In this document: positions 1-64,000 of the stretch, piece by piece
Position numbering within the stretch: the first letter of the stretch is position 1
How the letters are laid out: each line of letters starts with the position of its first letter
Source of the DNA: Gemmatimonadota bacterium
Lineage (GTDB): Bacteria > Gemmatimonadota > Gemmatimonadetes > Longimicrobiales > RSA9
Length of the DNA stretch: 64,000 nucleotides
Direction: 5' to 3'
NCBI GenBank assembly: GCA_040905425.1
Contig: JBBDRO010000106.1
Span: 10,710-74,709 of the forward strand
Made by a program: the position numbers and the translations under genes
Notes under the pieces: generated by a model
The model's database searches: none
The model's input: only the letters and a program-made list of their open reading frames with translations
Told to the model about the DNA's origin: nothing

Positions 1-1
1 C

Positions 2-988
2 AATGCCACGTTCCGGGATCGCGAGATGCTCGAGGGGCAGGACCGCATCACCGGGGACTACAACGAATTCTGGGCCGCGCGTGATTTCCACCGTTCACTG
101 GATGGGGTGCGCGCCGCCACGCTCCTGGCCCATGGCCTGAATGACTGGAACGTGATGCCCGACCACAGCGTGGTGGTCTACGAGGCGCTGAAGGAGCGCG
201 GCGTGCCCGCGCAGATCTACCTGCACCAGGGGGGGCACGGCGGCCCTCCGCCCATGGAGCGCATGAACCGCTGGTTCACGCACTATCTCTATGGCGTGGA
301 CAACGGGATCGAGAACGATCCGCGCGCGTGGATCGTGCGGGAGGAAAGCCCGGCGTCGCAGCCTACGCCGTACCGGGATTACCCCAACCTGCGCGCCCGT
401 ACGATGCGTTTCGGGCTGACGCGGGGTGGGCGTGGCCTGGGCGGCCTGGAACTCGCGCCGGCCGAGGGGCAGGGACGGGAATCGCTCGTGGACAACGTGT
501 CCTTTGACGGGCACGTGCTGGCACGGGCGGAGTGGAGCCACCATCGGCTGCGCTACGCCACGCCGGTGCTGAGCGCGCCCGTCCACATCTCCGGCACGCC
601 GCGTGTCACGGTGCGGCTGGCGGCGGATCGGCCGGCGGCCAACCTGTCCGTCTGGCTCGTCATGCTGCCGTATACCGAGGATGGCGGCTCCACGGCCAGC
701 CTCATCACCCGCGGCTGGGCGGATCCGCAGAACCATGCCTCGCTGAGCCAGAGTGAGCCGCTGGAGCCCGGCAGGTTCTACGACGTGACCTTCGAGCTGC
801 AGCCCGATGACCAGATCGTGCCGGCGGGCAGCCGCATTGCCCTCATGATCTTTTCCAGCGACCGGGACTTCACCCTGTGGCCCGACCCCGGCACCGAGCT
901 CGAAGTGGATCTGGACGGCAGCGTGCTGGAACTGCCGGTGGTGGGCGGCGAGTGGTGGCTGAGGCGCGCCCTGGAACCGCGGCACTAG
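2..988 (+). CDS. Xaa-Pro dipeptidyl-peptidase / CocE-NonD (S15) family hydrolase, C-terminal part; the 5' end lies outside the window
   Basis: The frame is open from nt 2, with no stop before the track ATG at 26. The segment 'ATLLAHGLNDWNVMPDHS...IYLHQGGHGG' and the long C-terminal beta-sandwich-like region resemble PepX/CocE-type serine hydrolases. It is the same enzyme class as 32026..33981. Confidence 0.75.
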   Translation, partial: NATFRDREMLEGQDRITGDYNEFWAARDFHRSLDGVRAATLLAHGLNDWNVMPDHSVVVYEALKERGVPAQIYLHQGGHGGPPPMERMNRWFTHYLYGVDNGIENDPRAWIVREESPASQPTPYRDYPNLRARTMRFGLTRGGRGLGGLELAPAEGQGRESLVDNVSFDGHVLARAEWSHHRLRYATPVLSAPVHISGTPRVTVRLAADRPAANLSVWLVMLPYTEDGGSTASLITRGWADPQNHASLSQSEPLEPGRFYDVTFELQPDDQIVPAGSRIALMIFSSDRDFTLWPDPGTELEVDLDGSVLELPVVGGEWWLRRALEPRH

Positions 989-1078
989 GCGTTCGGGAGC
1001 GCGGACCAACGGTAGGCGCACCGCGCCTGCGGGGCGCTCCGGCATCGTTCGCGGCTCGGTTGGGGGGCAGGGGAGCCG

Positions 1079-2617
1079 TCAGGGCAGCCGCTGCAAGCCC
1101 CCCACCACGATGCCGAAGCGGTCCAGCACCTCGGCGTTGCGCTGGAAGTCCCAGTAGGTATCCCGCTGGAGATCCTCCAGCGACTCCCGCCAGCCGATGT
1201 AGGCATCCAGGAAGTTCTCGGCCGTGGCCTCCTGCCGATCGATGGTCTGGAGCACGTCCACGAGCGTCCCCTGGCCCGCGGCATAGCTCTCGATCGTGGA
1301 GCGGGTGATCTGCCGGGCCCGCTCCAGGTTGGCCTGCATGCTGAGGGCGCGCTGTTCGTACTCTTCCAGGTTGCGCACCTGGTTCTCGATGCTGGTCCGG
1401 ATGTCGATCTCCGCCTCCTCCACGCGCAACTCCAGCCGCTCCAGGTTGTAGCGTTCGGCCTGCAAACGGTAGTCGCGTTGGCCCCAATCCCAGATCGGCA
1501 GGTAGGCGTCCACGTTGACGGTGTAGCTGTTGCGCGGCCGCTCCCAGAGGTTGTCGAAGCGGGGATCCTGCACCTCGCGACCGTACGTCATGTTCAGATC
1601 CATGCGGAAGGCCTGCCATGAGCCGGTCTCGTCCAGGTCGATTTCGGCCTCCCTGCGGTCGATGGCCAGGCGGCGCATGCGGGGCGAGAGGGTGGTGGCG
1701 TACGCGATGGCCTGCTCCACGTCCACCTCCACGGGGTCTACCATGGGCACCGGGTCGATCACCAGGGAGTCGGTCTGCGGCAGGCGCAGCGACTGCTTGA
1801 TCTCGGCCGCCTGCAGCCGATAGCGGCTGGCGGCCTGGGAGATCTCCTCCCGGGCGTTGGCCAGCGTCACCTCTACCTGTTCGGTCTCGATGGCCCGGTC
1901 GGGCTCGGCCGCCACCACGCTTGCGGCTGCTGCCGCCGCTTCCTCGAGCGCCGCCACGGTTTCGGCTGCGATCGTCTGCTCGTAGGCGGTCTCGAAGATC
2001 TCCAGGTAGTCCTCGGCCAGGTCGGAGATCATGCGTACGATGTCATCCTTGTAGGACAGCTCGGAGCTCTCGAGGTCCAGCTGCGCCTCCTCGAGGCTGT
2101 TCTTCATCTCGTTGGGCTGGAAAAGGGGCTGCCGGTAGGAGATGAAGTAACGGTTGTAGTAGCGGACGTCGCCTTCGTTGTTCAGCTGGCTGTAGCGATA
2201 CATCCGGTTGTTCAGCGAGAGGCGCCCGTTGGTGGGGTAGCCGAAGAGAATGACGGGCTGACTCACGGCCAGCTCCGCTTCCCAGCGCCGCGTGTCCTCG
2301 TGGACCAGCACGTCGCGCTGCAGGTCGGAATCCCATTTGTAGTCGGAGATGGACTGCAGGTCGGGGCCGCTGAACTCCATGTCCACGCGCGACTTCAGGC
2401 CAGCGCGCTCCGCATTCAGCCGGGCGCGCTGCTGATCGATGCCAAGCTGGAGGTGGCGTACCCGGTAGCTGTCCTCCAGGCCCAGTTCGACCATGCGCTC
2501 GAGGGTGAGCTCCACGGGCCGCGCCTGCTGGGCCACGGCGGGGCCGCGCGAGCCGCTGAGCGCCAGCAGCGTAATCAGCGCCGCGCCGCAACCGCGCCTG
2601 CCATAACTCCTGTTCAT
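1079..2617 (-). CDS. TolC-family outer membrane efflux protein (paralog 1)
   Basis: 512 aa with a signal peptide ending AVAQQ. It is collinear and gap-free with 3175..4719. The two-repeat coiled architecture and the C-terminal 'GTLVDVLQ...' segment are typical of OEP/TolC proteins. I placed the start at ATG 2617 (GGAAGAGGA lies 6 nt upstream) instead of the track start 2647, which has no SD. Confidence 0.8.
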   Translation of the reverse strand: MNRSYGRRGCGAALITLLALSGSRGPAVAQQARPVELTLERMVELGLEDSYRVRHLQLGIDQQRARLNAERAGLKSRVDMEFSGPDLQSISDYKWDSDLQRDVLVHEDTRRWEAELAVSQPVILFGYPTNGRLSLNNRMYRYSQLNNEGDVRYYNRYFISYRQPLFQPNEMKNSLEEAQLDLESSELSYKDDIVRMISDLAEDYLEIFETAYEQTIAAETVAALEEAAAAAASVVAAEPDRAIETEQVEVTLANAREEISQAASRYRLQAAEIKQSLRLPQTDSLVIDPVPMVDPVEVDVEQAIAYATTLSPRMRRLAIDRREAEIDLDETGSWQAFRMDLNMTYGREVQDPRFDNLWERPRNSYTVNVDAYLPIWDWGQRDYRLQAERYNLERLELRVEEAEIDIRTSIENQVRNLEEYEQRALSMQANLERARQITRSTIESYAAGQGTLVDVLQTIDRQEATAENFLDAYIGWRESLEDLQRDTYWDFQRNAEVLDRFGIVVGGLQRLP

Positions 2618-2669
2618 TGACCGTCCTCTTCCGAAACCTGAGCCCATCCCGATGGGCGTGATGGTGAAT

Positions 2670-2688
2670 TTCCACCAAGGTGGTGGAA
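2670..2688. promoter_or_regulatory. Inverted repeat TTCCACCA-agg-TGGTGGAA in the leader of TolC paralog 1
   Basis: 8-bp perfect arms read directly from the sequence, about 50 nt upstream of the 2617 start. It shares a CCACC/GGTGG core with the repeat upstream of paralog 2. Confidence 0.35.
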
Positions 2689-2752
2689 TTCCAGCACCTA
2701 CGCAAGGTCCAGCTTCGGATCCGCCGCTGATATCCAGCGCTCGACAGCGGCG

Positions 2753-3160
2753 TCAGCGCGTGGCCAGCTCGTCCATGCGGTGGCGCACCGCCTCCGGAAT
2801 GGGCACCTTCCGACCCGCGCCGTAGTCGTAGGCCACCACCACGCCGCCCCCCTCCGCCGCCAGTTCACCGGCCCCGTTCACGATGCGGTATTCCATGGTG
2901 AAGCGGTCCGCGCCGATCTCCGATGTACGCGCGGCCACGGTGACCGTGTCGGGGAAGTGGAGCGGACGGCGAAAGCGGCAGTGCGTGGAGGCCAGGATGG
3001 GCCCCACGCCACTGCCGCTCGTCAGGTCGATGGCGCGCAGGTAGGCAATGCGCGCGGTTTCGAACATGCGGAAGTAGACGGTGTTGTTGACGTGGCCCAT
3101 GGCGTCCATGTCCCCCCAGGCCAGGGGAACATCCACCCGAATGGGGAAGCCCTCGAGCAC
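2753..3160 (-). CDS. Acyl-CoA thioesterase, 4HBT/YbgC-like hotdog fold
   Basis: The motif 'WGDMDAMGHVNNTVYFRMFETARIAYL' matches the 4HBT/YbgC signature (D..GHV.N..Y). The track ORF 2753..3643 runs into the TolC gene. A GTG at 3160, 15 nt after the TolC stop, gives a typical 135-aa product. Confidence 0.8.
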   Translation of the reverse strand: MLEGFPIRVDVPLAWGDMDAMGHVNNTVYFRMFETARIAYLRAIDLTSGSGVGPILASTHCRFRRPLHFPDTVTVAARTSEIGADRFTMEYRIVNGAGELAAEGGGVVVAYDYGAGRKVPIPEAVRHRMDELATR

Positions 3161-3174
3161 GGCGCCGCCGGACG

Positions 3175-4719
3175 TCAGGGCAGGCGCTCCATCTCCCCCA
3201 CCTCGATGCCGAAGCGGTCCAGGATCTCGGCGTTGCGGGCAAAGTCCCAGTAGGTGGCGCGCTGCAGATCCTGCAGTGATCGCCGCCAGCCCATGTACGC
3301 ATCGAGGAAGTTGCGCGCGGTCGCGGCCTGGCGGTCGATGGTCTGCAGCACGTCCACCAGCGTGCCGTTGCCCGCGGCGTAGCCCTCGATGGTGCTGGCG
3401 GTGATCTGGCGAGCGCGCTCCAGGTTGGCCTGCATGCTCATGGCGCGCTGCTCGTACTCCTGGAGGTTGCGCACCTGGTTCTCGATGCCGGTGCGGATGT
3501 CCGTCTCGGCCTCCTCGATGCGCAGTTCGGTGCGCTCCAGGGTGTAACGCGTGGCCTCGATGCGGTAGTCGCGCTGCCCCCAGTCCCAGATGGGCAGGTA
3601 GGCGTCCACGTTGATGGTGTAGCTGTTCTTCGGCTGGGTCCACAGGTTCTCGAAGCGTGGGTCCTGAACCTCGCGGCCGTACGTCATGCCCAGGTCCATC
3701 CGGAAGGCCTGGCGCGAGCTGGTCTCCTCCAGGCGGATCTGGTTCTCGCGCTTGTCGATGTCCAGTCGGCGCATACGGGGTGAGAGCGTCATGGCATATT
3801 CCACGGCCTGCTCGGCATCCACCTCCACCGGCTGGACTTCCAGCACCGGCGTCACCAACACCGAGTCCTCCTGGGGCAGCCGGAGGCGCTGCTTGATGTT
3901 CGCGGACTGGAGCCGGAAGCTGCTGGCCGTCTGCGAGACCTCCTCCCGCGCATTGGTCAGCGCCACATCGATCTGATCGACTTCGATGGCCCGCTCCGCG
4001 TTGGCGTCGACGACCTGGGCCGCGGCCACTGCCGCCTCCTGCAGCGCCGCCACCCGCTCCTGGGCGATCACGCGTTCGTAGGCGGTCTCCAGGATGCGCA
4101 GGTAGTCCCGGGTCAGGTCCGAGATCATGCCGATGATGTCATCCTTGTAGGACAGCTCGGCCCCTTCGAGGTTGAGCTCCGCCTCCTCGAGGTTGTTCTT
4201 CATGCTGTTGGGCTGGAAGAGCGGCTGGGTGTAGCGAATGAAGTACCGGTTGTAGTAGCGCGTGTCCCCGCTCCCCGAGAGCTGGCTATAACGGTACATC
4301 CGGTTGTTGACCGAGAGGTAGCCATTGGTGGGGTACCCGAAGAGGATCACGGGTTGGCGCACCGACAGCTCGGTCTCCCAGCGGCGGGTGTCCTCGTGGA
4401 CCAGCACGTCCCGCTGCTGATTGGAATCCCACTTGTAGTCCGAGATGGATTGCAGGTCCGGGCCGCTGAAGTTCAGGTCCACCCTTGATTTCAGCCCCGC
4501 GCGTTCGGCGTTGAGGTACGCACGCCGCTGATCGATGCCGATCTGCAGATGCTTCACCCGGTAGCTGTCCCTGAGCCCCAGGTCCACCATGCGCTCCAGT
4601 GTGAGCTCCACCTCACGCGCCTGCTGGGCCGCGGCGTTCCCGACGGACGCGCCCGTCAGGGCGGTGCCCACGAGTACCGTGCAGATCCAGCGCTTCATGC
4701 TTCCCGACATGCTTCCCAT
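3175..4719 (-). CDS. TolC-family outer membrane efflux protein (paralog 2)
   Basis: 514 aa with a signal peptide ending NAAAQQ. By eye it is roughly three-quarters identical to 1079..2617 with no gaps. GGGGAGAGG lies 7 nt upstream of ATG 4719. Confidence 0.8.
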   Translation of the reverse strand: MGSMSGSMKRWICTVLVGTALTGASVGNAAAQQAREVELTLERMVDLGLRDSYRVKHLQIGIDQRRAYLNAERAGLKSRVDLNFSGPDLQSISDYKWDSNQQRDVLVHEDTRRWETELSVRQPVILFGYPTNGYLSVNNRMYRYSQLSGSGDTRYYNRYFIRYTQPLFQPNSMKNNLEEAELNLEGAELSYKDDIIGMISDLTRDYLRILETAYERVIAQERVAALQEAAVAAAQVVDANAERAIEVDQIDVALTNAREEVSQTASSFRLQSANIKQRLRLPQEDSVLVTPVLEVQPVEVDAEQAVEYAMTLSPRMRRLDIDKRENQIRLEETSSRQAFRMDLGMTYGREVQDPRFENLWTQPKNSYTINVDAYLPIWDWGQRDYRIEATRYTLERTELRIEEAETDIRTGIENQVRNLQEYEQRAMSMQANLERARQITASTIEGYAAGNGTLVDVLQTIDRQAATARNFLDAYMGWRRSLQDLQRATYWDFARNAEILDRFGIEVGEMERLP

Positions 4720-4764
4720 GAATTACCTCTCCCCGACCTGGCATGGCCCGGGGCGGTAGGGAAA

Positions 4765-4797
4765 GGTGGTGGCCTTCTTCAGTGGAAAGCCACCACC
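4765..4797. promoter_or_regulatory. Inverted repeat GGTGGTGGC-N15-GCCACCACC in the leader of TolC paralog 2
   Basis: 9-bp perfect arms about 46 nt upstream of the 4719 start. It has the same GGTGG/CCACC core as 2670..2688. Confidence 0.35.
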
Positions 4798-4886
4798 ATC
4801 GTTTCCCCGGCCGCAACGGGACCTTGAATTCGACGTCATCTACACTCGGTCAGCCACTTCGTGCCACCGACCCCCTTACGAGGCGC

Positions 4887-6533
4887 CTACGGCACGATCT
4901 TCGTTGGCAACGCCCGCGGGGCGAGCAGCTTGTAGATCGGCACCAGCGCTTCGCTACCCTGTCCACCGGGGCCCCCACCCTGGCCCGTCGTGGGCCGCGG
5001 CAGCCAGGCGTCCATGGTGTTCCAGTACAGCACGTTGTCATCCGTTTCCGGCTCGAGCATGTGGGCCACCAGGCGCCCGAGCATCTGGCCGGTGGGCACC
5101 ACGAATGTGCCAGGCGGCAGCTCCATCTCACGATCCACCACCTGACCGACCTCCACCATCACGGCGGCGGCGTGGTTGTACTGGCGGGTGTAATCCACGT
5201 CCGCCACGGTGTAGGCCTGGACGGGGACGGTAGCCTCCTCCACGAGCTGCTCCACCGTGATGCCGTGCCGCCGCAGCATGGCCACCGCGTCCACGGCGTC
5301 GCGCGGCAGGATGTAGGCGTAGGGCCGGGTGCGCGTCTGCGTGGGGATGGGCTTCTTCATGAGCGAATCGCTCGTGATGGTGATGAGCCGGTCGCGATCC
5401 TCCGGATCCCGGATCTCGTACGTCACCGTGCGATCCTCGGGGCCGTACTCCATGTCCACGACCACCTGGCCCTCGGCTTGAAGGCCCATGCGCAGCGTCT
5501 CCAGCCGCGCCTGCTTCACCGTCTCCATCACCTCGGCTGCATTGTCTCGCACGTATTGCAGGGTAGCCAGGTAGGCCAGTCTGCCGCTCAGGGCGCCCGT
5601 TTCCGGGTCCTGGCCGCCCGGTGACTCGAAGAGCACGCCGATGGTGTTCACGAAGCCGCCGTAGTTGCGTCCGATGCGGGCCTGATCGCCGCCGGTGCGC
5701 CACTGCGTCTCGTTGCCGCCCGTGTAGTACCAGGTCTTGTAGCCGGCGCCTTCCATGACGCGGTCGATGTACGGGAACAGCTCGAAGTCACAGAGCGCCG
5801 TGATAGCCGCCGCCGGCGAGGCATGGCTCGGGCACTGGTAGTTCACGTTGTAGGGGTAGGACCCGCCATTGTGGCCGTCCACGAAGAGATGCGGATGCCA
5901 GTTGTTGATGAGATTGCCCACGTAGCCGGCGATCTCGGGGTGCTCGAGCTTCACGTAGTCACGGTTCAGGTCGATGCCCCACGCATTGCCGCGTTGTCCC
6001 CGCTCGGAGGCGTGGAAGCCGTCCGGGTTGATCTGCGGCGCCACCACCACGACCATGTCGTCCAGCAGCGCGTTGGCCTCCGTGCCCCGGGTGGCCAGTT
6101 CGCGCATGAGGATGAGCAGTCCCTCGCGCAGCGTCCGCTCGCCGCCGTGCACGTTGGCCGCCAGGACCACCACCGGCCGATCCAGGACCGCGGCCTCCCA
6201 CGGCTGAGAGATCAGCGGCCGGCTGAAGATGGCGTAGGCCAGCTCGCGCCCCTCACGCGTCTCGCCGTAGCTGCCCAGGCGCATGTCCGGGCTGCTGGCC
6301 CGCATGGCCGTCAGGTACTCCATCATCTCCGGATGCGTGGTGTGGCGTTCGAAGCCGGCCTGCTCGGAGCCCGTCCTGAGATCCTGCTGGGCTGCGAGGG
6401 GCGCGGCGGCCACCGCCACGAGCGCGGCCGCGGCGAGCACGGTGCGAAGGCGCCCGCGGGTGCCGGGCATCGTCGCCTTGAAGGGAAGCTGGAACATGGA
6501 CATCTCCGGTTTGGTTGGTGTGGCGCGGAACAT
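4887..6533 (-). CDS. M14 family zinc carboxypeptidase, secreted
   Basis: Zn/catalytic motifs 'NVHGGER' (HxxE), 'INPDGF', 'DLNRDY' and 'FVDGHNGG'. The signal peptide ends 'PLAAQQ'. Its ATG overlaps the stop of the upstream gene (TGATG at 6531..6535). Confidence 0.85.
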   Translation of the reverse strand: MFRATPTKPEMSMFQLPFKATMPGTRGRLRTVLAAAALVAVAAAPLAAQQDLRTGSEQAGFERHTTHPEMMEYLTAMRASSPDMRLGSYGETREGRELAYAIFSRPLISQPWEAAVLDRPVVVLAANVHGGERTLREGLLILMRELATRGTEANALLDDMVVVVAPQINPDGFHASERGQRGNAWGIDLNRDYVKLEHPEIAGYVGNLINNWHPHLFVDGHNGGSYPYNVNYQCPSHASPAAAITALCDFELFPYIDRVMEGAGYKTWYYTGGNETQWRTGGDQARIGRNYGGFVNTIGVLFESPGGQDPETGALSGRLAYLATLQYVRDNAAEVMETVKQARLETLRMGLQAEGQVVVDMEYGPEDRTVTYEIRDPEDRDRLITITSDSLMKKPIPTQTRTRPYAYILPRDAVDAVAMLRRHGITVEQLVEEATVPVQAYTVADVDYTRQYNHAAAVMVEVGQVVDREMELPPGTFVVPTGQMLGRLVAHMLEPETDDNVLYWNTMDAWLPRPTTGQGGGPGGQGSEALVPIYKLLAPRALPTKIVP

Positions 6534-7201
6534 CAGAGGGTTCGCCGCCGGGCCAGCACCACGCCGGCCTGCAGGTTGAAGAGCGGATCCGCGTTCTCTA
6601 CGGTCGTGAACTGCAAGCCCGCGCCGCCGAAGAGGCGCCCGCGACGGAGCTGGATGCCCAGGGCGGTGCCGAACTCAGTGCTGTTTTCCTCGGTGCGCGT
6701 GTGGACGATGGCGCCGGGCGGCAGCGCCACGGTCACGGCCCGGCTGATGAAGATCTGCGGTGTGGCATGGACGGTGAGGACCGAGTTCTCCTCCGTGACC
6801 AGGGCCAGCCCAACGCCCAGGAAGAACGGCAGCGCGGTTTCACTGAGCTCGAGGGATCCGTGTTGGGGATCCTGGATGTCCATGGAGGCGTGCTCGATCC
6901 CCATGCCGGGACAAATGGAGACATCACCGAACCGGTATTCGATCCCCGCGCGGCCGGCTATGACGTCCAGATCCTGGTCCAGGCCGTCAAGGTCCACGCG
7001 GGCCACGCTGCCCTGCGCCCAGAGCGGAAAATCGGCCCGTCCCGTGAGCTCCGCCCCCAACGCGCGCTGGCGCTGATTGGACGCCAGCGTGGCCGCGAGC
7101 GCCAGACCCATGCCGTCCAGCGCGCCACCCACGCACGCCTGCGCCGCCGCGGCCGCGGGCGCGGCAGCCAGCAGGACAACGGTCAGCACTGCGCGCAGCA
7201 T
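6533..7201 (-). CDS. Hypothetical secreted protein, possibly a small outer-membrane beta-barrel
   Basis: 222 aa from ATG 7201, which overlaps the DPP-IV stop (TGATG). It has the signal 'LLAAAPAAAAAQA' and alternating hydrophobic beta-strand-like segments. I recognise no family. Confidence 0.5.
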   Translation of the reverse strand: MLRAVLTVVLLAAAPAAAAAQACVGGALDGMGLALAATLASNQRQRALGAELTGRADFPLWAQGSVARVDLDGLDQDLDVIAGRAGIEYRFGDVSICPGMGIEHASMDIQDPQHGSLELSETALPFFLGVGLALVTEENSVLTVHATPQIFISRAVTVALPPGAIVHTRTEENSTEFGTALGIQLRRGRLFGGAGLQFTTVENADPLFNLQAGVVLARRRTL

Positions 7202-9321
7202 CACGATGCAGCGCGCTCCAGCATACGCGGCCGCAGCACCAGCTCCTCGATGAAGAATTCCATCATGCGGTCCGGGTTGATGCCCGAGTGGCCGCGATCC
7301 GGACCCACCATCACCTCGAAGCTCTTGCCTGCGCCCTGCAGCGCCTGGATGAGCTCCATGGACTGCGAGGGGTGGACGTTGTTGTCCGCCGTGCCGTAGT
7401 AGATCATGAGGCGGCCGCGCAGATCCTCGGCGTACGTCATGGCGGAACCGGCGTCGTAGCCCGCCGCGTTCTCCTGCGGGATCCACATGTAGCGCTCGGT
7501 ATAGATGGTGTCATAGTGGCGCCAGTCGGTCACCGCCGAGCCGGCGGAGCCTGCCTGGAAGACGTCGGGATAGCGGAGCACGGTGAGCGCCGCCACGTAG
7601 CCGCCGTAGGAAGTGCCGAACACACCCACGCGCTGGCCGTCCACGTAGGGGCGCGTGGCCAGGCTGCGCATGCCCGCGGCGAAGTCATCGATTTCCGTGG
7701 TGCCGAGCTTCTCGTAGATGGCGTCCAGCGCACGCTTGCCCTTGCCCGAAGCGCTACGGGCGTCCATCTGCACCACCAGGAAGCCGTATTCGGTATAGGC
7801 GTGCGGCGTGCTGAAGGTCTCGCGTGCCCCGTTCGAGCCCGGGCCGCCATACACGCTGAACAGCACCGGGTAGCTGCGCGCCGGGTCGAAGTCGGACGGC
7901 TTGTGCAGCATGCCGTGCAGCTCGGTGACGCCGTCGGCGGCCGTGAAGGTGAACAGCTCCACCGGCTCCAGCCCCAGTTCGTGGAAGCGGCTGAGGTCAC
8001 TCTTGGCCAGCACCGCGAGTTCGCGGCCGGAGGCGTTCCGCAGGCGCGTCACCGGCGGCTCGGCGTGCGTCTGGGCCACGTCCACGAAGTGCCGCGCGTC
8101 GGGCGCGAGCGAGACGGCGTGGTTGAACGCGGGGTCCGTGAGGCGCACGTCCCCCGTGCCGTCCAGCCCCACCCGGTGGAGCTGGAGCTTCATGTGGTTG
8201 TCCCCGGAGCGGGCCCTGTACCAGAGCGTGCCACGCGCCTCGTCCACGCGCTCGATACCGGCCACCTCGAAGGGGTGGTCGGTGAGCGTGGCCAGCAACT
8301 CCCCGCTGATGTCGTAGAGGTAGTAGTTGGCGTAGCCGGTGCGCTCGGACTCCCAGATGAAGCGGCGGCCGTCCTCCAGCCAGCGCACCGTGGGGCGGTT
8401 GTCCGTCCAGCTGGCGGGCCACTCCTCCCGGACGATCACGCGGCACGCGCCCGTCTCCGGGCTGCACGCCGTGAACTCCATCACGTTCTGGCGTCGGTTG
8501 GTGCGGTTCAGCAGCAGTTCGCTGCCGTCCGGGCTCCAGGCCACGTTGTAGGCATAGTGGCCCACCACGTCATTGGTGAATGGCTGGCCATCCCGCAGGC
8601 CGATCCTGGTGGTGGCGCCGCTGGCCAGATCGTAGACGAAGATGTCCACGATCGGATTGTCGGTGCCCGCCTTGGGATAGGCCTCCACGTCCATGGTGCT
8701 CTGGATCCGGGTCTGGTCGAGCTGCAGGTAGTAGTCCGCCACCGGCTTCTCGTCGAAGCGGTAGTAGGCCACCCTGGTGCTCTGCGGATTCCACCAGATG
8801 GCGGTGCGCTGCCCCAGTTCCTCACCGTAGACCCAGCTGGCCGTGCCGTACTTGATGCGGTCGGCCTCGCTGCCGTCCGTGGTGAGCTGCCGCTCATTGG
8901 CGCCGCTGGCGCTCCGTACCCAGAGGTTCCGGTCCCGGTAGAAGGCCTCCAGTTGCTCGTCGGGCGAGGTGGCCGACGTGAACTGCCGCCCACGGGCCGG
9001 CGCCCCGCCGCCGCCGCGCTCCGGCTGCGTGGTGCCCACCGGTTCCTCCACGCGCGTGGCCGTGCGCGTGGCCACGTCGTACCGGTAGAGGTCCCCGGCC
9101 CGCCGGTAGGTAAAGGACGCGCCGTCCTCGGCCCACTGCGTGTTGAGCGCGCCGGATACCACCGCGTCCCGCAGCAGCGGAACCATCTCCGTGTAACGCT
9201 CGTAGCCCGGATAGGTCCGCAAGCGGTCCTGCGCCGCCAACGGTTTGACCGGCAGGGTAACGATGATGATGGCCAGCGTGGCGAGCCACGCGGCGCACCG
9301 CATTCCGAGGCATCGGTTCAT
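7201..9321 (-). CDS. Dipeptidyl-peptidase IV (S9B prolyl oligopeptidase family)
   Basis: N-terminal DPPIV propeller region plus the catalytic triad context 'GTSYGGY', 'GTADNNVH' and 'RGHSG'. The track start 9372 is a GTG. ATG 9321 (MNRCLGMRCAAWLATLAIIIV...AAQD) gives a normal signal peptide. Confidence 0.85.
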   Translation of the reverse strand: MNRCLGMRCAAWLATLAIIIVTLPVKPLAAQDRLRTYPGYERYTEMVPLLRDAVVSGALNTQWAEDGASFTYRRAGDLYRYDVATRTATRVEEPVGTTQPERGGGGAPARGRQFTSATSPDEQLEAFYRDRNLWVRSASGANERQLTTDGSEADRIKYGTASWVYGEELGQRTAIWWNPQSTRVAYYRFDEKPVADYYLQLDQTRIQSTMDVEAYPKAGTDNPIVDIFVYDLASGATTRIGLRDGQPFTNDVVGHYAYNVAWSPDGSELLLNRTNRRQNVMEFTACSPETGACRVIVREEWPASWTDNRPTVRWLEDGRRFIWESERTGYANYYLYDISGELLATLTDHPFEVAGIERVDEARGTLWYRARSGDNHMKLQLHRVGLDGTGDVRLTDPAFNHAVSLAPDARHFVDVAQTHAEPPVTRLRNASGRELAVLAKSDLSRFHELGLEPVELFTFTAADGVTELHGMLHKPSDFDPARSYPVLFSVYGGPGSNGARETFSTPHAYTEYGFLVVQMDARSASGKGKRALDAIYEKLGTTEIDDFAAGMRSLATRPYVDGQRVGVFGTSYGGYVAALTVLRYPDVFQAGSAGSAVTDWRHYDTIYTERYMWIPQENAAGYDAGSAMTYAEDLRGRLMIYYGTADNNVHPSQSMELIQALQGAGKSFEVMVGPDRGHSGINPDRMMEFFIEELVLRPRMLERAAS

Positions 9322-9438
9322 GTGGGTGCCTGTTGGGTTCGCGAAACGGGGCGGGGCAGGGGGAGGCTGCACCGTGGACCACTGTATACAGAACCCCGAA
9401 GGATGTGTTTCGTTGGCGGCGTGGGCAAGCCCGGGTAG

Positions 9439-10629
9439 CTAGGGTTTGAGGATCCGGTACGCGCGCAGGAAGCCCAGTTCGCGCTCACCCGACTCCAGGA
9501 GCAATATCTCCCCGTCCCGGAAACCCACGATCCGGGCAGTAAACGGCAGGATGATTTCCGCCAGGCGTTGCCCCTGGCGGGAGTAGACCACCCAGCGCAG
9601 CTGCTCACCCGGCAGATCGAGCGACGGTACGGCCAACCACAGGTTGCCGTCCGCGTCCGCCACGACCTCATGGAAGCGCGGCGCGGAATCCGGGAAAACG
9701 CCCTCCATCTCCGCGGGGGGGACGATGTCCGGGTCGTCCGCCACGCCCAGTTGCACGACCAGCCGTTCGTAGAACGCCGTCTGGGCCGCGCGGTCCATGG
9801 CGGTCGACGGCTCGCCCACGGGTATGGTGTCCCGCACGGTGCCGTCCGGCGCCAGCACCTCAAGCAGGGGCTCGTCGCCGCTGCCCACCACGAGTTCGTG
9901 GTCCACCACCGTGTAGGCCAGCGGAGCCGGCATGTGGGAGGATTCCAGCCGGCCACCCTCGAGGCGCACCACGCGGTGCGCGAATTCACCGATCGTGTCC
10001 AGTAGCTGGCCTTCGGCCGACAGGTGAAGCAGGGCCGCGCGCCCGCGGCGCGCACCGACCCCCTCGACGGCTACGAAGGTCCAGCCCTCGGCCAGGAAAC
10101 CGCCATCCGCGAAGGCGTCCACGATGCCTGCCCCCCTGTCGATCGGCTGCCAACCGGCGCGCGCGGTGAGGGGGGCACTCATCGGCACGCTTCGTCCGAA
10201 GTTGCCCGTCGTGTCCAGGATGGCCACGCGCGCCTGATCGACCACGGCAAGCGAATCCCCGCGGTAAGGAAACACGCCACGAATGAACTGGAAGCGGTCC
10301 GGCCCGTTGCCCCGGCCGCCGAACGTCCTGATGAGCTGCCCATCCGCCGTAAAGATCCGGACCATCCGATCCGCCTGCGTGGCCACCACCAGCCGACCAT
10401 CCGGCAGCTGCGCGGCGCCCGTGACCGCCCGCAGCGAGTCGAGCGCCTCACCCTCCAATGCGCTTATGGACAGAGACGGCTCGGGCGCCAGCGCCCAGGT
10501 CCCCGGTGCAGGCGCCGCGGGCGGCGGGCTGTCAGGCGTAGGGGGACCGTCCTGGCCACATCCGCTGGCAAACAGGATGACCGTGAACACGAGCGCGCAG
10601 CGTCTTGTGATCATTGGGCTCATATCCAT
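9439..10629 (-). CDS. NHL-like 6-bladed beta-propeller lipoprotein, paralog P1
   Basis: Lipobox 'LFASGC', a degenerate NHL-type 'GGRGNGPDRF' motif, and the family C-terminal strand '...LGFLRAYRI'. ATG 10629 overlaps the DinB stop (TGATG). The track start 10632 is a TTG. Confidence 0.65.
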   Translation of the reverse strand: MDMSPMITRRCALVFTVILFASGCGQDGPPTPDSPPPAAPAPGTWALAPEPSLSISALEGEALDSLRAVTGAAQLPDGRLVVATQADRMVRIFTADGQLIRTFGGRGNGPDRFQFIRGVFPYRGDSLAVVDQARVAILDTTGNFGRSVPMSAPLTARAGWQPIDRGAGIVDAFADGGFLAEGWTFVAVEGVGARRGRAALLHLSAEGQLLDTIGEFAHRVVRLEGGRLESSHMPAPLAYTVVDHELVVGSGDEPLLEVLAPDGTVRDTIPVGEPSTAMDRAAQTAFYERLVVQLGVADDPDIVPPAEMEGVFPDSAPRFHEVVADADGNLWLAVPSLDLPGEQLRWVVYSRQGQRLAEIILPFTARIVGFRDGEILLLESGERELGFLRAYRILKP

Positions 10630-11168
10630 CAAGCATTCATCGGTGCAAGGTAGCGCGCCTCGAGAAGGGTCCGGTGGTGAAGTTCATGGCCGGCAATGAT
10701 CCATGCCAGCGCCCGTACCGTGACGGCCGCGCCGCTGGCCTGACCGCCCCGCGTCCATGCTTCGGGCGGCAGGCCCTGGAGGAGCGCCGAGGTGGCGGCG
10801 CGCACCGCTTCGAACTCCGCCACGAGGCTGGGCAGCGTGCGCATTTCGCAGCCGGCCGCCGGCGCCCACAGCTGCTCGTCGAAAGAGGCCAGCGGCGTGC
10901 CGTCCCCGCGCGCGAAGCGGAGGATCCGGTAGGCCATCACCCGCTCCGTATCGGCCATGTGGGCCACCACCTCCTTCACGCTCCACTTGCCTGCCGCGTA
11001 GCGGTGCTCGTGCAGGTTGGCGGGCGCCGCCAGCAGCAGCGCCGCCGTATCGGTTATCTGCGTGCGCAGCGTGGCGCGGACGTCCCCATCGGGGACCAAC
11101 CCCACGTAGCCGGCGTAGTACGGATTATATTCGCCGTCGGCGGGGCGGCTGCTCGGTGGTGTGCTCAT
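10629..11168 (-). CDS. DinB-family (DinB_2) metal-dependent protein
   Basis: Has 'KWSVKEVVAHMADTERV' and a C-terminal 'AGHELHH', consistent with the DinB four-helix-bundle His triad. It overlaps both neighbours (ATGA at 11165..11168). Confidence 0.75.
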   Translation of the reverse strand: MSTPPSSRPADGEYNPYYAGYVGLVPDGDVRATLRTQITDTAALLLAAPANLHEHRYAAGKWSVKEVVAHMADTERVMAYRILRFARGDGTPLASFDEQLWAPAAGCEMRTLPSLVAEFEAVRAATSALLQGLPPEAWTRGGQASGAAVTVRALAWIIAGHELHHRTLLEARYLAPMNA

Positions 11169-12358
11169 CCCGACTCCTCGTGCCCGGTGGTGGGTAGCCG
11201 GAAGCGCACGATGCGCTGGACGTCCAGCTCACCCGTCTCGATGGCGTAGGCCGCCTCCCCGCGGATGGCTCCCTGCGTGAGATCCACGTTCGCCGGCACC
11301 GCCACCGCGAAGCTGGGTGCGCCGGAACGCTCGTAGACATCCGCTCGCACGTGCGTGTCTCCGTCGGCCGGGGTGCGGAGCACCCACAGCCTGCCGTCCA
11401 GATCGAAGAAGATATCCCGCAGGACGGGCTTGCGCTCCTGCACCGTGGCCCGGTGCGACACGGTGGCGCCCATGCGTTCGAAGCTGGCTTCGTCGCTGGC
11501 CAGCTTGGCCGCGGCGCTGTCCCGCTCCGCCGGGGAGAGCAGGGGGCCCTCGTCAGGGCGGCGTACGTGCGCGATGGTGTCACCCGCCTCGTTGAAAACC
11601 ACCACCTCGTAGCGCCGCGTCACGGCATACGCGAAGCGCCCGTCGGGGGCGTGAGCCACGCGCTCCGACGCCTGGAAGGGGACGGAGTTCCAGAGCTGCT
11701 GCACCCGGCCGGGGAGCACCTCCAGGGCCACTTCCACCATGCCGAGCAGGCGGGGAGGGGTATTCGGCGGATAGACCCGCCGGAGGACGGCTCCCGTGGA
11801 ATCCACGTGCAGCCGCACGGGACGGGTGCTGTGGCTGCTGTCCACCGATTCGCGCGCATGCGCGATCAGGTGGCCGCCGGCGGCGAAGGACGGCGGTCCC
11901 GCACTCAGCAGCTCGTCGGCGGACGTGATGCGGAACACATGCCGCTCGGTGGCCGCATCAACGTCGAATACGTCCCAGCGCGTTGCCTGCGGTGCCATGC
12001 TCCACACCCAGAGCCGGCCCGCCGCATCGAAGCCGGGGCAGCACGGCCGCGCCAGATCGCCCGGGCCGCTGCCGGAGCGTCCGAATCGGCGGACGAGCTC
12101 CCCCGCCGGCGTGAACGCCCGTACGTCGACCGCCTGACCATCCACCACCCAGACGTGCCCCTCGGCGTCCAGCGTCAGACCGCTGATGCGCCCGAACACC
12201 CGGTCCGGGTCGCCATCCAGCACGCCGATGCGCAGCTCCACCGCCAGCGTGTCCGGACCCGCGAGGGGTTCCGGCCGTTCGTCCGCGGGGCCGGCGCACG
12301 CGGCCGCGAGCAGGAGCCCGGCCCCCAGCATCCCGGAGCGAACTCGGCGGCGGCTCAT
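11165..12358 (-). CDS. NHL-like 6-bladed beta-propeller lipoprotein, paralog P2
   Basis: The track ORF 11165..12931 is a fusion artefact. ATG 12358 (MSRRRVRSGMLGAGLLLAAAC, lipobox) overlaps the stop of 12355..12816 (ATGA). It carries 'GRSGSGPGDL' and the C-terminal 'ELDVQRIVRFRL'. Confidence 0.65.
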   Translation of the reverse strand: MSRRRVRSGMLGAGLLLAAACAGPADERPEPLAGPDTLAVELRIGVLDGDPDRVFGRISGLTLDAEGHVWVVDGQAVDVRAFTPAGELVRRFGRSGSGPGDLARPCCPGFDAAGRLWVWSMAPQATRWDVFDVDAATERHVFRITSADELLSAGPPSFAAGGHLIAHARESVDSSHSTRPVRLHVDSTGAVLRRVYPPNTPPRLLGMVEVALEVLPGRVQQLWNSVPFQASERVAHAPDGRFAYAVTRRYEVVVFNEAGDTIAHVRRPDEGPLLSPAERDSAAAKLASDEASFERMGATVSHRATVQERKPVLRDIFFDLDGRLWVLRTPADGDTHVRADVYERSGAPSFAVAVPANVDLTQGAIRGEAAYAIETGELDVQRIVRFRLPTTGHEESG

Positions 12359-12816
12359 TGCGCCACCCGCCGCAGTCCGGGATGACGGTAGGTTGCCAGC
12401 AGGCCGAAGAGACCGATCTGCACCATGGTGCCAGGGGCCAGCGCCGGGGTGGCGCCACGGAGCGTGGCCCACATGAGCGCGAGCCCCTGCATATCGGGGT
12501 ACATCTCCAGTTCGAACTCCATGTTGCCGGTGTAATGCAGCCAGAGGCCCAGCAGGCCGCCCAGGATGCAGGCGGCCATGACGGCGCGCAGCGCGAGCAG
12601 AACACCGCGGCGGGGGAGCGCCAGCGCGGCCACCGCCGCGGCAAGCCCCGCCGCCAGGAGCACGATCGGAACCCACTGGGACAGGTCCTCGTAATGGCCC
12701 AGCAGTACGAGTTCGATGCCGGTGCCCAGAATGCCCAGGATCAGCACGATAAGGAGCAGGCGCCGGAGGTGCGGGGCGCCGGGGTCGGCCGCTGTGACTG
12801 GAGAAGTCGTGGTCAT
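12355..12816 (-). CDS. Hypothetical integral membrane protein (about 4 TM helices)
   Basis: 153 aa from ATG 12816 (MTTTSPV...). There are four long hydrophobic segments. It is the first gene of an overlapping four-gene operon. I recognise no family. Confidence 0.5.
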   Translation of the reverse strand: MTTTSPVTAADPGAPHLRRLLLIVLILGILGTGIELVLLGHYEDLSQWVPIVLLAAGLAAAVAALALPRRGVLLALRAVMAACILGGLLGLWLHYTGNMEFELEMYPDMQGLALMWATLRGATPALAPGTMVQIGLFGLLATYRHPGLRRVAQ

Positions 12817-12990
12817 GGCTGGTGGTGCGGGTGCGCAGGTCAGAGACAGGTATAGCGCGCGGCCGGCGCTCGCGACAGAGTGGCACGCGTGGCCCACCGG
12901 AGCAACCCAACGGGCTGGTCCGGCATCCCATGGACGCCCATCATGCCGCGCGAATACGCGGGAACGTGATTCTCAAGTAGGAGTTCCAAT

Positions 12991-14172
12991 ATGCGACGAT
13001 GCTCGTCCACCTCCCTTGCCACGGCCGCCTGCGCGGCCCTGCTGGCCGCGTGCGGCGGCCCGGACCAGGCGGCGGTGCCCGTCGAGCGGACCGACTCCGC
13101 CGGCGTGGAGCTGGTGCGCAGCCTGGGGCCCGACGTGCCGCTGGACTGGACGTTCGAGACGGTGCTCACGCTCGGCGGCAAGGATGAGGGACCCGAGGCG
13201 TTCTATCAGGTCGGCAACACCGGCATCGGTACGGACGCGGCCGGCAACATCCACGTCCTGGACGGGGGCAACGGCCAGGTGCAGATCTTCGGGCCGGACG
13301 GCGCGCACCTGCGCACTGTGGGCCGGCGCGGGGAGGGGCCGGGTGAGCTGGGCCAGTTCCTCTACGGCATGGCCGTGGCGCCGGACGGCGCCATCGCCGT
13401 ATTTGACGCCATGAAGCGGACGCTCGTGCGCTGGGACGCCGCTGGCCAGGTCCTGCCGAGCATCGAGGTGGCGGGTCAGCCGAGTGGCCGGTTCGCGCTG
13501 CTCGACGACGGCTCCGTCATGGCCACCCTCCGCGACGGCGCCTACCAGGGAGACAGCGCTCGCTATGTCCTCCGGATCCTGGAGCCCTCCGGTGCCACCG
13601 AGGATCTGCTGGCCATGTTCGCGGCGCCGCTTCAGCCGGTGGACTTCGAGTGCGTGATGATCAGCGGTATGGCGCCGCTCTTCCAGCCGGAGATGCGCTT
13701 CGACCGGGCGGGTAGCGGGCTCGTGGTGTCGAGCGGACCGGACTACCGGGTGGAGGGCAGGAAGCCGGATGGCGCGGTGCACCGGGTGGTGAGCCGTGAC
13801 CTGCCCCCCGTGGCGGCCACCGCCGAGCTGGCAGCCATCGAATCGGACAGTATGACGGTCCGCTTCGGTGACGGGCGTAGCTGTGTGGTACCGGCCGACG
13901 AGGTGGTGGAGCAGCGCGGCTTCGAGCCCGTGGTCCCGGCCGTGCGCCAGCTCGTGGGCGCCCCGGACGGCAGCTTCTGGGTGCAGCGCGGCTACGGCAG
14001 CGAGCGGCGCGTCATCGATGTCTTCGCCGCGGACGGGGCCTACGTGGGCACGCTCCCGGCGGGCACGCCCTGGCCCGCCGCACTGCTGGATGGGGAGACG
14101 TTGCTGGTGCGTACCACGGACGAGTACGATCGTGAGATGGTGGAGGTGCGGCGCATCGTGCCGGGGTCCTGA
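12991..14172 (+). CDS. NHL-like 6-bladed beta-propeller lipoprotein, paralog P3
   Basis: AGGAG lies 7 nt upstream of ATG 12991. It has the lipobox 'LLAAC', 'TDSAGVELV', 'GRRGEGPGELGQF..GMAVAPDGAIAVFD' (NHL-like) and the C-terminal 'DREMVEVRRI'. Confidence 0.7.
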   Translation: MRRCSSTSLATAACAALLAACGGPDQAAVPVERTDSAGVELVRSLGPDVPLDWTFETVLTLGGKDEGPEAFYQVGNTGIGTDAAGNIHVLDGGNGQVQIFGPDGAHLRTVGRRGEGPGELGQFLYGMAVAPDGAIAVFDAMKRTLVRWDAAGQVLPSIEVAGQPSGRFALLDDGSVMATLRDGAYQGDSARYVLRILEPSGATEDLLAMFAAPLQPVDFECVMISGMAPLFQPEMRFDRAGSGLVVSSGPDYRVEGRKPDGAVHRVVSRDLPPVAATAELAAIESDSMTVRFGDGRSCVVPADEVVEQRGFEPVVPAVRQLVGAPDGSFWVQRGYGSERRVIDVFAADGAYVGTLPAGTPWPAALLDGETLLVRTTDEYDREMVEVRRIVPGS

Positions 14173-14190
14173 CCAGGAGGGTGGGAGCGG

Positions 14191-15411
14191 GTGGAGCAGA
14201 ACGAGCGCGGGACGTTTCAGGGGGACGTCGCTTACGAAACGATGCTGCCGGAGCCGCCACTGCGCGTGCCGGAAGGGGCGCTGGCGCGGCGGTTCGCGTG
14301 GATCGGGCTCGGCATGGCGGCCGCGGTCTTCGTGGCCGTGCTCATTGCCACGCAGAACTGGCTGGCGCTGGCCCAGGCCGGCGAGCCGGAACGGTGGCTG
14401 TGGATCTTTGCCATGGAGCTGCCGGTGTGGCTGGCGTGGGCGGCCGTGGCACCGCTCATCCTGCTCTTCGTGCGGCACTTTCCGGTGGCGGGCCGGCGAC
14501 GACTGCGCAATCTGGCGCTCCACCTGCCGTTCGCGCTTTTCATCGAGTTGCTTGCGTTCATGCTGCACAGCGTGGTGCGCTATCAGCTGGATCCCGGCGG
14601 GCCCGCGTCGGGGGGGTACTGGGACGTGGTCGCGGTGGGATATCCGCGCACCTTTGGCCTCTTCCTACTGGTCTACGGCGGCATCGTGGCGCTCTATCAG
14701 GCGCTGGCCTACTACCGCGCCTACCAGGCCCGTTCCATGGCCGAGAGCCGGCTGGAGGTGGAGCTGGCGCGCGCCGAGCTGCGCACGCTGCGCATGCAAC
14801 TCCATCCCCATTTCCTGTTCAACACGCTGCACGTGATCTCCGCCCTGATGACGCGTGACGTGGCCACGGCGCGCCGCATGATGCGGCGGCTGAGTGAACT
14901 GCTCCGCCTGACGCTGGAGACGGACTCGGCGCACGAGGTCACCCTGGAGGAGGAGCTGGCCATCCTGGATCACTACGTGGAGATCCAGAAGATGCGTTTC
15001 CAGGATCGGCTCACGGTGAGCGTGGAGGTCAGCCAGGAAGCGCGCGGCCAGGCGGTGCCCGCCTTGCTTCTGCAGCCCCTGGTGGAGAACGCTATCCTGC
15101 ATGGTGTGGCGCGCGTGGCCCGGCCCGGCCAGGTTGTCGTGCGCGGGGTGGTGGAGGGCCGGCAACTCCGCATTGCCGTGGAGGATAACGGACCGGGTCT
15201 GGCGCCGCGGTCCGACGATGATCGCGGGCGCGGGGGACTGGGCATCCGCAACACCATGGCGCGGCTGGCGCGGATCTATGGTCCGGGGGCCGCGCGCTTC
15301 TCGCTGCGGGAGCGGCCCGAGGGCGGTGCCGTGGCCGAACTGCGCCTGCCGCTGCGCTCGCGGGTGCCTGCCACAGATGCTCCAGCGGGGAGGGAGGGGA
15401 TCGATGAATGA
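14191..15411 (+). CDS. LytS/YehU-type sensor histidine kinase (membrane)
   Basis: About 4 N-terminal TM helices, then 'LRMQLHPHFLFNTLHVISALM' (the His_kinase PF06580 signature) and an HATPase_c region ('VEDNGPGL', 'GGLGIRN'). It starts 18 nt after P3. Confidence 0.85.
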   Translation: MEQNERGTFQGDVAYETMLPEPPLRVPEGALARRFAWIGLGMAAAVFVAVLIATQNWLALAQAGEPERWLWIFAMELPVWLAWAAVAPLILLFVRHFPVAGRRRLRNLALHLPFALFIELLAFMLHSVVRYQLDPGGPASGGYWDVVAVGYPRTFGLFLLVYGGIVALYQALAYYRAYQARSMAESRLEVELARAELRTLRMQLHPHFLFNTLHVISALMTRDVATARRMMRRLSELLRLTLETDSAHEVTLEEELAILDHYVEIQKMRFQDRLTVSVEVSQEARGQAVPALLLQPLVENAILHGVARVARPGQVVVRGVVEGRQLRIAVEDNGPGLAPRSDDDRGRGGLGIRNTMARLARIYGPGAARFSLRERPEGGAVAELRLPLRSRVPATDAPAGREGIDE

Positions 15412-16183
15412 CCAGGTCCGCGCGGTGATCGTGGACGATGAGCCGCTGGCCCGGGACCTCCTGCGGGGCATGCTGGAGAGCGTCGTCGAGGTGCGGGTGG
15501 TCGGGGAGGCGGGGGACGGAGCCGCCGCGGTGGAGTTGGTTCGCGGCGAGCGGCCGGAACTTCTCTTCCTGGATGTACAGATGCCCGAGCGGGACGGTTT
15601 CGACGTGCTGCGCGAGCTCGGGGAGGACGCGCCGCCGGCCGTCATCTTCGTGACGGCCTACGATCGGTACGCCCTGCGTGCGTTCGAGGTTAGCGCCATG
15701 GACTACCTGCTCAAGCCGTTCGATGAGGAGCGGCTGGAGCGCTCCGTGAGCCGGGCCGTGGCGGAACTGCGGGGTGCCGCGTCGGGCAAGGGGGAGGATC
15801 GGGTTGGCGAACTCCTGCGGCGGTTGGAACTGCTGGAGCGGAGGGAGCGGTACTCCGGGCGCCTGGCCATCACGCAGGGGGAGCGCACCTTCCTGCAGCC
15901 CGTACGGGACATCGACTGGATCGAGGCCGACGGCAAGTTCATGAACATCCACGTGGGGGAGAAGAAGTACACCATGCGCGCCACGCTGCTGGGCCTGCAG
16001 GAGCAGCTCGATCCGGAGGTCTTCCTGCGCGTCAGCCGGGGGGCGATCCTGAACGTGAATCGCATTCGCGAGGTGCAGCCCTGGTTCAACGGTGAGTACG
16101 TGGCCGTGATGCACAGCGGCGCGCAGGTGACCACCACGCGCAGCTACCGGGCCGCGCTCGCCCGCGTCATCGGCAAGGAATGA
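15404..16183 (+). CDS. LytR/AlgR-family response regulator (REC + LytTR DNA-binding domain)
   Basis: 'VIVDDEPLARDLL...LLFLDVQMPERDGFDV' is a receiver domain. The C-terminal '...IDWIEADGKFMNIHVGEKKYTMRATL..LEQLDPEVFLRVSRGAILN' is a LytTR domain. ATG 15404 overlaps the kinase gene by 8 nt. Confidence 0.9.
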   Translation: MNDQVRAVIVDDEPLARDLLRGMLESVVEVRVVGEAGDGAAAVELVRGERPELLFLDVQMPERDGFDVLRELGEDAPPAVIFVTAYDRYALRAFEVSAMDYLLKPFDEERLERSVSRAVAELRGAASGKGEDRVGELLRRLELLERRERYSGRLAITQGERTFLQPVRDIDWIEADGKFMNIHVGEKKYTMRATLLGLQEQLDPEVFLRVSRGAILNVNRIREVQPWFNGEYVAVMHSGAQVTTTRSYRAALARVIGKE

Positions 16184-16303
16184 TCGTTGCTGGCGCCGTG
16201 GGCCGGACAGGCCCATGATCCCTGCCCGCGCTGCCCGGCTCCAGGGGCGGCGCCCGGCAGCTGATGACACCCATTCTGGCGACCCAGGACAGGAAGAGCC
16301 GGC

Positions 16304-17191
16304 ATGAACCAGGAACAGTTGGACAAGATTCGCTCGGGGGACGGTTTCATTGCGGCGCTCGACCAGAGCGGCGGAAGCACCCCGAAGGCGCTCCTTCAGT
16401 ACGGCGTGGGGGAGGATGCCTACGGCAACGAGGAGGAGATGTTCGATCGCATCCACGAGATGCGCACGCGCATCATCACCAATCCAGCCTTCACCGGCGA
16501 GCGTATCATCGGCGCGATCCTCTTCGAAAACACCATGGATCGTGACATCGAAGGGCAGGGCAGCGCCGCCTACCTGTGGTCGGTCAAGCGGGTGGTGCCC
16601 TTCCTGAAGGTGGACAAGGGGCTGGCCGCCGAGGCGGACGGGGTGCAGGTGATGAAGCCCATGCCGGGCCTGAACGAGCTGCTGGCCCGCGGCCGGCAGA
16701 AGGGCGTGTTCGGCACCAAGATGCGCTCGGTCATCAAGCGCGCCAACGAAGCCGGGATCGCGGGCATCGCCGCACAGCAGTTCGACGTGGGTCGGCAGAT
16801 CCTGGACGCCGGCCTGATCCCGATCCTGGAGCCCGAAGTGGACATCCACAGCCCCGACAAGGCACAGGCGGAGGCGCTGCTCCGGGAACGGCTGCTGGCG
16901 GGGCTGGCGGACGTGCCCGACGACCAGGTCCTCATGTTCAAGCTGACGCTGCCCGAGGAAGACGACTTCTACCGTGAGCTGGTGGAGCACCCGCGCGTGC
17001 TCAAGTTGGTGGCGCTCTCCGGCGGCTACAGCCGGGAGGAGGCCAACGCGCGCCTGGCGCGGAACCCCGGTGTGGTGGCGAGCTTCTCGCGGGCGCTCAC
17101 CGAGGGACTCACCGCCCAGCAGGACGAGGACGAGTTCACGCGCCGCCTGGACAAGGCCATCCAGAGCATCTACGAGGCGTCCGTGGCGTAG
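16304..17191 (+). CDS. fba: Class I fructose-bisphosphate aldolase
   Basis: 'MNQEQLDKIRSGDGFIAALDQSGGSTPKAL' closely matches bacterial class I (Fda-type) aldolases of about 295 aa. AGGAAGAG lies upstream of the ATG. Confidence 0.9.
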   Translation: MNQEQLDKIRSGDGFIAALDQSGGSTPKALLQYGVGEDAYGNEEEMFDRIHEMRTRIITNPAFTGERIIGAILFENTMDRDIEGQGSAAYLWSVKRVVPFLKVDKGLAAEADGVQVMKPMPGLNELLARGRQKGVFGTKMRSVIKRANEAGIAGIAAQQFDVGRQILDAGLIPILEPEVDIHSPDKAQAEALLRERLLAGLADVPDDQVLMFKLTLPEEDDFYRELVEHPRVLKLVALSGGYSREEANARLARNPGVVASFSRALTEGLTAQQDEDEFTRRLDKAIQSIYEASVA

Positions 17192-17213
17192 CGCGCTCCC
17201 GCTGGCATGGGAT

Positions 17214-17245
17214 CGGGCCCGGGCCGCCTGGCGGACCCGGGCCCG
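17214..17245. terminator. GC hairpin between convergent fba and the dehydrogenase gene (candidate bidirectional terminator)
   Basis: CGGGCCCGGG (17214..17223) pairs perfectly with CCCGGGCCCG (17236..17245) across a 12-nt loop. There is no clear U-tract. Confidence 0.4.
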
Positions 17246-17275
17246 AGGTGTATCGGGGGGCTGTAGACCGGATTC

Positions 17276-18571
17276 TCAGGCCGCGCCCACCCGATCCAGC
17301 GCCAGACCCAGCGTGGCCGCAAGCAGTCCTTGCTCCCCCGAGCCGGCCCGCTCGAGCACCTCGTCCAGGGTGTCCCGGATGGTGCGCTCCACCGCGGCCA
17401 GCACCGGCTCAGCCTCCGCTCGGGCGTCCCTCTCCATCAGGTAGCTGAACGTCCGCGCCATGCCGCAGTTGGCCAGGATGTCAGGCAGCACCGCGAAGCG
17501 CAGATCCGCCAGCCGGGCCACGGCGGTGGATCCCAGGCGGGCTTCGCGGAATGGCTGATTGGCGCCCGCCGCGATGAGGCGCACACCCCCGGCCTCGAGG
17601 CGGTCCATGACTTCCGCCGTGACCGTCTCGCTGAGCGCCGCCGCCACGAACACGTCCGCGGGGACGTCCCAGAAATCTTCTCCGGCGCCTGGCTTGACAC
17701 GTTCGTCCTCCAGCGGCAGGCGCTTGTCCTCCCGGCGGCGGACCAGATCCTCGACTTCGGCGGCCTCGAGGCCGCCCGGCGCCAGCAGCGTGGCGCGGCT
17801 GTCCCGCACGCCCACGATGCGCGCCCCGCGCTGGGCCAGGTAGAGGGCGCACGCGGCGCCCACATTGCCGAAGCCCTCCACCAGTACGCGCTTGCCCTCC
17901 AGCGTACGTCCGCCCCGTTCGCAGTGGCGGCACACGGCGTAGCCCACGCCGTAGCCCGTCACCACGTCCGCCACGGTCATGGGGTAGCCGTCCAGTCCCC
18001 CCACCACCACCGGGGCGCCCACGCCCGCCTCCATGCGACGCATGATGGCATCGAAGCCGGCGGCCGTGGGGTTCAGGTGGCCACGCACCACGCCCTCCTG
18101 GGGCGCGGCCAGGCCGAGGCGCTCGAAGGCCGGGATGACGTCCAGCACCTCGTCCACGCCGAAGTCCCCGCCGGTGCCGTAGCGCGCCCGCAGATAAGGG
18201 GTGATGGCCCGATACCAGCGTTCCAGGACGTCCACCTTGCGCGGGTCGGCGGGATCGAAGTCGATGCCGCTTTTGGCGCCTCCGATGGGCGGCCCCGCGA
18301 TGGAGAACTTCAGCTCCATGGCCTTGGCCAGGTACGTGACCTCGCGGGGATGCACCCCGGGATGCATGCGTGTGCCGCCGCCTGCCGCGCCTCCGCGGGA
18401 GGAGTTGATGACCAGCCAGGCGCGGGCGCCGGTCTCCCGGTCCCGCCACTGCACGGTCAGTTCGGGGGGACGGCGCACGAAAGCGGCGTAGCGCTTCCAG
18501 GTGGAGGGGCCGCGCTGCTCGGGTTGTGCGGCGCGCGCGCCGCGCGTGGAGCGGGCAATGCGGGCACTCAT
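17276..18571 (-). CDS. Glu/Leu/Phe/Val dehydrogenase family protein
   Basis: 'FSIAGPPIGGAKSGIDFDP' is the catalytic Lys region. A Rossmann 'VLVEGFGNVGAA' follows. ATG 18571 overlaps the stop of the XdhC_N gene (ATGA), giving 431 aa. The track start 18640 is further upstream. Confidence 0.8.
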   Translation of the reverse strand: MSARIARSTRGARAAQPEQRGPSTWKRYAAFVRRPPELTVQWRDRETGARAWLVINSSRGGAAGGGTRMHPGVHPREVTYLAKAMELKFSIAGPPIGGAKSGIDFDPADPRKVDVLERWYRAITPYLRARYGTGGDFGVDEVLDVIPAFERLGLAAPQEGVVRGHLNPTAAGFDAIMRRMEAGVGAPVVVGGLDGYPMTVADVVTGYGVGYAVCRHCERGGRTLEGKRVLVEGFGNVGAACALYLAQRGARIVGVRDSRATLLAPGGLEAAEVEDLVRRREDKRLPLEDERVKPGAGEDFWDVPADVFVAAALSETVTAEVMDRLEAGGVRLIAAGANQPFREARLGSTAVARLADLRFAVLPDILANCGMARTFSYLMERDARAEAEPVLAAVERTIRDTLDEVLERAGSGEQGLLAATLGLALDRVGAA

Positions 18572-18912
18572 CCGTGCGCGGCCGGCAGGATGGGCTCCAC
18601 CAGCACGTCCATCGTGCCGCCGCACACGGCGGGGCTCCACCCCTCGATGCTGTCCGTCAGCTGCACGCTCACCACGCGCGGGCGGCCGCTCGCCACCACC
18701 TCGTGCGCCGCCGTGATGACGTCGGCCTCGCCGCAGCCGCCGCCGATGGTACCCACCATGGCGTGCTCCGGCGCACGCTCCGGGTCCACCAGCATGCGGC
18801 TACCCGCGTGCCGCGGCACGGAGCCGCGCGTGCGGATGACGGTGGCCAGGGCCACCCGGCGTCCCTCGGCGGCGGCCGCCACGATGGCCCGGTAGACGCT
18901 CGCGTCCTCCAT
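18568..18912 (-). CDS. XdhC/CoxI N-terminal-domain-only protein (Moco insertion accessory-like)
   Basis: 114 aa. 'RRVALATVIRTRGSVPRHAGSRMLV...GTIGGGCGE' matches the XdhC_CoxI N-terminal domain. AGGAGG lies about 6 nt upstream. Confidence 0.7.
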   Translation of the reverse strand: MEDASVYRAIVAAAAEGRRVALATVIRTRGSVPRHAGSRMLVDPERAPEHAMVGTIGGGCGEADVITAAHEVVASGRPRVVSVQLTDSIEGWSPAVCGGTMDVLVEPILPAAHG

Positions 18913-18961
18913 CCCCTACCTCCTGCCTTTCAGCCACGCCCGACGTACCTCGTCCGGCGTT

Positions 18962-19768
18962 CTACTCGGGAAGCAAGCGCTCCAGCACCCGTTCCCGCGA
19001 CCACGTGGACTCGCCCGCCGCGCCGCGCCGCACCTGCACCAGCTCCGCGGCAATCGCCACGGCGATCTCCTCCGGCGTCTCCGCCCCGATCTCCAGCCCG
19101 ATCGGGGCGCGCACATCGGCCAGATCCGCGCGCGCCATGCCGGCCTCAAGCAGCGCGTGGAACGCCGCGCGTACCCGCCGGCGGCTGCCGATCATGCCCA
19201 CGTAACGCGGCCGCTCGGGCAGCTCGACCAGGCGGCGCAGGCAGTCGAAGTCCCAGCGGTGCCCGCGCGTCACCAGCGCCACGTAGCTGTGCCGATCCAG
19301 CGCCACACCGGCGAAGGGATCCGCTGCGAAATCCACCCGTACCACGTCGGCCTCCGCCGGGAAGCGGTCGGGCGTGGCGAACTCCTCCCGGTCATCCAGC
19401 ACGCTCACCTCGAAGCCCAGGCGCACGCCGTACCAGGCCAGCGGCACCGCGATATGGCCGGCCCCCACCACCACCAGACGCTCCCGTGCGCGATGGCCCT
19501 CCACCAGCAGCGTCCACTCCCCACCGGATGTGGTCAGCGTCTCCAGCCGTGCGCCGCCGCTACGCATTTGCCGCTGCGCCAGCCCGGCCGCCGCGTTGTC
19601 CGCCTCGGCGTCACCCAGGGAGCCCCGTCGGGTGCCGTCCTCCAGGAGCATGAGCTTGCTTGCCAGGGCGTCCGCGGGGCCCTCCACCACCGTGGCCACA
19701 CCCACCGCCTGCCCCCCCTCCAGCGCGGCCAGGATGGCGGCCGCCACCTCCGCCGCGCCCACGCTCAC
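18962..19768 (-). CDS. xdhC: XdhC/CoxI family molybdenum-cofactor insertion chaperone
   Basis: N-terminal XdhC_CoxI-like region plus the Rossmann-like 'LVVVGAGHIAVPLA...GFEVSVLDDRE'. The GTG start overlaps the mocA stop (GTGA). Confidence 0.8.
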   Translation of the reverse strand: MSVGAAEVAAAILAALEGGQAVGVATVVEGPADALASKLMLLEDGTRRGSLGDAEADNAAAGLAQRQMRSGGARLETLTTSGGEWTLLVEGHRARERLVVVGAGHIAVPLAWYGVRLGFEVSVLDDREEFATPDRFPAEADVVRVDFAADPFAGVALDRHSYVALVTRGHRWDFDCLRRLVELPERPRYVGMIGSRRRVRAAFHALLEAGMARADLADVRAPIGLEIGAETPEEIAVAIAAELVQVRRGAAGESTWSRERVLERLLPE

Positions 19769-20373
19769 GCCGTTCCTCCGTGACGATGCAGGTCCGCCGG
19801 CGTGTCCAGGTCCAACAGGGCGCCGGCGTCGTCCACGGCTACCGTCTCCACATCGGCTGCGTGCACGGTGAGCAGCGAGCGGACGCCTTCGGGCTGCGGC
19901 GTTTCCATGAGGGCGGCGAAGAGGGTGCGGTCCAGCAGCACCGGATGGCCGCCCACCCCATCATGCTCGGGCAGCACGATGGCCGCCCCTCCGCGTTGCC
20001 ACGCGGCTACCACCGCCGCCACCGTAGTGGCGCTCACGTAGGGCACGTCCACCGGCAGGATGAGGGCGGCCGGCGCGTCGGGCAGAGCGGCCAGGGCCAG
20101 CCGCACGGAGTCCACCTGCTCCGAGTGCGCGGCGGCGTTCTCCACGACGCGCGCACCGGCAGTCTCGGCCGCCTCCCGTGTGGCCTCGTCAGCGGCGGCC
20201 ACGACCACGACGACGGGGCTGCACCCTCCCTGCCGTAACAGCTGAACCGCGCGCGCCACGAAGGTTTGGCCGTCTACCTCGAGGAGCGGTTTCGGCGTGC
20301 CCATGCGCTCGGAGCGGCCGGCCGCCGGAACGATTCCGGCCACAGCGTCCGAGGCGTCGCGCGTTTTGCTCAT
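19765..20373 (-). CDS. mocA: MobA-like NTP transferase, probable molybdenum cofactor cytidylyltransferase
   Basis: 'GIVPAAGRSERMGTPKPLLEVDG' is the MobA/MocA nucleotide-binding signature. 202 aa. Confidence 0.75.
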   Translation of the reverse strand: MSKTRDASDAVAGIVPAAGRSERMGTPKPLLEVDGQTFVARAVQLLRQGGCSPVVVVVAAADEATREAAETAGARVVENAAAHSEQVDSVRLALAALPDAPAALILPVDVPYVSATTVAAVVAAWQRGGAAIVLPEHDGVGGHPVLLDRTLFAALMETPQPEGVRSLLTVHAADVETVAVDDAGALLDLDTPADLHRHGGTA

Positions 20374-20535
20374 GCCTGGGAGGCTACGCCGGGCGTGCGC
20401 CCCGCCGCAAGCCGAACAGCGGTATGCATTTGTGCACGCAAAAGCAGTCGGGCGCCGGCGCCGCGGATACCGCCTTGCGTGGCCGTCCGGGAAGCGGAAA
20501 ATTCAGGGGCACGCCACCCGCACACCGGAGGACGT

Positions 20536-21147
20536 TTGAGCCGCTGGGACGAGCGCTATGCGCAGTCGGGCTACGCCTACGGTACCGCGCCCAATGACTT
20601 CCTTGTCGAGGCGGCTCCCGCCATCCCCGCGGGGCCGGTGCTCTCGCTGGCCGAAGGCGAGGGCCGCAACGCCGTCTTCCTGGCCGCCCGCGGATACACC
20701 GTGACGGCGGTGGACGCCTCGCCCATCGGCCTGTCCAAGGCCGCGCGCCTGGCCGCCGAACGTGGGGTGCGCATCGAGACCCGCCTGGCCGACCTGGAAG
20801 CGAACTTCGACCTGGGCACCGCGCGGTGGGCCGGCGTGGTCTCCATCTGGTGCCACCTCCCCCGCCGCGCGCGGGAGCAACTCCACGCACAGATGGCCCG
20901 CGCGCTCCTGCCTGGCGGTGTCTTCATTCTGGAAGCCTACACCCCGCGCCAGCTCCGCTACGGCACCGGCGGTCCCTCCAGCGCCGCGCTGCTGCCCGCG
21001 CTGGACGATCTGCGCCAGGAATTGAAGGATCTGGAGCTGGAGATCGCGCGGGAGGTGGTCCGGCAGGTCCAGGAGGGGCGCATGCACCATGGTGAGAGCG
21101 CGGTGGTCCAGCTGCTCGGCCGCCGTGCCGGGGGCGCCTCCGGCTGA
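20536..21147 (+). CDS. Class I SAM-dependent methyltransferase (TehB-like)
   Basis: 'VLSLAEGEGRNAVFLAARGYTVTAVDASP' is SAM-binding motif I. I chose the TTG start at 20536, with GGAGGA 4 nt upstream. The track ORF begins at 20266 but its upstream part looks non-coding. Confidence 0.7.
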   Translation: MSRWDERYAQSGYAYGTAPNDFLVEAAPAIPAGPVLSLAEGEGRNAVFLAARGYTVTAVDASPIGLSKAARLAAERGVRIETRLADLEANFDLGTARWAGVVSIWCHLPRRAREQLHAQMARALLPGGVFILEAYTPRQLRYGTGGPSSAALLPALDDLRQELKDLELEIAREVVRQVQEGRMHHGESAVVQLLGRRAGGASG

Positions 21148-21965
21148 TGCGTGCGGCTCCGTCCACCGGCCTTTTCAAGCGACGTTCGCCAGCGCACGAT
21201 CCGCGGGGCCCTGACCTCCCACGGCTCCCGCTTCATCCGCTGCTGCGCTCGGTGTTGGCGCTGCCGGTGGCGTGTGCGCTGGCCGCGTCCGCGTGTGAGG
21301 GCCCTGCGTTCCCCGGCGAGCCTGATCGGCAGGGCGTGACGCTGCCCGCCGCCGGCGGGACCGTGGCACTGCTCGGCGGTGCGCTCCGCCTGGTGGTACC
21401 CGCGAGCGCACTGGCGGGGGAGACGTACTTCGAGGCCGCGCTCAGCACCGGCCACCCGGGCGCTACCCTGCTGGTTCCCGGCACGGCGCTGACCGTGCAG
21501 GCGGAGCCGGCGCTGGTCGGATCGATCGAGCTCTCGCTCACCTACGACGATGCGCGCCTGCCACATGCGTTGCGGCACGAGGAGCTACGCGTCTACAAGC
21601 TGGGAGGTGACTTCTGGCGGCCAGTGGAGGGCAGCGCGCCGGCCGCGGAGTGGACCGTCTCCGCGGCCGTGGACAGCCTGGGCACCTTCGCGCTGCTCGG
21701 TGTCCCCGCCGCCATCGTGGAGGTGCTTCCCGCCCAGCTGCGCATGCGGGTGGGAGAGGAGGTGGCCGTTACGGCGCGGGTGCGGGATGCCGCCGGCAAC
21801 CTGCTGCCCGGCCGCGCCGTCTCCTGGCTCAGCGCCAAGCCCACCGTGGCCACGGTGAACCACGCCGGCGTGGTGCGCGCCGTGGGGCCCGGGATCGGGC
21901 ACATCGGCGCCACCAGCCAGGACGCCGCCGGCTCCAACAGCGTGGTCGTGGAGGGAGACCTCTAG
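21147..21965 (+). CDS. Secreted/lipoprotein with a C-terminal bacterial Ig-like (Big_2) domain
   Basis: 'VTARVRDAAGNLLPGRAVSWLSAKPTVATVNHAGVVRAVGPGIGHIGATS' is Big_2-like, and 'ACALAASAC' is lipobox-like. The ATG overlaps the preceding stop (TGATG). The exact start is uncertain. Confidence 0.6.
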   Translation: MRAAPSTGLFKRRSPAHDPRGPDLPRLPLHPLLRSVLALPVACALAASACEGPAFPGEPDRQGVTLPAAGGTVALLGGALRLVVPASALAGETYFEAALSTGHPGATLLVPGTALTVQAEPALVGSIELSLTYDDARLPHALRHEELRVYKLGGDFWRPVEGSAPAAEWTVSAAVDSLGTFALLGVPAAIVEVLPAQLRMRVGEEVAVTARVRDAAGNLLPGRAVSWLSAKPTVATVNHAGVVRAVGPGIGHIGATSQDAAGSNSVVVEGDL

Positions 21966-21999
21966 CGTCGCGGCGTGGAACCTGCCTGCTCCGCCTCCC

Positions 22000-24399
22000 A
22001 TGAAACGTCGCCTCGTCATTCTAGCCCTGCCGGTGCTCGCGCTGGCCGCCCTGCTGCTGCTGCTCCTGCCGCCTGCGGGGGACCCCCCCGGTCTGCACGA
22101 GGCCATGGAGGGGGACATGGAGGGGGATGTCCAGGAGTCGCTCGAAGGCATGGCGGCAACCGACATGCCCGAGCAGGCGCGTGCCTTCCTGGCCACCGAC
22201 CGGCCCTGGCGCGCCGCGCAGGTGATGCGCACCTACCTGGCGCAGGACCCCTCCGCGCCCCCGGACCGGCGGGTGCTGGCCGCGCAGGCCGAAGCCGGCT
22301 GGGGCGCCTGGCCGGAGGTGCACGCTCTGCTCGCCGAAGTACCCGCGCTGGACACCCACGCGAGCGGCATCGGCCTCTACCTGCTCGGTCGGGCCCGGGA
22401 TCACCTCGAGGACGCCGCAGGCGCCGTGGATGCGTACCGCGCGTTTCTGGCGCTCTCCCCGCCCGCCGGGGAACTGGAGGACGAGCGCGCCGCCGCGCGG
22501 CTGCGGCTGGGGCTGGCGCTGATCCGGGCGGGAGAGCGCGGCGCCGGGGAGCGTGAGCTGCGGACCGTTGCCGCCGGCTTCGGGGACGCCGCTGTCTGGC
22601 TGGATCTGCTGCAGGCGGACGCGCTCGCCTTCCGCGGGGACACGGCGGCCGTGCGGGCCACCGTGGCCGCCCACGATGCCGGCTACACCGGCCTGCGCGC
22701 ATGGCGAGCCCGGGTGGAGGCCGCGCAGCGGGCCGGTGACCTGGCGGCCGCGCGCGCCCTGGCCAACCGCGCGCGGAACTGGGCCAGCACGTCCGCCACG
22801 CGTGCCGAGTTCCTCGTGGCCGCCGGCCGCCTTGCCATCCAGATGGGAGACACGGCGGCCGGGCGGGACGCCTTCAGGTCCGTGATCTCGGACGATGCGG
22901 CGGGACCCGCACCGCGCGCGGCGGCCGTCGCGTTGCTGGCCGGTCCCATGCGCCCCGCTGACCACCTGGCGGTGGCCCGCGTGCACCGCGCGCAGGGGCT
23001 CTACGACGAAGCCATCGAGGGCTACCGTGCCTGGCTGGATGCGCGCACCGGAACGGCGGCCGAGCGCGTGCGTGTCCAACTGGATCTGGCGGATGCCCTC
23101 TTCTACGCCCAGCGCTACGACGAGGTGGAGGATGCCCTCCGCCCGGTGGCCTCCCGGACCGAGGCGCGCATGCTCCAGGCTCGGGCCGCGGCCTACGGCG
23201 GGGAGCCCGAGGAGGGCGCGCGTATCTACCTGGCCGTGGCCAACGAGTTCGCGGGTACCGGGACAGGACGGCAGGCCCTGTACGTGGCGGCGGGTACGCA
23301 GCACGAGGCCGGCAATATCGAACGCGCCCGCGACCTCTACCGGCAGGTGATCAGCCGCTACCCCGGCACCAGTCAGACCGGCCTGTCCATGATGCGTCTG
23401 GCCGGCATCGCGTTCCAGGAAGAGGAGTACACCGAGGCCGCCCGCCTCTGGGACAGCTACCGGGAGCGCTACCCGCGCGGTAGCTCGGCGCTGCAGGCTA
23501 CCTACTGGGCGGGCCGCGCGCGCGAGGCCGCGGGGGACGAGGCGGGCGCGGCCTCCCTCTACCGCGCGGTGCTGGAGCGCGAGCGGGACTCCTACTACGC
23601 CCTGCGCGCCAGCGAGCGGCTGGGGGAGCGCTTCTGGCCGCTGCCCATGCGCGCCACGCCCGCCGCCGACCCGGCGGCGGAGCGGCGTGTCGCGGGCTGG
23701 ATGGAGCGCATCGACCTGCTGCGCGCCGCCGATTTCCCGGATGAGGCATCGGAGGAAGCCAGTCGCCTGCTCGGCGCGGCGGGCAGCGACCGGCCCACAC
23801 GCTATGCGCTGGGTGAAGCGCTGGCCGCGCGCGGCTACACGCAGCGGGCCATCCAGCTTGGTCTGGGGCTGCAGGGCAGCGGTCCGCCTGATCGGCGTGT
23901 GCTGCGCATCCTCTACCCGTTCCCGTATCGCACGCTTATTACCGAGGAGGCACGCGCACGGGATCTGGATCCGTTCATCGCAGCGGCGCTCATCCGTCAG
24001 GAGTCGATGTTCGAGGCGCGCATCGTCTCACCGGCCGGCGCGCGCGGCCTGATGCAGATCATGCCGGCCACGGGCCGGGGTCTGGCGGAGGCCGCCGGTC
24101 TGGAGCCCTGGGACGCCGAGTTGCTCTTCCGCCCCGAGATCAACGTGCACCTGGGCACCCGCTACGTGGCCCAGCACATGGACAACTACCAAGGTTCGCT
24201 GCCCGCCGTCTTCGGCGCCTACAACGCCGGCGCCCACCGCGTTGAGCTGTGGCAGGCGTTTCCCGAATGGGAGGACGAGCAACTCTTCACCGAGCGCATC
24301 CCCTTTGCCGAGACGCGCGGCTATGTCCGGATCCTGACGCGCAATCGCGCGCTTTACGAGGGGCTGTACGGCGGGGGAGGAGTGACGCCTCCGTGCTAG
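22000..24399 (+). CDS. Soluble lytic murein transglycosylase (TPR/superhelical N-domain + SLT domain)
   Basis: 'AALIRQESMFEARIVSPAGARGLMQIMPATG' contains the SLT catalytic Glu motif. There is a long Ala/Leu-rich repeat N-domain, as in Slt70. 799 aa. Confidence 0.85.
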   Translation: MKRRLVILALPVLALAALLLLLLPPAGDPPGLHEAMEGDMEGDVQESLEGMAATDMPEQARAFLATDRPWRAAQVMRTYLAQDPSAPPDRRVLAAQAEAGWGAWPEVHALLAEVPALDTHASGIGLYLLGRARDHLEDAAGAVDAYRAFLALSPPAGELEDERAAARLRLGLALIRAGERGAGERELRTVAAGFGDAAVWLDLLQADALAFRGDTAAVRATVAAHDAGYTGLRAWRARVEAAQRAGDLAAARALANRARNWASTSATRAEFLVAAGRLAIQMGDTAAGRDAFRSVISDDAAGPAPRAAAVALLAGPMRPADHLAVARVHRAQGLYDEAIEGYRAWLDARTGTAAERVRVQLDLADALFYAQRYDEVEDALRPVASRTEARMLQARAAAYGGEPEEGARIYLAVANEFAGTGTGRQALYVAAGTQHEAGNIERARDLYRQVISRYPGTSQTGLSMMRLAGIAFQEEEYTEAARLWDSYRERYPRGSSALQATYWAGRAREAAGDEAGAASLYRAVLERERDSYYALRASERLGERFWPLPMRATPAADPAAERRVAGWMERIDLLRAADFPDEASEEASRLLGAAGSDRPTRYALGEALAARGYTQRAIQLGLGLQGSGPPDRRVLRILYPFPYRTLITEEARARDLDPFIAAALIRQESMFEARIVSPAGARGLMQIMPATGRGLAEAAGLEPWDAELLFRPEINVHLGTRYVAQHMDNYQGSLPAVFGAYNAGAHRVELWQAFPEWEDEQLFTERIPFAETRGYVRILTRNRALYEGLYGGGGVTPPC

Positions 24400-24401
24400 C
24401 G

Positions 24402-25595
24402 TTACCGGTGGAGCGCGTACAGCGCCACCGCCTGCACCCCCAGCGAGTCCTCCTCCACCGCCAGCAGGCGATCCGTACCGATGTCCAGGATGCGCAGTGA
24501 GGCGCCCGGCGGCAGGTCTACATGGCCCAATCCGCGGCCCTCGGGATCCAGCAGGAAGAAGCGTTCGGGATTGTCCCGCACACGGGGCGGGTCCCCCACG
24601 TAGCGCGGCGTGTACTCCGCGATCCAGATGTTGCCCTCGGGGTCCGCCAGCAGGCCCTCGAAGTGCGGCAGCGGTTCCTGGATGGCCGCCTTCATGGTGG
24701 TCATGCGGCCGTTGATATCGGCGGCCGGTAGGCCGATCTCGGTGAATCGATCCCGCAGCGCACGCTCATACGCCGTCCAGAGCGAATCCGGCACCGGGAC
24801 GCTCGGCGCCTCCCAGCGCGCGATGCGCGTGGGTTCGCCGTCGGCGCCCAGCCAGCGCACCTCCGGCGCATCCCCGCGCCCCACCACCACCGTGCCCCCG
24901 GTGATCGTGGCGTGCCCCTGGCTCAGGAACGGGTTGTTGCCCCCGTAGTCCAGGCTCTGGTCCCAGTCCGCCACCGCCAGGGTGTCCACCACGCCCGTGG
25001 CCAGGCTCATGCGGACGAAGGGAATCGACAGCCATGGCGTCTCGTACCTGCGCCCGTACACCACGCCAGGAGGCATGCCGAACACGGCACGCCCCTCTTC
25101 ATCCGCTCCCAGCAGGCTCAGGTTGGCGGCGGGTCCCAGTTCCACGTCGCCCACCTGTTCACCGCCATGGAAGAGCGTAAGCCGGCGGTTCATGGCATCC
25201 TGCACCGCGATGGTGTCGGCCCCCAGGCGCTTCATGGCCAGAATGCGGCGGAATTCGCCCGGCCCCTGCCCGGGCCGGCCGAGCACGGCCTCGACTGCAC
25301 CATCGGAGGCCAGGACGCTCACCTGCAGCGTCTGCCCGCCGTCCGCGATGGCGGCGCCCCCGCCCTCCAGCAGAGCGCCGGCCACGATGTTCTCGAAGAC
25401 CGGCCCGGTTTCATCCCAGCCGACGCGCCACATGGGCTCTTCGGACACGCGCATGGGGGCGGCATCCGCCAGCGGCCAGGGGCTCTCCACCATGGAGATT
25501 CCGGCGCTGTCCCGAATGGTCACATGTGCGGACCGGGGTTGCCCGTCACCACAGGCGAGCAGGGCTGCGAGCAGAATGCCGATAGCTGGTTTCAC
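24402..25595 (-). CDS. NHL-like 6-bladed beta-propeller lipoprotein, paralog P4
   Basis: Lipobox 'LLAC', 'IRDSAGISMVE', 'GRPGQGPGEFRR' and the C-terminal 'GVQAVALYAL'. The GTG start overlaps the P5 stop (GTGA). Confidence 0.7.
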   Translation of the reverse strand: MKPAIGILLAALLACGDGQPRSAHVTIRDSAGISMVESPWPLADAAPMRVSEEPMWRVGWDETGPVFENIVAGALLEGGGAAIADGGQTLQVSVLASDGAVEAVLGRPGQGPGEFRRILAMKRLGADTIAVQDAMNRRLTLFHGGEQVGDVELGPAANLSLLGADEEGRAVFGMPPGVVYGRRYETPWLSIPFVRMSLATGVVDTLAVADWDQSLDYGGNNPFLSQGHATITGGTVVVGRGDAPEVRWLGADGEPTRIARWEAPSVPVPDSLWTAYERALRDRFTEIGLPAADINGRMTTMKAAIQEPLPHFEGLLADPEGNIWIAEYTPRYVGDPPRVRDNPERFFLLDPEGRGLGHVDLPPGASLRILDIGTDRLLAVEEDSLGVQAVALYALHR

Positions 25596-26407
25596 CGGTC
25601 ACCGGGCTGGATCCGGAAGCGCACCACGTACGCCTCATCGAACTCCCCACGCACCGTGGCCCAGACATCCCGGTCCACCACGTCGTAGAAGTAGGCGTTC
25701 GCCGGCAGGACCACGGTCCCCAGGAAGGTGCCGGTCGGCTCGAACACGTTCCAGGTCGGCTGTTCGCGCCACTCGTGGGGGGGCGCTCCGCTCGCGGGTG
25801 GCGGGCCGGTGCGCGGCCGGTGCACCGCCTCCACGTAGCGGCGTACCCAGATCCGTCCGCCGGCATCGGTGCGCAGGGTGCTGAAGGCCGGCTTCGTGTC
25901 CGGCACCGAATAGCTGCGGTCGCCGCTCCCGGCGCGCGCGAAGAACTCCGCCCAGGCCTCCCACTCCGCGTGCTCCGGTCCGCGCACGGGCAGGGGTGTG
26001 AAGGGCCGCTCGATGCGCAGCGCCGGCTCCTCGGTCCGCCGCAGCTCGAAGGCGTACGTGCGGTTGTGGCCGACCACCAGGTATCCGAGCGGGCTCAACG
26101 TGGTGACCAACTGCCTCGTGAAGGGCCGATCGTAGCCCGAGGCGGTGCTCAGCACGAAGGAGGGCGGAGTGCTCGGCTCCTCCGGGATCGGCAACCAATC
26201 GAGTACCTCACCCCCGGCGGAGAGGCGGATCCATACCTCCCCGTGGCGTTCGCGCGGATCGTCGGCGCCGTCCATTGTGCCGATGCGCACCTCCTCCACC
26301 AGCCGCGGCGCCGGCCCCCAGACGGGAGCGTTCGTGGCGCGCACGACCTGCGGCTGCTGCGCGGCGGCCGGAAGGGCGGTGGCACCCAGGACCAGAACCA
26401 GGGCCAT
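25592..26407 (-). CDS. Truncated/divergent member of the propeller family, paralog P5
   Basis: 271 aa from ATG 26407 (MALVLVLGATALPAAAQQ). It aligns only to the C-terminal part of the family ('...GRIWVRRY...', 'EFDEAYVVRFRI'). It lacks the lipobox and the GPGEF blade. Confidence 0.5.
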   Translation of the reverse strand: MALVLVLGATALPAAAQQPQVVRATNAPVWGPAPRLVEEVRIGTMDGADDPRERHGEVWIRLSAGGEVLDWLPIPEEPSTPPSFVLSTASGYDRPFTRQLVTTLSPLGYLVVGHNRTYAFELRRTEEPALRIERPFTPLPVRGPEHAEWEAWAEFFARAGSGDRSYSVPDTKPAFSTLRTDAGGRIWVRRYVEAVHRPRTGPPPASGAPPHEWREQPTWNVFEPTGTFLGTVVLPANAYFYDVVDRDVWATVRGEFDEAYVVRFRIQPGDR

Positions 26408-26499
26408 TGCCGCGCACCGCCGGGTGGGCGCGGCGCTGGAGGGCGCAGCGCTGAAGAACGTGGTGCTCGCCCTGGCATCCTGGACGCCGACCGCGCGGC

Positions 26500-29400
26500 T
26501 CACGGGATGCCGCCGGTGCGCGTCGGCGGCGTGACGGGCGGCCCCGGATCCGGCCGCAGCCCCGCCACGTAGACCTGGGCATAGACCGCCGGCGCGCGCG
26601 TGGTGATCCACTCGTTCAGCTCGGCCACCAGCCCGGGCGCCTCCTCCCAGGCCTCCTCGATGGCGTGGAGCTGGTCGGCGGTCGGCGGATTGTGCACGCC
26701 CTCGATGCCGAACATGAGCCGGGTGGCACCCGTGAGGGTGCCCATCCGCTGGCGCAGCTCGTTGAAGTCCGCGCGCGCGACCGTGACCTCCTGGCGCAGC
26801 GCGGCGGGGCCGTCCTCCACGTGCTCCGCCGCGGCCTGCAGCTGCTCGGCCAGGCGACTGACGGCCTGCCCGGCCAGGTAGGCGCTCTCCTGCAGCGCGT
26901 AGACGTCCATGGCCGCGCGGTGGCGCGCCATGAGGTCGGCCTCCGTGATGCGGGCGCGCGGATCCAGGCGCACCTCGAAGCGCTGCTCCTCAGCGCTGAT
27001 GCCGGGCCCCTCCAGCCGCGCCACGTAGGTGCCGGGCAGCACCTTCGGACCCGCCGCGCCGCCGCCGAAGCCGCCGCCGTCCTGGCCTTCCTCCGGCTCC
27101 ACGGCGGGCGCCATGCGCAGGTCCCAGAAGACCTCGTGCATGCCGGGCGTGCCCGGCACGTCCAGCGTCCGCAGCGTGGCGCCGGATGCGTCGGCGATCA
27201 CCAGCCGCAGCTCCGGCTCCTGGTCGTCGCTGTCCGCCGCCACCACGGCGTCCCCGCCCACGTGGTAGCGGATGCGTGCCCCGGTGGGCGGGTCGGGCAG
27301 TCCGAACGTGCCCGGCTCCCAGCCCTGCGGGGACCAGATGGTCCAGTCGGTGGCCCGCGGCACGGGGAAGAGATGCCCCGCCTTGGCCAGCGTGGCCTGG
27401 CTCATCTGCTCCAGCGGTGAGACGTCGTGCAGGATCCAGATGCCGCGCCCGTGCGTGCCCAGGATGAGGTCGTTCTCGCGCGGGTGCAGCACGATGTCGT
27501 CCACGGGCACGGTGGGCAGGCCCGCCTCCAGCTCCTGCCAGTTGCGGCCGCGGTCGATGGAGAACCAGAGCCCCGCTTCGTTGCCCGCGAAGAGCAGGTT
27601 CGGCGCACGCGGGTGCTCCAGGAAACCGTTCACCGATTCCATGGGCAGGCCGTTGGTAATGCGCGTCCAGCGCGCGCCGAAGTCCTCGGTGACGAAGACG
27701 TAGGGGTTGTAGTCATCCTGGTAGTGGCCGTCCAGCGTGACGTATGCCCGGCTCGGCGCGGCGGCGGAGGCGCGCACCCGCGTAACGTAAATGAGCGCCG
27801 GCACGCCCGGCAGGTTGTCCGTGACGTTCGTCCAGGTGGTCCCGCCGTCGCGCGTCACCTGCACGTTGCCGTCATCCGTGCCCACCCAGATGATGTCCGC
27901 ATCCGATGGTGATTCGGACAGCGTGGTGATGCTGCCGTAGTACGAGATCCCGTCGTTGCGCGAGAGCGTGGCGCCGGTCACACGCTCACCCATGATGGTC
28001 ATCGTGTCCCTGTCCACGCGGGCCGTGAGATCCGGGCTGATGGCATACCAGCTCTGGCCGCGGTCCTGGGAGCGGAGGAGGTAGTTAGAGCCCGTGAAGA
28101 TGGTGGCCGGATCGTGGTCGGAGATGCGCAGCGGCGTATTCCAGTTCCACTGCAGGCGGGTGTCCTCCTCGATGCCGTTGCCGGGGCGGGCGTCCGGCCG
28201 GATGCTCAGGCGCTCACCCGTGACCAGGTCCACGCGGCTGATGTTGCCGTTCTGCGACTCGGCGTAGGCCGTGCGCCAGTCCGTGGGATCCACCGTGGCG
28301 TAGAAGCCGTCGCCACCGTGGATGTTGAACCAGTGCTGGTTGCGGATGCCGTTCCGGTTCCAGACCGCCGTGGGGCCGCACCACGTGCCGTTGTCCTGCA
28401 GGCCGGTGCACACGTAGTAGGGGTCGCGCATGTCGTAGCCCACCTCGTAGGACTGCGCCAGCACGATGTTGTCATACATACGCCAGCTCTCCGCCCGGTC
28501 GAAGGAGACCGAGACGCCGCCGTCGCTGCCCATGATGAGGTGGTTGGAATTGTTCGGGTCGACCCAGAGGGCGTGGTGATCGGAGTGCACCTCGCGGGCG
28601 TCGCTGCGGAATTCGTAGCCGCCGTCATCGGAGATCATGAGTTGCACGCCGCCCAGGTAGACGCGTTCGGCGTCGTTCGGGTCGATGACCAGTTTGACGA
28701 AGTACATGGGCCGGGGGTTGGTGGTGCTCATGTGCTCCCACGTCTCGCCTCGGTCCCTGGAGCGGTAGATGCCCGACGCCTCACGCCCGCCCCCCTCCAC
28801 GCGGATCACCACGTAGTTCGGATCCTGGCGCCAGATGTCAATGCCGATGCGCCCCAGGTCTCCTTCCGGAAGGCCCTCGGTCAGCCGGGTCCAGCTGCGG
28901 CCGCAGTCCACCGTGCGGTACAGCCCGCTGCCCGCACCCGCGGCGCTGAAGCCGAAGGCCGTGCGCTGCCGCTGGTAGGCCGCCGCGAAGACGGTGCACG
29001 GATCGGCATGGTGCATGGCCAGGTCCGTCACACCCGTGTGCTCGTCGATGAAGAGCACCTTCTCCCAGTTCGCGCCGCCGTCGGTGGTCTTGTAGACGCC
29101 GCGCTCCTCGTTCGGCCCCCACAGATGCCCGACGGCCGCCACGTAGGCCACGTCGGGATCGGTCGGATGCACCTCGATCTCGCCGATGTGGCGAGTGGCC
29201 TCGAGACCCAGGTCCTGCCAGGTGCGGCCGCCGTCCACGCTGCGGAAGACGCCCGCCCCGTAGGGGGAGCTCTGCCGGTTCTGCGGCTCGCCCGTGCCTA
29301 CCCACAGCACGTTTGGATTGGAGGGTGCCAGCGCCAGCGCGCCGATCGACGCGGTGCGCTGGTCATCGAAGATCGGCTGGAAGGAAGCCCCGTGGTTCGT

Positions 29401-29637
29401 GGTCTTCCACAGGCCGCCCGTGGCCGCCCCCACGTAGAAGGTGGCCGGGTTCGCCTCGTCCACGGCCAGGTCGGCAATGCGCCCGCCCATCGTGGCGGGG
29501 CCAACCTGGCGGAATTCCAGCCCCGCGAGGGAGCGCTCCGGAATGGCCTCCTGGGCCGCCACGGCGGCCGGAAGTGTGAGGAGCACGGCAGTGGCCAGAT
29601 CGAGCCAGCGGCGGTCAGCTACGAGTGCGCGGCGCAT
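26500..29637 (-). CDS. BNR/Asp-box repeat protein (sortilin/VPS10-like double propeller, often annotated as glycosyl hydrolase)
   Basis: At least seven Asp-box motifs (SxDxGxTW): 'SVDGGRTWQ', 'TTDGGANWE', 'TVDCGRSWT', 'SRDRGETWE', 'SQDRGQSWY', 'TRDGGTTWT' and 'SIDRGRNWQ'. It has a signal peptide ending AVAAQE. 1045 aa. Confidence 0.8.
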   Translation of the reverse strand: MRRALVADRRWLDLATAVLLTLPAAVAAQEAIPERSLAGLEFRQVGPATMGGRIADLAVDEANPATFYVGAATGGLWKTTNHGASFQPIFDDQRTASIGALALAPSNPNVLWVGTGEPQNRQSSPYGAGVFRSVDGGRTWQDLGLEATRHIGEIEVHPTDPDVAYVAAVGHLWGPNEERGVYKTTDGGANWEKVLFIDEHTGVTDLAMHHADPCTVFAAAYQRQRTAFGFSAAGAGSGLYRTVDCGRSWTRLTEGLPEGDLGRIGIDIWRQDPNYVVIRVEGGGREASGIYRSRDRGETWEHMSTTNPRPMYFVKLVIDPNDAERVYLGGVQLMISDDGGYEFRSDAREVHSDHHALWVDPNNSNHLIMGSDGGVSVSFDRAESWRMYDNIVLAQSYEVGYDMRDPYYVCTGLQDNGTWCGPTAVWNRNGIRNQHWFNIHGGDGFYATVDPTDWRTAYAESQNGNISRVDLVTGERLSIRPDARPGNGIEEDTRLQWNWNTPLRISDHDPATIFTGSNYLLRSQDRGQSWYAISPDLTARVDRDTMTIMGERVTGATLSRNDGISYYGSITTLSESPSDADIIWVGTDDGNVQVTRDGGTTWTNVTDNLPGVPALIYVTRVRASAAAPSRAYVTLDGHYQDDYNPYVFVTEDFGARWTRITNGLPMESVNGFLEHPRAPNLLFAGNEAGLWFSIDRGRNWQELEAGLPTVPVDDIVLHPRENDLILGTHGRGIWILHDVSPLEQMSQATLAKAGHLFPVPRATDWTIWSPQGWEPGTFGLPDPPTGARIRYHVGGDAVVAADSDDQEPELRLVIADASGATLRTLDVPGTPGMHEVFWDLRMAPAVEPEEGQDGGGFGGGAAGPKVLPGTYVARLEGPGISAEEQRFEVRLDPRARITEADLMARHRAAMDVYALQESAYLAGQAVSRLAEQLQAAAEHVEDGPAALRQEVTVARADFNELRQRMGTLTGATRLMFGIEGVHNPPTADQLHAIEEAWEEAPGLVAELNEWITTRAPAVYAQVYVAGLRPDPGPPVTPPTRTGGIP

Positions 29638-29766
29638 GGGAGCCCTCCTGCGGCGTGGGATCGAGTTGTGAGCGGCAGTGTCGTGGAAGGACTAATTTCG
29701 GACGCGAGGGTCCGTGGCGCAACGAACCAGGGCACGGCTGAGAATGATCAAGGAGCACTGAACGCA

Positions 29767-30432
29767 GTGAAGCAACGTGAGCGCCTGGCCGAAGCCACGG
29801 CCCCCGACGGCACCGTGCTGACCCTCTGGTGGCACGACGGCGCCTACGCCATACATGCCGGCACCGCCGAACTCATGTCCACCCGTCGCTTCCACTCGGA
29901 GGAACAGCTGGCGGAGGTGGCCTGCGGTCCGTTGCAGGCTGTCAGCCACGCACGGGTGCTGATCGGCGGCCTGGGCCTGGGCTTCACGCTCCGCGCCGCG
30001 CTCCGCGTGCTGGCCACCGACGCCCGGGTGATGGTGGTGGAGATCGTCCCTGAGATCATCGCGTGGAATCGGCACCCGGATTACGCGCTCGGGCGGGACG
30101 CGCTCGAGGATCCCCGCGTGGAAACGGTGCAGGATGACGTGACCAACGTGCTGCGCACCAATCCCGGCGCCTACGACGCCATCCTGCTCGACGTGGACAA
30201 CGGCGCCGAGGCGCTTACGACGGCGGGCAATGCGGTGCTCTATTCAGCCCGCGGCGTACGCATGACGGTGCGGGCGCTGCGCCCTGCCGGCCGGGTGGCC
30301 TACTGGTCCACGGACCGGAACCCGCGCTTCGCCGCCGTGCTGCGCGCCGCCGGGCTGAGCGTGGAGACGCTCGAGGCACGGGCCCACACCACGTCCGGAG
30401 GACCGCACACGCTGCTCGTGGGCCAGGCCTGA
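29767..30432 (+). CDS. Spermidine-synthase-like class I methyltransferase-fold protein
   Basis: 'VLIGGLGLGFTLRAAL...VVEI.PEII.W' and 'YDAILLDVDNG' resemble SpeE-like proteins. Only the last 221 codons of track ORF 28114..30432 look real. The upstream part is antisense to the BNR gene. I chose GTG 29767, which has AAGGAG upstream. Confidence 0.5.
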   Translation: MKQRERLAEATAPDGTVLTLWWHDGAYAIHAGTAELMSTRRFHSEEQLAEVACGPLQAVSHARVLIGGLGLGFTLRAALRVLATDARVMVVEIVPEIIAWNRHPDYALGRDALEDPRVETVQDDVTNVLRTNPGAYDAILLDVDNGAEALTTAGNAVLYSARGVRMTVRALRPAGRVAYWSTDRNPRFAAVLRAAGLSVETLEARAHTTSGGPHTLLVGQA

Positions 30433-30440
30433 GCCGGGTA

Positions 30441-31835
30441 TCATCCCCCGCCGGCAGCCTCCCCCGATGGCAGCACGACCACCCCGATCCCCTCATCGGC
30501 GCGCCACTCGATCGCAGTCCCGAACGGGCGCGAGCGCTCCACCAGGTCACCGATGATCTTGGCACCCAGCTCCCGGTCGGCCAGCAGCGGGCGCCCGCGC
30601 ACCGTGCGCGGCTCGCCGTAGCCCAGCGTGATGGGGTGCAGCTCGAGGGACACGAGCCGCTCCCCCTCCCAGGTGGGCAGCGCCACCACCGCCTCCCAGA
30701 TCTCCCGGTCCGTCGGGAAGCCACGCGTGTCGTCACGGTAGCGGGCGGCGTTGAAATCCCCCACGAATGCGTCCTCAGGCAGATCGTAGGGCGCGTAGTT
30801 GTCGGCCGGCAGGCGGAGCAGCGTCTCGTTCTGGAAGATGAAGTCGCCCAGCGAGTAGAGGATGGGCTTGCCCCGGTAGATCTCGATGCCGCGCAGCACG
30901 TGCGGGCCGTGGCCCACAAAGACGTCCGCGCCGGCGTCGATCATGGCGCGCGCGAAGGTGACGAGGAACTCGGCGGGGGTGGAGCGGCCACCGTCGCCTC
31001 CCTCATGGGCATGAATGGTGACGATGACGTAGTCCGCCAGCATGGCGGCGTTGCGCACCACGGCGCCGATGGCCGCCACGTCCTCCGGGTCGGGCTCCGT
31101 GTCACGGCCGTCCTGGTCCGCGGCCACCAGCGTGGTGCCGAAGACGCTCAGCTGATGGCCCGAGTCGGGGACGCGCTGGCCAATGTCCCGCAGCGCCGTG
31201 CGCAGCGTCTCCAGCTTCTCCCGCTCGATCGTGCGGGTGGTCCGGTAGCGCAGGGGGTTCAGCCCCGGACGGCCGCGCACCGCGCCCCGCGCCGGCCCGG
31301 CCGCGGAGTGGTCCGGGAAGGTGGAGGCCACGCTGATGAGGGCCACGCGCCCGTCCTGCGTGTCCAGGAAATGGGCCTCACGCGCCTCGGTCAGGTTCTC
31401 ACCCGCGCCGGCGGCCACCAGCCCCGCCTCGGCCGCGTACTTCCGAGTGAGACGCATGCCGTCGGGTCCGTAATCGCCGGTGTGGTTGTTGGCCAGTGAG
31501 ACCAGATCGATGCCCGCCCACGTCAGCTCGTGGGCCAGCGCCGGCTCGGCGCGCATGTAGGTGCCGCCGCTCTGGTGCGCCGGGTAGGGCTCGTAGTCGT
31601 GGAAGAGCATCTCCAGGTTGGTGAACGCCGCGTCGGCGCCCCGGAGCAACTCGATCATGTCCAGGAACGCCGGCTCCTTGAAGGGGGAGAGGCGGCGCGT
31701 GATGATGGCGTCGCCGGTGAGGGCCAGGGTGAAGCGACCGTCGCCTGACAGAGCGCCTGACGGGTCCTGCGCCATGGCCGGTAGCGGCAGCAGCACGGTC
31801 AGCGTCACCAGGACGAGAGGGAGGCGCGTGCGCAT
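30441..31835 (-). CDS. CapA-family (poly-gamma-glutamate capsule synthesis-like) metallophosphatase
   Basis: 'DLVSLANNHTGDYG', 'VTIHAHEG' and 'FVGHGPHVLRGIE' match PGA_cap/CapA motifs. The signal peptide ends 'PAMAQD'. Confidence 0.8.
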   Translation of the reverse strand: MRTRLPLVLVTLTVLLPLPAMAQDPSGALSGDGRFTLALTGDAIITRRLSPFKEPAFLDMIELLRGADAAFTNLEMLFHDYEPYPAHQSGGTYMRAEPALAHELTWAGIDLVSLANNHTGDYGPDGMRLTRKYAAEAGLVAAGAGENLTEAREAHFLDTQDGRVALISVASTFPDHSAAGPARGAVRGRPGLNPLRYRTTRTIEREKLETLRTALRDIGQRVPDSGHQLSVFGTTLVAADQDGRDTEPDPEDVAAIGAVVRNAAMLADYVIVTIHAHEGGDGGRSTPAEFLVTFARAMIDAGADVFVGHGPHVLRGIEIYRGKPILYSLGDFIFQNETLLRLPADNYAPYDLPEDAFVGDFNAARYRDDTRGFPTDREIWEAVVALPTWEGERLVSLELHPITLGYGEPRTVRGRPLLADRELGAKIIGDLVERSRPFGTAIEWRADEGIGVVVLPSGEAAGGG

Positions 31836-32025
31836 GATGCGGCTCCTGGCTGGAGGGGAAAGGGCCGCCGTGGGGCGACCCCCTCATGCTACGGCGCGGT
31901 GCGTTCCACGTCGAGGGGTGCGCCCGGGCTGGCCGGTTCGCTGCCCGTTGCCTATGCTTCGGCGTTCATCCCCGCGGCGGCCTCCCTCGCCCGAGCGTAC
32001 CGCACGCCCATGGTAGGAGGCACGC

Positions 32026-33981
32026 ATGCACACCCTCCCGCGACCCGCCGCGTCCCGCACGGCGCTGACGCTCACCTTCATGGCCACCGCCTGGCTGGCC
32101 GGCCTCGCCTGTCCCCGCGCGGTGGCCGCCCAGGAGAGCAGCTACGACGCCCTGGTGGAGATTGCCATCATCGAGGAGCTGGTGATGATGCCCATGCGCG
32201 ACGGCGTGCGCCTGGCCACCAACATCTACCGGCCCAAGAGCTCGGCGTCGGTGCCGGCACCCACGATCTTCGTGCGCACGCCCTACAACATGAACATGTG
32301 GCGCGACGGCGAGCATTCCACCGGCCGCTACGGCGCCATCCTGGACGCGGTGCGGCGCGGCTACGTCTACGTGAACCAGAACGAGCGCGGCCGCTTCTAC
32401 TCCGACGGGGAGTGGGACATCCTGGGACCGCCCCTCACGGACGGCTACGACGCCCTCAGCTGGATCGCGGACCAGCCCTGGTCGAACGGCAGGGTGGGGA
32501 CCTACGGCTGCTCGTCCACCGCGGAGTGGCAGATGGGCCTGGCCGCCCTGGACCATCCGGCCCACGCCGCCATGGTCCCCCAGGGCTTCGGCGCCGGTGT
32601 GGGCCGGGTCGGGGACTGGTACGAGCAGGGCAACTGGTACCGCGGCGGCGCCGAGCAGATGCTCTTCTTCACCTGGCTCTACGGCGTTCAGAACACGCAG
32701 CGTCCCCGCGTCGACCGGGACACGCCGCGTGAGGACCTGGTGCGGCTCTCCCGCTACTTCGACCTGGCCCCCGAGATGCCCGGCGTGGACTGGCCGGAGG
32801 CGCTCTGGCACCTGCCCGTCGAGGATCTCATGCGCAGCGTGGACGGGCCGCAGGGGATCTTCGCCGATCCCGCGCCCGTGGCCACCGGCGGGCGCATGAT
32901 CCAGCGCACGCCGAACGATCCGGCGTGGTACCGGGGTGGCCTCTACCACGACGACATGCCCTTCGGCGTTCCCGCCCTGTGGTTCATGTCCTGGTACGAC
33001 GTCTCGGTGGGTCCCAACCTGGCGCTCTTCAACCACGTGCGGGAGAACGGCATCGACGCCGAGACCCGTGCGAACCAGTTCGCGGTGGTGGCGCCCGTGG
33101 CCCACTGCGCCTACACCCGCGCCAGCCAGAACACGATGGTGGGGGAGCGGAGCGTGGGCGATGCCCGGTGGGCCTACGACGAGCTGATCTACGCCTGGTG
33201 GGACCGCTGGTTGAAGGGTGTCGAAAACCAGGTCACCGACACGCTGCCGGCGGTGCGCTACTACACCATGGGCTCCAACGAATGGCAGACCGCCACGGCT
33301 TGGCCGCCGCCAGCCGCGGAGATGGTCACCTATTATCTGGATTCCACCAGCGGCGCCAACACGCTCCGAGGCGACGGCGCGCTACGCACGAGCATGCCCG
33401 GGGCGGCCGGCTTCGACGCGTTCACCTACGATCCCGCCGACCCCGTCCTCTCGCACGGCGGCAACGTGTGCTGCATCGGCGGCGCCATCCAGGCGGGCGC
33501 CTTCGACCAGCAGGCGGTGGAGGCGGAGCGCGAGGACATCCTGGTCTACACCACGGAGCCCTTCACGGAGGGCACGGAGGTGAGCGGGCCCGTGGAGGTG
33601 CTGCTCTACGTGTCCTCGGACGCCAGGGACACGGACTTCACCGTCAAGCTGCTGGACGTGGATCCCGACGGGCGCGCCTACAACTTGGACGAGAGCATCC
33701 AGCGGGCGCGCTGGCGCGAGGGCTACGAAGGGGATCCCGTTTTCATGGAGCCGGGGCAGGTCTACCAGGTGAAGGTGGGGCCGCTGACCACCTCGAACCG
33801 CTTCCTGCCCGGCCACCGGCTGCGCATCGAGGTGTCCAGCTCCAACTTCCCGCGCTTCACGCGCAACCTGAACACGGGCGGCAACAACTACGACGAGACC
33901 GAGATGCGGGTGGCGCGCAACCGGGTGCACCACTCGCGCGAGCACCCCTCGCAGGTGCGGGTGCCGGTGGTGCGGCGCTGA
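32026..33981 (+). CDS. CocE/NonD family hydrolase (S15 X-Pro dipeptidyl-peptidase-like)
   Basis: 'IFVRTPYN', '[13 protein letters not shown]' (nucleophile elbow region) and the C-terminal '[22 protein letters not shown]' typical of the PepX_C domain. The signal ends 'AVAAQE'. Confidence 0.85.
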
Positions 33982-34044
33982 GGGGGCGGCGGCGCCGAAG
34001 CCCATGCCCGGCCAGCCCGCCCCCGGGCGGCGATCCCAACCGGC

Positions 34045-34070
34045 CGGCCGGCGGGCCAGTTCGCCGGCTG
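34045..34070 (+). terminator. GC stem-loop about 65 nt downstream of the CocE-like gene
   Basis: GCCGGCG (34047..34053) pairs with CGCCGGC (34062..34068) across an 8-nt loop, plus two flanking pairs. There is no U-tract. Confidence 0.3.
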
Positions 34071-34121
34071 CGGTGGTAGAAGCGCTCGGCCTTGCCGTTT
34101 CAGAACGCTCGGGCCAAAGGG

Positions 34122-34143
34122 CTGCATACCCAAACGTATGCAG
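34122..34143. other. Stem-loop CTGCATAC-ccaaac-GTATGCAG inside a low-GC non-coding island
   Basis: 8-bp perfect arms and a 6-nt loop, read directly from the sequence. Confidence 0.4.
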
Positions 34144-34235
34144 CAGAAATGATTGTTTGCTGGCGGTGTAAGATGCTGCGTGGTAGGTGTTTGCGACATT
34201 CCGCTCAGGCGAGAATCCTCAAACTTCACCCACAC

Positions 34236-34253
34236 AATATTCTATAGAATATT
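34236..34253. promoter_or_regulatory. Perfect 18-bp AT-rich palindrome AATATTCTATAGAATATT (candidate dimeric-protein binding site)
   Basis: The sequence equals its own reverse complement over all 18 nt. It lies in a 381-bp non-coding gap between two convergent genes. Confidence 0.45.
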
Positions 34254-34362
34254 TTGGCTCAACCATGCGCCGCCGGGGCCGAATCTGTAGAGCGCCTCGG
34301 AGCCCCATACTTGCCTCCCGTGGTCAGACCCGCCCAATCGTTGGCGGGGCCGGCGCCGTACA

Positions 34363-35526
34363 TCACCGTTTAAAGAGCGGATAGGCGCGCACGTACTCCA
34401 CGTCCATCTCGTCGCGCCACACCCCCAGCACGGCGGCCGTATCGATTGCGTGGACGGTGAGCCCCGCCGGCGTCTCCGCCACGCCCGCGAACGCGCCGTC
34501 CGGGTCGAAGACCCACCAGCGCACAGACCCCTCTTCCGGCTGGGCGTAGGGGCGGAGCCACAGGTGTCCCGCGGTGTCCACGCGGAGCGCCGAGAGCACC
34601 GGCTTGGTGTCGGGAAACGGCACCGCGTCCAGGCGAGGCAGGATCTCCTGCTCCAGCAGGGACGGCGGTACGCCGCTGATGTAACGCGCCCGGATGCTGT
34701 CCACGTCGGTGGCGTCCACCGGCTGGCCGACGGCGCCGCAACGGATGATGCGCTGCAGGCGGCCGCGCAAATTGTAGGACCGGACTTCGCAGGCGCTCGT
34801 GTCGGCAACATGGATGTTGGAATCGGTGAGCGTGTACAGGGCGGTCCGGCCGAATGGGCGGGTCAGCCCGTCGAACGTCTCCAGTCGGGGGATGCGGATC
34901 AGCGTGTCCCGCGTGCCGCCGGTGCCGAAGCGGACCAGCACGGAGGTGTCGCGGCGCAGCACCCGCGCCCCCGGCGCAACGTCGGCCGGTTTCCGTAACG
35001 AATAGACCAGCTCGGTGCCGAAGCAGCCCGCCACCGGCGGCAGCGACCCGCGATCCATCGGCGGCGCTTCAGCCGACTCGCGAAAAGCGCCATCTGCATT
35101 CAGCCGCGAGACCCGCGGGATCTGCAGGTCCTCGGCGATGAGCCCCGAACCGCACGTACGTACGGAGCGTAGCCGCCGGAATTCGCCCGGCCCGTCACCC
35201 TCGCCGCCCGCCGTGTGCAGGTGCCGCCCCGCGTCGTCGAAGAAGCGTAGTTCCGCGCCCTGAGCAATCAGCAGCCGCCCATCTGGCAGCCGGAGTACGC
35301 TGCGCACGCCGTCGAGCTGGTAGGCCGCCTCTCCGTCGATGGCGCCTATGGTAAGCGACGGCGTCGCATCCGCGCGCCACCGCACCTCCCCGTTCGCGGC
35401 GGGCGCCGGGTTCTGCACGATGCGGATGCCAGCGCTGTCGCGGACGGTGACGCCGCCTTGACCGACGTCGGTGCCGCATGCTGCTGCCGTGAAGAGGAGG
35501 AGCAACCCCGTTACCCGTACGTGCAT
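34363..35526 (-). CDS. NHL-like 6-bladed beta-propeller lipoprotein, paralog P6
   Basis: Lipobox 'TAAAC', 'VRDSAGIRIVQN', 'GGEGDGPGEFRR' and the C-terminal 'VLGVWRDEMDVEYVRAYPL'. It starts 3 nt after the P7 stop. Confidence 0.7.
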   Translation of the reverse strand: MHVRVTGLLLLFTAAACGTDVGQGGVTVRDSAGIRIVQNPAPAANGEVRWRADATPSLTIGAIDGEAAYQLDGVRSVLRLPDGRLLIAQGAELRFFDDAGRHLHTAGGEGDGPGEFRRLRSVRTCGSGLIAEDLQIPRVSRLNADGAFRESAEAPPMDRGSLPPVAGCFGTELVYSLRKPADVAPGARVLRRDTSVLVRFGTGGTRDTLIRIPRLETFDGLTRPFGRTALYTLTDSNIHVADTSACEVRSYNLRGRLQRIIRCGAVGQPVDATDVDSIRARYISGVPPSLLEQEILPRLDAVPFPDTKPVLSALRVDTAGHLWLRPYAQPEEGSVRWWVFDPDGAFAGVAETPAGLTVHAIDTAAVLGVWRDEMDVEYVRAYPLFKR

Positions 35527-35529
35527 TCG

Positions 35530-36822
35530 CTACTCCTTCTCCAGGGCGTAGACGCGGACGTACTCCACGTCGAATTCGTCGCGATACATGCCCAGGACGT
35601 GATCCTGCCCGATTTCGAAGACGGTGAAGTCAGCAGGCGTGGTGACCTCCCCTAGCCATCTGCCGTCCGGGTCGACGACCGACCAGGTGGACGGCCCGTC
35701 GTACGTGGGTCTGTGGTGGGTGGTGGTGGCACCATGGCTCACCTCGAAATGGCGCAGCCACACGTTGCCCGCACGGTCGCTGACGAGCCTGGAAAACCGC
35801 GGCAGCGTATCGGCGAACGTCCTGCCGCGCGCAATGTCCTCGCGCAGGGGTGGCACCGAGTGCCTTACGTAGTCGTCGACCATGCCCTCGGTTGCCGCTT
35901 GCCCTGGCCAGGCGCGGCGCGTCAACCGTTCCAGCCGACCCTCGGGATGGTACCAGCGGACCTCGCCCTCCCTCGAAAGGCCCACGATGAGGCTCCGACC
36001 GTCGGTCCCGGCGTACGTGGTGGCGCCGAACACCGCCGGCAGGATCAGGTTCATCGGGTGCGGATGGTAGGCGGGGCCCTCGAGGCTGACCAATTCATTC
36101 AGAACGGCACCATCGCGCCCGAAACGGGAGAAGGTCAACGTCAGCGTGTCCGCTTGCTCGAACCGGCGCTCGGCGGTGACCGCCAGTCGGGAGGCTTCCC
36201 AGCCGATGAACGTGCCGTCCTCCAGCCAGCCCACGACGCGGATGCCGGTGGGCGGGTTCAGCTGAAAGGTGATGGGATCCACGGATGGCAGCGGCATGGA
36301 GCCCGTTGCGATCACGTCCCGATAGGTGCCGTCCGACCCGTACATGTGCAGGCGTTCCAGGAGGTCGTAAACGGCAATGCCATCATCGGGCAGGCGGTGA
36401 AGGCCCATCACCTGGCGGAACTCGCCCGGGCCTTCCCCCCGCGAGCCCACCGACATCAGGTGCTGGCCGTCGGGATCGAAGAAGCGCAATTCGGAGGCGC
36501 CCATGTCCGCCACCACGATGCGCCCGTCGGAAAGCGTGACCGCACCCATGATCCGGTCGAAGAGGTACGCCGGCTCCCCGTCCATGGCGCCGATCTGGAC
36601 CGTGGGCGGCTCCACCAGCCGCCAGCTTTTGTCGGCGGTCCAGGCGGGTGCCTCGTTCTGAACTATCCGTACGCCGGCGCTATCGGTGATGACCACGCCC
36701 GGGTCGGCCGGCCGAACCAGATCGCACGCCCCGATCCAGAGAAATGCCCCGAGAAGGGCCAGCCAGGCACCCGAACCGCATGCTGTGCGTCGGATGTCAA
36801 TGCCCACCCGTGGTGTCCTCAT
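35530..36822 (-). CDS. NHL-like 6-bladed beta-propeller lipoprotein, paralog P7
   Basis: ATG 36822 (MRTPRVGID...WIGAC lipobox) lies 13 nt after the P8 stop. It has 'ITDSAGVRIVQN', 'GSRGEGPGEFRQ' and the C-terminal 'VLGMYRDEFDVEYVRVYAL'. Confidence 0.7.
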   Translation of the reverse strand: MRTPRVGIDIRRTACGSGAWLALLGAFLWIGACDLVRPADPGVVITDSAGVRIVQNEAPAWTADKSWRLVEPPTVQIGAMDGEPAYLFDRIMGAVTLSDGRIVVADMGASELRFFDPDGQHLMSVGSRGEGPGEFRQVMGLHRLPDDGIAVYDLLERLHMYGSDGTYRDVIATGSMPLPSVDPITFQLNPPTGIRVVGWLEDGTFIGWEASRLAVTAERRFEQADTLTLTFSRFGRDGAVLNELVSLEGPAYHPHPMNLILPAVFGATTYAGTDGRSLIVGLSREGEVRWYHPEGRLERLTRRAWPGQAATEGMVDDYVRHSVPPLREDIARGRTFADTLPRFSRLVSDRAGNVWLRHFEVSHGATTTHHRPTYDGPSTWSVVDPDGRWLGEVTTPADFTVFEIGQDHVLGMYRDEFDVEYVRVYALEKE

Positions 36823-36835
36823 CACCGCGTGGTGA

Positions 36836-37930
36836 TCACGATGGCGAGCGATGGTAGCGATGGACGTGCACGTGCTCCACGTCCAGTTCGTCACGCCAGA
36901 TGCCGGCGATCAGCTCGCCCCTGATGCTGAGCGGTTGAAAGCCCGGCGGCATGGCCACCTCGGCCAACAGGCCGCCAGCGCCATCGAAAACCGACCATGC
37001 CTGCGCAGCCGCGGGGTCCGTGGGATAGGCTCCCACCCAGATGTTCCCGGCGTCATCGATGACGAGCCCCCCCACCGCCGGAAAATGGGTGGGAGCGGGC
37101 ATCCGTGCCTGCGCGCCCGTGCGGCTTCCGGGGTCCGGATCGGGGATAGCCACCGGCTCGTGAGGGCGGCGGAGCGTGCGCTCCGCGCCGGTGTCCAGGT
37201 CGTAGACACGCAGGGTGAACGTCTCCCCGTCGGCCACGTAGACGGTCCGATCCCGCACCGCGATGTAGGTCTTCTTGAGGTGCGGTGGGTTGAGCAGGAC
37301 CCCCTCCATGACCGCCCGCTCGTCCCCCACCACGGTGCCGATCGTGTCGAGTGGTGTACCGGCCGGATTGTAGACGCCGATCTGGTGGGTGGGGCGGACG
37401 AGCCCGCTGCCGTCACGGGGGGTGGCGGCGAGCGCGGAGGTTCGCCTGGCCAGGAGGGTGCCGTCATCGAGGATGGCCAGGAGCTCCGGCACCCCGAGGC
37501 CGCGCTCCCCCGGCTCGAGGGCCAGCGTGCGTGCGAAGCCGTCGTGGATGGAGAAGATCGTGGCGCGGCGGAGTGCGCGGTCGTAGGCCACGATGGAATC
37601 CGGTGCGCGTTCCTGGATCCATGCGATCGCGCGAAACTCCCCCGGACCCCCGCCGGAGGCGCCGAAGATGGTGTCCACCTGGCCTGAGCGGCTGAGCACC
37701 ACGATACGCTGCGCCCCGTCCGCCACCACCAGGTGACCGCTGGAAGTCAGCAGCGCGCCCACCACACGATCCAGCGGCAGTTCGCCGCCGCCGACGCGCG
37801 TGAGCGGCGCCGGATCCACTGCCCACTCCTGCGCCGCGAGCGCCGGCGTCGCGGCGACGGTGTGCAGCAGTATGGCGAGGGCCGCGCCCGCCGTGGCGGG
37901 AATGCTCCTGCCGCGGCGGGAGATGCCCAC
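36836..37930 (-). CDS. NHL-like 6-bladed beta-propeller protein, paralog P8 (secreted, no lipobox)
   Basis: The GTG start shares one nucleotide with the TAG stop of the BlaR1-like gene (TAGTG). It has the signal 'ALAILLHTVAATPALAAQE', 'GASGGGPGEFRA' and the C-terminal 'IAGIWRDELDVEHVHVHRY'. Confidence 0.7.
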   Translation of the reverse strand: MGISRRGRSIPATAGAALAILLHTVAATPALAAQEWAVDPAPLTRVGGGELPLDRVVGALLTSSGHLVVADGAQRIVVLSRSGQVDTIFGASGGGPGEFRAIAWIQERAPDSIVAYDRALRRATIFSIHDGFARTLALEPGERGLGVPELLAILDDGTLLARRTSALAATPRDGSGLVRPTHQIGVYNPAGTPLDTIGTVVGDERAVMEGVLLNPPHLKKTYIAVRDRTVYVADGETFTLRVYDLDTGAERTLRRPHEPVAIPDPDPGSRTGAQARMPAPTHFPAVGGLVIDDAGNIWVGAYPTDPAAAQAWSVFDGAGGLLAEVAMPPGFQPLSIRGELIAGIWRDELDVEHVHVHRYHRSPS

Positions 37931-39522
37931 TACCGCTTCGTGGTGACGACGATCACGCCGGCCGCCGCACGGGTGCCGTACAGGGCCCGCGCCGCGGCGC
38001 CCTTCACGATCTCCACGTCGGCGATGTCCAGCGCCTCGAGATTGGTGTCCCCGGACACGATGACGCCGTCCACGATGATCATCGGCTGTCGCTCGGTGGT
38101 GACCGGCTCACCGACGGGCGGCCGCGGACGCAGCACCGGACGATCCTCGAATCGCTCGGGCGAGGCGCCCGTGGTGATGTTGATGACGCCCGCGCTCGCG
38201 CGCGAGCCGTAGAGGGAGCGGGCGGCGTCTCCCTTGATGATCTCGACGCTGGTGATGTCCAGCGCCTCCAGGTCCACGCGGAGCGGCCGGGCCATGATGA
38301 CGCCGTCCACGATGATCATGGGTTCGGGCTCCTGGCTGGTCAGATCCTGCGCCTGGCGCAGGACCAGCTGGGCGTGCCCCAGGGTCATCGTCGTTCCCTT
38401 CCGGACGAGTGTCACGTCCGGTTGGTCGCCGAGCTCCACGGACTCCACGAGCACACGGTCCTGGCGCGTGTCGCCGGTCAGCGCGTCCGTGACGGGGCCC
38501 TCAGGCCCACGGTCTTCCCGTACACCGTCCGTCACGGCATCCCCGGTCTCCGCGATGCCGGCGTCCGTCACGGCGCTCGCCGGCTCGGGCGTGGGACCCA
38601 GATTGACGGGCGAGCGCGCCTCGCAGGCCGCCAGCAGCAGGGCGGCGGCGGCGCAGGCGGCCAGGGCGGAGCGGAGCGGGGCGGCGGTCCGGGGTGTGGT
38701 CATGGCTCGAATCCTCGTCTCGAGTGTGCTCCTCGGATGGAGCAGGGCGGGTACGGCCAGCGGCAGGTCGTCCTCGCCGGCGGTGGTGCGGATCAGCAGT
38801 TCGGCATAGGCACGGCGGTCGGCACCGCCGCGGAGGACGCGCGCGTCACAGTCCAGCTCCACAGCGGCGCGCAGGCGCCGGAGCGCCCACCAGGCGGCGG
38901 GGCTGAAGGGGAGCGCGGCCACGTAGGCCGCGCCCGCCGCCAGCAGCAGTGGGTCGCGGGCGCGGACGTGCTCCGCCTCGTGCGCCAGGGCCAGGCGGAG
39001 GGACGTCCCCCCGGTGGCAGCCAGGCGGGACGGTATGATCACGGCCGGCCGGAGCAGGCCCAGCACGGCGGGGCCGAAGCCGTCACTCAGGCGCACGCGC
39101 ATGCCCTCCATCTCCGCGGCCGGCCAGGCCCGCCCGCGCCGCACGAGCCGCAGGTAGACGCTGGCGAAGGCCACGGCCAGGAGCAGCCCCGCCGCCAGCC
39201 AGAGCGCGCCGAGGGCGGGCTCGAGCCAGAGGGACGGATGGTACGCGGGGAGGGTCGGCGGGGACGTCGCTTGCATGCCAGTGAGGGAGAGGGGCGTGCC
39301 CTCCAGCGGCATCCCCGTGGCGGTGCCGGCGCGCGGCAGGAGCGTGCCGAGGCTCGGCAGCCGGGCGGCCACGAGCGGTACGAGCACGGTGCCGAGCATG
39401 GCGGCCGCCCATGGCCAGCGGCCGGGCAGCCCGCGGGAGCGCAGGACGGCTTCCGCGGCCCACGCGGCCAGTGCCAGCAGCGTGGAGACGAGCGCCAGGT
39501 AGAGCATCCAGTCGGCGATCAT
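37930..39522 (-). CDS. BlaR1/MecR1-like M56 family membrane metalloprotease with two C-terminal TonB-receptor-Plug-like repeats
   Basis: N-terminal TM helices and 'LALAHEAEHVRARD' (HExxH in the M56 context). The C-terminus has two 51-aa repeats, 'PMIIVDGVI...LEALDI.SVEI.KG.AAR.LYG.RA.AGVI..TT'. I see no SxxK penicillin-sensor domain. Confidence 0.75.
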   Translation of the reverse strand: MIADWMLYLALVSTLLALAAWAAEAVLRSRGLPGRWPWAAAMLGTVLVPLVAARLPSLGTLLPRAGTATGMPLEGTPLSLTGMQATSPPTLPAYHPSLWLEPALGALWLAAGLLLAVAFASVYLRLVRRGRAWPAAEMEGMRVRLSDGFGPAVLGLLRPAVIIPSRLAATGGTSLRLALAHEAEHVRARDPLLLAAGAAYVAALPFSPAAWWALRRLRAAVELDCDARVLRGGADRRAYAELLIRTTAGEDDLPLAVPALLHPRSTLETRIRAMTTPRTAAPLRSALAACAAAALLLAACEARSPVNLGPTPEPASAVTDAGIAETGDAVTDGVREDRGPEGPVTDALTGDTRQDRVLVESVELGDQPDVTLVRKGTTMTLGHAQLVLRQAQDLTSQEPEPMIIVDGVIMARPLRVDLEALDITSVEIIKGDAARSLYGSRASAGVINITTGASPERFEDRPVLRPRPPVGEPVTTERQPMIIVDGVIVSGDTNLEALDIADVEIVKGAAARALYGTRAAAGVIVVTTKR

Positions 39523-39890
39523 GCCTCCCCCTCGCCGAGCTCGCGCTCGATCAGGTCACGGATGCGGCGCAGCTCCTCATCGGGCAGGCGGCGCTCCTGG
39601 ACGAGCTGCGCCACCAGCAGCGAGGCCGAGCCCTGGAAGATCTTGTCCACGATCCGGCCCACCGCCGTCTCGCCCGCGGCCTCCGACTCCACGAGCGGGT
39701 GGTAGCGGTAGGCGCGGCCCTCGCGCTCGTGGCCCACGGCGCCCTTCTGCTCGAGCGTCTGCAGGGCGGAGAGCACGGAGGTGTAGGCCAGGTCCTCCCC
39801 CAGTGCGTCGCGCACCTCGTTCACGGTGGAGGGGCCGCTGCGCCAGAGGATGGACATGACGTCGAGTTCGCGATCGGTGAAGCGGGCCAT
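39519..39890 (-). CDS. BlaI/MecI/CopY family transcriptional repressor
   Basis: 'RELDVMSILWRSGPSTVNEVRDAL..DLAYTSVLSALQTLEQKGAV.HEREGRAYRYHPLV' is the winged-helix Penicillinase_R pattern. 123 aa. It overlaps the M56 gene (ATGA). GGAGGG lies upstream. Confidence 0.85.
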   Translation of the reverse strand: MARFTDRELDVMSILWRSGPSTVNEVRDALGEDLAYTSVLSALQTLEQKGAVGHEREGRAYRYHPLVESEAAGETAVGRIVDKIFQGSASLLVAQLVQERRLPDEELRRIRDLIERELGEGEA

Positions 39891-39940
39891 GTGCGGTTTC
39901 CCTCCGGGGCGTGGGCGTCAATGTGCTACGGATGATTCAG

Positions 39941-39970
39941 TAGATAACACCGGCGTGGTGGGGTTGTCAA
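39941..39970 (-). promoter_or_regulatory. Candidate sigma70-like promoter of the blaI-blaR1-propeller operon
   Basis: On the minus strand: TTGACA (39970..39965), an 18-nt spacer, then TATCTA (39946..39941). A weak CTAC-N10-GTAG inverted repeat (39926..39943) overlaps the -10. Pattern match only. Confidence 0.3.
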
Positions 39971-40004
39971 CTGGAAGGGCAGTAGCGAGCGGCCCGGCGC
40001 GCGG

Positions 40005-42287
40005 CTACTCCAGCCCCACGCCCAGCCACGCGTTCGTGCGCACCGCGTGCGCCTCCGCCGCATCCTGCCGACCATCGGCGGCGTAGGCGTTGGCCAGGGC
40101 AAAGTGGAGCGCCCCGTACTGGAAGAGGATCGAGCGCGTAGCGGCGTCCGGCCACACGGCTGTGCGCTCCGGCAGCTCGAGCGCCGCGAAGTCCTGCATG
40201 AGGCGCTCGCTCAGGGGCACGTTGATCCACGTGCCGGTGAGGCTGCCGAGGGTGTTCGGCGGCACCGGGCGCAGCGCGGCGTCCGGGATCACCGGCCCGT
40301 CGTTCAGGCGGAAGGCCAGCCCCTCGCGCACCATGTAGGCGCGGAGATCGAAGAGCTCGGTGGAGACGGGCGGCGCCGACCAGCGCAGCGCCCGCCCGCT
40401 CGCCACCGACTGGCGGATCATGGCTACCAGGAAGGTGTCGGAGGGCGCGATCACGCTGCCGCCGGGGACCACCGTCTGGATCGCGCCGAGGCGCAGGGGC
40501 GTCGGTTCCTGCACGTAGAAGGCGCCCGCCGCCGCGCTTGCAATCTCCTCGTCCGTGAGGGGCAGGATGGAGTCACCAGGCGGGTTTGCCGCCAGCGGGT
40601 GGGTGCGCCACACCTCCGCGGCGGTGTCCGGCTCGAAGGGCCGCTGGCAGACGATCACCGAGGGGGTGGCCAGGGGGTCCACGCCGGCGGGGCAGGGGCT
40701 GGTCAGCTCGCGCACCTGGCGCGCGTACCACGGCGTGGAAAGGTAGGGGAGCACCACCACCTGCACGTCGCGCCGCACGCCCTCCACCTCCTGCACGTAC
40801 CACAGTGGAAAGGTGTCATTGTCCCCGTTCGTGACCAGCACGCCGTAGGGCGGCACGCTGTTCAGCAGGTCGTGCGCCCAGTCGCGCGCCGCCGTGTCCC
40901 CCGCGCGCGACGCCCAGCCCCAGTTCAGCGCCAGCGGCAGCAGCGCCACCGCCAGCACGGGCGCGGCCAGCCACGCCGGACGCCTGCTGCGCCGCCCGAG
41001 CGCTGCGGTCGCGCGCCGCCACGCCTCCGCCACGCCGAGGCCCGCGCACACGCCCCACAGGGAGAAGGCCGCCATGTAGAAGTAGTCCCGCTCGCGCACC
41101 TCCATGGCCTCGTTGCCGAGCGGCTGCCATTCGGGCGGCACCGGCCAGGAGAAGCCAAAGCGGAAATTCAGGTAAGCGACGAGGCCCAGAGACAGCGTCC
41201 CCATGAGCACCCCAACCAGCACCAGGCCGGCTCCGTCGCGGCGCCCGAGCGCGTGGAGCCCCAGGATGCCCAGCCCCAGGAAGAGCAGCGTGACGAGCGG
41301 CCGGAGGCCGCCGAAAAGCGTATCGTTGCCCGCCACCGAGCGGGCCCACTGCCAGTCGAAGTACTGCGCGAAGTTGCCCAGCTGCGCGGCCATGATCCCC
41401 GCGTCGCGCGGTGCGTCGTGGTCCATACGTGTGCCGGTGAGCGGCGGCGCGGGCGGATACTGTGCGCGCGTCAGCATGTGGCCCAGAGCGGGACACCCGG
41501 CATGGCCGCGCGTGGCCACGGCCATGCCAGCTTCTGTCAGCGACGCGCACGTGGCCTCGCCGGTGTTCATCACGGGGTCCAGCTCGGCCCGTAGCGGCAG
41601 CGCCAGGTAGACGCTCAGCGCCGTGGCCCCGGCCAGCGCCATGGCGCCCAGCGTGCGAGGCGCCAGCAGCGCGCGGGCGTCCACCCGCAGCACGAAGAGC
41701 AGCAGCGCCGGCGCCACGAGCGCCGCCATCAGGTGGTTGGCCACCGAGAGCACCAGCAGGTAGACGCCGAGCACCAGGAGCTTCGGGGAGCGCGTGTCGC
41801 GCCAGCGGAGCGCCAGCCAGGTGAGCAGCGCGATGGTAAGGAGCGCCACCGTGTAGACCTTCTCGTTCACGTTGCTCTGGCTCCACACCGTGAAGGCCGT
41901 GGCGCTCAGCAGCACGGCCGCCCAGGCGCCGGCGCGGCGTACGGCGCGCCGCACGGCGCGGCCACCGGAGCCCTCCGCCAGCAGGCGGTCCGCCACCAGG
42001 AACCAGCAGGCGTGGGCCATGGCGCTCGTGGTGGCCGCGAAGAGGTTCAGGCGCACACCGCCACTCATGCCGGTCCAGCCGAGTGCCACGTCCCAGGCGC
42101 GGCCCAGCAGCACGAACAGGATGCTCCCCGGCGGGTGCGGCACACCCAGGGTGTGGGCCGCCACGATGTACTCGCTGGCGTCCCAGAAGGCGGTCGTGGG
42201 CGCCAGCGTGAGCGCGTATAGAAGGAGGACGGCGGCGCCGGCCAGGGCGGCCTCGAGGTACGGTGGAGCGGGTGCGGGGCGGTCCAT
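40005..42287 (-). CDS. DUF2723 / TMEM260-like polytopic membrane glycosyltransferase-fold protein
   Basis: 'TLAPTTAFWDASEYIVAAHTLGVPHPPGSILFVLLGRAW' is the hallmark N-terminal DUF2723 motif. There are many TM segments followed by a soluble C-terminal domain. 760 aa. Confidence 0.75.
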   Translation of the reverse strand: MDRPAPAPPYLEAALAGAAVLLLYALTLAPTTAFWDASEYIVAAHTLGVPHPPGSILFVLLGRAWDVALGWTGMSGGVRLNLFAATTSAMAHACWFLVADRLLAEGSGGRAVRRAVRRAGAWAAVLLSATAFTVWSQSNVNEKVYTVALLTIALLTWLALRWRDTRSPKLLVLGVYLLVLSVANHLMAALVAPALLLFVLRVDARALLAPRTLGAMALAGATALSVYLALPLRAELDPVMNTGEATCASLTEAGMAVATRGHAGCPALGHMLTRAQYPPAPPLTGTRMDHDAPRDAGIMAAQLGNFAQYFDWQWARSVAGNDTLFGGLRPLVTLLFLGLGILGLHALGRRDGAGLVLVGVLMGTLSLGLVAYLNFRFGFSWPVPPEWQPLGNEAMEVRERDYFYMAAFSLWGVCAGLGVAEAWRRATAALGRRSRRPAWLAAPVLAVALLPLALNWGWASRAGDTAARDWAHDLLNSVPPYGVLVTNGDNDTFPLWYVQEVEGVRRDVQVVVLPYLSTPWYARQVRELTSPCPAGVDPLATPSVIVCQRPFEPDTAAEVWRTHPLAANPPGDSILPLTDEEIASAAAGAFYVQEPTPLRLGAIQTVVPGGSVIAPSDTFLVAMIRQSVASGRALRWSAPPVSTELFDLRAYMVREGLAFRLNDGPVIPDAALRPVPPNTLGSLTGTWINVPLSERLMQDFAALELPERTAVWPDAATRSILFQYGALHFALANAYAADGRQDAAEAHAVRTNAWLGVGLE

Positions 42288-42548
42288 GGACTCGTCCGGT
42301 TCGGGGGACCGGGGCGCGAGGATCGCGCGGGCACGTCACCCGCGTACCACGCTCGCGTGGGCATCCCAACCTCTACCTCCGCCGGCCGCGCCGGGTTCCC
42401 CCGCCCTGCTTGCGCGCCGACTGCGCTGCCCGGGTCTCAGCGCGCCGGCGCCAGGCTCCTCGCCCGCTCGCCCGCTCGCCGGTTGCCCACCGGCACGCGC
42501 CCTGCCTAGCTTTCCCCAGGCGTCATCATCCCTCCAGCCGGCTGCGGC

Positions 42549-43054
<506 letters not shown>

Positions 43055-43058
<4 letters not shown>

Positions 43059-45490
43059 GGCCCGAGGAACTCTCCCCGCGCCAGGCGGAGGGCGCCGCCT
43101 CCCCCGAGCAACTCGAGGCTCTCATGGCCCGGGAATTCGCCGTGGTGGGCCAGCGGGCGCGCAAGGTCGACGGCGCCGGCAAAGTCACCGGCGCTACGGC
43201 CTATACGGATGATATTTCGTTACCATCCATGCTTCACGGCAAGATTCTTCGTTCACCGCACCCTCATGCGCGAATAAAATCCATTAATACCGCAAGGGCG
43301 CAGGAATTGTCCGGCGTTCACGCGGTCGTGACCGGCCAGGATATGCCCGTGACCTACTGCGTGATCCCCTGGACCCGGGACGAGTACCCGTTGTGCGTGG
43401 ATCGTGTGCGTTATATCGGAGACGGCGTGGCGGCGGTGGCGGCGGTGGACGAGGACACAGCGCTCGCGGCGCTCGAACGGATCGAAGTGGACTATGAATT
43501 ACTCGAACCCATATTCGACCCGCACGATGCGCTGAAGGACGGAGCGCCACAGATTCACGAAGCCCGCAAAGCGGGTCGCAACGGTAATATCACAAAGTCC
43601 GTGGATCTGGAATTCGGGGCCGTGAATGACACTATGGCCGACAGTGAAGTAATCATAGACGGTACGTATTATTTCGAGGGCACCACGCATGCTCCCATAG
43701 AGCCGCACTGTGCCATCGGCCACTATGACCCCACCGGCAAGCTCACAGTATGGTCCTCCACACAGGTGCCGCACTATCTCCATCGTGAGTTGGCGCGAGT
43801 GCTGGACCTGGATGTGGGGCGGATACGCGTGATTCAGCCGGCCGTGGGCGGCGCCTTCGGCGGCAAGTCGGAGCCCTTCGACCTGGAATTCTGTGTAGCC
43901 GCACTGTCCATGCGCGCCGGCCGTCCTGTGAAGATCCTCTATACACGCGAGGAGGTCTTCTATTCGCACCGCGGCCGGCATCCGATGCACATGCACTATA
44001 GACTCGGCGCCGACCGTGAAGGGCACATCCGGGCCGTGGATGGGAATATATTGATCGATGGTGGTGGCTACGCATCATTCGGCCTCGTCACGGCTTATTA
44101 TTCGGGACAGTTGTTGACGGCGCCATATACGTTCCCAACCTACCGTTTCCGCTCGACCCGCGTCTATACCAACAAGCCCGCGTGCGGGCCCAAGCGGGGA
44201 CATGGTTCGGTGCAGCCGCGCTTTGCGTTCGAGGTTCAGCTGGACCGCCTTGCGGAGGAGCTGGGTCTGGACCCGATCGAGCTTCGGCGCCGCAACTTCG
44301 TGGGAGAGAATACGCGCACGGTGAACGAACTCCGGGTCACCTCGAACGGCTTCCTGGCCTGCCTGGACGCGGTCGAGGGGGCCAGCGAATGGAAACAGAA
44401 GTTCCGGAAATTGCCCTATGGCCGTGGTGTGGGGGTGGCGGGTTCGTGTTACATCTCGGGCACGAACTACCCGATCTACCCCAACGACATGCCGCAGGCG
44501 GCCATTCAACTCCAGGCGGAGCGCTCTGGCCGGGTGACCGTGCTGACCGGGGCCTCGGAGATCGGTCAGGGGTCCAACAGCATGGTGGCCTATATCGTGG
44601 CGGAGGAGCTGGGGGTGCCGCTCGAGTACATCCGCGTGCATGCCACCGACACCGACCTGACCCCCGTGGACCTGGGCGCGTACTCGTCCAGGGAAACGTT
44701 CATGGTTGGAAACGCATGTTTGGATGCTGCCAGAAAGTTGCGGGATGTCGTGACCGCGGCGGTTGCGGCGGTGTGGGAGACCAGCGCCTCCAGCGTGGGC
44801 CTGGCCGGGGGCTGGGCCTTCGACACGCGGGACACGGCGCGGCGCATGACCATCGCGGAGGCCTTCCAGGCGGCCGAAGCGCGCTCAGGCACGCTGGGAT
44901 CGGTGGGCTGGTACAACACGCCCAAGGACATCCACGGTAGCTACCGCGGCGGTACCATCGGAGCCTCACCGGCCTACTCGTTCACGGCCCATGTGGCGGA
45001 GGTGGAGGTGGATCCCGAGACGGGGTTCGTGAGCGTGGAGCGCATCTGGATTGCTCACGATTGCGGGCGAGCGCTGAATCCGGTCCTGGTGGAGGGGCAG
45101 ATGGAGGGCTCTGCCTACATGGGATTCGGTGAGGCGCTCATGGAGCAGCAGGTCTTCAAGAGCGCGGAGGAGGGGAAGGCGGGTTTACACGATTCGCCCT
45201 CACTGCTGGATTACCGGATTCCCACATCTCTGGACACCCCGCTCATGCGCTCCCTGATCGTGGAGAGCCTGGATCCGGAGGGGCCGTACGGGGCCAAGGA
45301 GGCCGGTGAGGGTCCCCTGCATCCGTCCATACCGGCCATCGCCAACGCCATCTTCGATGCGGTGGGCGTGCGCATGGACGCGCTGCCGTTCGCTCCACCG
45401 CGCGTCTGGCACGCGCTGCAGAACGAAGCCGCGCGGGCCAACTGGCAGCGATCGCGAGGTGGCGCACCGGCACATGTGGCGGCGGACTGA
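43055..45490 (+). CDS. Molybdenum hydroxylase large molybdopterin-binding subunit (xanthine dehydrogenase family; HcrA-like)
   Basis: 'GKVTGATAYTDDI', 'AVGGAFGGKSE' and the C-terminal 'GAKEAGEGPL' are typical of XDH/aldehyde oxidase-family Mo subunits. The ATG overlaps the small-subunit stop (ATGA). Confidence 0.9.
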
Positions 45491-45662
45491 TGGCGTGGAG
45501 CACGCGCCCGCGGGCGGCGGCAGGCCGACGCTTTCGAGGGCCGGTTCAGCCATTCCTGGGCGGGAGGACTGCGATCAAGACCATAACGGGTACTAGAAGA
45601 TATCGGCTTCAGAATTCCATGATAGACGATGATACGTCAGACACGAGCAGAGGTAGCCGCTG

Positions 45663-46676
45663 ATGCTTCGATTGCCCCGGTATCGCTACGTTCGTCCAAA
45701 CACGCTCGATGAGGCGCTCGGTGCGCTCCATGGCGAGCGCGGGACGGCCATACCGATTGCCGGGGGAACCGACCTCGTACCGAACCTGAAGCACCGACTC
45801 TTCGAGCCCGAGCGCCTGGTCTCCCTGCGCGGGGTCAAGGAGCTCCGGGGGGTCGCTTCCGGCGACGGGTACCTGTGGGTGGGGGCCATGGAGCGGTTGG
45901 CCGATGTTGCCGCTCACCCGGAGGTCCGCCACCATGCCCCGGGTCTGGCCGAGGCCGCCGGTCAGGTGGCGGGTCCTCAGCTCCGCAACATGGGGACACT
46001 GGGTGGCAACATCTGTCTTGATACCCGCTGCACGTATTATAACCAGACGTTTTTCTGGCGCCAGGCGCTTGGCTTCTGCCTGAAGAAGGATGGTGACATC
46101 TGTCACGTCACCAGGGTGGGACGCAAGTGCGTGGCGGCCCATTCGGCCGACACGCCCGGCGCCTTGATGGTGCTGGAGGCGGAGATCGAGCTGGTGGGCC
46201 CGGCGGGGGAGCGGCGCGTTCCGGCCGCTGATTTCTTCGTGGCGGACGGGATCTGGAACACCGTCCGAGCGCCGGACGAACTGGTGACCGGAGTGCGGCT
46301 TCCATTGCGGCCCCTGCGCAGGAGCACCTATCGGAAGCTGCGCCAGCGCGCGAGTATCGACTTTCCCCTGCTCAGCGTGGCCGTGGCCGCGGACATCCAG
46401 GAGGACGCCACGGTGACGCGCATCGGGATCGTGGTGTCCGCGCTGGGCGCGCGGCCGCGGGTGTTGACGGGACTGGAAGACATTGCCGTGGGAAGGTGCT
46501 TTACGGAGGAGGTCGTGCAGGCGCTGGCGGAACGGGCGGAGGCGCAGTGCCGGCCGCTCACCAACATCACTGTGGATCCCACATGGCGGCGGGCCATGGT
46601 TCCCGTGCAGGTGCGCCGTGCACTGCAGGGGCTCAGTGACCCGGACGGATCCGGGAGCCCCGGACGGGGAGCGTGA
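45663..46676 (+). CDS. Molybdenum hydroxylase FAD-binding subunit with an extra Cys-rich (putative [4Fe-4S]) insertion (HcrB-like)
   Basis: 'IAGGTDLVPNLK' is the FAD_binding_5 motif. An inserted loop 'CTYYNQTFFWRQALGFCLKKDGDICHVTRVGRKCVAAH' has Cys at residues 123, 139, 147 and 156. Confidence 0.85.
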   Translation: MLRLPRYRYVRPNTLDEALGALHGERGTAIPIAGGTDLVPNLKHRLFEPERLVSLRGVKELRGVASGDGYLWVGAMERLADVAAHPEVRHHAPGLAEAAGQVAGPQLRNMGTLGGNICLDTRCTYYNQTFFWRQALGFCLKKDGDICHVTRVGRKCVAAHSADTPGALMVLEAEIELVGPAGERRVPAADFFVADGIWNTVRAPDELVTGVRLPLRPLRRSTYRKLRQRASIDFPLLSVAVAADIQEDATVTRIGIVVSALGARPRVLTGLEDIAVGRCFTEEVVQALAERAEAQCRPLTNITVDPTWRRAMVPVQVRRALQGLSDPDGSGSPGRGA

Positions 46677-47619
46677 TCAGCGCTACGCCCGCCACGATGA
46701 CCGCTGCAGCGGCCAACGTCTGCGGCGTGAGCGGTTCGTTCGCAAAGCCCCAGCCCAGCAGTACGGCCACCAGGGGGTTCACGAAGGCGTAGGTGGAAAC
46801 CCGGGCCGCGGTGGCATTCCGAAGAAGCCAAACATATGCGGAATACGCGACGATGGCCCCGAACACCACCAGATAGAGGAGCGCCAGCGCCGAGCGTGGC
46901 GAGATGCTGCCCCACGCCACGTTGGCTGGTTCGCCCAGCAACACGGACGCAACGGCAAGGAGCAGCGCGCCCACCAACATTTGCATGCCGGTGGTCAGGA
47001 GCGGACGATCAGGCAGCCGGGCATGGCGGGCATAGATGGAGCCGGCCGCCCAGCTGACGGAGCCGATCATGAGAACGGCGGCGCCGACCGGGTTCACCGG
47101 ACCCACACCGCGCAGCGCGGAGGGGCCGACGAGAATCGCGAGACCGGCCAGCCCGAGCAGCAGACCGACCATGGTGCGGGCCGCTGGCCGTGTGCCGCCG
47201 GGCGCCAGCCAGTCGAAAAGCACCATCCACAGGGGTACCCCCGCCACCATGAGGGCGGCGATGCCGGAAGGCACCGTCTGCTCTGCCCAGACCACGGACC
47301 CGTTGCCGCCCAGCAGCAGGAGGCCACCGATGATGCCCGTGGCGCGCCACGCGGCGGGAGTCGGGCGCGGTGCGCCACGGAGGCGGGCCCAGGCGTACAG
47401 AATCAAGCCGGCGCAGGCGAACCGGACAGCGGCCATCAGAAAGGGAGGCAGCGTCTCGATGGCAATGCGGATGGCCAGATACGTGGAGCCCCAGATGAGA
47501 TAGACGGCCGCGAAGGCCGCCAGCAGACGCCAGCGCGCGGGCGGAGTTTCGGGTGTCGTGCTGGCGATGTGACGCTCCGCGATCGAGTTCGCGGCGGGGT
47601 GTCCGCCGGTATTCGTCAA
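46633..47619 (-). CDS. EamA/DMT-superfamily transporter
   Basis: About ten hydrophobic helices in two EamA-like halves ('AAFAAVYLIWGSTYLAIR', 'YAFVNPLVAVLLGW'). It has a TTG start. The 3' end overlaps the convergent FAD-subunit gene by 44 nt. Confidence 0.8.
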   Translation of the reverse strand: MTNTGGHPAANSIAERHIASTTPETPPARWRLLAAFAAVYLIWGSTYLAIRIAIETLPPFLMAAVRFACAGLILYAWARLRGAPRPTPAAWRATGIIGGLLLLGGNGSVVWAEQTVPSGIAALMVAGVPLWMVLFDWLAPGGTRPAARTMVGLLLGLAGLAILVGPSALRGVGPVNPVGAAVLMIGSVSWAAGSIYARHARLPDRPLLTTGMQMLVGALLLAVASVLLGEPANVAWGSISPRSALALLYLVVFGAIVAYSAYVWLLRNATAARVSTYAFVNPLVAVLLGWGFANEPLTPQTLAAAAVIVAGVALITLPVRGSRIRPGH

Positions 47620-47872
47620 TGATCGGCGCTCCAGGAAAGCACGGCAAGGCGATCGGCAGGACGGCTTCGGCGCCTTGGTACGCTGAAATCGTAACCCGAC
47701 GCATTGGTAGAAGCCGCGAGGGTCCCGGCAAGGCAGGAAAGATCAGGCCTGGGTCGGGCGAGATCACCGCAGCGGCGGAAAGGACCGCAACCAATTGATA
47801 ACGTCGTTCGTCTTGCTGTATTGCCGAAGGTCATGCGGCTTTCGCGGCAGGATAACTGACGGATATTCGCGG

Positions 47873-48355
47873 TCACTCCGGCAGAGGAATCGACCCCTCC
47901 TCCAGGCCCACGGGCAGAATGGCCGTGTCTTTGAACGTGTCGAGCACGATCGAGGTGCGCGCCTCCCGCACCCCGGGCAGGGAGGCGATCCGGTCACGCA
48001 GGAGCGTGGAGAGGGCCGCCAGGTCGACCACCCGTAGCTTGAGGAAGAGCGCATCTTCTCCAGCCACATGGTGGATTTCCAGGATCTCCGGAATCTGCGC
48101 CAGCGCCTGGGTGATTTCGTCGGGCGGCGCACCGGCCGGTCCGCGCAGCCAGAGAAAAACCTGCAACCCGAGGTCCAGTTCACCGCCGGAAAGCCGGGCG
48201 TGATAACCTGCGATGACGCCGCGCTCCTCGAGTTTGCGAATGCGCTCGTAGACCGCTGACGGAGCCATGCCCACGCGGCGCGCGACTTCGGCATTGGAAG
48301 TTCGCGCGCTTTCCTGCAGGATGCTCAGAATCTGGCGATCAGTATAGTCAATCAT
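47873..48355 (-). CDS. Lrp/AsnC family transcriptional regulator
   Basis: 'DRQILSILQESARTSNAEVARRVGMAPSAVYERIRKLEERGVI' is an HTH_AsnC domain, followed by a RAM/ACT-like C-domain. 160 aa from ATG 48355. The track ORF extends spuriously to 48823. Confidence 0.9.
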   Translation of the reverse strand: MIDYTDRQILSILQESARTSNAEVARRVGMAPSAVYERIRKLEERGVIAGYHARLSGGELDLGLQVFLWLRGPAGAPPDEITQALAQIPEILEIHHVAGEDALFLKLRVVDLAALSTLLRDRIASLPGVREARTSIVLDTFKDTAILPVGLEEGSIPLPE

Positions 48356-48469
48356 AGGCCTGTCCTTGAGGTTGAGCCGAAGATATGTCGCGCCGCAGGC
48401 CAGGGCAATAGTATTACCCTGCGGCGGCCCCGGTACGGTCGGGGCGGTGGAACGAACCAGGGGGGAGTC

Positions 48470-49498
48470 ATGGACGTGCAATGGGAAGTGCTCGAGCTGC
48501 GGACGCGCCACCCCTTCAACATCGCGCGCGCAGCGGGGGCGGCGGTACGGCGCAACGTGTGGACACGGGTGCGCTACGGCGACCTGGAGGGCTGGGGCGA
48601 GGCCGCGGCCAACCATTACTACGGTGAGACGGACGGCACGGCCACCGCCGCGCTCCAACGCTACGCCACCGTCCTGGCCGACGTGGGAGAAGATCCGGCA
48701 CGCATCGAAGCCATCGAGCGCGGCATGCTGGCGGCGTTGGGGCGCAATCCGGCGGCGCGGGCCTCCCTTTCGGCCGGGCTGCACGATCTCATGGGCAAGC
48801 GGTTGGGCGTGCCCGTATGGCAACTGTTCGGGCTCGATCCAGTAGCCGTGCCTTCGTCGTTCACCATCGGCCTGGATCGTACGGAAGTGATGCTCGAGAG
48901 ACTCGAGGAAGCGCGCAGCTTCGCCACGCTGAAGATCAAGGTGGGTACGGAGCGGGACGCCGAAATCCTGACGGCGCTCCGCAAAGCCGCACCCGACGTG
49001 GGCATCAGGGTGGATGCGAACACCGGGTGGACCGCCAAGCAGGCCATGGCCCGCCTGCCACTACTCGAGGAGGTGGGTGTGGAACTCATCGAGCAGCCGT
49101 TTGCGGCCGGGGATCTGGGCGCCTTCCGGTTGCTACGGGACAAGACGTCTGTTCCTGTTGTGGCGGACGAGTCGTGCCTGGTGGCCGCGGACGTGCCCCG
49201 TCTGCACGGCCTCGTGGACGGAGTGAACATCAAACTGGCCAAGTGTGGCTCTCTGCGCGAGGCGCTGCGCATTGTCCACGTGGCGCGGGCACACGGCATG
49301 GGGGTGATGCTCGGGTGCATGATGGAAAGCACCCTCGGCATTGCCGCGGCCGTGCAGCTGGCGCCGCTGGCCGACTGGGTGGACCTCGATGGAGCCGCGC
49401 TGCTGGCCGACGATCCCTTCGTGGGACCGGGGATCGAGGCGGATGGCACCATCCGCTTCAACCGCACACCTGGGCTGGGGGTCGACCGGGCGAGCTAA
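48470..49498 (+). CDS. Dipeptide epimerase (L-Ala-D/L-Glu epimerase-like, enolase superfamily)
   Basis: 'FATLKIKVG' (KxK), 'IRVDANTGW', 'LIEQP' and 'VVADES' are the metal and acid/base ligands of the MR/MLE subgroup. It is divergent from the Lrp gene. Confidence 0.8.
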   Translation: MDVQWEVLELRTRHPFNIARAAGAAVRRNVWTRVRYGDLEGWGEAAANHYYGETDGTATAALQRYATVLADVGEDPARIEAIERGMLAALGRNPAARASLSAGLHDLMGKRLGVPVWQLFGLDPVAVPSSFTIGLDRTEVMLERLEEARSFATLKIKVGTERDAEILTALRKAAPDVGIRVDANTGWTAKQAMARLPLLEEVGVELIEQPFAAGDLGAFRLLRDKTSVPVVADESCLVAADVPRLHGLVDGVNIKLAKCGSLREALRIVHVARAHGMGVMLGCMMESTLGIAAAVQLAPLADWVDLDGAALLADDPFVGPGIEADGTIRFNRTPGLGVDRAS

Positions 49499-49585
49499 TG
49501 GCGTATGTTGGATGGATCAACGTCTAAACGGTTTAAACGCAGCATAATGTTCGGCAAACACCTAAGCTGTAACGAGAAGCGACGG

Positions 49586-50671
49586 CTATCCTGATTGTTC
49601 GATTTCCGCCAGGATCGACGCGAGCGCCTCCGGATCTGCCTCAATGGTCCGCTGCGGGACGCCGGACTGCGCCGCGGTGGCCGGGTCCTTCAAGCCGTGC
49701 CCGGTGAGCACGCATACACAGCGGCTGCCGCGCCCCACGCGGCCCTGCCTGACGGCGTTGCGCAGGCCCGCCACCCCGGCCGCCGACGCGGGCTCGCAGA
49801 AGACACCTTCCAGCGTGGCCACGGCTCGATAGGCGTCCAGGATCTCATCGTCGGTGGCGGCCAGGATGACCCCGCCCGATTCCTGCGCGGCCGCCAGCGC
49901 GGGGGCCCAGGTGGCCGGGTGGCCGATGCGGATGGCCGTGGCGACCGTCTCGGGTTCGGCCACCGGAGCACCGTGCACGAGGGGCGCCGCCCCCGCGGCC
50001 TGCGCGCCCAGCATGCGGGGGAGGCGGTCGATGCGGCCGATCTCGCGATAGCGCCGAAAGCCCATCCACCACGCGGTGATGTTACCGCCGTTGCCCACAG
50101 GTAGTGCGAGTACGTCGGGCGCAGCACCGAGGGCGTCACAAACTTCGTAGGCGCCGGTGGTCTGGCCTTCGATGCGGTCCGGATTCACGGAATTGACGAG
50201 CACGAAGGTGCCTGTGCGTTCCGCCTCCCGCGCCATGGTGAGCGCCGCGTCGAAATTTCCGCGCACGGTGAGTACGTGCGCGCCGGCCGCTACGGACTGG
50301 CCCAGTTTGCCGGCAGCTACCTTGCCTTCGGGGAGCAGGACGATGGCGCTGAGACCAGCATGGGCGGCGTAGGCGGCCGCGCTCGCGGCGGTGTTGCCCG
50401 TGGAGGCGCACAGGATGCTGCGTGCGCCGTCCTCCAGCGCGCGGGCCACGGCCACCACCATGCCCCGGTCCTTGAATGAGCCGGTGGGGTTCATCCCCTC
50501 GTACTTCAGATGGAGTTCGGCCACGCCCACCCAGGCGGCGAGGCGGCGGGCGGGCAGGAGAGGCGTGCCGCCTTCCCCCAGGGAGAGGGCGGGCGTGCCC
50601 GCCGAGACCGGCAGGAACTCCCGGTACCGGGAGATGACGCCCGGAACCACATTCGCGCCGGATGTAGTCAT
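49586..50671 (-). CDS. thrC: Threonine synthase
   Basis: 'YEGMNPTGSFKDRGM' is the PLP-lysine motif. ATG 50671 overlaps the thrB stop (ATGA). The track start 50863 is spurious. Confidence 0.9.
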   Translation of the reverse strand: MTTSGANVVPGVISRYREFLPVSAGTPALSLGEGGTPLLPARRLAAWVGVAELHLKYEGMNPTGSFKDRGMVVAVARALEDGARSILCASTGNTAASAAAYAAHAGLSAIVLLPEGKVAAGKLGQSVAAGAHVLTVRGNFDAALTMAREAERTGTFVLVNSVNPDRIEGQTTGAYEVCDALGAAPDVLALPVGNGGNITAWWMGFRRYREIGRIDRLPRMLGAQAAGAAPLVHGAPVAEPETVATAIRIGHPATWAPALAAAQESGGVILAATDDEILDAYRAVATLEGVFCEPASAAGVAGLRNAVRQGRVGRGSRCVCVLTGHGLKDPATAAQSGVPQRTIEADPEALASILAEIEQSG

Positions 50672-51657
50672 TGTGCCACGGCGGGCGAGGGTACGGCGTC
50701 CACGAGCCTCACACCCGCGTGATCCGCGTCGAGCACGAACCCGATCGCACCCGGGCCGGCCGCTCGAAAGGCGTCCTCCATGGCGGCGGCCACGGGCGCG
50801 GCCCGCTCCGCCGCCGTGACGGCAAAGAGGCCCGATCCGCTCCCGGAAATGGTCACCGCCCACGCCCCGGCGTCCATGGCGGCCGCTATGGCAGCCCGGC
50901 CACCCGGAATGAGCGGCAGCCGATAGGGCACGTGGAGGTCATCCTGGAATCCCGCGCGCAGCAGCTGCGCGTCCGCCGTGGCCAGGCCGTGTACCAGCGC
51001 GGCGGCCCGCCCGAGGGCCGCCACGGCCCGACCATGGGGGACGGCCTCCGGCAGCGCCTGGCGGGCGCTGACGGTGGACACACCACTGCCCGGCGCGGCG
51101 AAGGCAAAGGCCAACTCAGGCGCAAGCGGCAGGGAAAAGGGCAGCGGTCGGCCGGCGGCGTCCCGGGTGATGGCCACCAGCCCGCCGAGGAGTGCGGGCG
51201 CCGCGTTATCGGGATGCCCCTCCAGTTCCACCGCGCGTTCCAGTGCCACCCGGCGGTCCAGCGGCTGGTCCAGGAACGCGGCTGCCAGCGTGAGGCCCGC
51301 CGCCACCGCGGCGGCCGAGGAGCCGAGACCGCGCTCCACGGGGATCGCGGAGTCCAGCTGCAGCCGCCCGCCGGGTGGTGGAGCCCCCGCCTCGGCCAGC
51401 CCAGCTGCAAGCGCGCGGGCGGCCAGGTCGCTGCGCGGATCTCCGCCGCGGCCCGTCAAGGTCCCGGCGTAGTGGACGCTCAGCGGCTCATCACCCGGCG
51501 TCCAGGTTACCGTGAGGTAGCGGCTGACGGCCAGGCCCAGCGCATCGAAGCCCGAGCCCAGGTTGGAGGTGCTGGCAGGGACGCGGGCGGTGAAGTGGTC
51601 GGGGCGTGCGGCCTGGCGACCGGTAGAGCGCTCGCGGCCCTCGCGCGCCTGGCTCAC
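50668..51657 (-). CDS. thrB: Homoserine kinase
   Basis: GHMP kinase motifs 'SNLGSGFDALGLAV' and 'PVERGLGSSAAA'. Confidence 0.85.
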   Translation of the reverse strand: MSQAREGRERSTGRQAARPDHFTARVPASTSNLGSGFDALGLAVSRYLTVTWTPGDEPLSVHYAGTLTGRGGDPRSDLAARALAAGLAEAGAPPPGGRLQLDSAIPVERGLGSSAAAVAAGLTLAAAFLDQPLDRRVALERAVELEGHPDNAAPALLGGLVAITRDAAGRPLPFSLPLAPELAFAFAAPGSGVSTVSARQALPEAVPHGRAVAALGRAAALVHGLATADAQLLRAGFQDDLHVPYRLPLIPGGRAAIAAAMDAGAWAVTISGSGSGLFAVTAAERAAPVAAAMEDAFRAAGPGAIGFVLDADHAGVRLVDAVPSPAVAQ

Positions 51658-52106
51658 AGGAACGCGAGCACCTGCTCGGCATGCTTCCCGGCGCGGACGC
51701 CGGGCAGGATGCGGGCAATGCGGCCCTCTTCGTCGATCAGGAAGGTGGTGCGCTGGTTCCCCCAGTACTTGCGGCCGAACATGCTCTTATTCTGCCATAC
51801 GCCGTAGGCTTCGGCCACGGCGTGGTCGGTGTCGGCGAGCAGGGGGAAATTCAGGTCGTACTTGGCGCGGAAACGCTGGTGGGACGCCTCGTCATCGGGG
51901 CTGACACCCAGCACGACCGTACCCCGGGCGTCGAACTCGGTGCTGCGGTCCCGGATGTCACACGCCTGCGTGGTGCACCCCGGCGTGTCATCCTTGGGAT
52001 AAAAGTAGAGTACCACTTTCCGGCCACGGAAATCCGTCAGGCTAACGGGGTTGCCGTCCTGGTCGGGCAGGGTGAAATCGGGTGCGAGCTCCCGTTCCTG
52101 GGGCAT
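51654..52106 (-). CDS. bcp: Thioredoxin-dependent peroxiredoxin Bcp
   Basis: 'APDFTLPDQDGNPVSL.DFRGRKVVLYFYPKDDTPGCTTQAC' is the classic Bcp/PrxQ active site. Confidence 0.9.
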   Translation of the reverse strand: MPQERELAPDFTLPDQDGNPVSLTDFRGRKVVLYFYPKDDTPGCTTQACDIRDRSTEFDARGTVVLGVSPDDEASHQRFRAKYDLNFPLLADTDHAVAEAYGVWQNKSMFGRKYWGNQRTTFLIDEEGRIARILPGVRAGKHAEQVLAFL

Positions 52107-52109
52107 GGC

Positions 52110-52661
52110 TCAGTCCCCGTCCACGCCGCCGCCGGTAGTGGCGGACTCCACCGCTCCCGCGGCGGCGGCGCGCTGCGCGGCGGCCACGCGGGCGTCCTCC
52201 ATCCACAGCGAAATGCCGAGGAGCACCGCACCGGACGTGATGGCCATGTCCGCCACGTTGAAGATGGGCCAGGTCATGAAGCCCAGGTCGTAGGGACCAA
52301 GGAAATCCACCACGCCCCGGTCCCAGCGTAGCCGGTCGATCAGGTTGCCCACGGCGCCGGCGGAAACCGCGGCGATGGCCAGCAGGCGGAGCGCGTCCCG
52401 CTCCTCCGCCCGGAGCAACAGCTTCAGCAGCACGGCCAGGACAAAGAAGGAAGCGGCCACGATGATCCAGCGACCCGCCGAGGGCAGGCCTATGCCGAAG
52501 GCAATGCCCTTGTTGAACGCCAGCGTGAGCGGCACCAGACCGCCGAACGCCTCACGCGAGTAGCCGGGGAGGAGGTTTGCCAGCGCCCAGTGCTTCGTGA
52601 CGATGTCCGCCACCAGGATGCTGCCGAACACTGCGCCTACGAGGGACAGCTTGCGCTTCAC
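52110..52661 (-). CDS. lspA: Lipoprotein signal peptidase (signal peptidase II)
   Basis: 'GAVGNLIDRL' and 'WPIFNVADMAI' are conserved LspA Asp motifs. I chose the GTG start at 52661 (VKRKLSLVGAV...). Confidence 0.85.
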   Translation of the reverse strand: MKRKLSLVGAVFGSILVADIVTKHWALANLLPGYSREAFGGLVPLTLAFNKGIAFGIGLPSAGRWIIVAASFFVLAVLLKLLLRAEERDALRLLAIAAVSAGAVGNLIDRLRWDRGVVDFLGPYDLGFMTWPIFNVADMAITSGAVLLGISLWMEDARVAAAQRAAAAGAVESATTGGGVDGD

Positions 52662-52816
52662 GTGTGCTCCATACCGTGCACAAAGGGCGTATGATGACCG
52701 GGCCGCGACTGGCGCGGACGCGTGGCACGTGCCGAATATAGCTACGCGTGACCCGATTGTTCCAGCGCCCACCGCGCGGGAGCCGAACGTGAAATGCCTT
52801 TTACCCCGGAACCGCC

Positions 52817-53878
52817 GTGAGTGCCATACCGACCCCGCGAGGACACGAACTCCCCGTTCCCGACTTCTACGATCCCGCGCACGCCGAGCAGTGGGAGTAT
52901 GCACCCGGCCAGGAGAGCCTCTTCGAACGGGCGCTGGCCTGGCGTGCCGCCCACGGGCTGCGGCCCGCGGCGGAAGATGATCGCAAAGTCCACATGGTGC
53001 TGGTGGACACGCAGAAGGACTTCGGCCTGCGCCGGGGCGCGCTCTACGTGGGCGGCCGGAGCGGACGTGGCGCCCTCGAGGACAACGATCGCACGGCACG
53101 CTTCATCTACCGCAACCTGGCCGCCCTCACGGACATCACCTGCACACTGGACACCCACTTTCCCCATCAGGTCTTCTTCTCCTCCTTCTGGCTGGAGGGG
53201 GAGCGCCCCCCCACACCGCATCAGGAGGTCACGCTTGCGGATCTGCGCGGTGGTCGCCTGCGCCCCAACCCCGCCGTGGCGCCCGGCCTGGGCATCGACG
53301 CGGCGGAGCTCGAGCGCCGCGTGGAGCGCTACCTCGAGGGGCTGGAGGAGCGAGGTCGGTACGCGCTCTACCTGTGGCCGCCCCACTGCCTGCTCGGCAG
53401 TGACGGCCACGCGCTGGTAGGGGTGCTGCACGAGGCCAGGCTCTTTCACGCGTACGCACGCGTGGCACCATCATGGATGGAGGTGAAGGGCACGCAACCG
53501 CTCTCCGAGAACTACTCCGCGGTGGCGCCCGAGGTGGAGATTCCCCAGGGGCGGCAGCCGCTGCCCGGCCTGCGACCCGCCCTCGCGGCGCGGCTGGCGG
53601 AAGCCGATGCCATCGTGGTGGCGGGCCAGGCCGCCAGCCATTGCGTGAAAGCCACCCTGGAAGACCTGCTGGGCGTCCTGCCAGAGCGGCTGATCAAGCG
53701 GGTCTACGTGCTGCGGGATTGCATGTCCTCCGTGGCGGTGCCGGACGCCACCAGGCCGGGAGAATTCCTGTTCGATTTCACGCCCCAGGCGGAGGCGGCG
53801 CTCGAGCGCTTCCGCGCTGCGGGCATGAAGATCGTGGACTCCACGCTCCCCGTGACGGCGTGGCCGGAGCAGGGTTAG
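52817..53878 (+). CDS. Isochorismatase/cysteine-hydrolase-fold protein (nicotinamidase-like)
   Basis: '[10 protein letters not shown]' (Asp), a downstream Lys region, and '[16 protein letters not shown]' (nucleophile Cys) fit the D-K-C triad. It has a GTG start. The family assignment is approximate. Confidence 0.55.
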
Positions 53879-53886
53879 TTTCCAGC

Positions 53887-55119
53887 ATGGCATACCAGCG
53901 ACGCAGGACGGTTACGGCGGACGTGGGCGGTGTTCTGGTGGGCAGCGCCCACCCGATCGTGGTCCAGTCCATGACCAACACGGACACGGCGGACGCAGCG
54001 GGCACCGCCGAGCAGGCCGCCGCGCTCGCTGCGGCGGGCAGCCAGCTCGTGCGGGTCACCGTGAACACGGATGACGCCGCCGCGGCCGTCCCCGAGATCG
54101 TGGCCCTGCTGCACAAATGGGGCACGCCCGTGCCGATCGTGGGTGACTTCCACTACAACGGTCACCTGCTGCTGGCCCGCCACGAGGCCTGCGCCCGCGC
54201 GCTGGCCAAGTACCGGATCAATCCGGGCAACGTGGGCGCCAAGCGCCGCGACGAGAATTTCCGCACCATCGTGGAACTGGCCGTGGAGCATGGCAAGCCG
54301 GTCCGCATCGGGGTGAACTGGGGCTCGCTGGATCAGCAGTTGCTCACCGAACTGATGGATCTGAACGCCGCGAGCGAGCAGCCGCGCGAGGCCCGGGAGG
54401 TCATGCTCGAGGCCATGGTGCAGAGCGCGCTCCGCTCCGCCGCGCTGGCGGAGGAGGTGGGGCTCGGCCACGACCGTATCCTGCTCTCGGCCAAGGTGTC
54501 CGGCGTGCAGGACCTCATCCAGGTGTACCGCTCCCTGGCGGCCCGCTGTGACTATCCGCTGCACCTGGGCCTCACGGAAGCCGGCCTCGGCACCAAGGGG
54601 ATCGTGGCCAGCACCGCGGCGCTGGCCGTCCTCCTCCAGGAGGGCATCGGAGACACCATCCGCATCTCCCTCACCCCCCGGCCGGGCGGCGATCGGACCG
54701 AGGAGGTGCGCGTGGCGCAGCAGATCCTGCAGTCCATGGAACTGCGCAGCTTCACGCCGCAGGTCACCTCGTGCCCGGGCTGCGGCCGCACCACCAGCAC
54801 CTACTTCCAGTCACTCGCCCAGGACGTGGAGCACTACATCCGCGACCGCATGCCCGCCTGGCGCAGCAGCTATCCCGGGGTCGAGGAGCTCAAGGTGGCC
54901 GTGATGGGCTGCGTGGTGAACGGCCCGGGGGAGTCCAAACACGCGGACATCGGCATCTCGCTGCCGGGCACCTTCGAGGAGCCGAAGGCGCCGGTGTACG
55001 TGGACGGGCGGCTGTTTACCACGCTGAAGGGTCAGGAAATCACCGCTGAATTCCAGGACATCCTGGAAGACTACGTGGCCCGCCGCTGGGGCAACGTGCC
55101 GGCTGGCGTGGCGGAATGA
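53887..55119 (+). CDS. ispG: 4-hydroxy-3-methylbut-2-en-1-yl diphosphate synthase
   Basis: '[12 protein letters not shown]', 'RINPGN' and 'SCPGCGRT...GCVVNGPGE' ([4Fe-4S] Cys ligands). Confidence 0.9.
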
Positions 55120-55253
55120 GCGCGGCATCCCACAAAATCCTTGCTCCCCGCGCCGGCCCACCGTTAAACTTGGCATGCGCGTCCGGCCTACAGGACGCCC
55201 TGCCCCTGCGCGATCATGCACCGACTGCCGTCATCTTTGCCCGTGAGGAAGCC

Positions 55254-55919
55254 ATGCGCAGACTGGCCACAGGCCTGTCGATCCTAGTCGTACTCGCCAC
55301 CGCCACCGCCGCCGCGGCCCCCGCGGCCGCCCAGGTCCACGCCGGCCTCACCGGGGGGACGAACGGCATCGGCGTCCAGGTGGCCACGGCCATCACCAAC
55401 CGGCTGAACGCGCGGGTCGGCGGCCACTACTTCGACCTCCAGCACGAGCGCGAGTCGGACATCGACAACATCCTGGTGGACGTGATGGCCGGCGGGAACA
55501 CCTTCTTCGTGTCGGGGTTGCTCGATCTCTACCCGTTCGGGTCGGCGGGGACGCACCTGACCGCCGGGGTCTACTACAACGGGCTCGAGGGGCGCGGCTC
55601 CATCACCCCCGCGCAGAACATCACCGTCCAGGGCCAGAGCTACACGCCGGAGCAAGTGGGCACGGTGGAGATCGATCTCAGCTTCGATTCCAAGCTGGCG
55701 CCGTACGTGGGCATCGGCTATGGCGACGGCCTGCAGGGAGGTCGCTTTGCCTTCAACTTCGACCTCGGCGCGCTGCGCGTGGGCGCGCCGTCGGTCGAGA
55801 TGCGCGGTACGGGTATGGTGGCTCCCACCGCCGGGCAGGCCGCGCTCATCGAGAGCAACCTGGACTGGTTCGAGTGGTATCCCGTCTTCTCGTTCGGCTT
55901 CACTTCACGAATTTTCTGA
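55254..55919 (+). CDS. Putative outer-membrane beta-barrel protein
   Basis: Signal 'AAAAPAAAQV', alternating beta-strand pattern, and an aromatic C-terminus '...FGFTSRIF'. GAGGA lies about 4-5 nt upstream of ATG 55254. Confidence 0.55.
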   Translation: MRRLATGLSILVVLATATAAAAPAAAQVHAGLTGGTNGIGVQVATAITNRLNARVGGHYFDLQHERESDIDNILVDVMAGGNTFFVSGLLDLYPFGSAGTHLTAGVYYNGLEGRGSITPAQNITVQGQSYTPEQVGTVEIDLSFDSKLAPYVGIGYGDGLQGGRFAFNFDLGALRVGAPSVEMRGTGMVAPTAGQAALIESNLDWFEWYPVFSFGFTSRIF

Positions 55920-55951
55920 TGCACACCAGCGCATCAGCGGAAGGGACCAAC

Positions 55952-56221
55952 ATGTTATCCGCACAGCGCCGCTTCCTCCGTCCGCTCCTGGCCGTGGCCG
56001 TGCTGCTCGCGCTGCCGGCCTGTGACGCCAAGGACCCGCTCGAGGGGGTGGATCTCATCCTGGAGGTGGAAGACGCCCCGGTGGCCATCCAGGCCAGCAT
56101 CCAGGTGGTGCCGAACCAGGTCACGTCGGTCAGCACGAACGTGGGCGCCCCGAGTGACGTCAAGTCCGTGCAGGACATCACCAGCATCGCGGTGGATCCC
56201 GCCGACTTTGGTTACACGTAG
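55952..56221 (+). CDS. Small lipoprotein (N-terminal part of a reading frame interrupted by TAG 56219..56221)
   Basis: Lipobox 'LLALPAC'. 89 codons up to the TAG. The same frame continues open into 56279..56617. Confidence 0.5.
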   Translation: MLSAQRRFLRPLLAVAVLLALPACDAKDPLEGVDLILEVEDAPVAIQASIQVVPNQVTSVSTNVGAPSDVKSVQDITSIAVDPADFGYT

Positions 56222-56278
56222 AGCGCCGGCCTGCGCGCGGCAAGCAGCGCGAGCGCTGCCGCGAGCGGCAACATCAAC

Positions 56279-56617
56279 GTGGTCCTGCGCATCGGCAACG
56301 TGGGGCTGGCCGCGCTGCTCACGGTGCAGGACAACGTGGTGACGAACGTGGCGCCGCGGCAGCTGCTGGATCTGGACGCCGCCCGTTTCAACGCCTGGAA
56401 GCAGAGCGTCCTGGATGTCGTGGAGAGCATGCCCGCGGGTCAGCGGCCGGATTTCTCGGCCTTTGAGGACATGAGTCTCGAGGAGGTGAAGCAGGAGCTC
56501 CGCACCCTGCTGGGTTCGAGCTTCCAGTTGCACATCCACGTGCATACCAACAATCCGGAACTCACCGGCACGCTCACGGTGCAGGAATTCTCGCTGGGCG
56601 GGCGGTTCGTCTTCTAG
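56279..56617 (+). CDS. Hypothetical protein, in frame with 55952..56221 (possible C-terminal part of the same gene)
   Basis: Same frame as the upstream ORF (offset 405 nt). The 19 intervening codons have high GC3 like coding DNA. The only start is a GTG without an SD. It ends '...GGRFVF' and is followed by a strong terminator. Confidence 0.45.
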   Translation: MVLRIGNVGLAALLTVQDNVVTNVAPRQLLDLDAARFNAWKQSVLDVVESMPAGQRPDFSAFEDMSLEEVKQELRTLLGSSFQLHIHVHTNNPELTGTLTVQEFSLGGRFVF

Positions 56618-56640
56618 GCGGCGCCCGCCGGCCGGTCCCC

Positions 56641-56678
56641 CGAGGCCCTCCCCGTCCGGGAGGGCCTCGTTCGTTTCC
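56641..56678 (+). terminator. Rho-independent terminator
   Basis: CGAGGCCCTCCC (56641..56652) pairs perfectly with GGGAGGGCCTCG (56658..56669) across a 5-nt loop. TTCGTTTCC follows. Confidence 0.65.
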
Positions 56679-56849
56679 TCCCCTCTGGCCGGCCGCGCGG
56701 TCATGATCCATCCTTTGTAAGCGACGATGCCCGGCCGCCTCACCGGGCGCCGTACCCGCCGCGAACGCCGCACGCAGCGGCGGCCAGCCGCGCGGGACCG
56801 CCCGCGGCACCCGACCAACCCTTCCCGGCTCCCTGGCCACTCAGGTGCA

Positions 56850-57401
56850 ATGACACGCCGCGCCGCCTCCGACCGCCGCCTGGCCGACGCCGTCCTCCAG
56901 CAGGGTGACGAGCAGGCGTTCCGCGAGCTGTACCGGCGGCATACCCCACGCCTCCATGCGTTCACGCTGCGGCTGCTGGGCGGCGCCGAGGCGGACGCGG
57001 AGGACGTGGTGCAGGAGACGTGGCTGCGCGCCGCTGGGGCGCTCGCGGACTTCCGCTGGAGTTCCAAGCTGGAGACGTGGCTGACGGGGATTGCCCTCAA
57101 CCTGTGCAGGGAGGTCTTCCGGCGCCGCAATCGGCGCCCGGAAACCGACTGGTGGGACGGGGCCGCGCCGGCACTTCCGGCGGCTCCGCACGAGGACCGC
57201 GTGGACCTGGAGCGCGCCATCGCGGCGCTCCCCGACGGCTACCGGAGCGTGCTCGTGCTGCACGACGTGGAGGGCTTCACCCACGAGCAGATCGGCGCAC
57301 GGCTGGGCATCGCGCCCGGCACGTCCAAGAGCCAGCTCTTCCACGCCCGTCGGGCGGTGCGCACGGCGCTCGAGCCGGCGGTGATGGAGGGAACCGGATG
57401 A
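56850..57401 (+). CDS. ECF-type RNA polymerase sigma-70 family factor
   Basis: Region 2 'FRELYRRHTPRLHAFTLRLL...AEDVVQETWLRA' and region 4 'VLVLHDVEGFTHEQIGARLGIAPGTSKSQLFHARRAV'. ATG 56850. Confidence 0.9.
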   Translation: MTRRAASDRRLADAVLQQGDEQAFRELYRRHTPRLHAFTLRLLGGAEADAEDVVQETWLRAAGALADFRWSSKLETWLTGIALNLCREVFRRRNRRPETDWWDGAAPALPAAPHEDRVDLERAIAALPDGYRSVLVLHDVEGFTHEQIGARLGIAPGTSKSQLFHARRAVRTALEPAVMEGTG

Positions 57402-57964
57402 CCCACAGTGGCCAGGATGGAGCCATGAGCAATGACGAGGTGGATTGGACGGCGGAGGAGCGGGCGGCGCTGGATGCACTGCCCCGGCAGACATCCCCGT
57501 CCGCGGCACTGGAGGAGCGCACGGTGGGCGCGCTGCGCACCCTGGGGGTGCTCGGCGGCGTGCGGCGGCGTGCCCGGCCCGGCGGCGCCTGGTGGGTGGC
57601 CGCGGCGGCCGCGGCGGTGGCCGTCTTCCTGGGCGGCGTCCAGGTGGGCCAGCGCCAGGGGACCCGGCTGGCGGTGGAGACCATCACCGCGGTGCAGGGA
57701 GGAAACGCACGGGACGCCGCGGCGGACGTGCAACGCACGGCCGGCGCCTATCTGAGCGCCCTGGCCATCCTGGCGGAGCGCATGCCGGCCGCCGACTCCG
57801 CGGAGGTGGACCAGGCGCGCCAGGTGGTGCACGCGGCGCTCTCGGCCGCGGCGCGCGAGGCGCTCCGCGTGACGCCCGATGACGCCATGGCCGCGGCCAT
57901 TCGGGCGGTCTCCGGGCGCCAGGAGCCCGTGCTGGGGATGCCCCGGCAGGTGCTCTGGTTCTGA
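57398..57964 (+). CDS. Putative anti-sigma factor (single-pass membrane protein)
   Basis: It overlaps the sigma gene (ATGA) and has one TM helix, 'WWVAAAAAAVAVFLGGV'. I recognise no conserved domain. The call is based on position. Confidence 0.5.
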   Translation: MTHSGQDGAMSNDEVDWTAEERAALDALPRQTSPSAALEERTVGALRTLGVLGGVRRRARPGGAWWVAAAAAAVAVFLGGVQVGQRQGTRLAVETITAVQGGNARDAAADVQRTAGAYLSALAILAERMPAADSAEVDQARQVVHAALSAAAREALRVTPDDAMAAAIRAVSGRQEPVLGMPRQVLWF

Positions 57965-58021
57965 ATGACGGCCGCCGGTCGGTGGCCGCGCGCGATGCGT
58001 ACGAGAAAGTGTGAGGCGGAT

Positions 58022-59266
58022 ATGAGAAACATGAGGCGATCGGGCCTGGTCATGGCGCTGGTGCTGGCGGCGCAGGGGCCGGCGGCGGCGCCGCTGGCGG
58101 CGCAGGGGGCGGCGCAGGGGGCGGCGGCATGCCAGCCTGGCGAGCGCTACGAGGTGGACTTCGGTATCCAGGGGCTCAGCGCGCGGCAGATGGAATTCTC
58201 CGTGCGCCAGGTGGATGGCGTGAGCGCCCGCTCCGTGAGCTTCGGCTCCGAGCCCACTGTCACCGCCGTGCGCGCGGACGGCCCCGCCGAGGGCCGGCTC
58301 CGGCCCGGTGACGTGATCGTGGCCATCGACGGGCGCCTCATCACCACGCGGGCGGCGGGGGAGCGGTGGAGCACGGTGGCCGCGGGCGAGCGGGTGGTGC
58401 TCACCGTGCGGCGGAGCGGCCGCGAGGAGGCCGTGCGCCTGACCACGGGCGAGCGTTGCGCCCGGCCGACCCCGGCGCCGCCGGCGCCCGCGGCCGGCAG
58501 TCCACCCGGGACGCCGCGCGCGGCGGCGCCCCCCGCCGTGGGCGCGGTGGCCGCGGGGCGCGGGGCCAGCGCTTCGCCCGGCGTCCGCTTCCGGCCCGGT
58601 GCGCCATTAGCGCTCGCCGCGCCGCCCCCACCGCCCGCGCCCTCCGTGCTGCCGGACGGCTGGTTCGGCTTCGGGATCTCCTGCTCCGACTGTCAACTGT
58701 CGACGGGTCCAGGGGGGGAGGGCCCCGCCTTCCGCTTCAGCGTGCCGCCCGAGGTGCAGTCGGTGGAGCCGGGCACACCCGCCGCGGCCGCCGGCCTGCA
58801 GTCGGGGGACCTGCTGCTTGCCATCGACGGCGTGGCGCTCACCTCGGAGGCGGGCGGCCGCGCCTTCGCGCGGGTGGAGCCCGGGCAGAACGTACGCTTC
58901 CGCATCCGGCGCGACGCGCGGGCGCTGGACGTGACCATGCGGGCCGTCGCTCGAGAGGGGCGGGAGGCGCCCGCGGCGCAGGCGTTCAGCGTGGGTCGGG
59001 CAGCCACTCCCCTGCCGACGCGTGCGTTCGCGGACCAGGCACGGCCGCCCGCGTCCACGAGCGTTACGGCGGGCAGGGCCAGCTCCGTCACGGCGGCGCC
59101 CACGGTGTCCCGGACCCTGCGCTATTCAGGGACCGTGGGCAATGTGGTCGTGGAGGTGCGCGGCTCGCCCTCCGTGGTGGTCTCGGAGGTGCGTCCCGGC
59201 GGGGACGTCATCATCCGCGTCGGGCAGACGGAGATCCGGGTAACGGCTCCGCCTGGCGGCGGCTGA
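58022..59266 (+). CDS. Secreted protein with two PDZ domains
   Basis: 'GRLRPGDVIVAIDGRLI' and 'AAAAGLQSGDLLLAIDGVAL' are PDZ carboxylate-binding/beta-strand contexts. The signal peptide runs from ATG 58022 (MRNMRRSGLVMALVLAAQG). ATG 57965, directly after the anti-sigma stop, is an alternative start. Confidence 0.65.
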   Translation: MRNMRRSGLVMALVLAAQGPAAAPLAAQGAAQGAAACQPGERYEVDFGIQGLSARQMEFSVRQVDGVSARSVSFGSEPTVTAVRADGPAEGRLRPGDVIVAIDGRLITTRAAGERWSTVAAGERVVLTVRRSGREEAVRLTTGERCARPTPAPPAPAAGSPPGTPRAAAPPAVGAVAAGRGASASPGVRFRPGAPLALAAPPPPPAPSVLPDGWFGFGISCSDCQLSTGPGGEGPAFRFSVPPEVQSVEPGTPAAAAGLQSGDLLLAIDGVALTSEAGGRAFARVEPGQNVRFRIRRDARALDVTMRAVAREGREAPAAQAFSVGRAATPLPTRAFADQARPPASTSVTAGRASSVTAAPTVSRTLRYSGTVGNVVVEVRGSPSVVVSEVRPGGDVIIRVGQTEIRVTAPPGGG

Positions 59267-60410
59267 CGCCGGCGCCGGGGGGCTTTCCGGCTCTGCCCGG
59301 GCCCTCCGGCTCCACCGCCAGCGGCAGCCAGAGCGTGAACGCGGCGCCGCGGCCGGGCGCCGTGACCAGCGTGAGGTCCCCGTCCAGCAGGCGGACCACC
59401 CGGCGGGCAATGGCCAGCCGGAAGCCGCGCGGCCCGCCCACCTGCTCCGCCCGGTGCACCTCCTCGAAGACCCGCTCCGCCTCGGGCAGACCCGGGCCGG
59501 TGTCCGCCACGGTGACGCACATCCAGCGCGCCGGATCCCCCGTGCGTCTGCCCATGCGCACACCCGCCTGGACCGTCACCACGCCCTCCGGTGGCGTGTA
59601 GCGGACCGCGTTGGAGAGCAGCGCGTCCAGCACGTGGCGCACGTGATCCAGGTCGGAGTTCACCAGGGGCAGGTAGTCCGGAATGTCGAGCTGCCAGCGG
59701 ATCCCGCTCGTGCCGGCGGCCAGCGTCTGATCCCGCACCATGTCCCGCAGCACGGCCGCTAGCTGCAGGGGCTCCGGCGAGAGCGCCAGGTTGCCGGTCT
59801 CGGCCCGCGTCAGGTCCATCAGCTCGCCGATGAGGCGCACGCAGCCGTCCACCCCGCGCCGCGCCCGGCGCAGGTACTCCTGCCGCCGCTCCTCCGTCTG
59901 CTCCGGCTCGCCGGCCATGGACGTGAACTCGGCGGCCACACCCAGATTGTCTCGCAGGGCGTAGCCGATAGCGGCCACCAGGCGGAAGCGCGCCTCCATG
60001 GATTGCTCGAGCGCGTCTTCGCGGCACCGGACGTCCTCCTCGAGCAGGACCATGCGCAGGGCGGCCGCCGCGAGGTCGGCCAGCGGCAGGAGGTCGGCCC
60101 GTCCAAGGCGCAGGCGGCGGCCTTCGGGGGGGTGCAGGATGAGTTCGCCCAGCGTGGTGGCATCGGCCTGGACGGGGACGCTGAGCGCCCCGGGGGTGCG
60201 CATGAGCGGGGCAGGGCGCCCCACCGGCGGGGCCTGGCCGGCCGCCGCGCACACCAGCGCATCCACGCCGTCGTGGCGCTCCACGTGGACGCCGGCGGCT
60301 CCAGAGGCGCGCAGCGCCTCCCGGGTGATGATCTCCAGCGCCGCGGACGGGTCGGCCGCCGCCACGGCACGCACCGCGGCGTCGAGCCCCACCGCGTCGG
60401 TGGGGCGCAC
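59211..60410 (-). CDS. Histidine-kinase-like protein (GAF-like N-domain, DHp, HATPase_c) lacking the phospho-acceptor His
   Basis: N box 'LLSNAVRYTP' and G1 'VADTGPGLP'. The H-box aligns as 'AAIGYALRDNLG' against the consensus 'SHELRTPL', with Tyr150 (59961..59963) in place of His. There is no adjacent response regulator. Confidence 0.7.
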   Translation of the reverse strand: MRPTDAVGLDAAVRAVAAADPSAALEIITREALRASGAAGVHVERHDGVDALVCAAAGQAPPVGRPAPLMRTPGALSVPVQADATTLGELILHPPEGRRLRLGRADLLPLADLAAAALRMVLLEEDVRCREDALEQSMEARFRLVAAIGYALRDNLGVAAEFTSMAGEPEQTEERRQEYLRRARRGVDGCVRLIGELMDLTRAETGNLALSPEPLQLAAVLRDMVRDQTLAAGTSGIRWQLDIPDYLPLVNSDLDHVRHVLDALLSNAVRYTPPEGVVTVQAGVRMGRRTGDPARWMCVTVADTGPGLPEAERVFEEVHRAEQVGGPRGFRLAIARRVVRLLDGDLTLVTAPGRGAAFTLWLPLAVEPEGPGRAGKPPGAGVSRRQAEPLPGSPSARRG

Positions 60411-60496
60411 GGGCTGGTTGGCAGGCGGATACAGGGGAACCTCCAGTGCGGTCGCACTCGGGGACGGGCGGCCGCTTCACCCGCGTGAGTTGCACC

Positions 60497-60534
60497 GCCC
60501 GTGCCAGCCCCGCTCGGGCGGGGCTGGCACGGGC
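60497..60534. terminator. Very stable 17-bp perfect hairpin (candidate terminator or structured element)
   Basis: GCCCGTGCCAGCCCCGC-tcgg-GCGGGGCTGGCACGGGC, read directly from the sequence. It lies about 120 nt downstream of the L,D-transpeptidase gene and about 90 nt upstream of the kinase-like gene. There is no U-tract on either strand. Confidence 0.45.
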
Positions 60535-60656
60535 CGAAATCCCGGCTACCGCCGGGAACTCACGTCAGCGGCGGGAGCGCGCGTGGCGCGAACGTCGCTT
60601 TGATGAGGCCTGGGATCGACAATTAAGTGCTATGGGTCGGCAGAAAAGTGCTGCCC

Positions 60657-61619
60657 TCAGACGCCGCCGCCGCCCGCTGCGGTCCGGCCCACCGGACGGC
60701 CCACCGGCCCGTCCTCCACCGGTGCCGCTGGTGCACCCGGGAGCGCGCCTGCCACGCCGTTCACAATGTAGCGGCCATCGGCCAGCACGCCGATGGCGGG
60801 CAGCGTGCGGCTTTCCTCGAAATGCGTGTACGCGGGCCGCAACCCCTCCCAGAAGGCCAGCAGCTCCGGCTGCTCCCCGAAGACCCGGTGCAACTGCTCC
60901 ATGTCATAGTCTTCGAGACGGGCCGGGAAGATGTGCACGGGGATGCGCTCCTGGCCGCCCGCACGGGCTTCGACCGCCAGCCAGTAAATCTCCTTGATGG
61001 CCTCGTCGTTGACCGCAATGCAGCCAGCGGTCTGGCAGCCGCCGTGGATGAAGATCTCGCCGCCCGCGCCTGCGGGATGCCCCAGGGCGCGGTCGGAGCG
61101 GTTCGGGTAGTCCAGGTGGAGGGAGAGGTGGAAGTCACTCTCCGGGTTGAAGAAGTCCAGCGCGTAGAAGCCTTCGGGCGTCTGCCCGTCCCCCTCCTGC
61201 CGCTTGGGGCCGAGCGATCCCTCCAGGGCGCACACCAGGTACTGGTTCAGCAACTCGTAGCGCTCACCGCCCGTGGGCCGCGCCCACACCTCGAGGACGC
61301 GCTCGCGCTTGAACACGCGGACATAGAGCTCGGCGGCGGGGTAGGTGATGCCCCGTTCGCGGTAGAGTTCCTTGATGCCGAAGCGCGTCTGCAGGCGCGC
61401 CTCCTTGACGCGGGGATACTCGAGCTGATGGCTGGCGAACGGACTGGCGAAGGGCCAGCCCAGCGGTCGCTCGTCGGGGCCCGCGGCCTCGGCGGCGGCG
61501 CCCGCGAATGCCACGGGTGTGCCCACCGGGCCCTGGGCCGCGACAGGCGTCGGAAGGACCATGGTTGCGGCCAGCAGGCACAGGGCCATGCGGGTCGATA
61601 GATGCAAAAAGGCGCTCAT
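60657..61619 (-). CDS. L,D-transpeptidase (YkuD/ErfK family) catalytic-domain protein
   Basis: 'IFIHGGCQTAGCIAVNDEAI' fits the H...G-C active-site motif. It has a signal peptide from ATG 61619 (alternative start 61589). Confidence 0.75.
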   Translation of the reverse strand: MSAFLHLSTRMALCLLAATMVLPTPVAAQGPVGTPVAFAGAAAEAAGPDERPLGWPFASPFASHQLEYPRVKEARLQTRFGIKELYRERGITYPAAELYVRVFKRERVLEVWARPTGGERYELLNQYLVCALEGSLGPKRQEGDGQTPEGFYALDFFNPESDFHLSLHLDYPNRSDRALGHPAGAGGEIFIHGGCQTAGCIAVNDEAIKEIYWLAVEARAGGQERIPVHIFPARLEDYDMEQLHRVFGEQPELLAFWEGLRPAYTHFEESRTLPAIGVLADGRYIVNGVAGALPGAPAAPVEDGPVGRPVGRTAAGGGGV

Positions 61620-61863
61620 GCCATCCCCGTGGTGATGCAAGATTCCCCCGCGCCGGTGCGCAAGAAGCCTTCCGCTGAAGCTGGCGCTGCGCGGCCGGCG
61701 TGGCAACCTTCGGGGACGAACAGTATTGACGCGGCACCGCGTGCAACGCACAATTGCATATACTCCACGCGCGCGGACGCGGCTGTATTCGTACCGCGTG
61801 CGTCTCTCCCGGTTCCACGCACCAACGCTCTCCCGGTCGCCGGCCGGGCAAGCCGAAGCAGGC

Positions 61864-63936
61864 ATGACCGAAGCACCTCCGCCCGTCAGCGAAATCGCAA
61901 CGGATGGCCAGGCTCTCCCCGCGGGGGAGGGGATCGTCATCTTCGACGAGGACTGGCGCGTCGTCTCCATCGAGGGGGCGGCGGCCGGGCTGCTGGGCTG
62001 CGCCCGTGAGATGCTGGTGGGCCGCGTGCTGTGGGACGCGCTGCCCCATCTCGTGGGCACCGCGCTGCACAATCGGCTGCTGCGCTGCCGCGTGGACGGC
62101 ATCGTGGCGTCCTTTCACGAGCCGGCAGCGCACCTGCCCGTGGACATGAATCTGCGGGCCGAACCGGTGGACGGTGGCTTCCGCCTCCACCTGGCCGCCT
62201 TCGCCCCCCCGCCCGGGACCGAGTCCCCGACCGGAACTCCGCCCGCCACCCGAGACCCGGAGGCCTCTTTCCGGGCTGTCTTCGAGGAGGCGGGTGACGC
62301 CATCCTGGTTCTGGACGCCGGCCTGTGCGTGACGCATGCCAACCAGGCGGCGCGCGAGCTGCTGGGGACGGAGGGTGCGCCGCGCCTCCGCTCTCTCCTG
62401 GCGGACGCGGCCGAAGGTGAGGCGCTCGAGGCGGAGGTGCATCGCGGACCACACCGGGTAGCCCGGGAACTCCGCCTGCGCAGGAGCGACGGCGCCGTGG
62501 TGGACTGCCTGGCCAGTGTGAGCGCCCGGCACGACGCCACGGGGGCGGTTGCGGGTTTTCAGGCCATCCTGCACGACGTCACCGAGCGCAAGGCCGATGA
62601 GGCCGCCCTGCGGGGCGCCTTCCACGACCCGCTTACGGGGCTGCCCAACCGCGCACTCTTCCTGGACCGCCTGGGCCGCGTCATGAAGCACGCCCGCCGG
62701 CGGCGCGGCTACCGCTACGGCGTGCTGTTCATTGACCTCGACCGCTTCAAGCAGGTGAATGACGCGCACGGCCACATGGTGGGTGACGACCTGCTGGTCA
62801 TGGTGGCGCGCCGGCTCGAGCAGAGCATCCGCCAGGAGGACACCGCCGGTCGCATCGGCGGGGACGAGTTCGCGGTGCTGCTGGACGCCATCACCGACGT
62901 GGCCAGCGCCACGCTGGTGGCCGGCCGGGTGCTGGAGGAGCTGGCGCGGCCGTGCAGCGTGGGAGGACGGGAGTTGAACATCTCGGCGAGCATCGGCATT
63001 GCTCTGAGTATGACCGGCTACGACACGGCGGAGGCCATCCTCCACGACGCCGACACGGCCATGTACCGGGCCAAGTCGAGCGGCCGCGGCCGCTACGAGA
63101 TCTTCGATACGGGGATGCAGGAGCGGGTGCGGATCGAAAAGCGGTTGGAGGAGGAGCTACGGGAAGCGCTGACGCGGACCGAGTTCGCGCTTCACTATCT
63201 GCCGGTCATCTCACTCGAGGGTGGCGCGCTCACCGGCATGGAGGCGCTGGTGCGGTGGACGCACCCTTCGCGGGGCACGCTGCTGCCGGCCGAATTCATG
63301 GGCGTGGCGGAGAAGTCCGGGCTCATCGTGGAACTGGGCTGGTGGGTTCTGCGCGAGGCGTGTCGTCAACTGCGCCAGTGGCAGGACCGGTTCCCCGACA
63401 CCACCTTCCAGCTCACCATGAGCGTGAACCTGTCCGCCCGGCAGTTCTGCCAGCCGGATCTGGTGGAGGTGGTGGACGGCATCCTGGAGGAGACCGGCCT
63501 GGACCCGTGCTGCCTGCGCCTGGAGATGCCGGAGGCCGCCGTCACGGAGGACCGGGACACGGCGCTGACCGTCCTGGGGCAGCTCCGCCAGCGTGGCGTG
63601 GGCCTGTGCATCGACGACTTCGGCACGGGCTTCACCTCGCTGAGTGAGCTGCGCCGGTTGCCCATCTCCTCGGTGAAGATCGATCGGTCCTTGATCGGTG
63701 AGCTCCACAACGGCGCCTCGGGGCGGGGCATGGTGCAGACCATCGTGGCGCTCGGCCAGCACATGGCCATCGACGCGGTGGCCGAGGGCGTGGAGACGCC
63801 GGAGCAGCTGGCCGAGCTGCGCGCCCTGGGCGCGCGTTTCGCGCAGGGGTTCCTCTTCTCGCTCCCGCTGGAGGCCGCGGCGGCCGCCGAACTTCTGGCC
63901 TATCCGCCGGCCGAGCCGGTGCCGGTGCCGGTGTGA
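61864..63936 (+). CDS. PAS-PAS-GGDEF-EAL cyclic-di-GMP turnover protein
   Basis: It has an intact 'RIGGDEFAV' and 'EALVRW...DDFGTGF'. There are two PAS-like N-terminal modules. ATG 61864. Confidence 0.9.
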   Translation: MTEAPPPVSEIATDGQALPAGEGIVIFDEDWRVVSIEGAAAGLLGCAREMLVGRVLWDALPHLVGTALHNRLLRCRVDGIVASFHEPAAHLPVDMNLRAEPVDGGFRLHLAAFAPPPGTESPTGTPPATRDPEASFRAVFEEAGDAILVLDAGLCVTHANQAARELLGTEGAPRLRSLLADAAEGEALEAEVHRGPHRVARELRLRRSDGAVVDCLASVSARHDATGAVAGFQAILHDVTERKADEAALRGAFHDPLTGLPNRALFLDRLGRVMKHARRRRGYRYGVLFIDLDRFKQVNDAHGHMVGDDLLVMVARRLEQSIRQEDTAGRIGGDEFAVLLDAITDVASATLVAGRVLEELARPCSVGGRELNISASIGIALSMTGYDTAEAILHDADTAMYRAKSSGRGRYEIFDTGMQERVRIEKRLEEELREALTRTEFALHYLPVISLEGGALTGMEALVRWTHPSRGTLLPAEFMGVAEKSGLIVELGWWVLREACRQLRQWQDRFPDTTFQLTMSVNLSARQFCQPDLVEVVDGILEETGLDPCCLRLEMPEAAVTEDRDTALTVLGQLRQRGVGLCIDDFGTGFTSLSELRRLPISSVKIDRSLIGELHNGASGRGMVQTIVALGQHMAIDAVAEGVETPEQLAELRALGARFAQGFLFSLPLEAAAAAELLAYPPAEPVPVPV

Positions 63937-63938
63937 GG

Positions 63939-64000
63939 ATGCGCGCGGGGCGCGCCTGTCTCGTGGCCGCAGTGCTGGCGGCCGCGTGCGGCGGCGACGC
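63939..64000 (+). CDS. Start of a lipoprotein gene (continues beyond the window; possibly another propeller paralog)
   Basis: 'MRAGRACLVAAVLAAACGGD' has a lipobox like those of P2, P3 and P6. Only 20 codons are visible. Confidence 0.4.
   Translation, partial: MRAGRACLVAAVLAAACGGD

Follow-up and report, generated by a model that had tools for sequence, protein, structure and literature searches.

The locus appears, on sequence evidence, to be an ordinary sensor-kinase/regulator gene pair co-transcribed with the gene of a periplasmic β-propeller lipoprotein in an uncultured member of the Gemmatimonadota. This arrangement of kinase, regulator and propeller lipoprotein is kept only in the closest relatives and is no general rule for the propeller family. 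The lipoprotein, P3, is probably an accessory partner of the kinase or its auto-regulated product. We tentatively favor, at somewhat below an even chance, a clade-restricted envelope-signaling module in which P3, the kinase and the LytTR regulator form one operon and P3 is the periplasmic partner of the kinase. For now, the locus amounts to a routine, lineage-specific arrangement of operons in an uncultured organism, of value chiefly as a single data point in a broader comparative survey.

Gene order and protein components

On the plus strand, P3 (12991..14172, 393 aa), a six-bladed NHL-type β-propeller lipoprotein with lipobox Cys21, heads the operon. It is followed after 18 nt by a LytS-family sensor histidine kinase (14191..15411, 406 aa; GTG start preceded by AGGAGG), which overlaps the gene of a LytTR response regulator (15404..16183, 259 aa) by 8 nt (ATGAATGA), and no terminator was found between the three genes. 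Across a divergent intergenic region of 174 bp (12817..12990), presumed to be the promoter region of both operons, the minus strand carries a four-helix membrane protein (4TM; 12355..12816, 153 aa) as its first gene, then the NHL-type β-propeller lipoprotein P2 (11165..12358, 397 aa, lipobox Cys21), a DinB_2 family protein (10629..11168, 179 aa) and a further NHL-type β-propeller lipoprotein, P1 (9439..10632 from a TTG start or 9439-10629 from an ATG start; 397 aa, lipobox Cys25). The 4TM/P2 and P2/DinB junctions are both ATGA, and the DinB/P1 junction reads TTGATG, which gives a 1-nt TGATG overlap with the ATG start and a 4-nt overlap with the TTG start. Gene order, coordinates, junctions and spacing on both strands, as well as the length of the gap, all agreed with the initial annotation. 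Overlapping stop and start codons are usual in operons and hence unremarkable. The gene of an S9 dipeptidyl-peptidase IV (7201..9372, minus strand; Pfam DPPIV_N, E=3e-67, and Peptidase_S9) follows P1 on that strand at a distance of 66 nt. Synteny of this gene extends to all related contigs, two of which (L001 and L002) have it downstream of DinB, and it may thus close the minus-strand unit.

The kinase matches the Pfam families His_kinase (PF06580, E=1.5e-25) and HATPase_c (E=1e-7), and its H, N, G1 and G2 boxes are intact, with H207, N300, D332, G334, G336, G349 and G351 invariant among 25 homologs. By hydropathy it has four membrane helices within residues 35-173, joined by loops of at most ~25 residues, and no periplasmic domain. 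No Pfam match to 5TMR-LYT (PF07694) or GAF was obtained at E≤0.01, and with only four hydrophobic helices the protein was rejected as a bona fide member of the LytS/BtsS subfamily. Such 'sensor-less' LytS-family kinases are very common in Gemmatimonadota, Bacteroidota and Acidobacteriota. The regulator combines PF00072 (E=1e-25) with PF04397 (E=1e-20), and the receiver residues D11, D12, D57, T84 and K104 were read from its sequence. Its top named match, BtsR, was rejected at 150 bits against an NCBIfam equivalog cutoff of 246, as was LytR at 143 bits against 375.

The three propellers are 23-28% identical overall, with 25-27% identity over their aligned parts. A family HMM built without sequences from the window (the whole 64-kb stretch of DNA analyzed) matched all of them over nearly their full length (P3, E=4e-138; P2, E=1.4e-27; P1, the most divergent, E=4.7e-11). 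Their earlier assignment to the same propeller family is thus right only in the sense of a divergent family, not of closer kinship; they are ancient paralogs and no co-evolving set. P3 scores 25.8 bits with Pfam PF17170 against a gathering cutoff of 22.9, and the Pfam search returned no match for P1 and P2, both below the PF17170 threshold. The family is large, and NCBI/PGAP already names it "6-bladed beta-propeller". Lipobox-like motifs were read from the sequences as LAAC (P3), AAAC (P2) and ASGC (P1), and C21 is invariant in 40 aligned family members. The AF2 model of P3 (pLDDT 92.9, pTM 0.88) is all-beta with ~24 strands. Foldseek, run with P3 alone, gave probability 1.0 to NHL domains and to 4raa, with TM-scores of only ~0.5, and the P3-family profile matches PDB 1rwi, the NHL sensor domain of the kinase PknD. 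The invariant residues of the 40-member alignment are blade Gly, Asp, Pro, Trp and Arg, and no invariant histidine or nucleophile set was found in it, so that the family is better read as a binder than as an enzyme.

The window holds seven or more paralogs of this family, so that chance alone should place some of them next to regulators. The second signaling module reported in the window is indeed present: three propeller paralogs follow BlaI (39519-39890) and a BlaR1-like M56 protein (37930-39522). Family members adjoin BlaI/BlaR1, ECF sigma factors and transporters alike, which leaves the proposed regulated envelope function plausible but loose.

The ATG start and 153-aa length of the 4TM protein are the same as in the NCBI-annotated protein P0241. 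The 4TM family comprises at least 853 homologs and is strongly conserved, with E35, H41, H94, N98, E100, E104 and a PALAPG motif invariant; no source assigning functions names it. Comparison with Pfam, with PDB sequences and by fold gave no match, the AF2 model having a pLDDT of 90.2. The DinB_2 protein is identified by PF12867 (E=6e-20; 72.4 bits against a cutoff of 24.8), its match to YfiT being weak and far under the cutoff. Hydropathy revealed no hydrophobic segment in it, and a cytoplasmic location is predicted. H70, H161, H164 and H165, read from the sequence, are its candidate metal-binding histidines.

Retention of the arrangement among relatives

The search for related contigs returned three only (L001, L002 and L003), which represent two distinct lineages, L002 and L003 being near-identical. 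P3, kinase and regulator are contiguous in all three, with P3 identities of 80% (L002/L003) and 65% (L001), and 4TM...DinB is likewise kept on the divergent strand. The kinase is 92% identical in L002 and 76% in L001, and the DinB_2 protein 90% and 76%, respectively. P1 gave no tblastn match in any of the three contigs and is absent from both lineages. P2 is 82% identical in L002/L003 and absent from L001, where an unrelated 761-aa gene takes its place, an ECF sigma gene has been inserted and an aldolase has been lost. P1 and P2 are therefore dispensable within the clade. The survival of the P3-kinase-regulator block while its surroundings change suggests a functional link between P3 and the two-component system.

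Beyond this narrow clade the synteny is lost. P3 homologs at 41-48% identity occur in unrelated contexts, none of them next to kinases. The closest outgroup kinases (48-50% identity) retain their LytTR partner and have no propeller neighbor, and no propeller-family member was found in the flanks of 80 further kinase loci. Among 80 genome loci of the 4TM family, DinB accompanies none, a propeller two and a LytS/LytTR pair one, and these neighbors are all missing around a 4TM homolog of 60% identity. The initial annotation named missing synteny in related genomes as counting against its model, and outside the narrow clade this is what was seen. A functional operon conserved across distant taxa was rejected, the arrangement being kept only at P3 identities of at least 65%.

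The genes upstream of related kinases are heterogeneous and include PF00144 hydrolases, a TonB receptor and peptidases. The PF00144 gene overlaps the kinase start in L169, lies upstream of the kinase in L115 and lies downstream of the regulator in L170, and the slot beside these kinases may hold whatever the system regulates. Positively auto-regulated operons occur in many LytTR systems. P3 could accordingly be only an output, heading such an operon and doing an envelope job unrelated to sensing, with the kinase sensing a membrane or cytoplasmic signal alone. Varied exported or envelope genes beside related kinase-regulator pairs fit a neighbor that is the regulated gene, and the wiring of family members elsewhere to quite different regulators is as expected of regulated cargo. 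However, no sensing domain is obvious in the kinase itself, P3 precedes it on a shared transcript instead of forming a target operon elsewhere, and the sequence upstream of P3 shows no binding repeats for the regulator. We regard this explanation as possible but on the unlikely side.

The adjacency of propeller and two-component genes might also be a historical accident, in that some of the many paralogs per genome land beside two-component systems and the arrangement has been kept only through the close kinship of the three contigs. This would agree with the paralog density in the window, with the lack of association outside the clade from the propeller, kinase or 4TM side, and with the free gain and loss of P1 and P2. 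Yet at 65% protein identity, with the flanks rearranged on both sides, the triad is still intact and tightly spaced, and 4TM and DinB also remain on the divergent strand. We consider accident unlikely.

The divergent intergenic region

The gap is 89% identical to that of L002 apart from a 41-bp indel. Binding sites of LytTR regulators are pairs of imperfect direct repeats, each ~9-10 bp long, close to the promoter under control. No LytTR-type direct-repeat family was found in 12780-13010; of 9-mer pairs differing at one position or none, the only one was a GC-rich CGCGNGGCC pair with a spacing of 30 bp. Neither a sigma-70-like promoter consensus nor a terminator was found in the gap. A missing recognizable repeat does not exclude binding of the regulator, but the designation of the gap as its "obvious target" reduces to an analogy.

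Two short blocks in the gap are conserved. The element GCGACAGAG (12872..12880, plus strand) precedes the minus-strand operon in every related contig, being common to L002 and to two places in L001 with the consensus GCGACAGRG. It occurs once in the window against 3.2 occurrences expected, which is weak evidence, and is a candidate cis element. The block GCATCCCATGGACGCCCATCATGCCG (12923..12948, plus strand) lies 43-68 nt upstream of the P3 start, is identical at 25 of 26 positions in L002/L003, is unique in the window and is not recognizable in L001; it is a candidate operator or promoter element.

The divergent agr promoters P2 and P3 are controlled by the LytTR protein AgrA, the sites of which are paired direct repeats. 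The present locus resembles agr in encoding a LytTR regulator beside a divergent promoter region, and the earlier model assumed the same logic; it differs in that AgrA-type paired repeats are not detectable in 12817-12990 and that no peptide-signal gene is present. That model, a single pathway of all seven genes in which the LytTR regulator jointly controls 4TM, two propellers and DinB from the shared gap, is improbable: the divergent layout with its tight operons, the 4TM...DinB genes facing P3-kinase-regulator in L001-L003 and the conserved GCGACAGRG element speak for it, but no neighbor is conserved among the 4TM homologs of 80 genomes (DinB 0, LytS/LytTR 1), one at 60% identity stands apart from these genes altogether, P1 and P2 are not retained in relatives, and the gap has no LytTR-type repeat.

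P3 as a candidate kinase partner and comparison with known systems

The kinase, whose membrane part consists of four helices and lacks a periplasmic sensing domain, is presumably unable to bind a periplasmic ligand itself, and P3 as its periplasmic partner is then the most likely arrangement. On binding a ligand or protein of the envelope, P3 would modulate the kinase via the membrane-proximal loops. The kinase would phosphorylate D57 of the regulator, which would act on nearby promoters, most plausibly those of its own operon and of the divergent 4TM-P2-DinB-P1(-DPP-IV) operon. The data establish the order of the genes, their domains, the intact catalytic motifs, P3 as a propeller lipoprotein and the joint retention of P3-kinase-regulator and of 4TM...DinB in the only close relatives available; contact between P3 and the kinase, the make-up of the regulon and any tie to the other paralogs are inferred. 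In favor of P3 as partner are the operon signature (18-nt gap, AGGAGG before GTG, 8-nt overlap, no terminator), a kinase with only four helices and short loops and invariant catalytic boxes, a lipoprotein with a confident six-bladed NHL fold and binder-like invariants, and a triad that stays contiguous at 80% and 65% P3 identity with genes on both sides replaced. Against it are the restriction of the link to three related contigs, two of them near-identical, the outgroup kinases and 80 further kinase loci free of propeller neighbors, the more distant P3 homologs away from kinases, the heterogeneous genes upstream of related kinases and the gap devoid of a LytTR-type repeat.

If P3 is a periplasmic co-sensor, the locus offers a handle on signal perception by 'sensor-less' LytS-family kinases and on the role of the large uncharacterized DUF5128/NHL lipoprotein family. 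A broader proposal, which we consider quite improbable, is that Gemmatimonadota NHL-propeller lipoproteins are interchangeable periplasmic ligand-binding modules, each plugging into a different membrane signal transducer, with P3 as the first stand-alone propeller co-sensor for a LytS-family kinase. The transducers concerned would be four-helix LytS-type kinases, the BlaR1-like M56 protein and ECF sigma/anti-sigma pairs (L001, L172).

P3 resembles the DUF5128/NHL propellers (Bacteroides BF0058, PDB 4raa) in sequence profile, fold and exported or lipoprotein location. LytS/LytR and BtsS/BtsR (YehU/YehT) have the same kinase core (PF06580 and HATPase_c) and the same REC-LytTR regulator as the present pair; their kinases carry a 5TMR-LYT or GAF sensor, whereas only four helices are detected here. 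FimS(AlgZ)/AlgR of Pseudomonas aeruginosa is likewise a four-helix LytS-family kinase lacking a periplasmic sensing domain with a LytTR regulator. Envelope proteins (minor pilins and PilY1), themselves controlled by the regulator that FimS is paired with, modulate its activity (PMC5979040), a precedent that by analogy favors P3 as partner. FimS lacks a canonical ATP-binding motif, whereas the N, G1 and G2 boxes are intact here; its partners are pilins, whereas this locus has no pilin genes and the partner would be a separate NHL lipoprotein; and the regulator here is no ortholog of any named one, its best NCBIfam scores being well under the cutoffs. PknD offers a further analogy in favor, as its NHL propeller is the extracellular sensor of the kinase, the role proposed for P3, although PknD carries propeller and Ser/Thr kinase in one polypeptide and P3 is encoded by a separate gene beside a histidine kinase.

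In actinobacteria, LpqB, a lipoprotein with propeller-like domains encoded in an operon with the two-component system MtrAB, is reported to modulate the kinase. P3 shares with LpqB the position of a propeller-type lipoprotein gene in an operon with a two-component system; the protein families are other ones, the lpqB gene comes last and the regulator is of the OmpR type. The evidence for an accessory role of the LpqB-MtrB type for P3 consists of its co-operonic position and its co-retention with the kinase and regulator.

Organization of the divergent locus and its intergenic region

The locus is formed by two divergent operons separated by 174 bp. The minus-strand operon comprises ORFs for a 153-aa four-helix membrane protein (4TM; 12355-12816), the propeller P2 (11165-12358), a DinB_2 protein (10629-11168; Pfam DinB_2, 6e-20) and the propeller P1 (9439-10632), with ATGA, ATGA and TTGATG at the successive junctions. 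On the plus strand, the third propeller paralog, P3 (12991-14172), is followed after 18 nt by a LytS-family histidine kinase (14191-15411; Pfam His_kinase PF06580 and HATPase_c; GTG start preceded by AGGAGG), which overlaps a LytTR response regulator (15404-16183; Pfam Response_reg and LytTR) by 8 nt. The starts of 4TM and P3 are those of the NCBI-annotated proteins P0241 and P0001 of the source MAG. When coordinates and junctions were re-derived, the gene map of the initial annotation proved base-exact, and the Pfam domain calls agreed with it. Apart from the 4TM protein, every component falls in a known family and already carries the matching annotation, and the arrangement is a new, lineage-specific instance of a known locus type. 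A defence-system reading was dropped because the PADLOC defence models gave no match for any of the seven proteins.

The 174-bp gap had been proposed as the target of the LytTR regulator. A consensus scan of the gap detected neither a sigma-70-like promoter nor a terminator, a repeat finder detected no direct-repeat family, and a mismatch-tolerant scan yielded no usable spaced repeats of the LytTR-bound type. Rfam RNA families were absent from the whole window, and a terminator-like site returned by the consensus scan inside P2 was disregarded. Aside from a 41-bp indel, the gap shares 89% identity with its counterpart in the related contig L002. Phylogenetic footprinting was performed with two independent relatives. 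The element GCGACAGRG (GCGACAGAG; 12872-12880, plus strand) is common to the window, where it occurs once, to L002 and to two places in the related contig L001, in every case upstream of a minus-strand gene. In a 26-nt block lying 43-68 nt before P3 (12923-12948, plus strand), 25/26 positions agree with L002; the block is not recognisable in L001. Neither the element nor the block resembles a paired LytTR site. The agr system is a known example of a divergent gap controlled by a LytTR regulator; a corresponding role for this gap is drawn by analogy with such systems and is not established.

The propeller family and its genomic neighbours

P1, P2 and P3 are members of a large family of NHL-type six-bladed beta-propeller lipoproteins, already named '6-bladed beta-propeller' by PGAP; giant NHL-repeat proteins dominated a family-profile search of a representative library, so that its counts are too high for the lipoprotein family proper. 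P3 scores above the Pfam DUF5128 threshold, and P1 and P2 below it. An independent HMM, for which database homologs of P3 were the sole input, matched P2 (1e-27) and P1 (5e-11) over nearly their full length, as well as further family genes at 24402-25595, 34363-35526, 35530-36894 and 36836-37930, likewise nearly full length. A candidate eighth member is the 339-aa ORF (25592-26611, minus strand) immediately 5' of the first of these. It matched weakly (7e-11), solely to a circular HMM that included the window paralogs, and did not match the independent HMM; its membership is doubtful, and it is possibly degenerate or very divergent. Pairwise identity is 23-35% among the window paralogs. P1, P2 and P3 are only 23-28% identical, and an origin of the three by recent tandem duplication was therefore rejected; the window propellers are old paralogs rather than recent duplicates.

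All 40 aligned family members share the lipobox cysteine. For P3, AF2 gave a confident model (pLDDT 92.9), a six-bladed propeller of the NHL type. P3 best matches eukaryotic NHL domains, Bacteroides BF0058 (4raa, the structure of DUF5128), Vgb lyase and the sensor domain of PknD. Across the same 40 members, blade glycines, aspartates, one proline, one tryptophan and arginines are invariant. The alignment contains no conserved histidine or nucleophile set, and a binding role is therefore favoured over catalysis. Catalytic readings (PAL-like, lactonase-like or Vgb-lyase-like), for which the matches were also weak, are not our leading idea.

The initial annotation further held that two signalling modules are wired to this family. 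On the minus strand at 34363-39890, a single array is headed by BlaI (39519-39890) and a BlaR1-like M56 protein (37930-39522), followed by propellers at 36836-37930, 35530-36894 and 34363-35526. In L001 (7375-9179) the start of the P3 ortholog is overlapped by an ECF sigma gene. At locus L172 (6391-10567) a sigma gene is followed by two small genes and two propellers; just upstream lies a third propeller. The BlaI/BlaR1-like array and the ECF-sigma operons therefore indicate that genes of this family often share operons with genes for extracytoplasmic signal transduction. The signalling partners differ from locus to locus, however, and several family members have no regulator close by. A regulated envelope function, which the initial annotation took to follow, is only suggested by these neighbours. 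Two C-terminal repeats of the BlaR1-like protein match the TonB-receptor Plug domain.

Exopeptidase genes (S9 DPP-IV, S15 X-Pro dipeptidyl peptidase, M14, M19 and M28) also recur beside propeller genes, at 7201-9372 (minus) and 32026-33981 (plus) in the window and in L002, L172 and L173. DPP-IV is syntenic 3' of DinB in 3/3 related contigs. This recurrence may merely reflect the peptidase-rich genomes of the phylum.

Conservation of the locus within and beyond the clade

In the related contigs L002 and L003, where P3 is 80% identical, DPP-IV, DinB, P2 and 4TM lie divergent to P3, kinase, LytTR and aldolase genes, and P1 is absent. In L001 (P3 65% identical), one side of the divergence holds DPP-IV, cupin, DinB, 4TM and an unrelated gene of 761 aa, and the other holds ECF sigma, P3, kinase and regulator; P1, P2 and the aldolase are all absent. 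From these gene orders, the P3-kinase-regulator block and the divergent 4TM to DinB block, then DPP-IV, therefore persist while the surroundings change. The L001 regulator ortholog (10414-11201) is called as two ORFs, one of 169 aa for the receiver and one of 93 aa for LytTR, reflecting either a frameshift, an assembly error or decay in that lineage.

Synteny is thus conserved in this narrow clade but not beyond it, where homologs of P3, the kinase and 4TM occur without links. P3 homologs of 41-48% identity lie in contexts unrelated to the locus; more distant family members adjoin a MacB-type permease (L171), belong with two further paralogs to the ECF-sigma operon of L172, or are surrounded by metabolic genes (L173). 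The outgroup kinases closest to the window kinase (48-50% identity) keep the LytTR partner and have no propeller, and two of them adjoin PF00144 beta-lactamase-family genes. None of 80 further metagenome loci of this huge kinase family (>5600 matches) has a propeller family member in its flanks. A LytTR gene lies directly downstream in 69 of the 83 related kinase loci (the 80 metagenome loci plus three outgroup loci). The genes 5' of ten related kinases are heterogeneous, a qualitative description obtained by crude ORF calling in high-GC DNA from ten long codon-biased ORFs. The nearest outgroup relatives of the kinase/LytTR pair repeatedly adjoin PF00144 (beta-lactamase/serine hydrolase family) genes (L169, 4241-7988; L170, 1688-5533; L115, 4235-7053), the gene in L169 overlapping the start of the kinase; exported hydrolase, LytS-family kinase and LytTR regulator may form a recurrent unit.

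The 4TM family (at least 853 homologs; 355 genome hits) is strongly conserved, with 47-60% identity across phyla, and ranges over Gemmatimonadota, Latescibacterota, Rhodothermales, Acidobacteriota, Binatia and Planctomycetota. E35, H41, H94, N98, E100, E104 and a PALAPG motif are invariant; a membrane site with two histidines and several glutamates suggests that a metal or cofactor is bound. A search with 35 members identified no Pfam family; there was no sequence-profile match in the PDB, and Foldseek with the AF2 model returned no fold match. Among 80 genome loci (L008-L087), 4TM homologs neighbour DinB in none, a propeller in two (L016 and L034) and LytS/LytTR in one (L018). Neighbour clustering of these loci revealed no conserved neighbour, the commonest family occurring in at most 18/80. 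A homolog of 60% identity lacks DinB, propeller and LytS/LytTR neighbours. In L016 (1061-2204; Gemmatimonadaceae, 4TM 56% identical) a propeller gene lies directly 3' of 4TM on the same strand, the sole recurrence of this pair among the 80 loci.

P3 and the two-component system

Residues 35-173 of the kinase contain four hydrophobic helices with loops of at most about 25 residues, and neither Pfam nor hydropathy revealed a 5TMR-LYT or GAF domain. It is a LytS-family kinase by its catalytic core, not a LytS/BtsS-type sensor. Its catalytic boxes are all invariant in 25 aligned homologs, and the receiver signature of the regulator is complete (D11, D12, D57, T84 and K104). The regulator scores under the equivalog cutoffs for both BtsR and LytR.

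The kinase, which looks functional and lacks a periplasmic domain, shares its transcript with a propeller lipoprotein of the periplasm and is retained together with it, and within one narrow clade a tie between P3 and the two-component system is plausible. We tentatively propose that P3 could serve as the periplasmic partner of the kinase. It is somewhat less likely that P3 simply opens an operon under auto-regulation, and it is improbable that the P3-kinase adjacency lacks functional meaning. Against the initial model of the seven genes as one pathway, members of the clade can do without P1 and P2, and in other genomes the 4TM gene keeps no constant neighbours. The initial interpretation is supported in part: the P3-kinase-regulator link is plausible in the narrow clade, but neither a unit of seven genes, nor the target of the regulator, nor the inference for the family at large is established.

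A periplasmic partnership of P3 with the kinase would have parallels in known systems. FimS of P. aeruginosa is, like the window kinase, a four-helix LytS-family kinase without a periplasmic domain and has a LytTR partner, AlgR; its output is set by envelope proteins under the control of AlgR (PMC5979040). In PknD, an NHL propeller, the fold also predicted for P3, constitutes the extracellular sensor domain.

Follow-up and report, generated by a model that had tools for sequence, protein, structure and literature searches.

The window, i.e. the whole stretch of 64,000 nucleotides analysed here from the genome of a Gemmatimonadota bacterium, encodes nine members of a single beta-propeller family. 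Eight of them lie within positions 9439–37930, where the first-pass annotation had placed them, while a possible ninth paralog at 63939 proved to be real, as its ORF matches the family profile (E 1.5e-31) and has a lipobox. These genes and their relevant neighbours are the following.

9439–10632, minus strand: P1 (A), propeller lipoprotein of 391–397 aa, with lipobox FASGC and degenerate motif GGRGNGPDRF
10629–11168, minus strand: gene of the DinB_2 superfamily (PF12867, E 6e-20), between P2 and P1; context, not a family member
11165–12358, minus strand: P2 (B), propeller lipoprotein of 397 aa (MSRRRV...LLLAAAC), with motif GRSGSGPGDL
12355–12897, minus strand: small ORF, context, resembling a four-helix membrane protein by eye, whose stop overlaps the start of P2
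12991–14172, plus strand: P3 (C), propeller lipoprotein of 393 aa, with lipobox LLAAC, DSAGVELV strand and motif GRRGEGPGEL
24402–25595, minus strand: P4 (D), propeller lipoprotein of 397 aa, with lipobox LLAC, DSAGISMV strand and motif GRPGQGPGEF
25592–26407, minus strand: P5 (D2), copy of 271 aa with a Sec-type signal (AAA-QQ), a deletion derivative
34363–35526, minus strand: P6 (E), propeller lipoprotein of 387 aa, the copy chosen for modelling
35530–36822, minus strand: P7 (F), propeller lipoprotein of ~430 aa, with start MRTPRV, lipobox WIGAC and motif GSRGEGPGEF
36836–37930, minus strand: P8 (G), propeller of 364 aa, with a Sec-type signal (ALA-AQE) and motif GASGGGPGEF
37930–39522, minus strand: BlaR1-like peptidase (M56), whose C-terminal part contains two Plug-like stretches
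39522–39917, minus strand: BlaI-type repressor; this gene and the BlaR1-like one lie immediately upstream of P8, P7 and P6, in the same orientation
63939–64000, plus strand: first 62 nt of the ninth copy, with lipobox LAAAC, which runs on to the end of the contig (C106)

P1 closes a gene run comprising the four-helix ORF, for which a Pfam search gave no match, P2, the DinB gene and P1 itself. The true start of P2 is the internal ATG at 12358 rather than the start of the 588-aa ORF, and the GTG start of P8 has one base in common with the stop of the blaR1-like gene. The nine genes had been taken to form one homologous but diverged family, which is borne out by tblastn of each copy against the window (E 1e-46 to 1e-3, 22–35% identity over almost the full length, far above chance). 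Profile scores reach E 1e-106 to 1e-134; P1, with its degenerate motif, is matched by the profile of the eight (built partly from P1) at E 5.5e-124, and P7 matches P6 at E 2e-46. The pairs are diverged, as had been stated, and in the tree only P6 and P7 group together, loosely.

Every G..G.GP..[FL] motif quoted in the first-pass annotation was recovered, once per gene, as were the DSAG strand in P3, P4, P6 and P7 and the C-terminal RDE.DVE end in P6–P8, which is weaker elsewhere. P5 has no GPGEF blade because of an internal deletion. A lipobox is present in P1, P2, P3, P4, P6 and P7, while P5 and P8 contain Sec-type signals and no lipobox. Across the genome, 60 of the 82 strong family members carry the lipobox pattern followed by an acidic tether, in agreement with the claim that most copies bear a lipoprotein signal. 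The typical protein consists of a signal peptide, usually with a lipobox cysteine, a short acidic tether rich in Gly, Ala and Pro, the N-terminal DSAG hairpin and six blades, and the family is predicted from these signals to be exported and mostly lipid-anchored.

The six-bladed fold is predicted by the AlphaFold2 model of P6 (pLDDT 92.9, pTM 0.89), which contains 23 blade strands, two helices between blades 4 and 5, and N-terminal strands which probably complete blade 6 by providing the missing strand. The NHL-like character of the motif is confirmed. Foldseek places NHL domains first (E 5e-11), followed by 4raa and 3s9j. A PDB profile search reaches NHL proteins through query positions 65–187, corresponding to blades 1–2, and the matches to Pfam NHL (PF01436; 13.3 and 17 bits) fall under the cut-off of 20. 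The top matches in both searches are TRIM-NHL domains (Brat 1q7f, Thin 6d69, TRIM2/3/71; Foldseek E 5e-11 to 1e-8), with which the family shares the canonical NHL signature of blades 1 and 2. TRIM-NHL domains have no catalytic role and use their top face for binding, as known from Brat and TRIM71. They come however from eukaryotic proteins that bind RNA or protein in the cytoplasm and have six similar repeats, whereas the Gemmatimonadota proteins retain the repeated signature only partly, as blades 3–6 are without it, possess the helical insert between blades 4 and 5, and are predicted to be exported and lipidated.

The nearest catalogued family is PF17170 (DUF5128, '6-bladed beta-propeller'), typified by BF0058 from Bacteroides fragilis (PDB 4raa), which likewise comprises exported, six-bladed, multi-copy proteins of ~350–420 aa with no known function. 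P3 (25.8 bits) and P7 (24.2 bits) exceed the curated whole-protein cut-off of 22.9 bits, while P1 (13.2 bits) is below it and P2, P4, P6 and P8 give no match; among 122 homologues, 63 match PF17170 at E<1e-3. Foldseek matches 4raa at E 1.2e-9 with a TM-score of just 0.49–0.53, and the Gemmatimonadota branch differs by its own lipobox, tether and DSAG N-terminus and by copy numbers of up to ~100 or more per genome. The family is probably a divergent, weakly matched branch of DUF5128. A further exported Bacteroides propeller of unknown function, DUF4221 (BVU_1028 from Bacteroides vulgatus, PDB 3s9j), is also similar (Foldseek E 2.4e-7, query TM-score 0.52), but shares 10% identity and has no Pfam match at the sequence level.

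The profile of the eight was searched against the ORFs of the 4.1-Mb sediment Gemmatimonadota genome (115 contigs), yielding 115 ORFs at E<1e-3, of which 82 also pass E<1e-20, across 52 of the 115 contigs. The propellers form the biggest BLAST cluster of the genome (65 members vs 37 in the next) and their ORFs, measured stop to stop, occupy 2.7–3.6% of its DNA. Against a genome-average expectation of 1.3 copies in 1.2 clusters, the window holds nine copies in four clusters, and several other contigs are denser. In a tree of 78 full-length copies, which is star-like with a median terminal branch of 1.15 changes per site, the window members are interspersed with copies encoded on other contigs, P6 and P7 excepted. 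The window is a moderately dense patch of a genome-wide and lineage-wide family, and the "local expansion" that had been proposed for it falls away.

Of 151 genomes sampled from the phylum, 70 contain the family, which is expanded across the order, with copy numbers ranging from 0 to at least 150 among relatives and varying widely even within the GTDB family. In one complete 4.5-Mb relative, matches at E<1e-19 number at least 150, and several are interrupted by internal stops, and other genera of the same GTDB family share only 35–40% identity with P6, about the same as paralogs within the genome. On other contigs, a mosaic structure with gene conversion tracts is seen in two tandem arrays, and one recent pair has dN > dS in the blade-3 region, at values near saturation and not robust. 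Turnover of the family probably proceeds through tandem duplication, rapid divergence, occasional gene conversion among adjacent copies, and decay through deletion or stop codons. The nine window genes are ordinary members of this very large, old multigene family of ~400-aa exported proteins.

Gly and Pro account for most of the columns kept in at least 70% of the 78 paralogs; the others are Asp, Arg, Glu, Trp, Val and the lipobox Cys, and none is His, Asn, Ser or Tyr. The conserved Gly, Pro, Asp and Trp occupy structural NHL positions, with Asp and Glu at the canonical NHL turns. The A–B and C–D loops contain 1.5 and 1.9 inserted residues per sequence (entropy ~2.4 bits), and the B–C and D–A loops 10.5 and 15.8 (~2.9 bits); the exceptions are two strongly conserved B–C/D–A loops, namely GxGPGEF between blades 1 and 2 and RDExDVE of blade 6. 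The B–C and D–A loops, here assigned to the 'top' face by standard propeller topology rather than by model coordinates, form the usual ligand-binding face of propellers, although loops are often more variable than strands under neutral drift too. The earlier suggestion of diversifying binding modules fits this concentration of insertions and variability, while for the alternative of enzymatic modules no catalytic residue set is conserved in the 78 paralogs. The A–B and C–D loops, together with the GxGPGEF and RDExDVE loops, may represent a constant scaffold, on which the other B–C and D–A loops, varying in sequence and length, would give each paralog a different partner. On balance, we favour, with somewhat better than even confidence, non-catalytic envelope binding modules of the NHL-type six-bladed propeller fold belonging to a birth-and-death gene family.

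The paralogs could instead be periplasmic or surface propeller enzymes (lyases, lactonases or esterases), each with its own substrate, perhaps handling peptides together with the secreted peptidases. This accords with weak Pfam SGL matches, a PDB profile match to peptidylglycine amidating lyase (PAL, 3fvz; E 5.8e-7), lactonases among the Foldseek matches (E ~1e-6) and the presence in the window of peptidase genes (one each of M14 and S9, two of S15). Catalytic six-bladed propellers such as PAL and SMP-30/gluconolactonase, or Vgb, may indeed need few residues, and weak conservation is compatible with paralog-specific sites. The family belongs to the same fold class, but the Pfam and PDB profile matches are confined to the generic NHL blades 1–2, no metal-binding or catalytic residues (no His, Asn or Tyr column) are conserved, and the conserved positions are those of the canonical NHL structure. 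The link to secreted peptidases suggested earlier is not significant at genome scale: three of nine S15 peptidases (p=0.06) and three of 14 S9 peptidases (p=0.18) are close to a family copy, with p values uncorrected for multiple tests. The proteins are probably not enzymes, and this explanation is unlikely. An accessory role as sensor or adaptor lipoproteins, whether for some copies or for all, with P8-P7-P6 acting with BlaR1/BlaI and P3 with LytS/LytTR, is quite unlikely. The blaI, blaR1, P8, P7 and P6 genes are co-directional with hardly any spacing, a LytS-type kinase gene lies 18 nt downstream of P3, and one or two family members directly follow BlaI-BlaR1 in 4 of 20 loci from other genera; three of these four loci had however been noticed before sampling, giving an unbiased rate of 1/17, a propeller precedes the LytS-type kinase in none of 20 loci of relatives, and the genome has three BlaR1-like and two LytS-type genes against 82–115 propellers. 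More broadly, a genome-wide comparison of neighbours revealed no conserved partner gene pointing to a ligand.

That each propeller specifically binds or protects a small secreted cysteine-rich peptide encoded alongside is extremely improbable and, for this genome, largely refuted. When the surroundings of family genes were scanned strictly for small ORFs bearing a signal and four or more Cys, two matches emerged, likely wrong-frame artefacts; a relaxed scan filtered by codon usage gave one match by 92 family genes vs 17 by 400 random genes, and no such ORF lies beside the nine window copies. A variable surface coat, whose diversity would evade phages, predators or host recognition with no binding of nutrients or partners, would be consistent with the lipid anchor and acidic tether, the rapid turnover and large copy-number differences among relatives, and the conversion tracts in the two arrays. 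The copies are however mostly intact, independent genes dispersed among core genes, with no sign of one-at-a-time expression or switching and no common upstream element, invertible element or silent cassettes, so that a coat is very unlikely. The binding-module reading itself may be extended, in a speculative and rather improbable form, to an envelope recognition repertoire of ~100 or more lipid-tethered propellers per cell, in which the invariant GxGPGEF and RDExDVE loops would form a constant docking patch for a common partner, alongside variable faces that differ between copies. Tandem duplication, deletion and conversion between neighbouring genes over their 5' part would renew the repertoire. 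If true, it would parallel, in bacteria, the large families of variable receptors, serving the capture of diverse polymers or the recognition of other cells.

For the window itself the result is deflationary, as both fold and family are already catalogued and its nine genes probably belong to a known family of unstudied function. At the level of the genome, about one gene in 40 encodes a single exported protein family without known function, and the share is higher still in the complete relative. Gemmatimonadota are common in soils and sediments and little studied, and knowledge of the propeller ligands would account for a sizeable part of their envelope proteome. The sequencing runs found are of sediment DNA only. 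Public data hold more than 20,000 family clusters at 50% identity.

P5 has lost 348 nt in frame, and the 116 missing residues correspond to blades 1–2 and part of blade 3. Comparison of its locus with a syntenic contig by blastn gives two blocks overlapping by 12 nt, the deletion junction being at ~26259–26270, and the deleted form is present in contigs of two runs. A relative sharing 93% identity with P5 is 419 aa long, close relatives carry precomputed PF17170 matches, and '6-bladed beta-propeller' is the NCBI name of some relatives.

Because the G+C content of the window is about 70%, real genes were chosen by codon-position G+C. A six-frame search for the NHL-like motif G..G.GPGEF quoted in the first-pass annotation returned exactly seven matches (GGRGNGPDRF, GRSGSGPGDL, GRRGEGPGEL, GRPGQGPGEF, GGEGDGPGEF, GSRGEGPGEF and GASGGGPGEF), each in an ORF of its own, about 400 aa long, and each of the seven proteins recovers the other six by tblastn against the window (E 1e-46 to 1e-3, 22–35% identity, nearly full length). 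An eighth, shorter copy (P5) is also found by tblastn. Features common to the copies in the multiple alignment are a lipobox and the DSAG strand, as well as the GPGEF loop and the RDE.DVE strand at the C-terminus, which bears out the eight homologous paralogs (P1–P8) and the motifs first reported for them. P5 and P8 carry Sec-type signals and no lipobox. The ORF starting at 63939 (MRAGRACLVAAVLAAAC...) runs past the window to the contig end and matches the family profile at E 1.5e-31, and is therefore a real ninth copy, where the first-pass annotation had suspected one. The copies referred to by position are as follows.

12358 (-): refined start of P2
24402–25595 (-): P4
25592–26407: P5, the shorter copy
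34363–35526 (-): P6, the modelled copy
35530–36822 (-): P7, with its refined start at 36822
36836–37930 (-): P8
from 63939: ninth copy

The AlphaFold2 model of P6, built with a 122-sequence alignment (pLDDT 92.9, pTM 0.89), starts with a signal helix, after which a hairpin (residues 27–39, the DSAG strand) and two more strands complete the N-terminal part; then come the four-stranded blades 1–4, two helices at 272–301, blade 5 and a three-stranded blade 6, whose fourth strand is presumably supplied by the N-terminus. A Foldseek search against the PDB ranks NHL domains at the top (Thin, Brat, Mei-P26 and TRIM2/3/71; E 5e-11 to 1e-8), followed by BF0058 of Bacteroides fragilis (4raa; E 1.2e-9) and a DUF4221 protein (3s9j), while lactonases and the seven-bladed BtuG lipoproteins match at about 1e-6. 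A sequence profile search of the PDB agrees with Foldseek, with a match spanning blades 1–2 only. The six blades of the model and the leading NHL matches thus uphold the six-bladed NHL-like propeller proposed for these proteins. The HMM search suggested for naming the family gives marginal matches to Pfam DUF5128 (P3 at 25.8 bits and P7 at 24.2, cut-off 22.9), a domain matched by 63 of the 122 homologues at E<1e-3, whereas Pfam NHL and SGL matches to the window copies are sub-threshold and NCBIfam yields weak ScyF-NHL matches alone, far below cut-off.

The first-pass annotation read the window copies as a local expansion, and the window does hold nine copies versus 1.3 expected, in four clusters versus 1.2 expected. 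The family is spread throughout the genome, however: in the assembly (4.12 Mb, 115 contigs), of which the window is C106:10710–74709, the profile of the eight window copies matches 119 places, and against six-frame ORFs it matches 115 ORFs at E<1e-3, 82 of them at E<1e-20, of which 78 near full-length members were retained. The family ORFs are located on 52 contigs, with 58 ORFs as singletons and the remainder in 22 arrays of two to four, and cover 2.7–3.6% of the genome DNA; four contigs (C74, C58, C63 and C37) are denser in family copies than the window. By BLAST single linkage, this is the largest paralog family of the genome, with 65 members versus 37 in the next. The maximum-likelihood tree of these 78 has a star-like shape: its internal branches are short, and the terminal ones have a median length of 1.15 changes per site. 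The window copies occupy different parts of this tree, where only P6 and P7 fall in one loose, unstarred group, while P1 pairs with a copy on contig C62 and the ninth copy with one on contig C30; they are therefore old, and few of them are each other's nearest kin. This scatter, together with the genome-wide count, rules out local tandem expansion, the expansion being genome-wide and lineage-wide. Of the 115 members, 14 are found no more than 700 nt from a contig end versus 8.3 expected (e.g. C37:43669–44886, C5:11637–13052, C4:12333–13166 and C106:74411–75799), so that the copy number may be underestimated, as the family probably breaks the assembly.

The relatives in databases are labelled 'hypothetical proteins' and come from MAGs of Gemmatimonadota, Longimicrobiales and Candidatus Palauibacter, and some (from Balneolaceae, Planctomycetota and Gemmatimonadaceae) bear the NCBI name '6-bladed beta-propeller'. 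A single-protein search of genome contigs gave 8 loci, while the profile, searched against 1.84 billion representatives at 50% identity, matches 20,686 proteins at E<=1e-30, most of which are about 400 aa long and aligned end to end. At least one match at E<=1e-30 occurs in 70 of 151 sampled genomes of the phylum, and genomes of the same GTDB family and order contain from 0 to at least about 61 copies at E<1e-5. In the complete genome G021 (4.5 Mb, same order), at least 150 of 431 candidates match the family at E<1e-19 (e.g. in C1:604018–609892, C1:2114582–2124059 and C1:2618910–2625101 of G021); there are arrays of five or more genes, and several copies have internal stops or split frames. 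The stretch itself occurs in sediment metagenome runs; all runs found to hold it are DNA runs, with none among RNA runs. In the literature library searched, no paper mentions DUF5128 or DUF4221, and none was found that describes the family or its expansion; propellers, NHL and lipoproteins are absent from the main text of two comparative genomics papers on Gemmatimonadota (PMC11316326 and PMC10469786). Within the catalogued, uncharacterised DUF5128, the family forms a divergent and hyper-expanded branch belonging to Gemmatimonadota. As a finding on the window alone this is ordinary; the family, however, makes up about one gene in forty in this genome and a higher share in a relative, and at this size it merits envelope proteomics and ligand screening.

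As to function, the first-pass annotation left open whether these proteins are binding or enzymatic modules. The columns conserved in at least 70% of the 78 paralogs are G61, G83, G100, G107, G110, G112, P113, G114, E115, D127, D133, R138, G146, G167, G186, P224, G255, P309, G320, W323, W337, G344, P353 and D372, as well as R4, D30, R94, P305, four Val columns and the lipobox Cys. None of them is His, Asn, Tyr or Ser, which speaks against the enzymatic alternative, and the conserved aspartates and glycines, judged by the consensus and the Pfam NHL signature, are canonical NHL turn positions ('dG' and 'VaD'). Loop variation was measured by class, with strands assigned to blades from the P6 model: insertions in the A-B and C-D loops add up to 1.5 and 1.9 residues per sequence (loop entropy 2.38 and 2.41 bits), whereas those in the B-C and D-A loops add up to 10.5 and 15.8 (2.93 and 2.88 bits). 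No part of the protein is better conserved than two loops of the latter classes, namely GxGPGEF (1.46 bits), which joins blades 1 and 2, and RDExDVE (1.51 bits) in blade 6. The D-A and B-C loops of propellers form the face that usually binds ligands, and the distribution of variation thus points to a fixed scaffold with one variable face. Because of this pattern, and with the face assigned from propeller topology, the family members may with moderate confidence be regarded as non-catalytic binding modules, so that the binding half of the earlier proposal is plausible.

A hydrophobic stretch ending in a lipobox is present in 60 of the 82 strong members, where the cysteine is followed by Gly or Ala, then Asp or Glu at +4 and +5; the next eight residues contain on average 1.5 acidic and 0.37 basic ones, and a DS[AGT]G strand lies about 15 residues further on in 38 of the 60. 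The family proteins are predicted from these signals to be exported, to the periplasm or the cell surface.

The family turns over rapidly. P6 has metagenome relatives that are 83% and 56% identical to it, and its best match in other genera of the GTDB family is 35–40% identical, no better than the in-genome paralog P7, compared with 40–47% for the M56 part of the adjoining BlaR1-like protein. In P5, decay can be seen directly: the relative nearest to it, P0266, shares 93% identity yet is 419 aa long, and is encoded on a metagenome contig (L095:4056–5315) in the same gene order as at P5: a Sortilin-like gene, the propeller, a 365-aa gene aligning with P4, and a convergent gene standing where the window has an SLT-domain (lytic transglycosylase) gene. 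The window and this contig share about 92% DNA identity, but 348 nt (116 aa) are missing in frame from the window, and the two blastn-aligned blocks overlap by 12 nt at about 26259–26270, the deletion junction. P5 thus derives from a full-length propeller gene by an in-frame deletion of 348 nt, and the deleted form does not differ between contigs of two sediment runs.

Elsewhere in this genome, the tandem arrays C32:69841–73835 and C81:75332–78006 are mosaics, in which a stretch of about 80 codons following the signal peptide is 90–97% identical with low dS, while the remainder of the genes is 30–50% identical with saturated dS, which indicates that adjacent copies have undergone gene conversion in their 5' part. 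When the paralogs were screened by blastn for such tracts, only the C32 and C58 pairs came up; the C81 tract, visible in the codon alignment, was missed. A further tandem pair (C8:57799–60484) has an overall dN/dS of 0.84, with dN above dS in the blade-3 region (codons 160–240); as these values are near saturation, they give only a hint of positive selection.

The window is otherwise made up of ordinary core genes (IspG, glutamate dehydrogenase, aldolase, XdhC, MobA and molybdopterin dehydrogenase subunits), and it also encodes several exported hydrolases (M14, S9, two S15, a PGA_cap protein and a Sortilin/BNR protein). The first-pass annotation took the many secreted peptidases as a possible hint of peptide or protein handling. 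Three genes on each side of 87 family genes were clustered by BLAST, and no family is clearly enriched near them genome-wide: among the best, with p values uncorrected for some 25 tests or more, Sortilin/BNR proteins give 5/18 (p=0.035), S15 peptidases 3/9 (p=0.06), and two three-member families p=0.0012 each, one GntR regulator-like and the other restriction-endonuclease-like by eye only. The peptidase link is therefore not demonstrable, and Cys-rich peptide partners were likewise not found beside family genes.

At 34363–39917 (-), blaI and a blaR1-like M56 gene are followed by P8, P7 and P6 with almost no spacing; none of the annotated window genes was recognised as coding for a beta-lactamase or PBP. 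One or two family members come straight after BlaI-BlaR1 at 4 of 20 BlaI-BlaR1 loci of other genera (L055, L057, L073 and L074, in four genera), three of which had been noticed beforehand. A general BlaI/BlaR1 association was rejected, given this selection bias and the few such genes in the genome (three BlaR1-like, six BlaI-like), and the arrangement is regarded as recurrent, though unproven. P3 stands upstream of a LytS-type kinase and a LytTR regulator; this association was dropped too, as none of 20 such loci in relatives has a propeller upstream of the kinase, and the adjacency is probably a coincidence.

The BlaR1-like protein (37930–39522, -) has an unusual C-terminus, with two stretches after M56 matching Plug (PF07715, E 2.3e-11), a domain of TonB-dependent receptors. 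Another run consists of a small ORF (12355–12897, -), P2, DinB and P1, where the ORF, which looks like a four-helix membrane protein and has no Pfam match, overlaps the start of P2 with its stop. Two tandem genes for TolC-like outer-membrane factors (PF02321) are located at 1082–2752 and 3178–4722 (-).

Follow-up and report, generated by a model that had tools for sequence, protein, structure and literature searches.

A minus-strand run of five co-directional genes (34363-39890 of the window, as we call the whole 64-kb stretch of DNA that was analysed) encodes a Penicillinase_R repressor, an M56 protease and three NHL-type six-bladed propeller proteins, and this locus is a member of a recognised large BlaI/BlaR-type class that is unconnected with beta-lactams. 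On balance, it is likely to be an atypical BlaIR module in which the propellers are probably co-transcribed and co-induced as a facultative, rapidly exchanged output and not as the defining cargo. The linkage of propellers to such modules is real, but it is facultative, patchy and fast-changing.

The five open reading frames and four junctions (ATGA, TAGTG, 13 nt and 3 nt) given in a preliminary description of this DNA were re-read in the sequence and are as claimed. The blaI-like gene (39519-39890) overlaps the M56 gene (37930-39522) by ATGA, and one G is common to the TAG stop of the M56 gene (37932-37930) and the GTG start of the first propeller gene, P8 (37930-37928). The stop of P8 at 36836 is separated by 13 nt from the ATG of P7 at 36822, and the stop of P7 at 35530 by 3 nt from the ATG of P6 at 35526. 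As mechanical facts of gene packing, these call for no test against chance; the informative test is whether the linkage recurs elsewhere. Separate promoters or terminators between blaR1 and the propeller genes had been named as findings that would speak against a common unit. None was found at any junction in scans for terminator-like and sigma-70-like sites, and the gaps are too narrow to contain one. The sigma-70 scan gave no matches and the terminator scan four, all within coding sequence; these scans are uninformative for Gemmatimonadota, in which the sigma-70 consensus counts for little. Packing this tight would make co-transcription of the propellers with blaI-blaR the default expectation, and transcription could conceivably also start from a promoter within the 3'-terminal part of the M56 gene. 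The module has a TMEM260-like protein, propellers, an S15 peptidase and PGA_cap as neighbours, and an Rfam scan of the whole 64-kb window returned no matches.

The blaI-like gene encodes a winged-helix repressor of 123 aa, residues 5-115 of which match Penicillinase_R (PF03965; E = 5e-30, 104.6 bits versus a cutoff of 22.6); its closest solved relatives are the Mycobacterium tuberculosis BlaI protein Rv1846c (2g9w, 1e-10) and MecI (2e-8). The product of the M56 gene is a membrane zinc protease of 530 aa with five hydrophobic segments (Peptidase_M56, 2e-16, 60.4 bits versus a cutoff of 31), which we class as an atypical BlaR. It carries the catalytic motifs HEAEH at 181-185 (HEXXH) and E222/D226 (EXXXD), of which H181, E182, H185, E222 and D226 are invariant across 28 M56 homologues, and its profile matches Staphylococcus aureus BlaR1 (8exp) at residues 175-294. 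Beyond a disordered linker (301-367), the periplasmic C-terminus consists of two repeats with a Plug/SusC-RagA signature (approximately 369-451 and 481-528; TIGR04057, 70.4 bits versus a cutoff of 46.2), the conserved Plug core being present twice. The full-length predicted model (mean pLDDT 73) reaches confidence only over the protease core and both repeats and was left out of the fold search. A SusC/RagA TonB-dependent outer-membrane transporter was rejected as an identity for this protein: TIGR04056 scored 95 versus a cutoff of 368, and there is no barrel, the protein ending at residue 530. In SusC/RagA transporters the Plug sits inside a 22-stranded beta-barrel, whereas here the Plug core is carried alone.

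The repressor fold and the M56 HEXXH/EXXXD core are held in common with the canonical BlaI/BlaR1 and MecI/MecR1 systems of Staphylococcus and Bacillus. A canonical beta-lactam-sensing system with its resistance gene elsewhere has the shared Penicillinase_R and M56 domains in its favour and nothing more, and it is refuted by the Pfam and NCBIfam domain searches, which leave it with a negligible probability. These searches gave no PF00905 match and no transpeptidase or class-D-like domain in the M56 protein, whose C-terminus is made up of the Plug-like repeats. NCBIfam blaR1_generic (NF000326) reached 30.8 bits versus a cutoff of 400 on the M56 protein, over the protease core only, and BlaI_of_BCL 54 bits versus a cutoff of 180 on the repressor. 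A domain search of the flanking genes revealed neither a beta-lactamase nor a PBP gene. Unlike canonical BlaR1/MecR1 loci, the window locus has no penicillin-binding sensor domain and no divergent blaZ or mecA, its downstream genes are propellers, and the canonical scissile Asn-Phe of the dimerisation helix is replaced by Gln-Leu (Gln95-Leu96, aligned with MecI/BlaI), a position at which distant family members often differ. The preliminary description had reported a BlaI and M56 pair that lacks a penicillin-binding domain and has neither a beta-lactamase nor a PBP nearby, and had named the recovery of such a domain by HMM searches of the M56 protein as a finding that would refute its reading; the profile searches agree with it on each of these points.

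Its premise that BlaI/BlaR pairs normally regulate a beta-lactamase is, however, outdated, a transpeptidase domain being present in ~6% of M56 proteins and missing from ~94% (Kurtz et al., 2026, J Bacteriol, PMC13492132). An atypical BlaIR system has been defined as an M56 protein without transpeptidase whose gene has a BlaI gene no more than five genes away, in most cases upstream (Kurtz et al., 2026); in the window, blaI lies immediately upstream of an M56 gene whose product has no transpeptidase domain. M56+Plug is itself a catalogued architecture, among the nine commonest for M56 (Kurtz et al., 2026), and in InterPro/Pfam it is identical to that of the window protein. Homologues number in the hundreds in Longimicrobium, Gemmatimonas and related genera and are annotated as 'M56 family metallopeptidase' by NCBI and as 'TonB-dependent SusC/RagA subfamily outer membrane receptor' by JGI. 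Among characterised systems, CenIR of Clostridioides difficile is an atypical BlaIR that controls exported or envelope proteins (Kurtz et al., 2026). CenIR, Rv1846c/Rv1845c of M. tuberculosis and PvmSR of Pseudomonas aeruginosa (bioRxiv 10.64898/2026.08.03.742534) have the same order of blaI followed by M56 and no transpeptidase sensor; they and the window locus are without a beta-lactamase, and the output in all of them is likely to consist of exported or envelope proteins. The sensor tails differ, with two Plug-like repeats here, no recognisable domain in CenR and no sensor domain in Rv1845c and PvmS, and the candidate output here is a string of NHL-propeller (lipo)proteins in the same operon. 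Unlike this comparison set, the window locus belongs to an uncultured member of the Gemmatimonadota and is known from sequence alone. The preliminary description did not recognise the arrangement as described: the M56+Plug architecture is in fact listed and atypical BlaIR systems with envelope outputs are known (Kurtz et al., 2026), and what stands is a propeller linkage beyond chance.

Upstream of blaI, on the minus strand, we read a putative operon promoter (39942-39970) consisting of TTGACA (39970-39965), a 17-nt spacer and TTATCT (39947-39942), which is conserved in the relative L081 and, in outline, in the orthologue L084. The consensus sigma-70 scan gave no matches here, the -10 box being too weak for the consensus. 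Two putative operators on the same strand accompany the promoter. O1 (39968-39985) reads CTACTGCCCTTCCAGTTG, has one mismatch to the family palindrome and runs into the beginning of the -35 box; the same geometry occurs in L084 (CTACGG-N6-CCGTTGACA), and the sister loci L001, L025 and L075 have AACTA-N6-TAGTTGACA. O2 (39926-39943) is a perfect 18-bp palindrome-type site, CTACTGAATCATCCGTAG, that begins within the -10 box, spans the likely transcription start and is the sole perfect motif match in 64 kb. The family palindrome is CTACNG-N6-CNGTAG, and TAC-N10-GTA precedes blaI in 61 of 77 related loci, as against 0-3 loci for each of the other TAC/GTA spacings, except a spacing of 13 (15 loci). 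Two palindromic TAC...GTA-type operators over the promoter of an autoregulated operon, as predicted here, are also a feature of canonical BlaI/BlaR1 and MecI/MecR1. The stable unit is blaI-blaR with one putative promoter flanked by the two predicted palindromic operators. Because the motif search detected no operator in the 64-kb window beyond these two, the propellers could be controlled only by read-through and would most likely be transcribed from the blaI promoter.

All three propeller genes lie on the minus strand, and the propellers are members of a very extensive family of paralogous lipoproteins. P8 (36836-37930), an NHL-type propeller of 364 aa (family HMM 3e-83), is a hypothetical protein in NCBI. 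As judged from sequence patterns, it has a signal peptide containing RR with the site ALA-AQE (AxA) and no lipobox cysteine; no in-frame start other than the GTG at 37930 provides this signal peptide. P7 (35530-36822; 430 aa), annotated by NCBI as '6-bladed beta-propeller', and P6 (34363-35526; 387 aa; family HMM 2e-111; 34.5% identity to P7) are predicted lipoproteins with lipobox patterns ending in WIGAC and TAAAC, respectively. Pfam DUF5128 matched P7 with 24.3 bits versus a cutoff of 22.9, and P8 and P6 fell under the Pfam cutoffs. The AlphaFold model of P7 (pLDDT 91.6) is a six-bladed propeller whose nearest Foldseek matches are NHL domains (E = 7e-13, TM 0.62-0.69), and the propeller-family profile matched solved NHL domains with E = 1e-38. 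Fold and repeat signature are common to these proteins and to NHL-type propellers including DUF5128 and the Bacteroides proteins BF0058 (PDB 4raa) and BVU_1028 (3s9j), which are exported as are the Gemmatimonadota propellers. Unlike the Bacteroides proteins, the Gemmatimonadota family is massively expanded and carries a lipobox and a conserved C-terminal motif of its own, W/YRDExDVEYV; across 90 family members, conservation of the cysteine at the P7 C33 position is 90% or higher. To our knowledge, no function has been assigned to any bacterial NHL-type propeller of this kind.

The M56-Plug module has 407 relatives in species-representative genomes, almost all of them Gemmatimonadota, and blaI is directly upstream of the M56 gene in essentially all of 80 related loci. 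The promoter-blaI-blaR block is collinear between the window and L081 (89.7% nucleotide identity); the flanking propeller genes differ. DNA homology with L081 sets in exactly at the P7 ATG. P7 has orthologues in L081 (79%) and L133 (83%), P8 is present in L133 (84%) and absent from L081, and L081 is also without P6, the breakpoint falling where the 3' ends of propeller genes are conserved. The downstream set in the nearest relatives is P8-P7-P6, Plug-lipoprotein-P7, P8-Plug-lipoprotein-P7 or none, so that the propeller set is unstable even at ~89% nucleotide identity, and L084 (55% identity) has no propellers. Among 80 related loci we found no conserved cargo downstream of M56-Plug modules, and in ~92% of distant homologous modules no propeller follows. 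The view that the propellers are the cargo of the system, put forward in the preliminary description, fails on this variation and on the occurrence of P7 and P8 homologues elsewhere.

Mere juxtaposition is an alternative, in which blaI-blaR would be a self-contained, autoregulated pair with its true targets at other places in the genome and the propellers would be passengers from a hyper-abundant family, expressed from weak promoters of their own or by constitutive read-through. Eight propeller genes occur in the 64-kb window, which has four other propeller contexts without blaIR, and single propeller genes have come and gone between near-identical genomes. In 39 of 66 classified loci (59%) the ORF next downstream is convergent, and the co-directional downstream neighbours are diverse (DinB at 4 loci, IlvD at 3, PF00144 at 2, the rest singletons). 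The closest homologues of P7 and of P8 beyond this species group stand in unrelated contexts: in a metagenome scan built on the P7 subfamily, 39 of 40 loci with a P7 relative had no blaI or blaR, and the 42% homologue of P8 (L134), 144 nt from a contig end and preceded by a short sequence whose translation shows no Plug-like C-terminus, is probably not blaR-linked. Against these points stand the P8 stop/start overlap and the gaps of 13 and 3 nt, which are typical of operons, and the recurrence of the linkage. A co-directional propeller gene lies <=1 kb downstream of the M56-Plug gene in 5 of 66 informative distant loci versus 0.22 expected (P ~4e-6; phylogenetic independence does not hold among the loci, L050 and L073, for instance, being related), which is a more than 20-fold enrichment over background. 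The window copy belongs, within the M56+Plug class at large, to a BlaR sub-clade in which some members precede propeller genes; the propeller-linked modules, including the sister L025, all fall within one of two major BlaR clades and the arrangement recurs in at least five separate branches of it. We regard juxtaposition without regulatory coupling as unlikely. The synteny proposed as a check in the preliminary description thus proved to recur well beyond expectation and, at the same time, to be unstable in the nearest relatives and missing from most modules.

It is similarly doubtful, in our estimation, that the propellers are partners of the sensor, instead of or besides its output. The M56 Plug-like repeats would then dock NHL-propeller lipoproteins that capture a ligand, and stand-alone Plug-repeat lipoproteins would be competitors or adaptors. 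Stand-alone lipoproteins with a single Plug repeat do lie between blaR and the propellers in L081 and L133, TM+Plug-only ORFs occur within the blaR arrays of L050 and L073 and are followed by propellers, and small CarboxypepD_reg/Plug proteins adjoin the blaR-less P7 homologues in L085 and L087. Among orthologous loci the sensor (55-85% identity) also diverges much faster than the repressor (93-97%). This support comes from gene context; however, most M56-Plug modules have no nearby propeller, most propellers have no nearby Plug protein, and no stand-alone Plug lipoprotein is encoded in the window. A broader conjecture, which we consider improbable, is that in one Gemmatimonadota BlaIR clade the M56 Plug-like repeats and the NHL-propeller lipoproteins form a dedicated envelope sensing-and-response system, with propellers and free Plug-repeat lipoproteins as ligand-capturing co-receptors or induced effectors. 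If true, this would be the first input/output pair assigned to the M56+Plug class.

For the atypical BlaIR module with co-induced propellers, we propose that a dimeric winged-helix repressor of the BlaI type binds the two palindromic operators bracketing the single promoter upstream of blaI. Its partner would be a four- to five-helix M56 membrane zinc protease in which a periplasmic tail of two short SusC/RagA-type Plug-like repeats replaces the penicillin-binding domain. By analogy with BlaR1/MecR1 and CenIR, from which both the proteolytic derepression and the nature of the signal are extrapolated, a periplasmic cue sensed by the Plug-like tail may activate the protease, which would cleave the repressor and derepress the operon. 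The secreted P8 and the lipoproteins P7 and P6, with 0-13 nt between genes, would be read from the blaI promoter and induced together with blaI-blaR.

With a patchy linkage and an architecture that had already been catalogued, the locus does not overturn current understanding. Atypical BlaIR systems far outnumber the beta-lactam-sensing ones, and almost none has a known signal or regulon. In a phylum that has received little study, the locus and the family-wide operator motif together offer the M56+Plug class a concrete candidate regulon that can be tested, namely a string of exported NHL-propeller proteins.

Five minus-strand ORFs occupy 34363-39890 of the window, which derives from an uncultured Gemmatimonadota bacterium and has a G+C content of about 70%: blaI (39519-39890), the M56 gene or blaR (37930-39522) and the propeller genes P8, P7 and P6, in this order. 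The preliminary description of five co-directional genes was confirmed from the sequence in all its ORFs and junctions. blaI overlaps the M56 gene by ATGA, the G of the TAG stop codon closing the M56 gene is also the first base of the P8 start codon GTG, and 13 nt and 3 nt separate P8 from P7 and P7 from P6, respectively. Of the in-frame starts of P8, only the GTG at 37930 yields a signal peptide, and the P7 ATG at 36822 is the point where DNA homology with the close relative L081 resumes. Separate promoters or terminators between blaR and the propeller genes had been named as evidence against a common unit; a scan for terminator-like and sigma-70-like promoter sites found none within the five-gene junctions. 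NCBI entries from one Gemmatimonadota MAG are 100% identical to the M56 protein ('M56 family metallopeptidase'), P7 ('6-bladed beta-propeller') and P8 ('hypothetical protein'). Downstream, where P6 and an S15 peptidase gene converge, the gap contains an AT-rich, near-perfect 24-bp palindrome (CACAATATTCTA/TAGAATATTTTG; 34233-34256) in a region conserved with L081; it may serve as a terminator in both directions or as a binding site for a protein.

Domain searches returned Penicillinase_R for blaI, Peptidase_M56 and the Plug core for the M56 protein, and NHL for the propeller family. The blaI product is a clear Penicillinase_R protein (5e-30), its best solved relatives being M. tuberculosis Rv1846c BlaI and MecI. 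The M56 protein has a Peptidase_M56 core with HEAEH at 181-185 and E222/D226 (EXXXD) invariant in 28 homologues, a BlaR1-like hydropathy profile, and a sequence profile that aligns with S. aureus BlaR1 (8exp) over the protease core. As had been proposed from the sequence, its C-terminal third is no penicillin-binding domain: in profile searches this region consists of two copies of the SusC/RagA Plug conserved core of about 50-80 aa each, which the structure model renders as two small alpha/beta modules preceded by a disordered linker. The last transmembrane helix ends in LLLAAC (residues 295-300, 38623-38640), lipobox-like within a polytopic protein, with Ala299 and Cys300 invariant in the 28 homologues. 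This motif suggests that the sensor tail is derived from, or processed like, a Plug-repeat lipoprotein.

In a survey of about 15,000 M56 proteins, only about 6% carried a transpeptidase domain, M56+Plug was among nine architectures with at least 100 entries, and BlaI lay within five genes for 96% (Kurtz et al., 2026, PMC13492132). CenIR, an atypical system, controls exported and cell-envelope proteins (PMC13492132), and more atypical pairs occur in M. tuberculosis, M. abscessus and P. aeruginosa. Hence the lack of an SxxK domain and of a beta-lactamase, and a proteolytic-derepression circuit for envelope proteins, are the norm and not unusual as had been supposed; the preliminary interpretation finds partial support. 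In the literature searched, neither a signal or regulon for the M56+Plug class nor its recurrent association with NHL-propeller lipoproteins is described.

P8, P7 and P6 are old paralogues, mutually 25-35% identical. The profile of their family hits NHL domains of known structure at 1e-38, and P7 is modeled (pLDDT 91.6) as a six-bladed propeller nearest to NHL domains, with two functionally uncharacterized exported Bacteroides proteins also among the closest folds. A lipobox cysteine, at least 90% conserved across the family, is present in P7 and P6; P8 has a cleavable signal peptide in its place. The window holds eight family members at five places, four of which lack blaIR. The other five genes (9439-10632, 11195-12238, 12991-14172, 24402-25595 and 25592-26611) neighbor a DinB_2 gene (10629-11168, 4-nt overlap), a LytS-type histidine kinase (14191-15411) and a Sortilin/BNR protein (26500-29637). 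Beyond the species group, the nearest P7 homologues (48-52% identical) lie beside an aminotransferase, toxin-antitoxin genes, CarboxypepD_reg proteins or other propellers. Among 40 metagenome loci that carry a P7 relative, blaI or blaR was found in the L081 contig alone, and no blaR C-terminus was seen upstream of the 42% homologue of P8.

The 160 nt upstream of blaI were compared in 77 related loci. TAC-N10-GTA occurs in 61 of them, within the 18-bp palindrome CTAC[G/T]G-N6-C[C/A]GTAG; other spacings are found in 0-3 loci each, except spacing 13 (15 loci). In the window, a perfect copy at 39926-39943 starts inside a TTGACA-17-TTATCT promoter-like element and a second copy with one mismatch (39968-39985) extends into the -35 box; the half-degenerate site overlapping -35 is shared by the orthologous locus L084 and the sister loci L001, L025 and L075. 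Two operators bracketing one promoter are the classical bla/mec geometry, which the two candidate operators around the single blaI promoter resemble. Because no further copy was found across the 64 kb, including before any propeller gene, the propeller genes, if they respond to the BlaI-type repressor of this locus, could only do so by read-through from the blaI promoter.

L081 is closely related to the window (M56 protein 85% identical, flanking proteins 87-96%, DNA about 89%) and has the order TMEM260, extra propeller, blaI promoter, blaI, blaR, a Plug-like lipoprotein (157 aa, one repeat), P7 orthologue and S15 peptidase. P8 and P6 are absent with gene-precise breakpoints, propeller cassettes having been gained or lost at 34433-35548, 36820-37926 and 39988-39997 of the window. 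The breakpoint of the P6 indel falls within the conserved 3' end (WRDExDVEYV motif) common to the paralogues, a pattern consistent with unequal recombination. L133 holds P8 (84%), a Plug-lipoprotein (73%) and P7 (83%). L084, syntenic upstream (blaI 93%, blaR 55%), has no propeller, and the next gene after its blaR is the Sortilin/BNR gene that sits 8 kb off in the window. Across L081 and L084 the repressor is 93-97% identical to that of the window and the sensor-protease only 55-85%; the M56 sensor changes far more rapidly than the repressor that is its presumed substrate. Stand-alone Plug ORFs, lipoproteins or TM+Plug-only, lie between blaR and propeller genes in relatives (L081 11634-12107, L133 860-1330, L050 11068-11823, L073 9207-9995), with none in the window. 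They comprise a signal peptide, lipobox, Pro/Ala-rich linker and one Plug-like repeat 45% identical to that of the M56 tail. Propellers and these free lipoproteins might be partners of the Plug-like sensor tail instead of mere output, an idea to which we give little weight, and a dedicated Plug-repeat/propeller envelope sensing system appears more doubtful still.

Among 80 distant loci from different species (30-44% identical), blaI-blaR pairing was universal. Of 66 classifiable loci, 39 have a convergent first ORF downstream and 27 a co-directional one, the co-directional neighbors being mixed (DinB in four, dihydroxy-acid dehydratase in three, PF00144 in two, the rest singletons). DinB genes directly follow M56-Plug genes in L008, L018, L019 and L041. 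The PF00144 'Beta-lactamase'-family serine hydrolase genes directly behind M56-Plug genes in distant Gemmatimonadaceae (L054 1719-3131, L065 11469-12878) are the only hint of beta-lactamase-like cargo in the family. At five of 66 informative loci (L025, L029, L050, L062, L073), the family HMM detected a propeller gene in the same direction whose start lies no more than 1 kb from the last blaR gene, against 0.22 expected from the propeller-cluster background density in the same loci (Poisson P about 4e-6); L061 has the same linkage on a short contig. In L073, blaI precedes three blaR paralogues and three tandem propellers. In a neighbor-joining tree, every linked module falls into one of two major BlaR clades (about 7 of 28 with information, versus 0 of about 50 in the other), and the window group is sister to linked L025. 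Conservation of the blaI-blaR-propeller neighborhood, which had been suggested as a check, thus holds as linkage beyond chance, not as a general feature: propellers are recruited behind blaR repeatedly in one clade; they come and go as single genes, most modules lack them, and most of them lie elsewhere. That they are passengers without regulatory coupling to blaI-blaR we consider unlikely, weighing their many other contexts against this excess of linkage.

What is conserved and autonomous is the block of promoter, operators, blaI and blaR. Genes for exported peptidases and hydrolases abound nearby (26500-33981, 7201-9372; S15 X-Pro dipeptidyl-peptidase, S9 DPP-IV, PGA_cap, Sortilin/BNR) and may be a clue to the physiology in which the propeller lipoproteins act. 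The most economical model, which we favor by a little, is an atypical BlaIR switch whose operon would in this genome have come to include three exported NHL-propeller proteins, so that a periplasmic cue would induce them.
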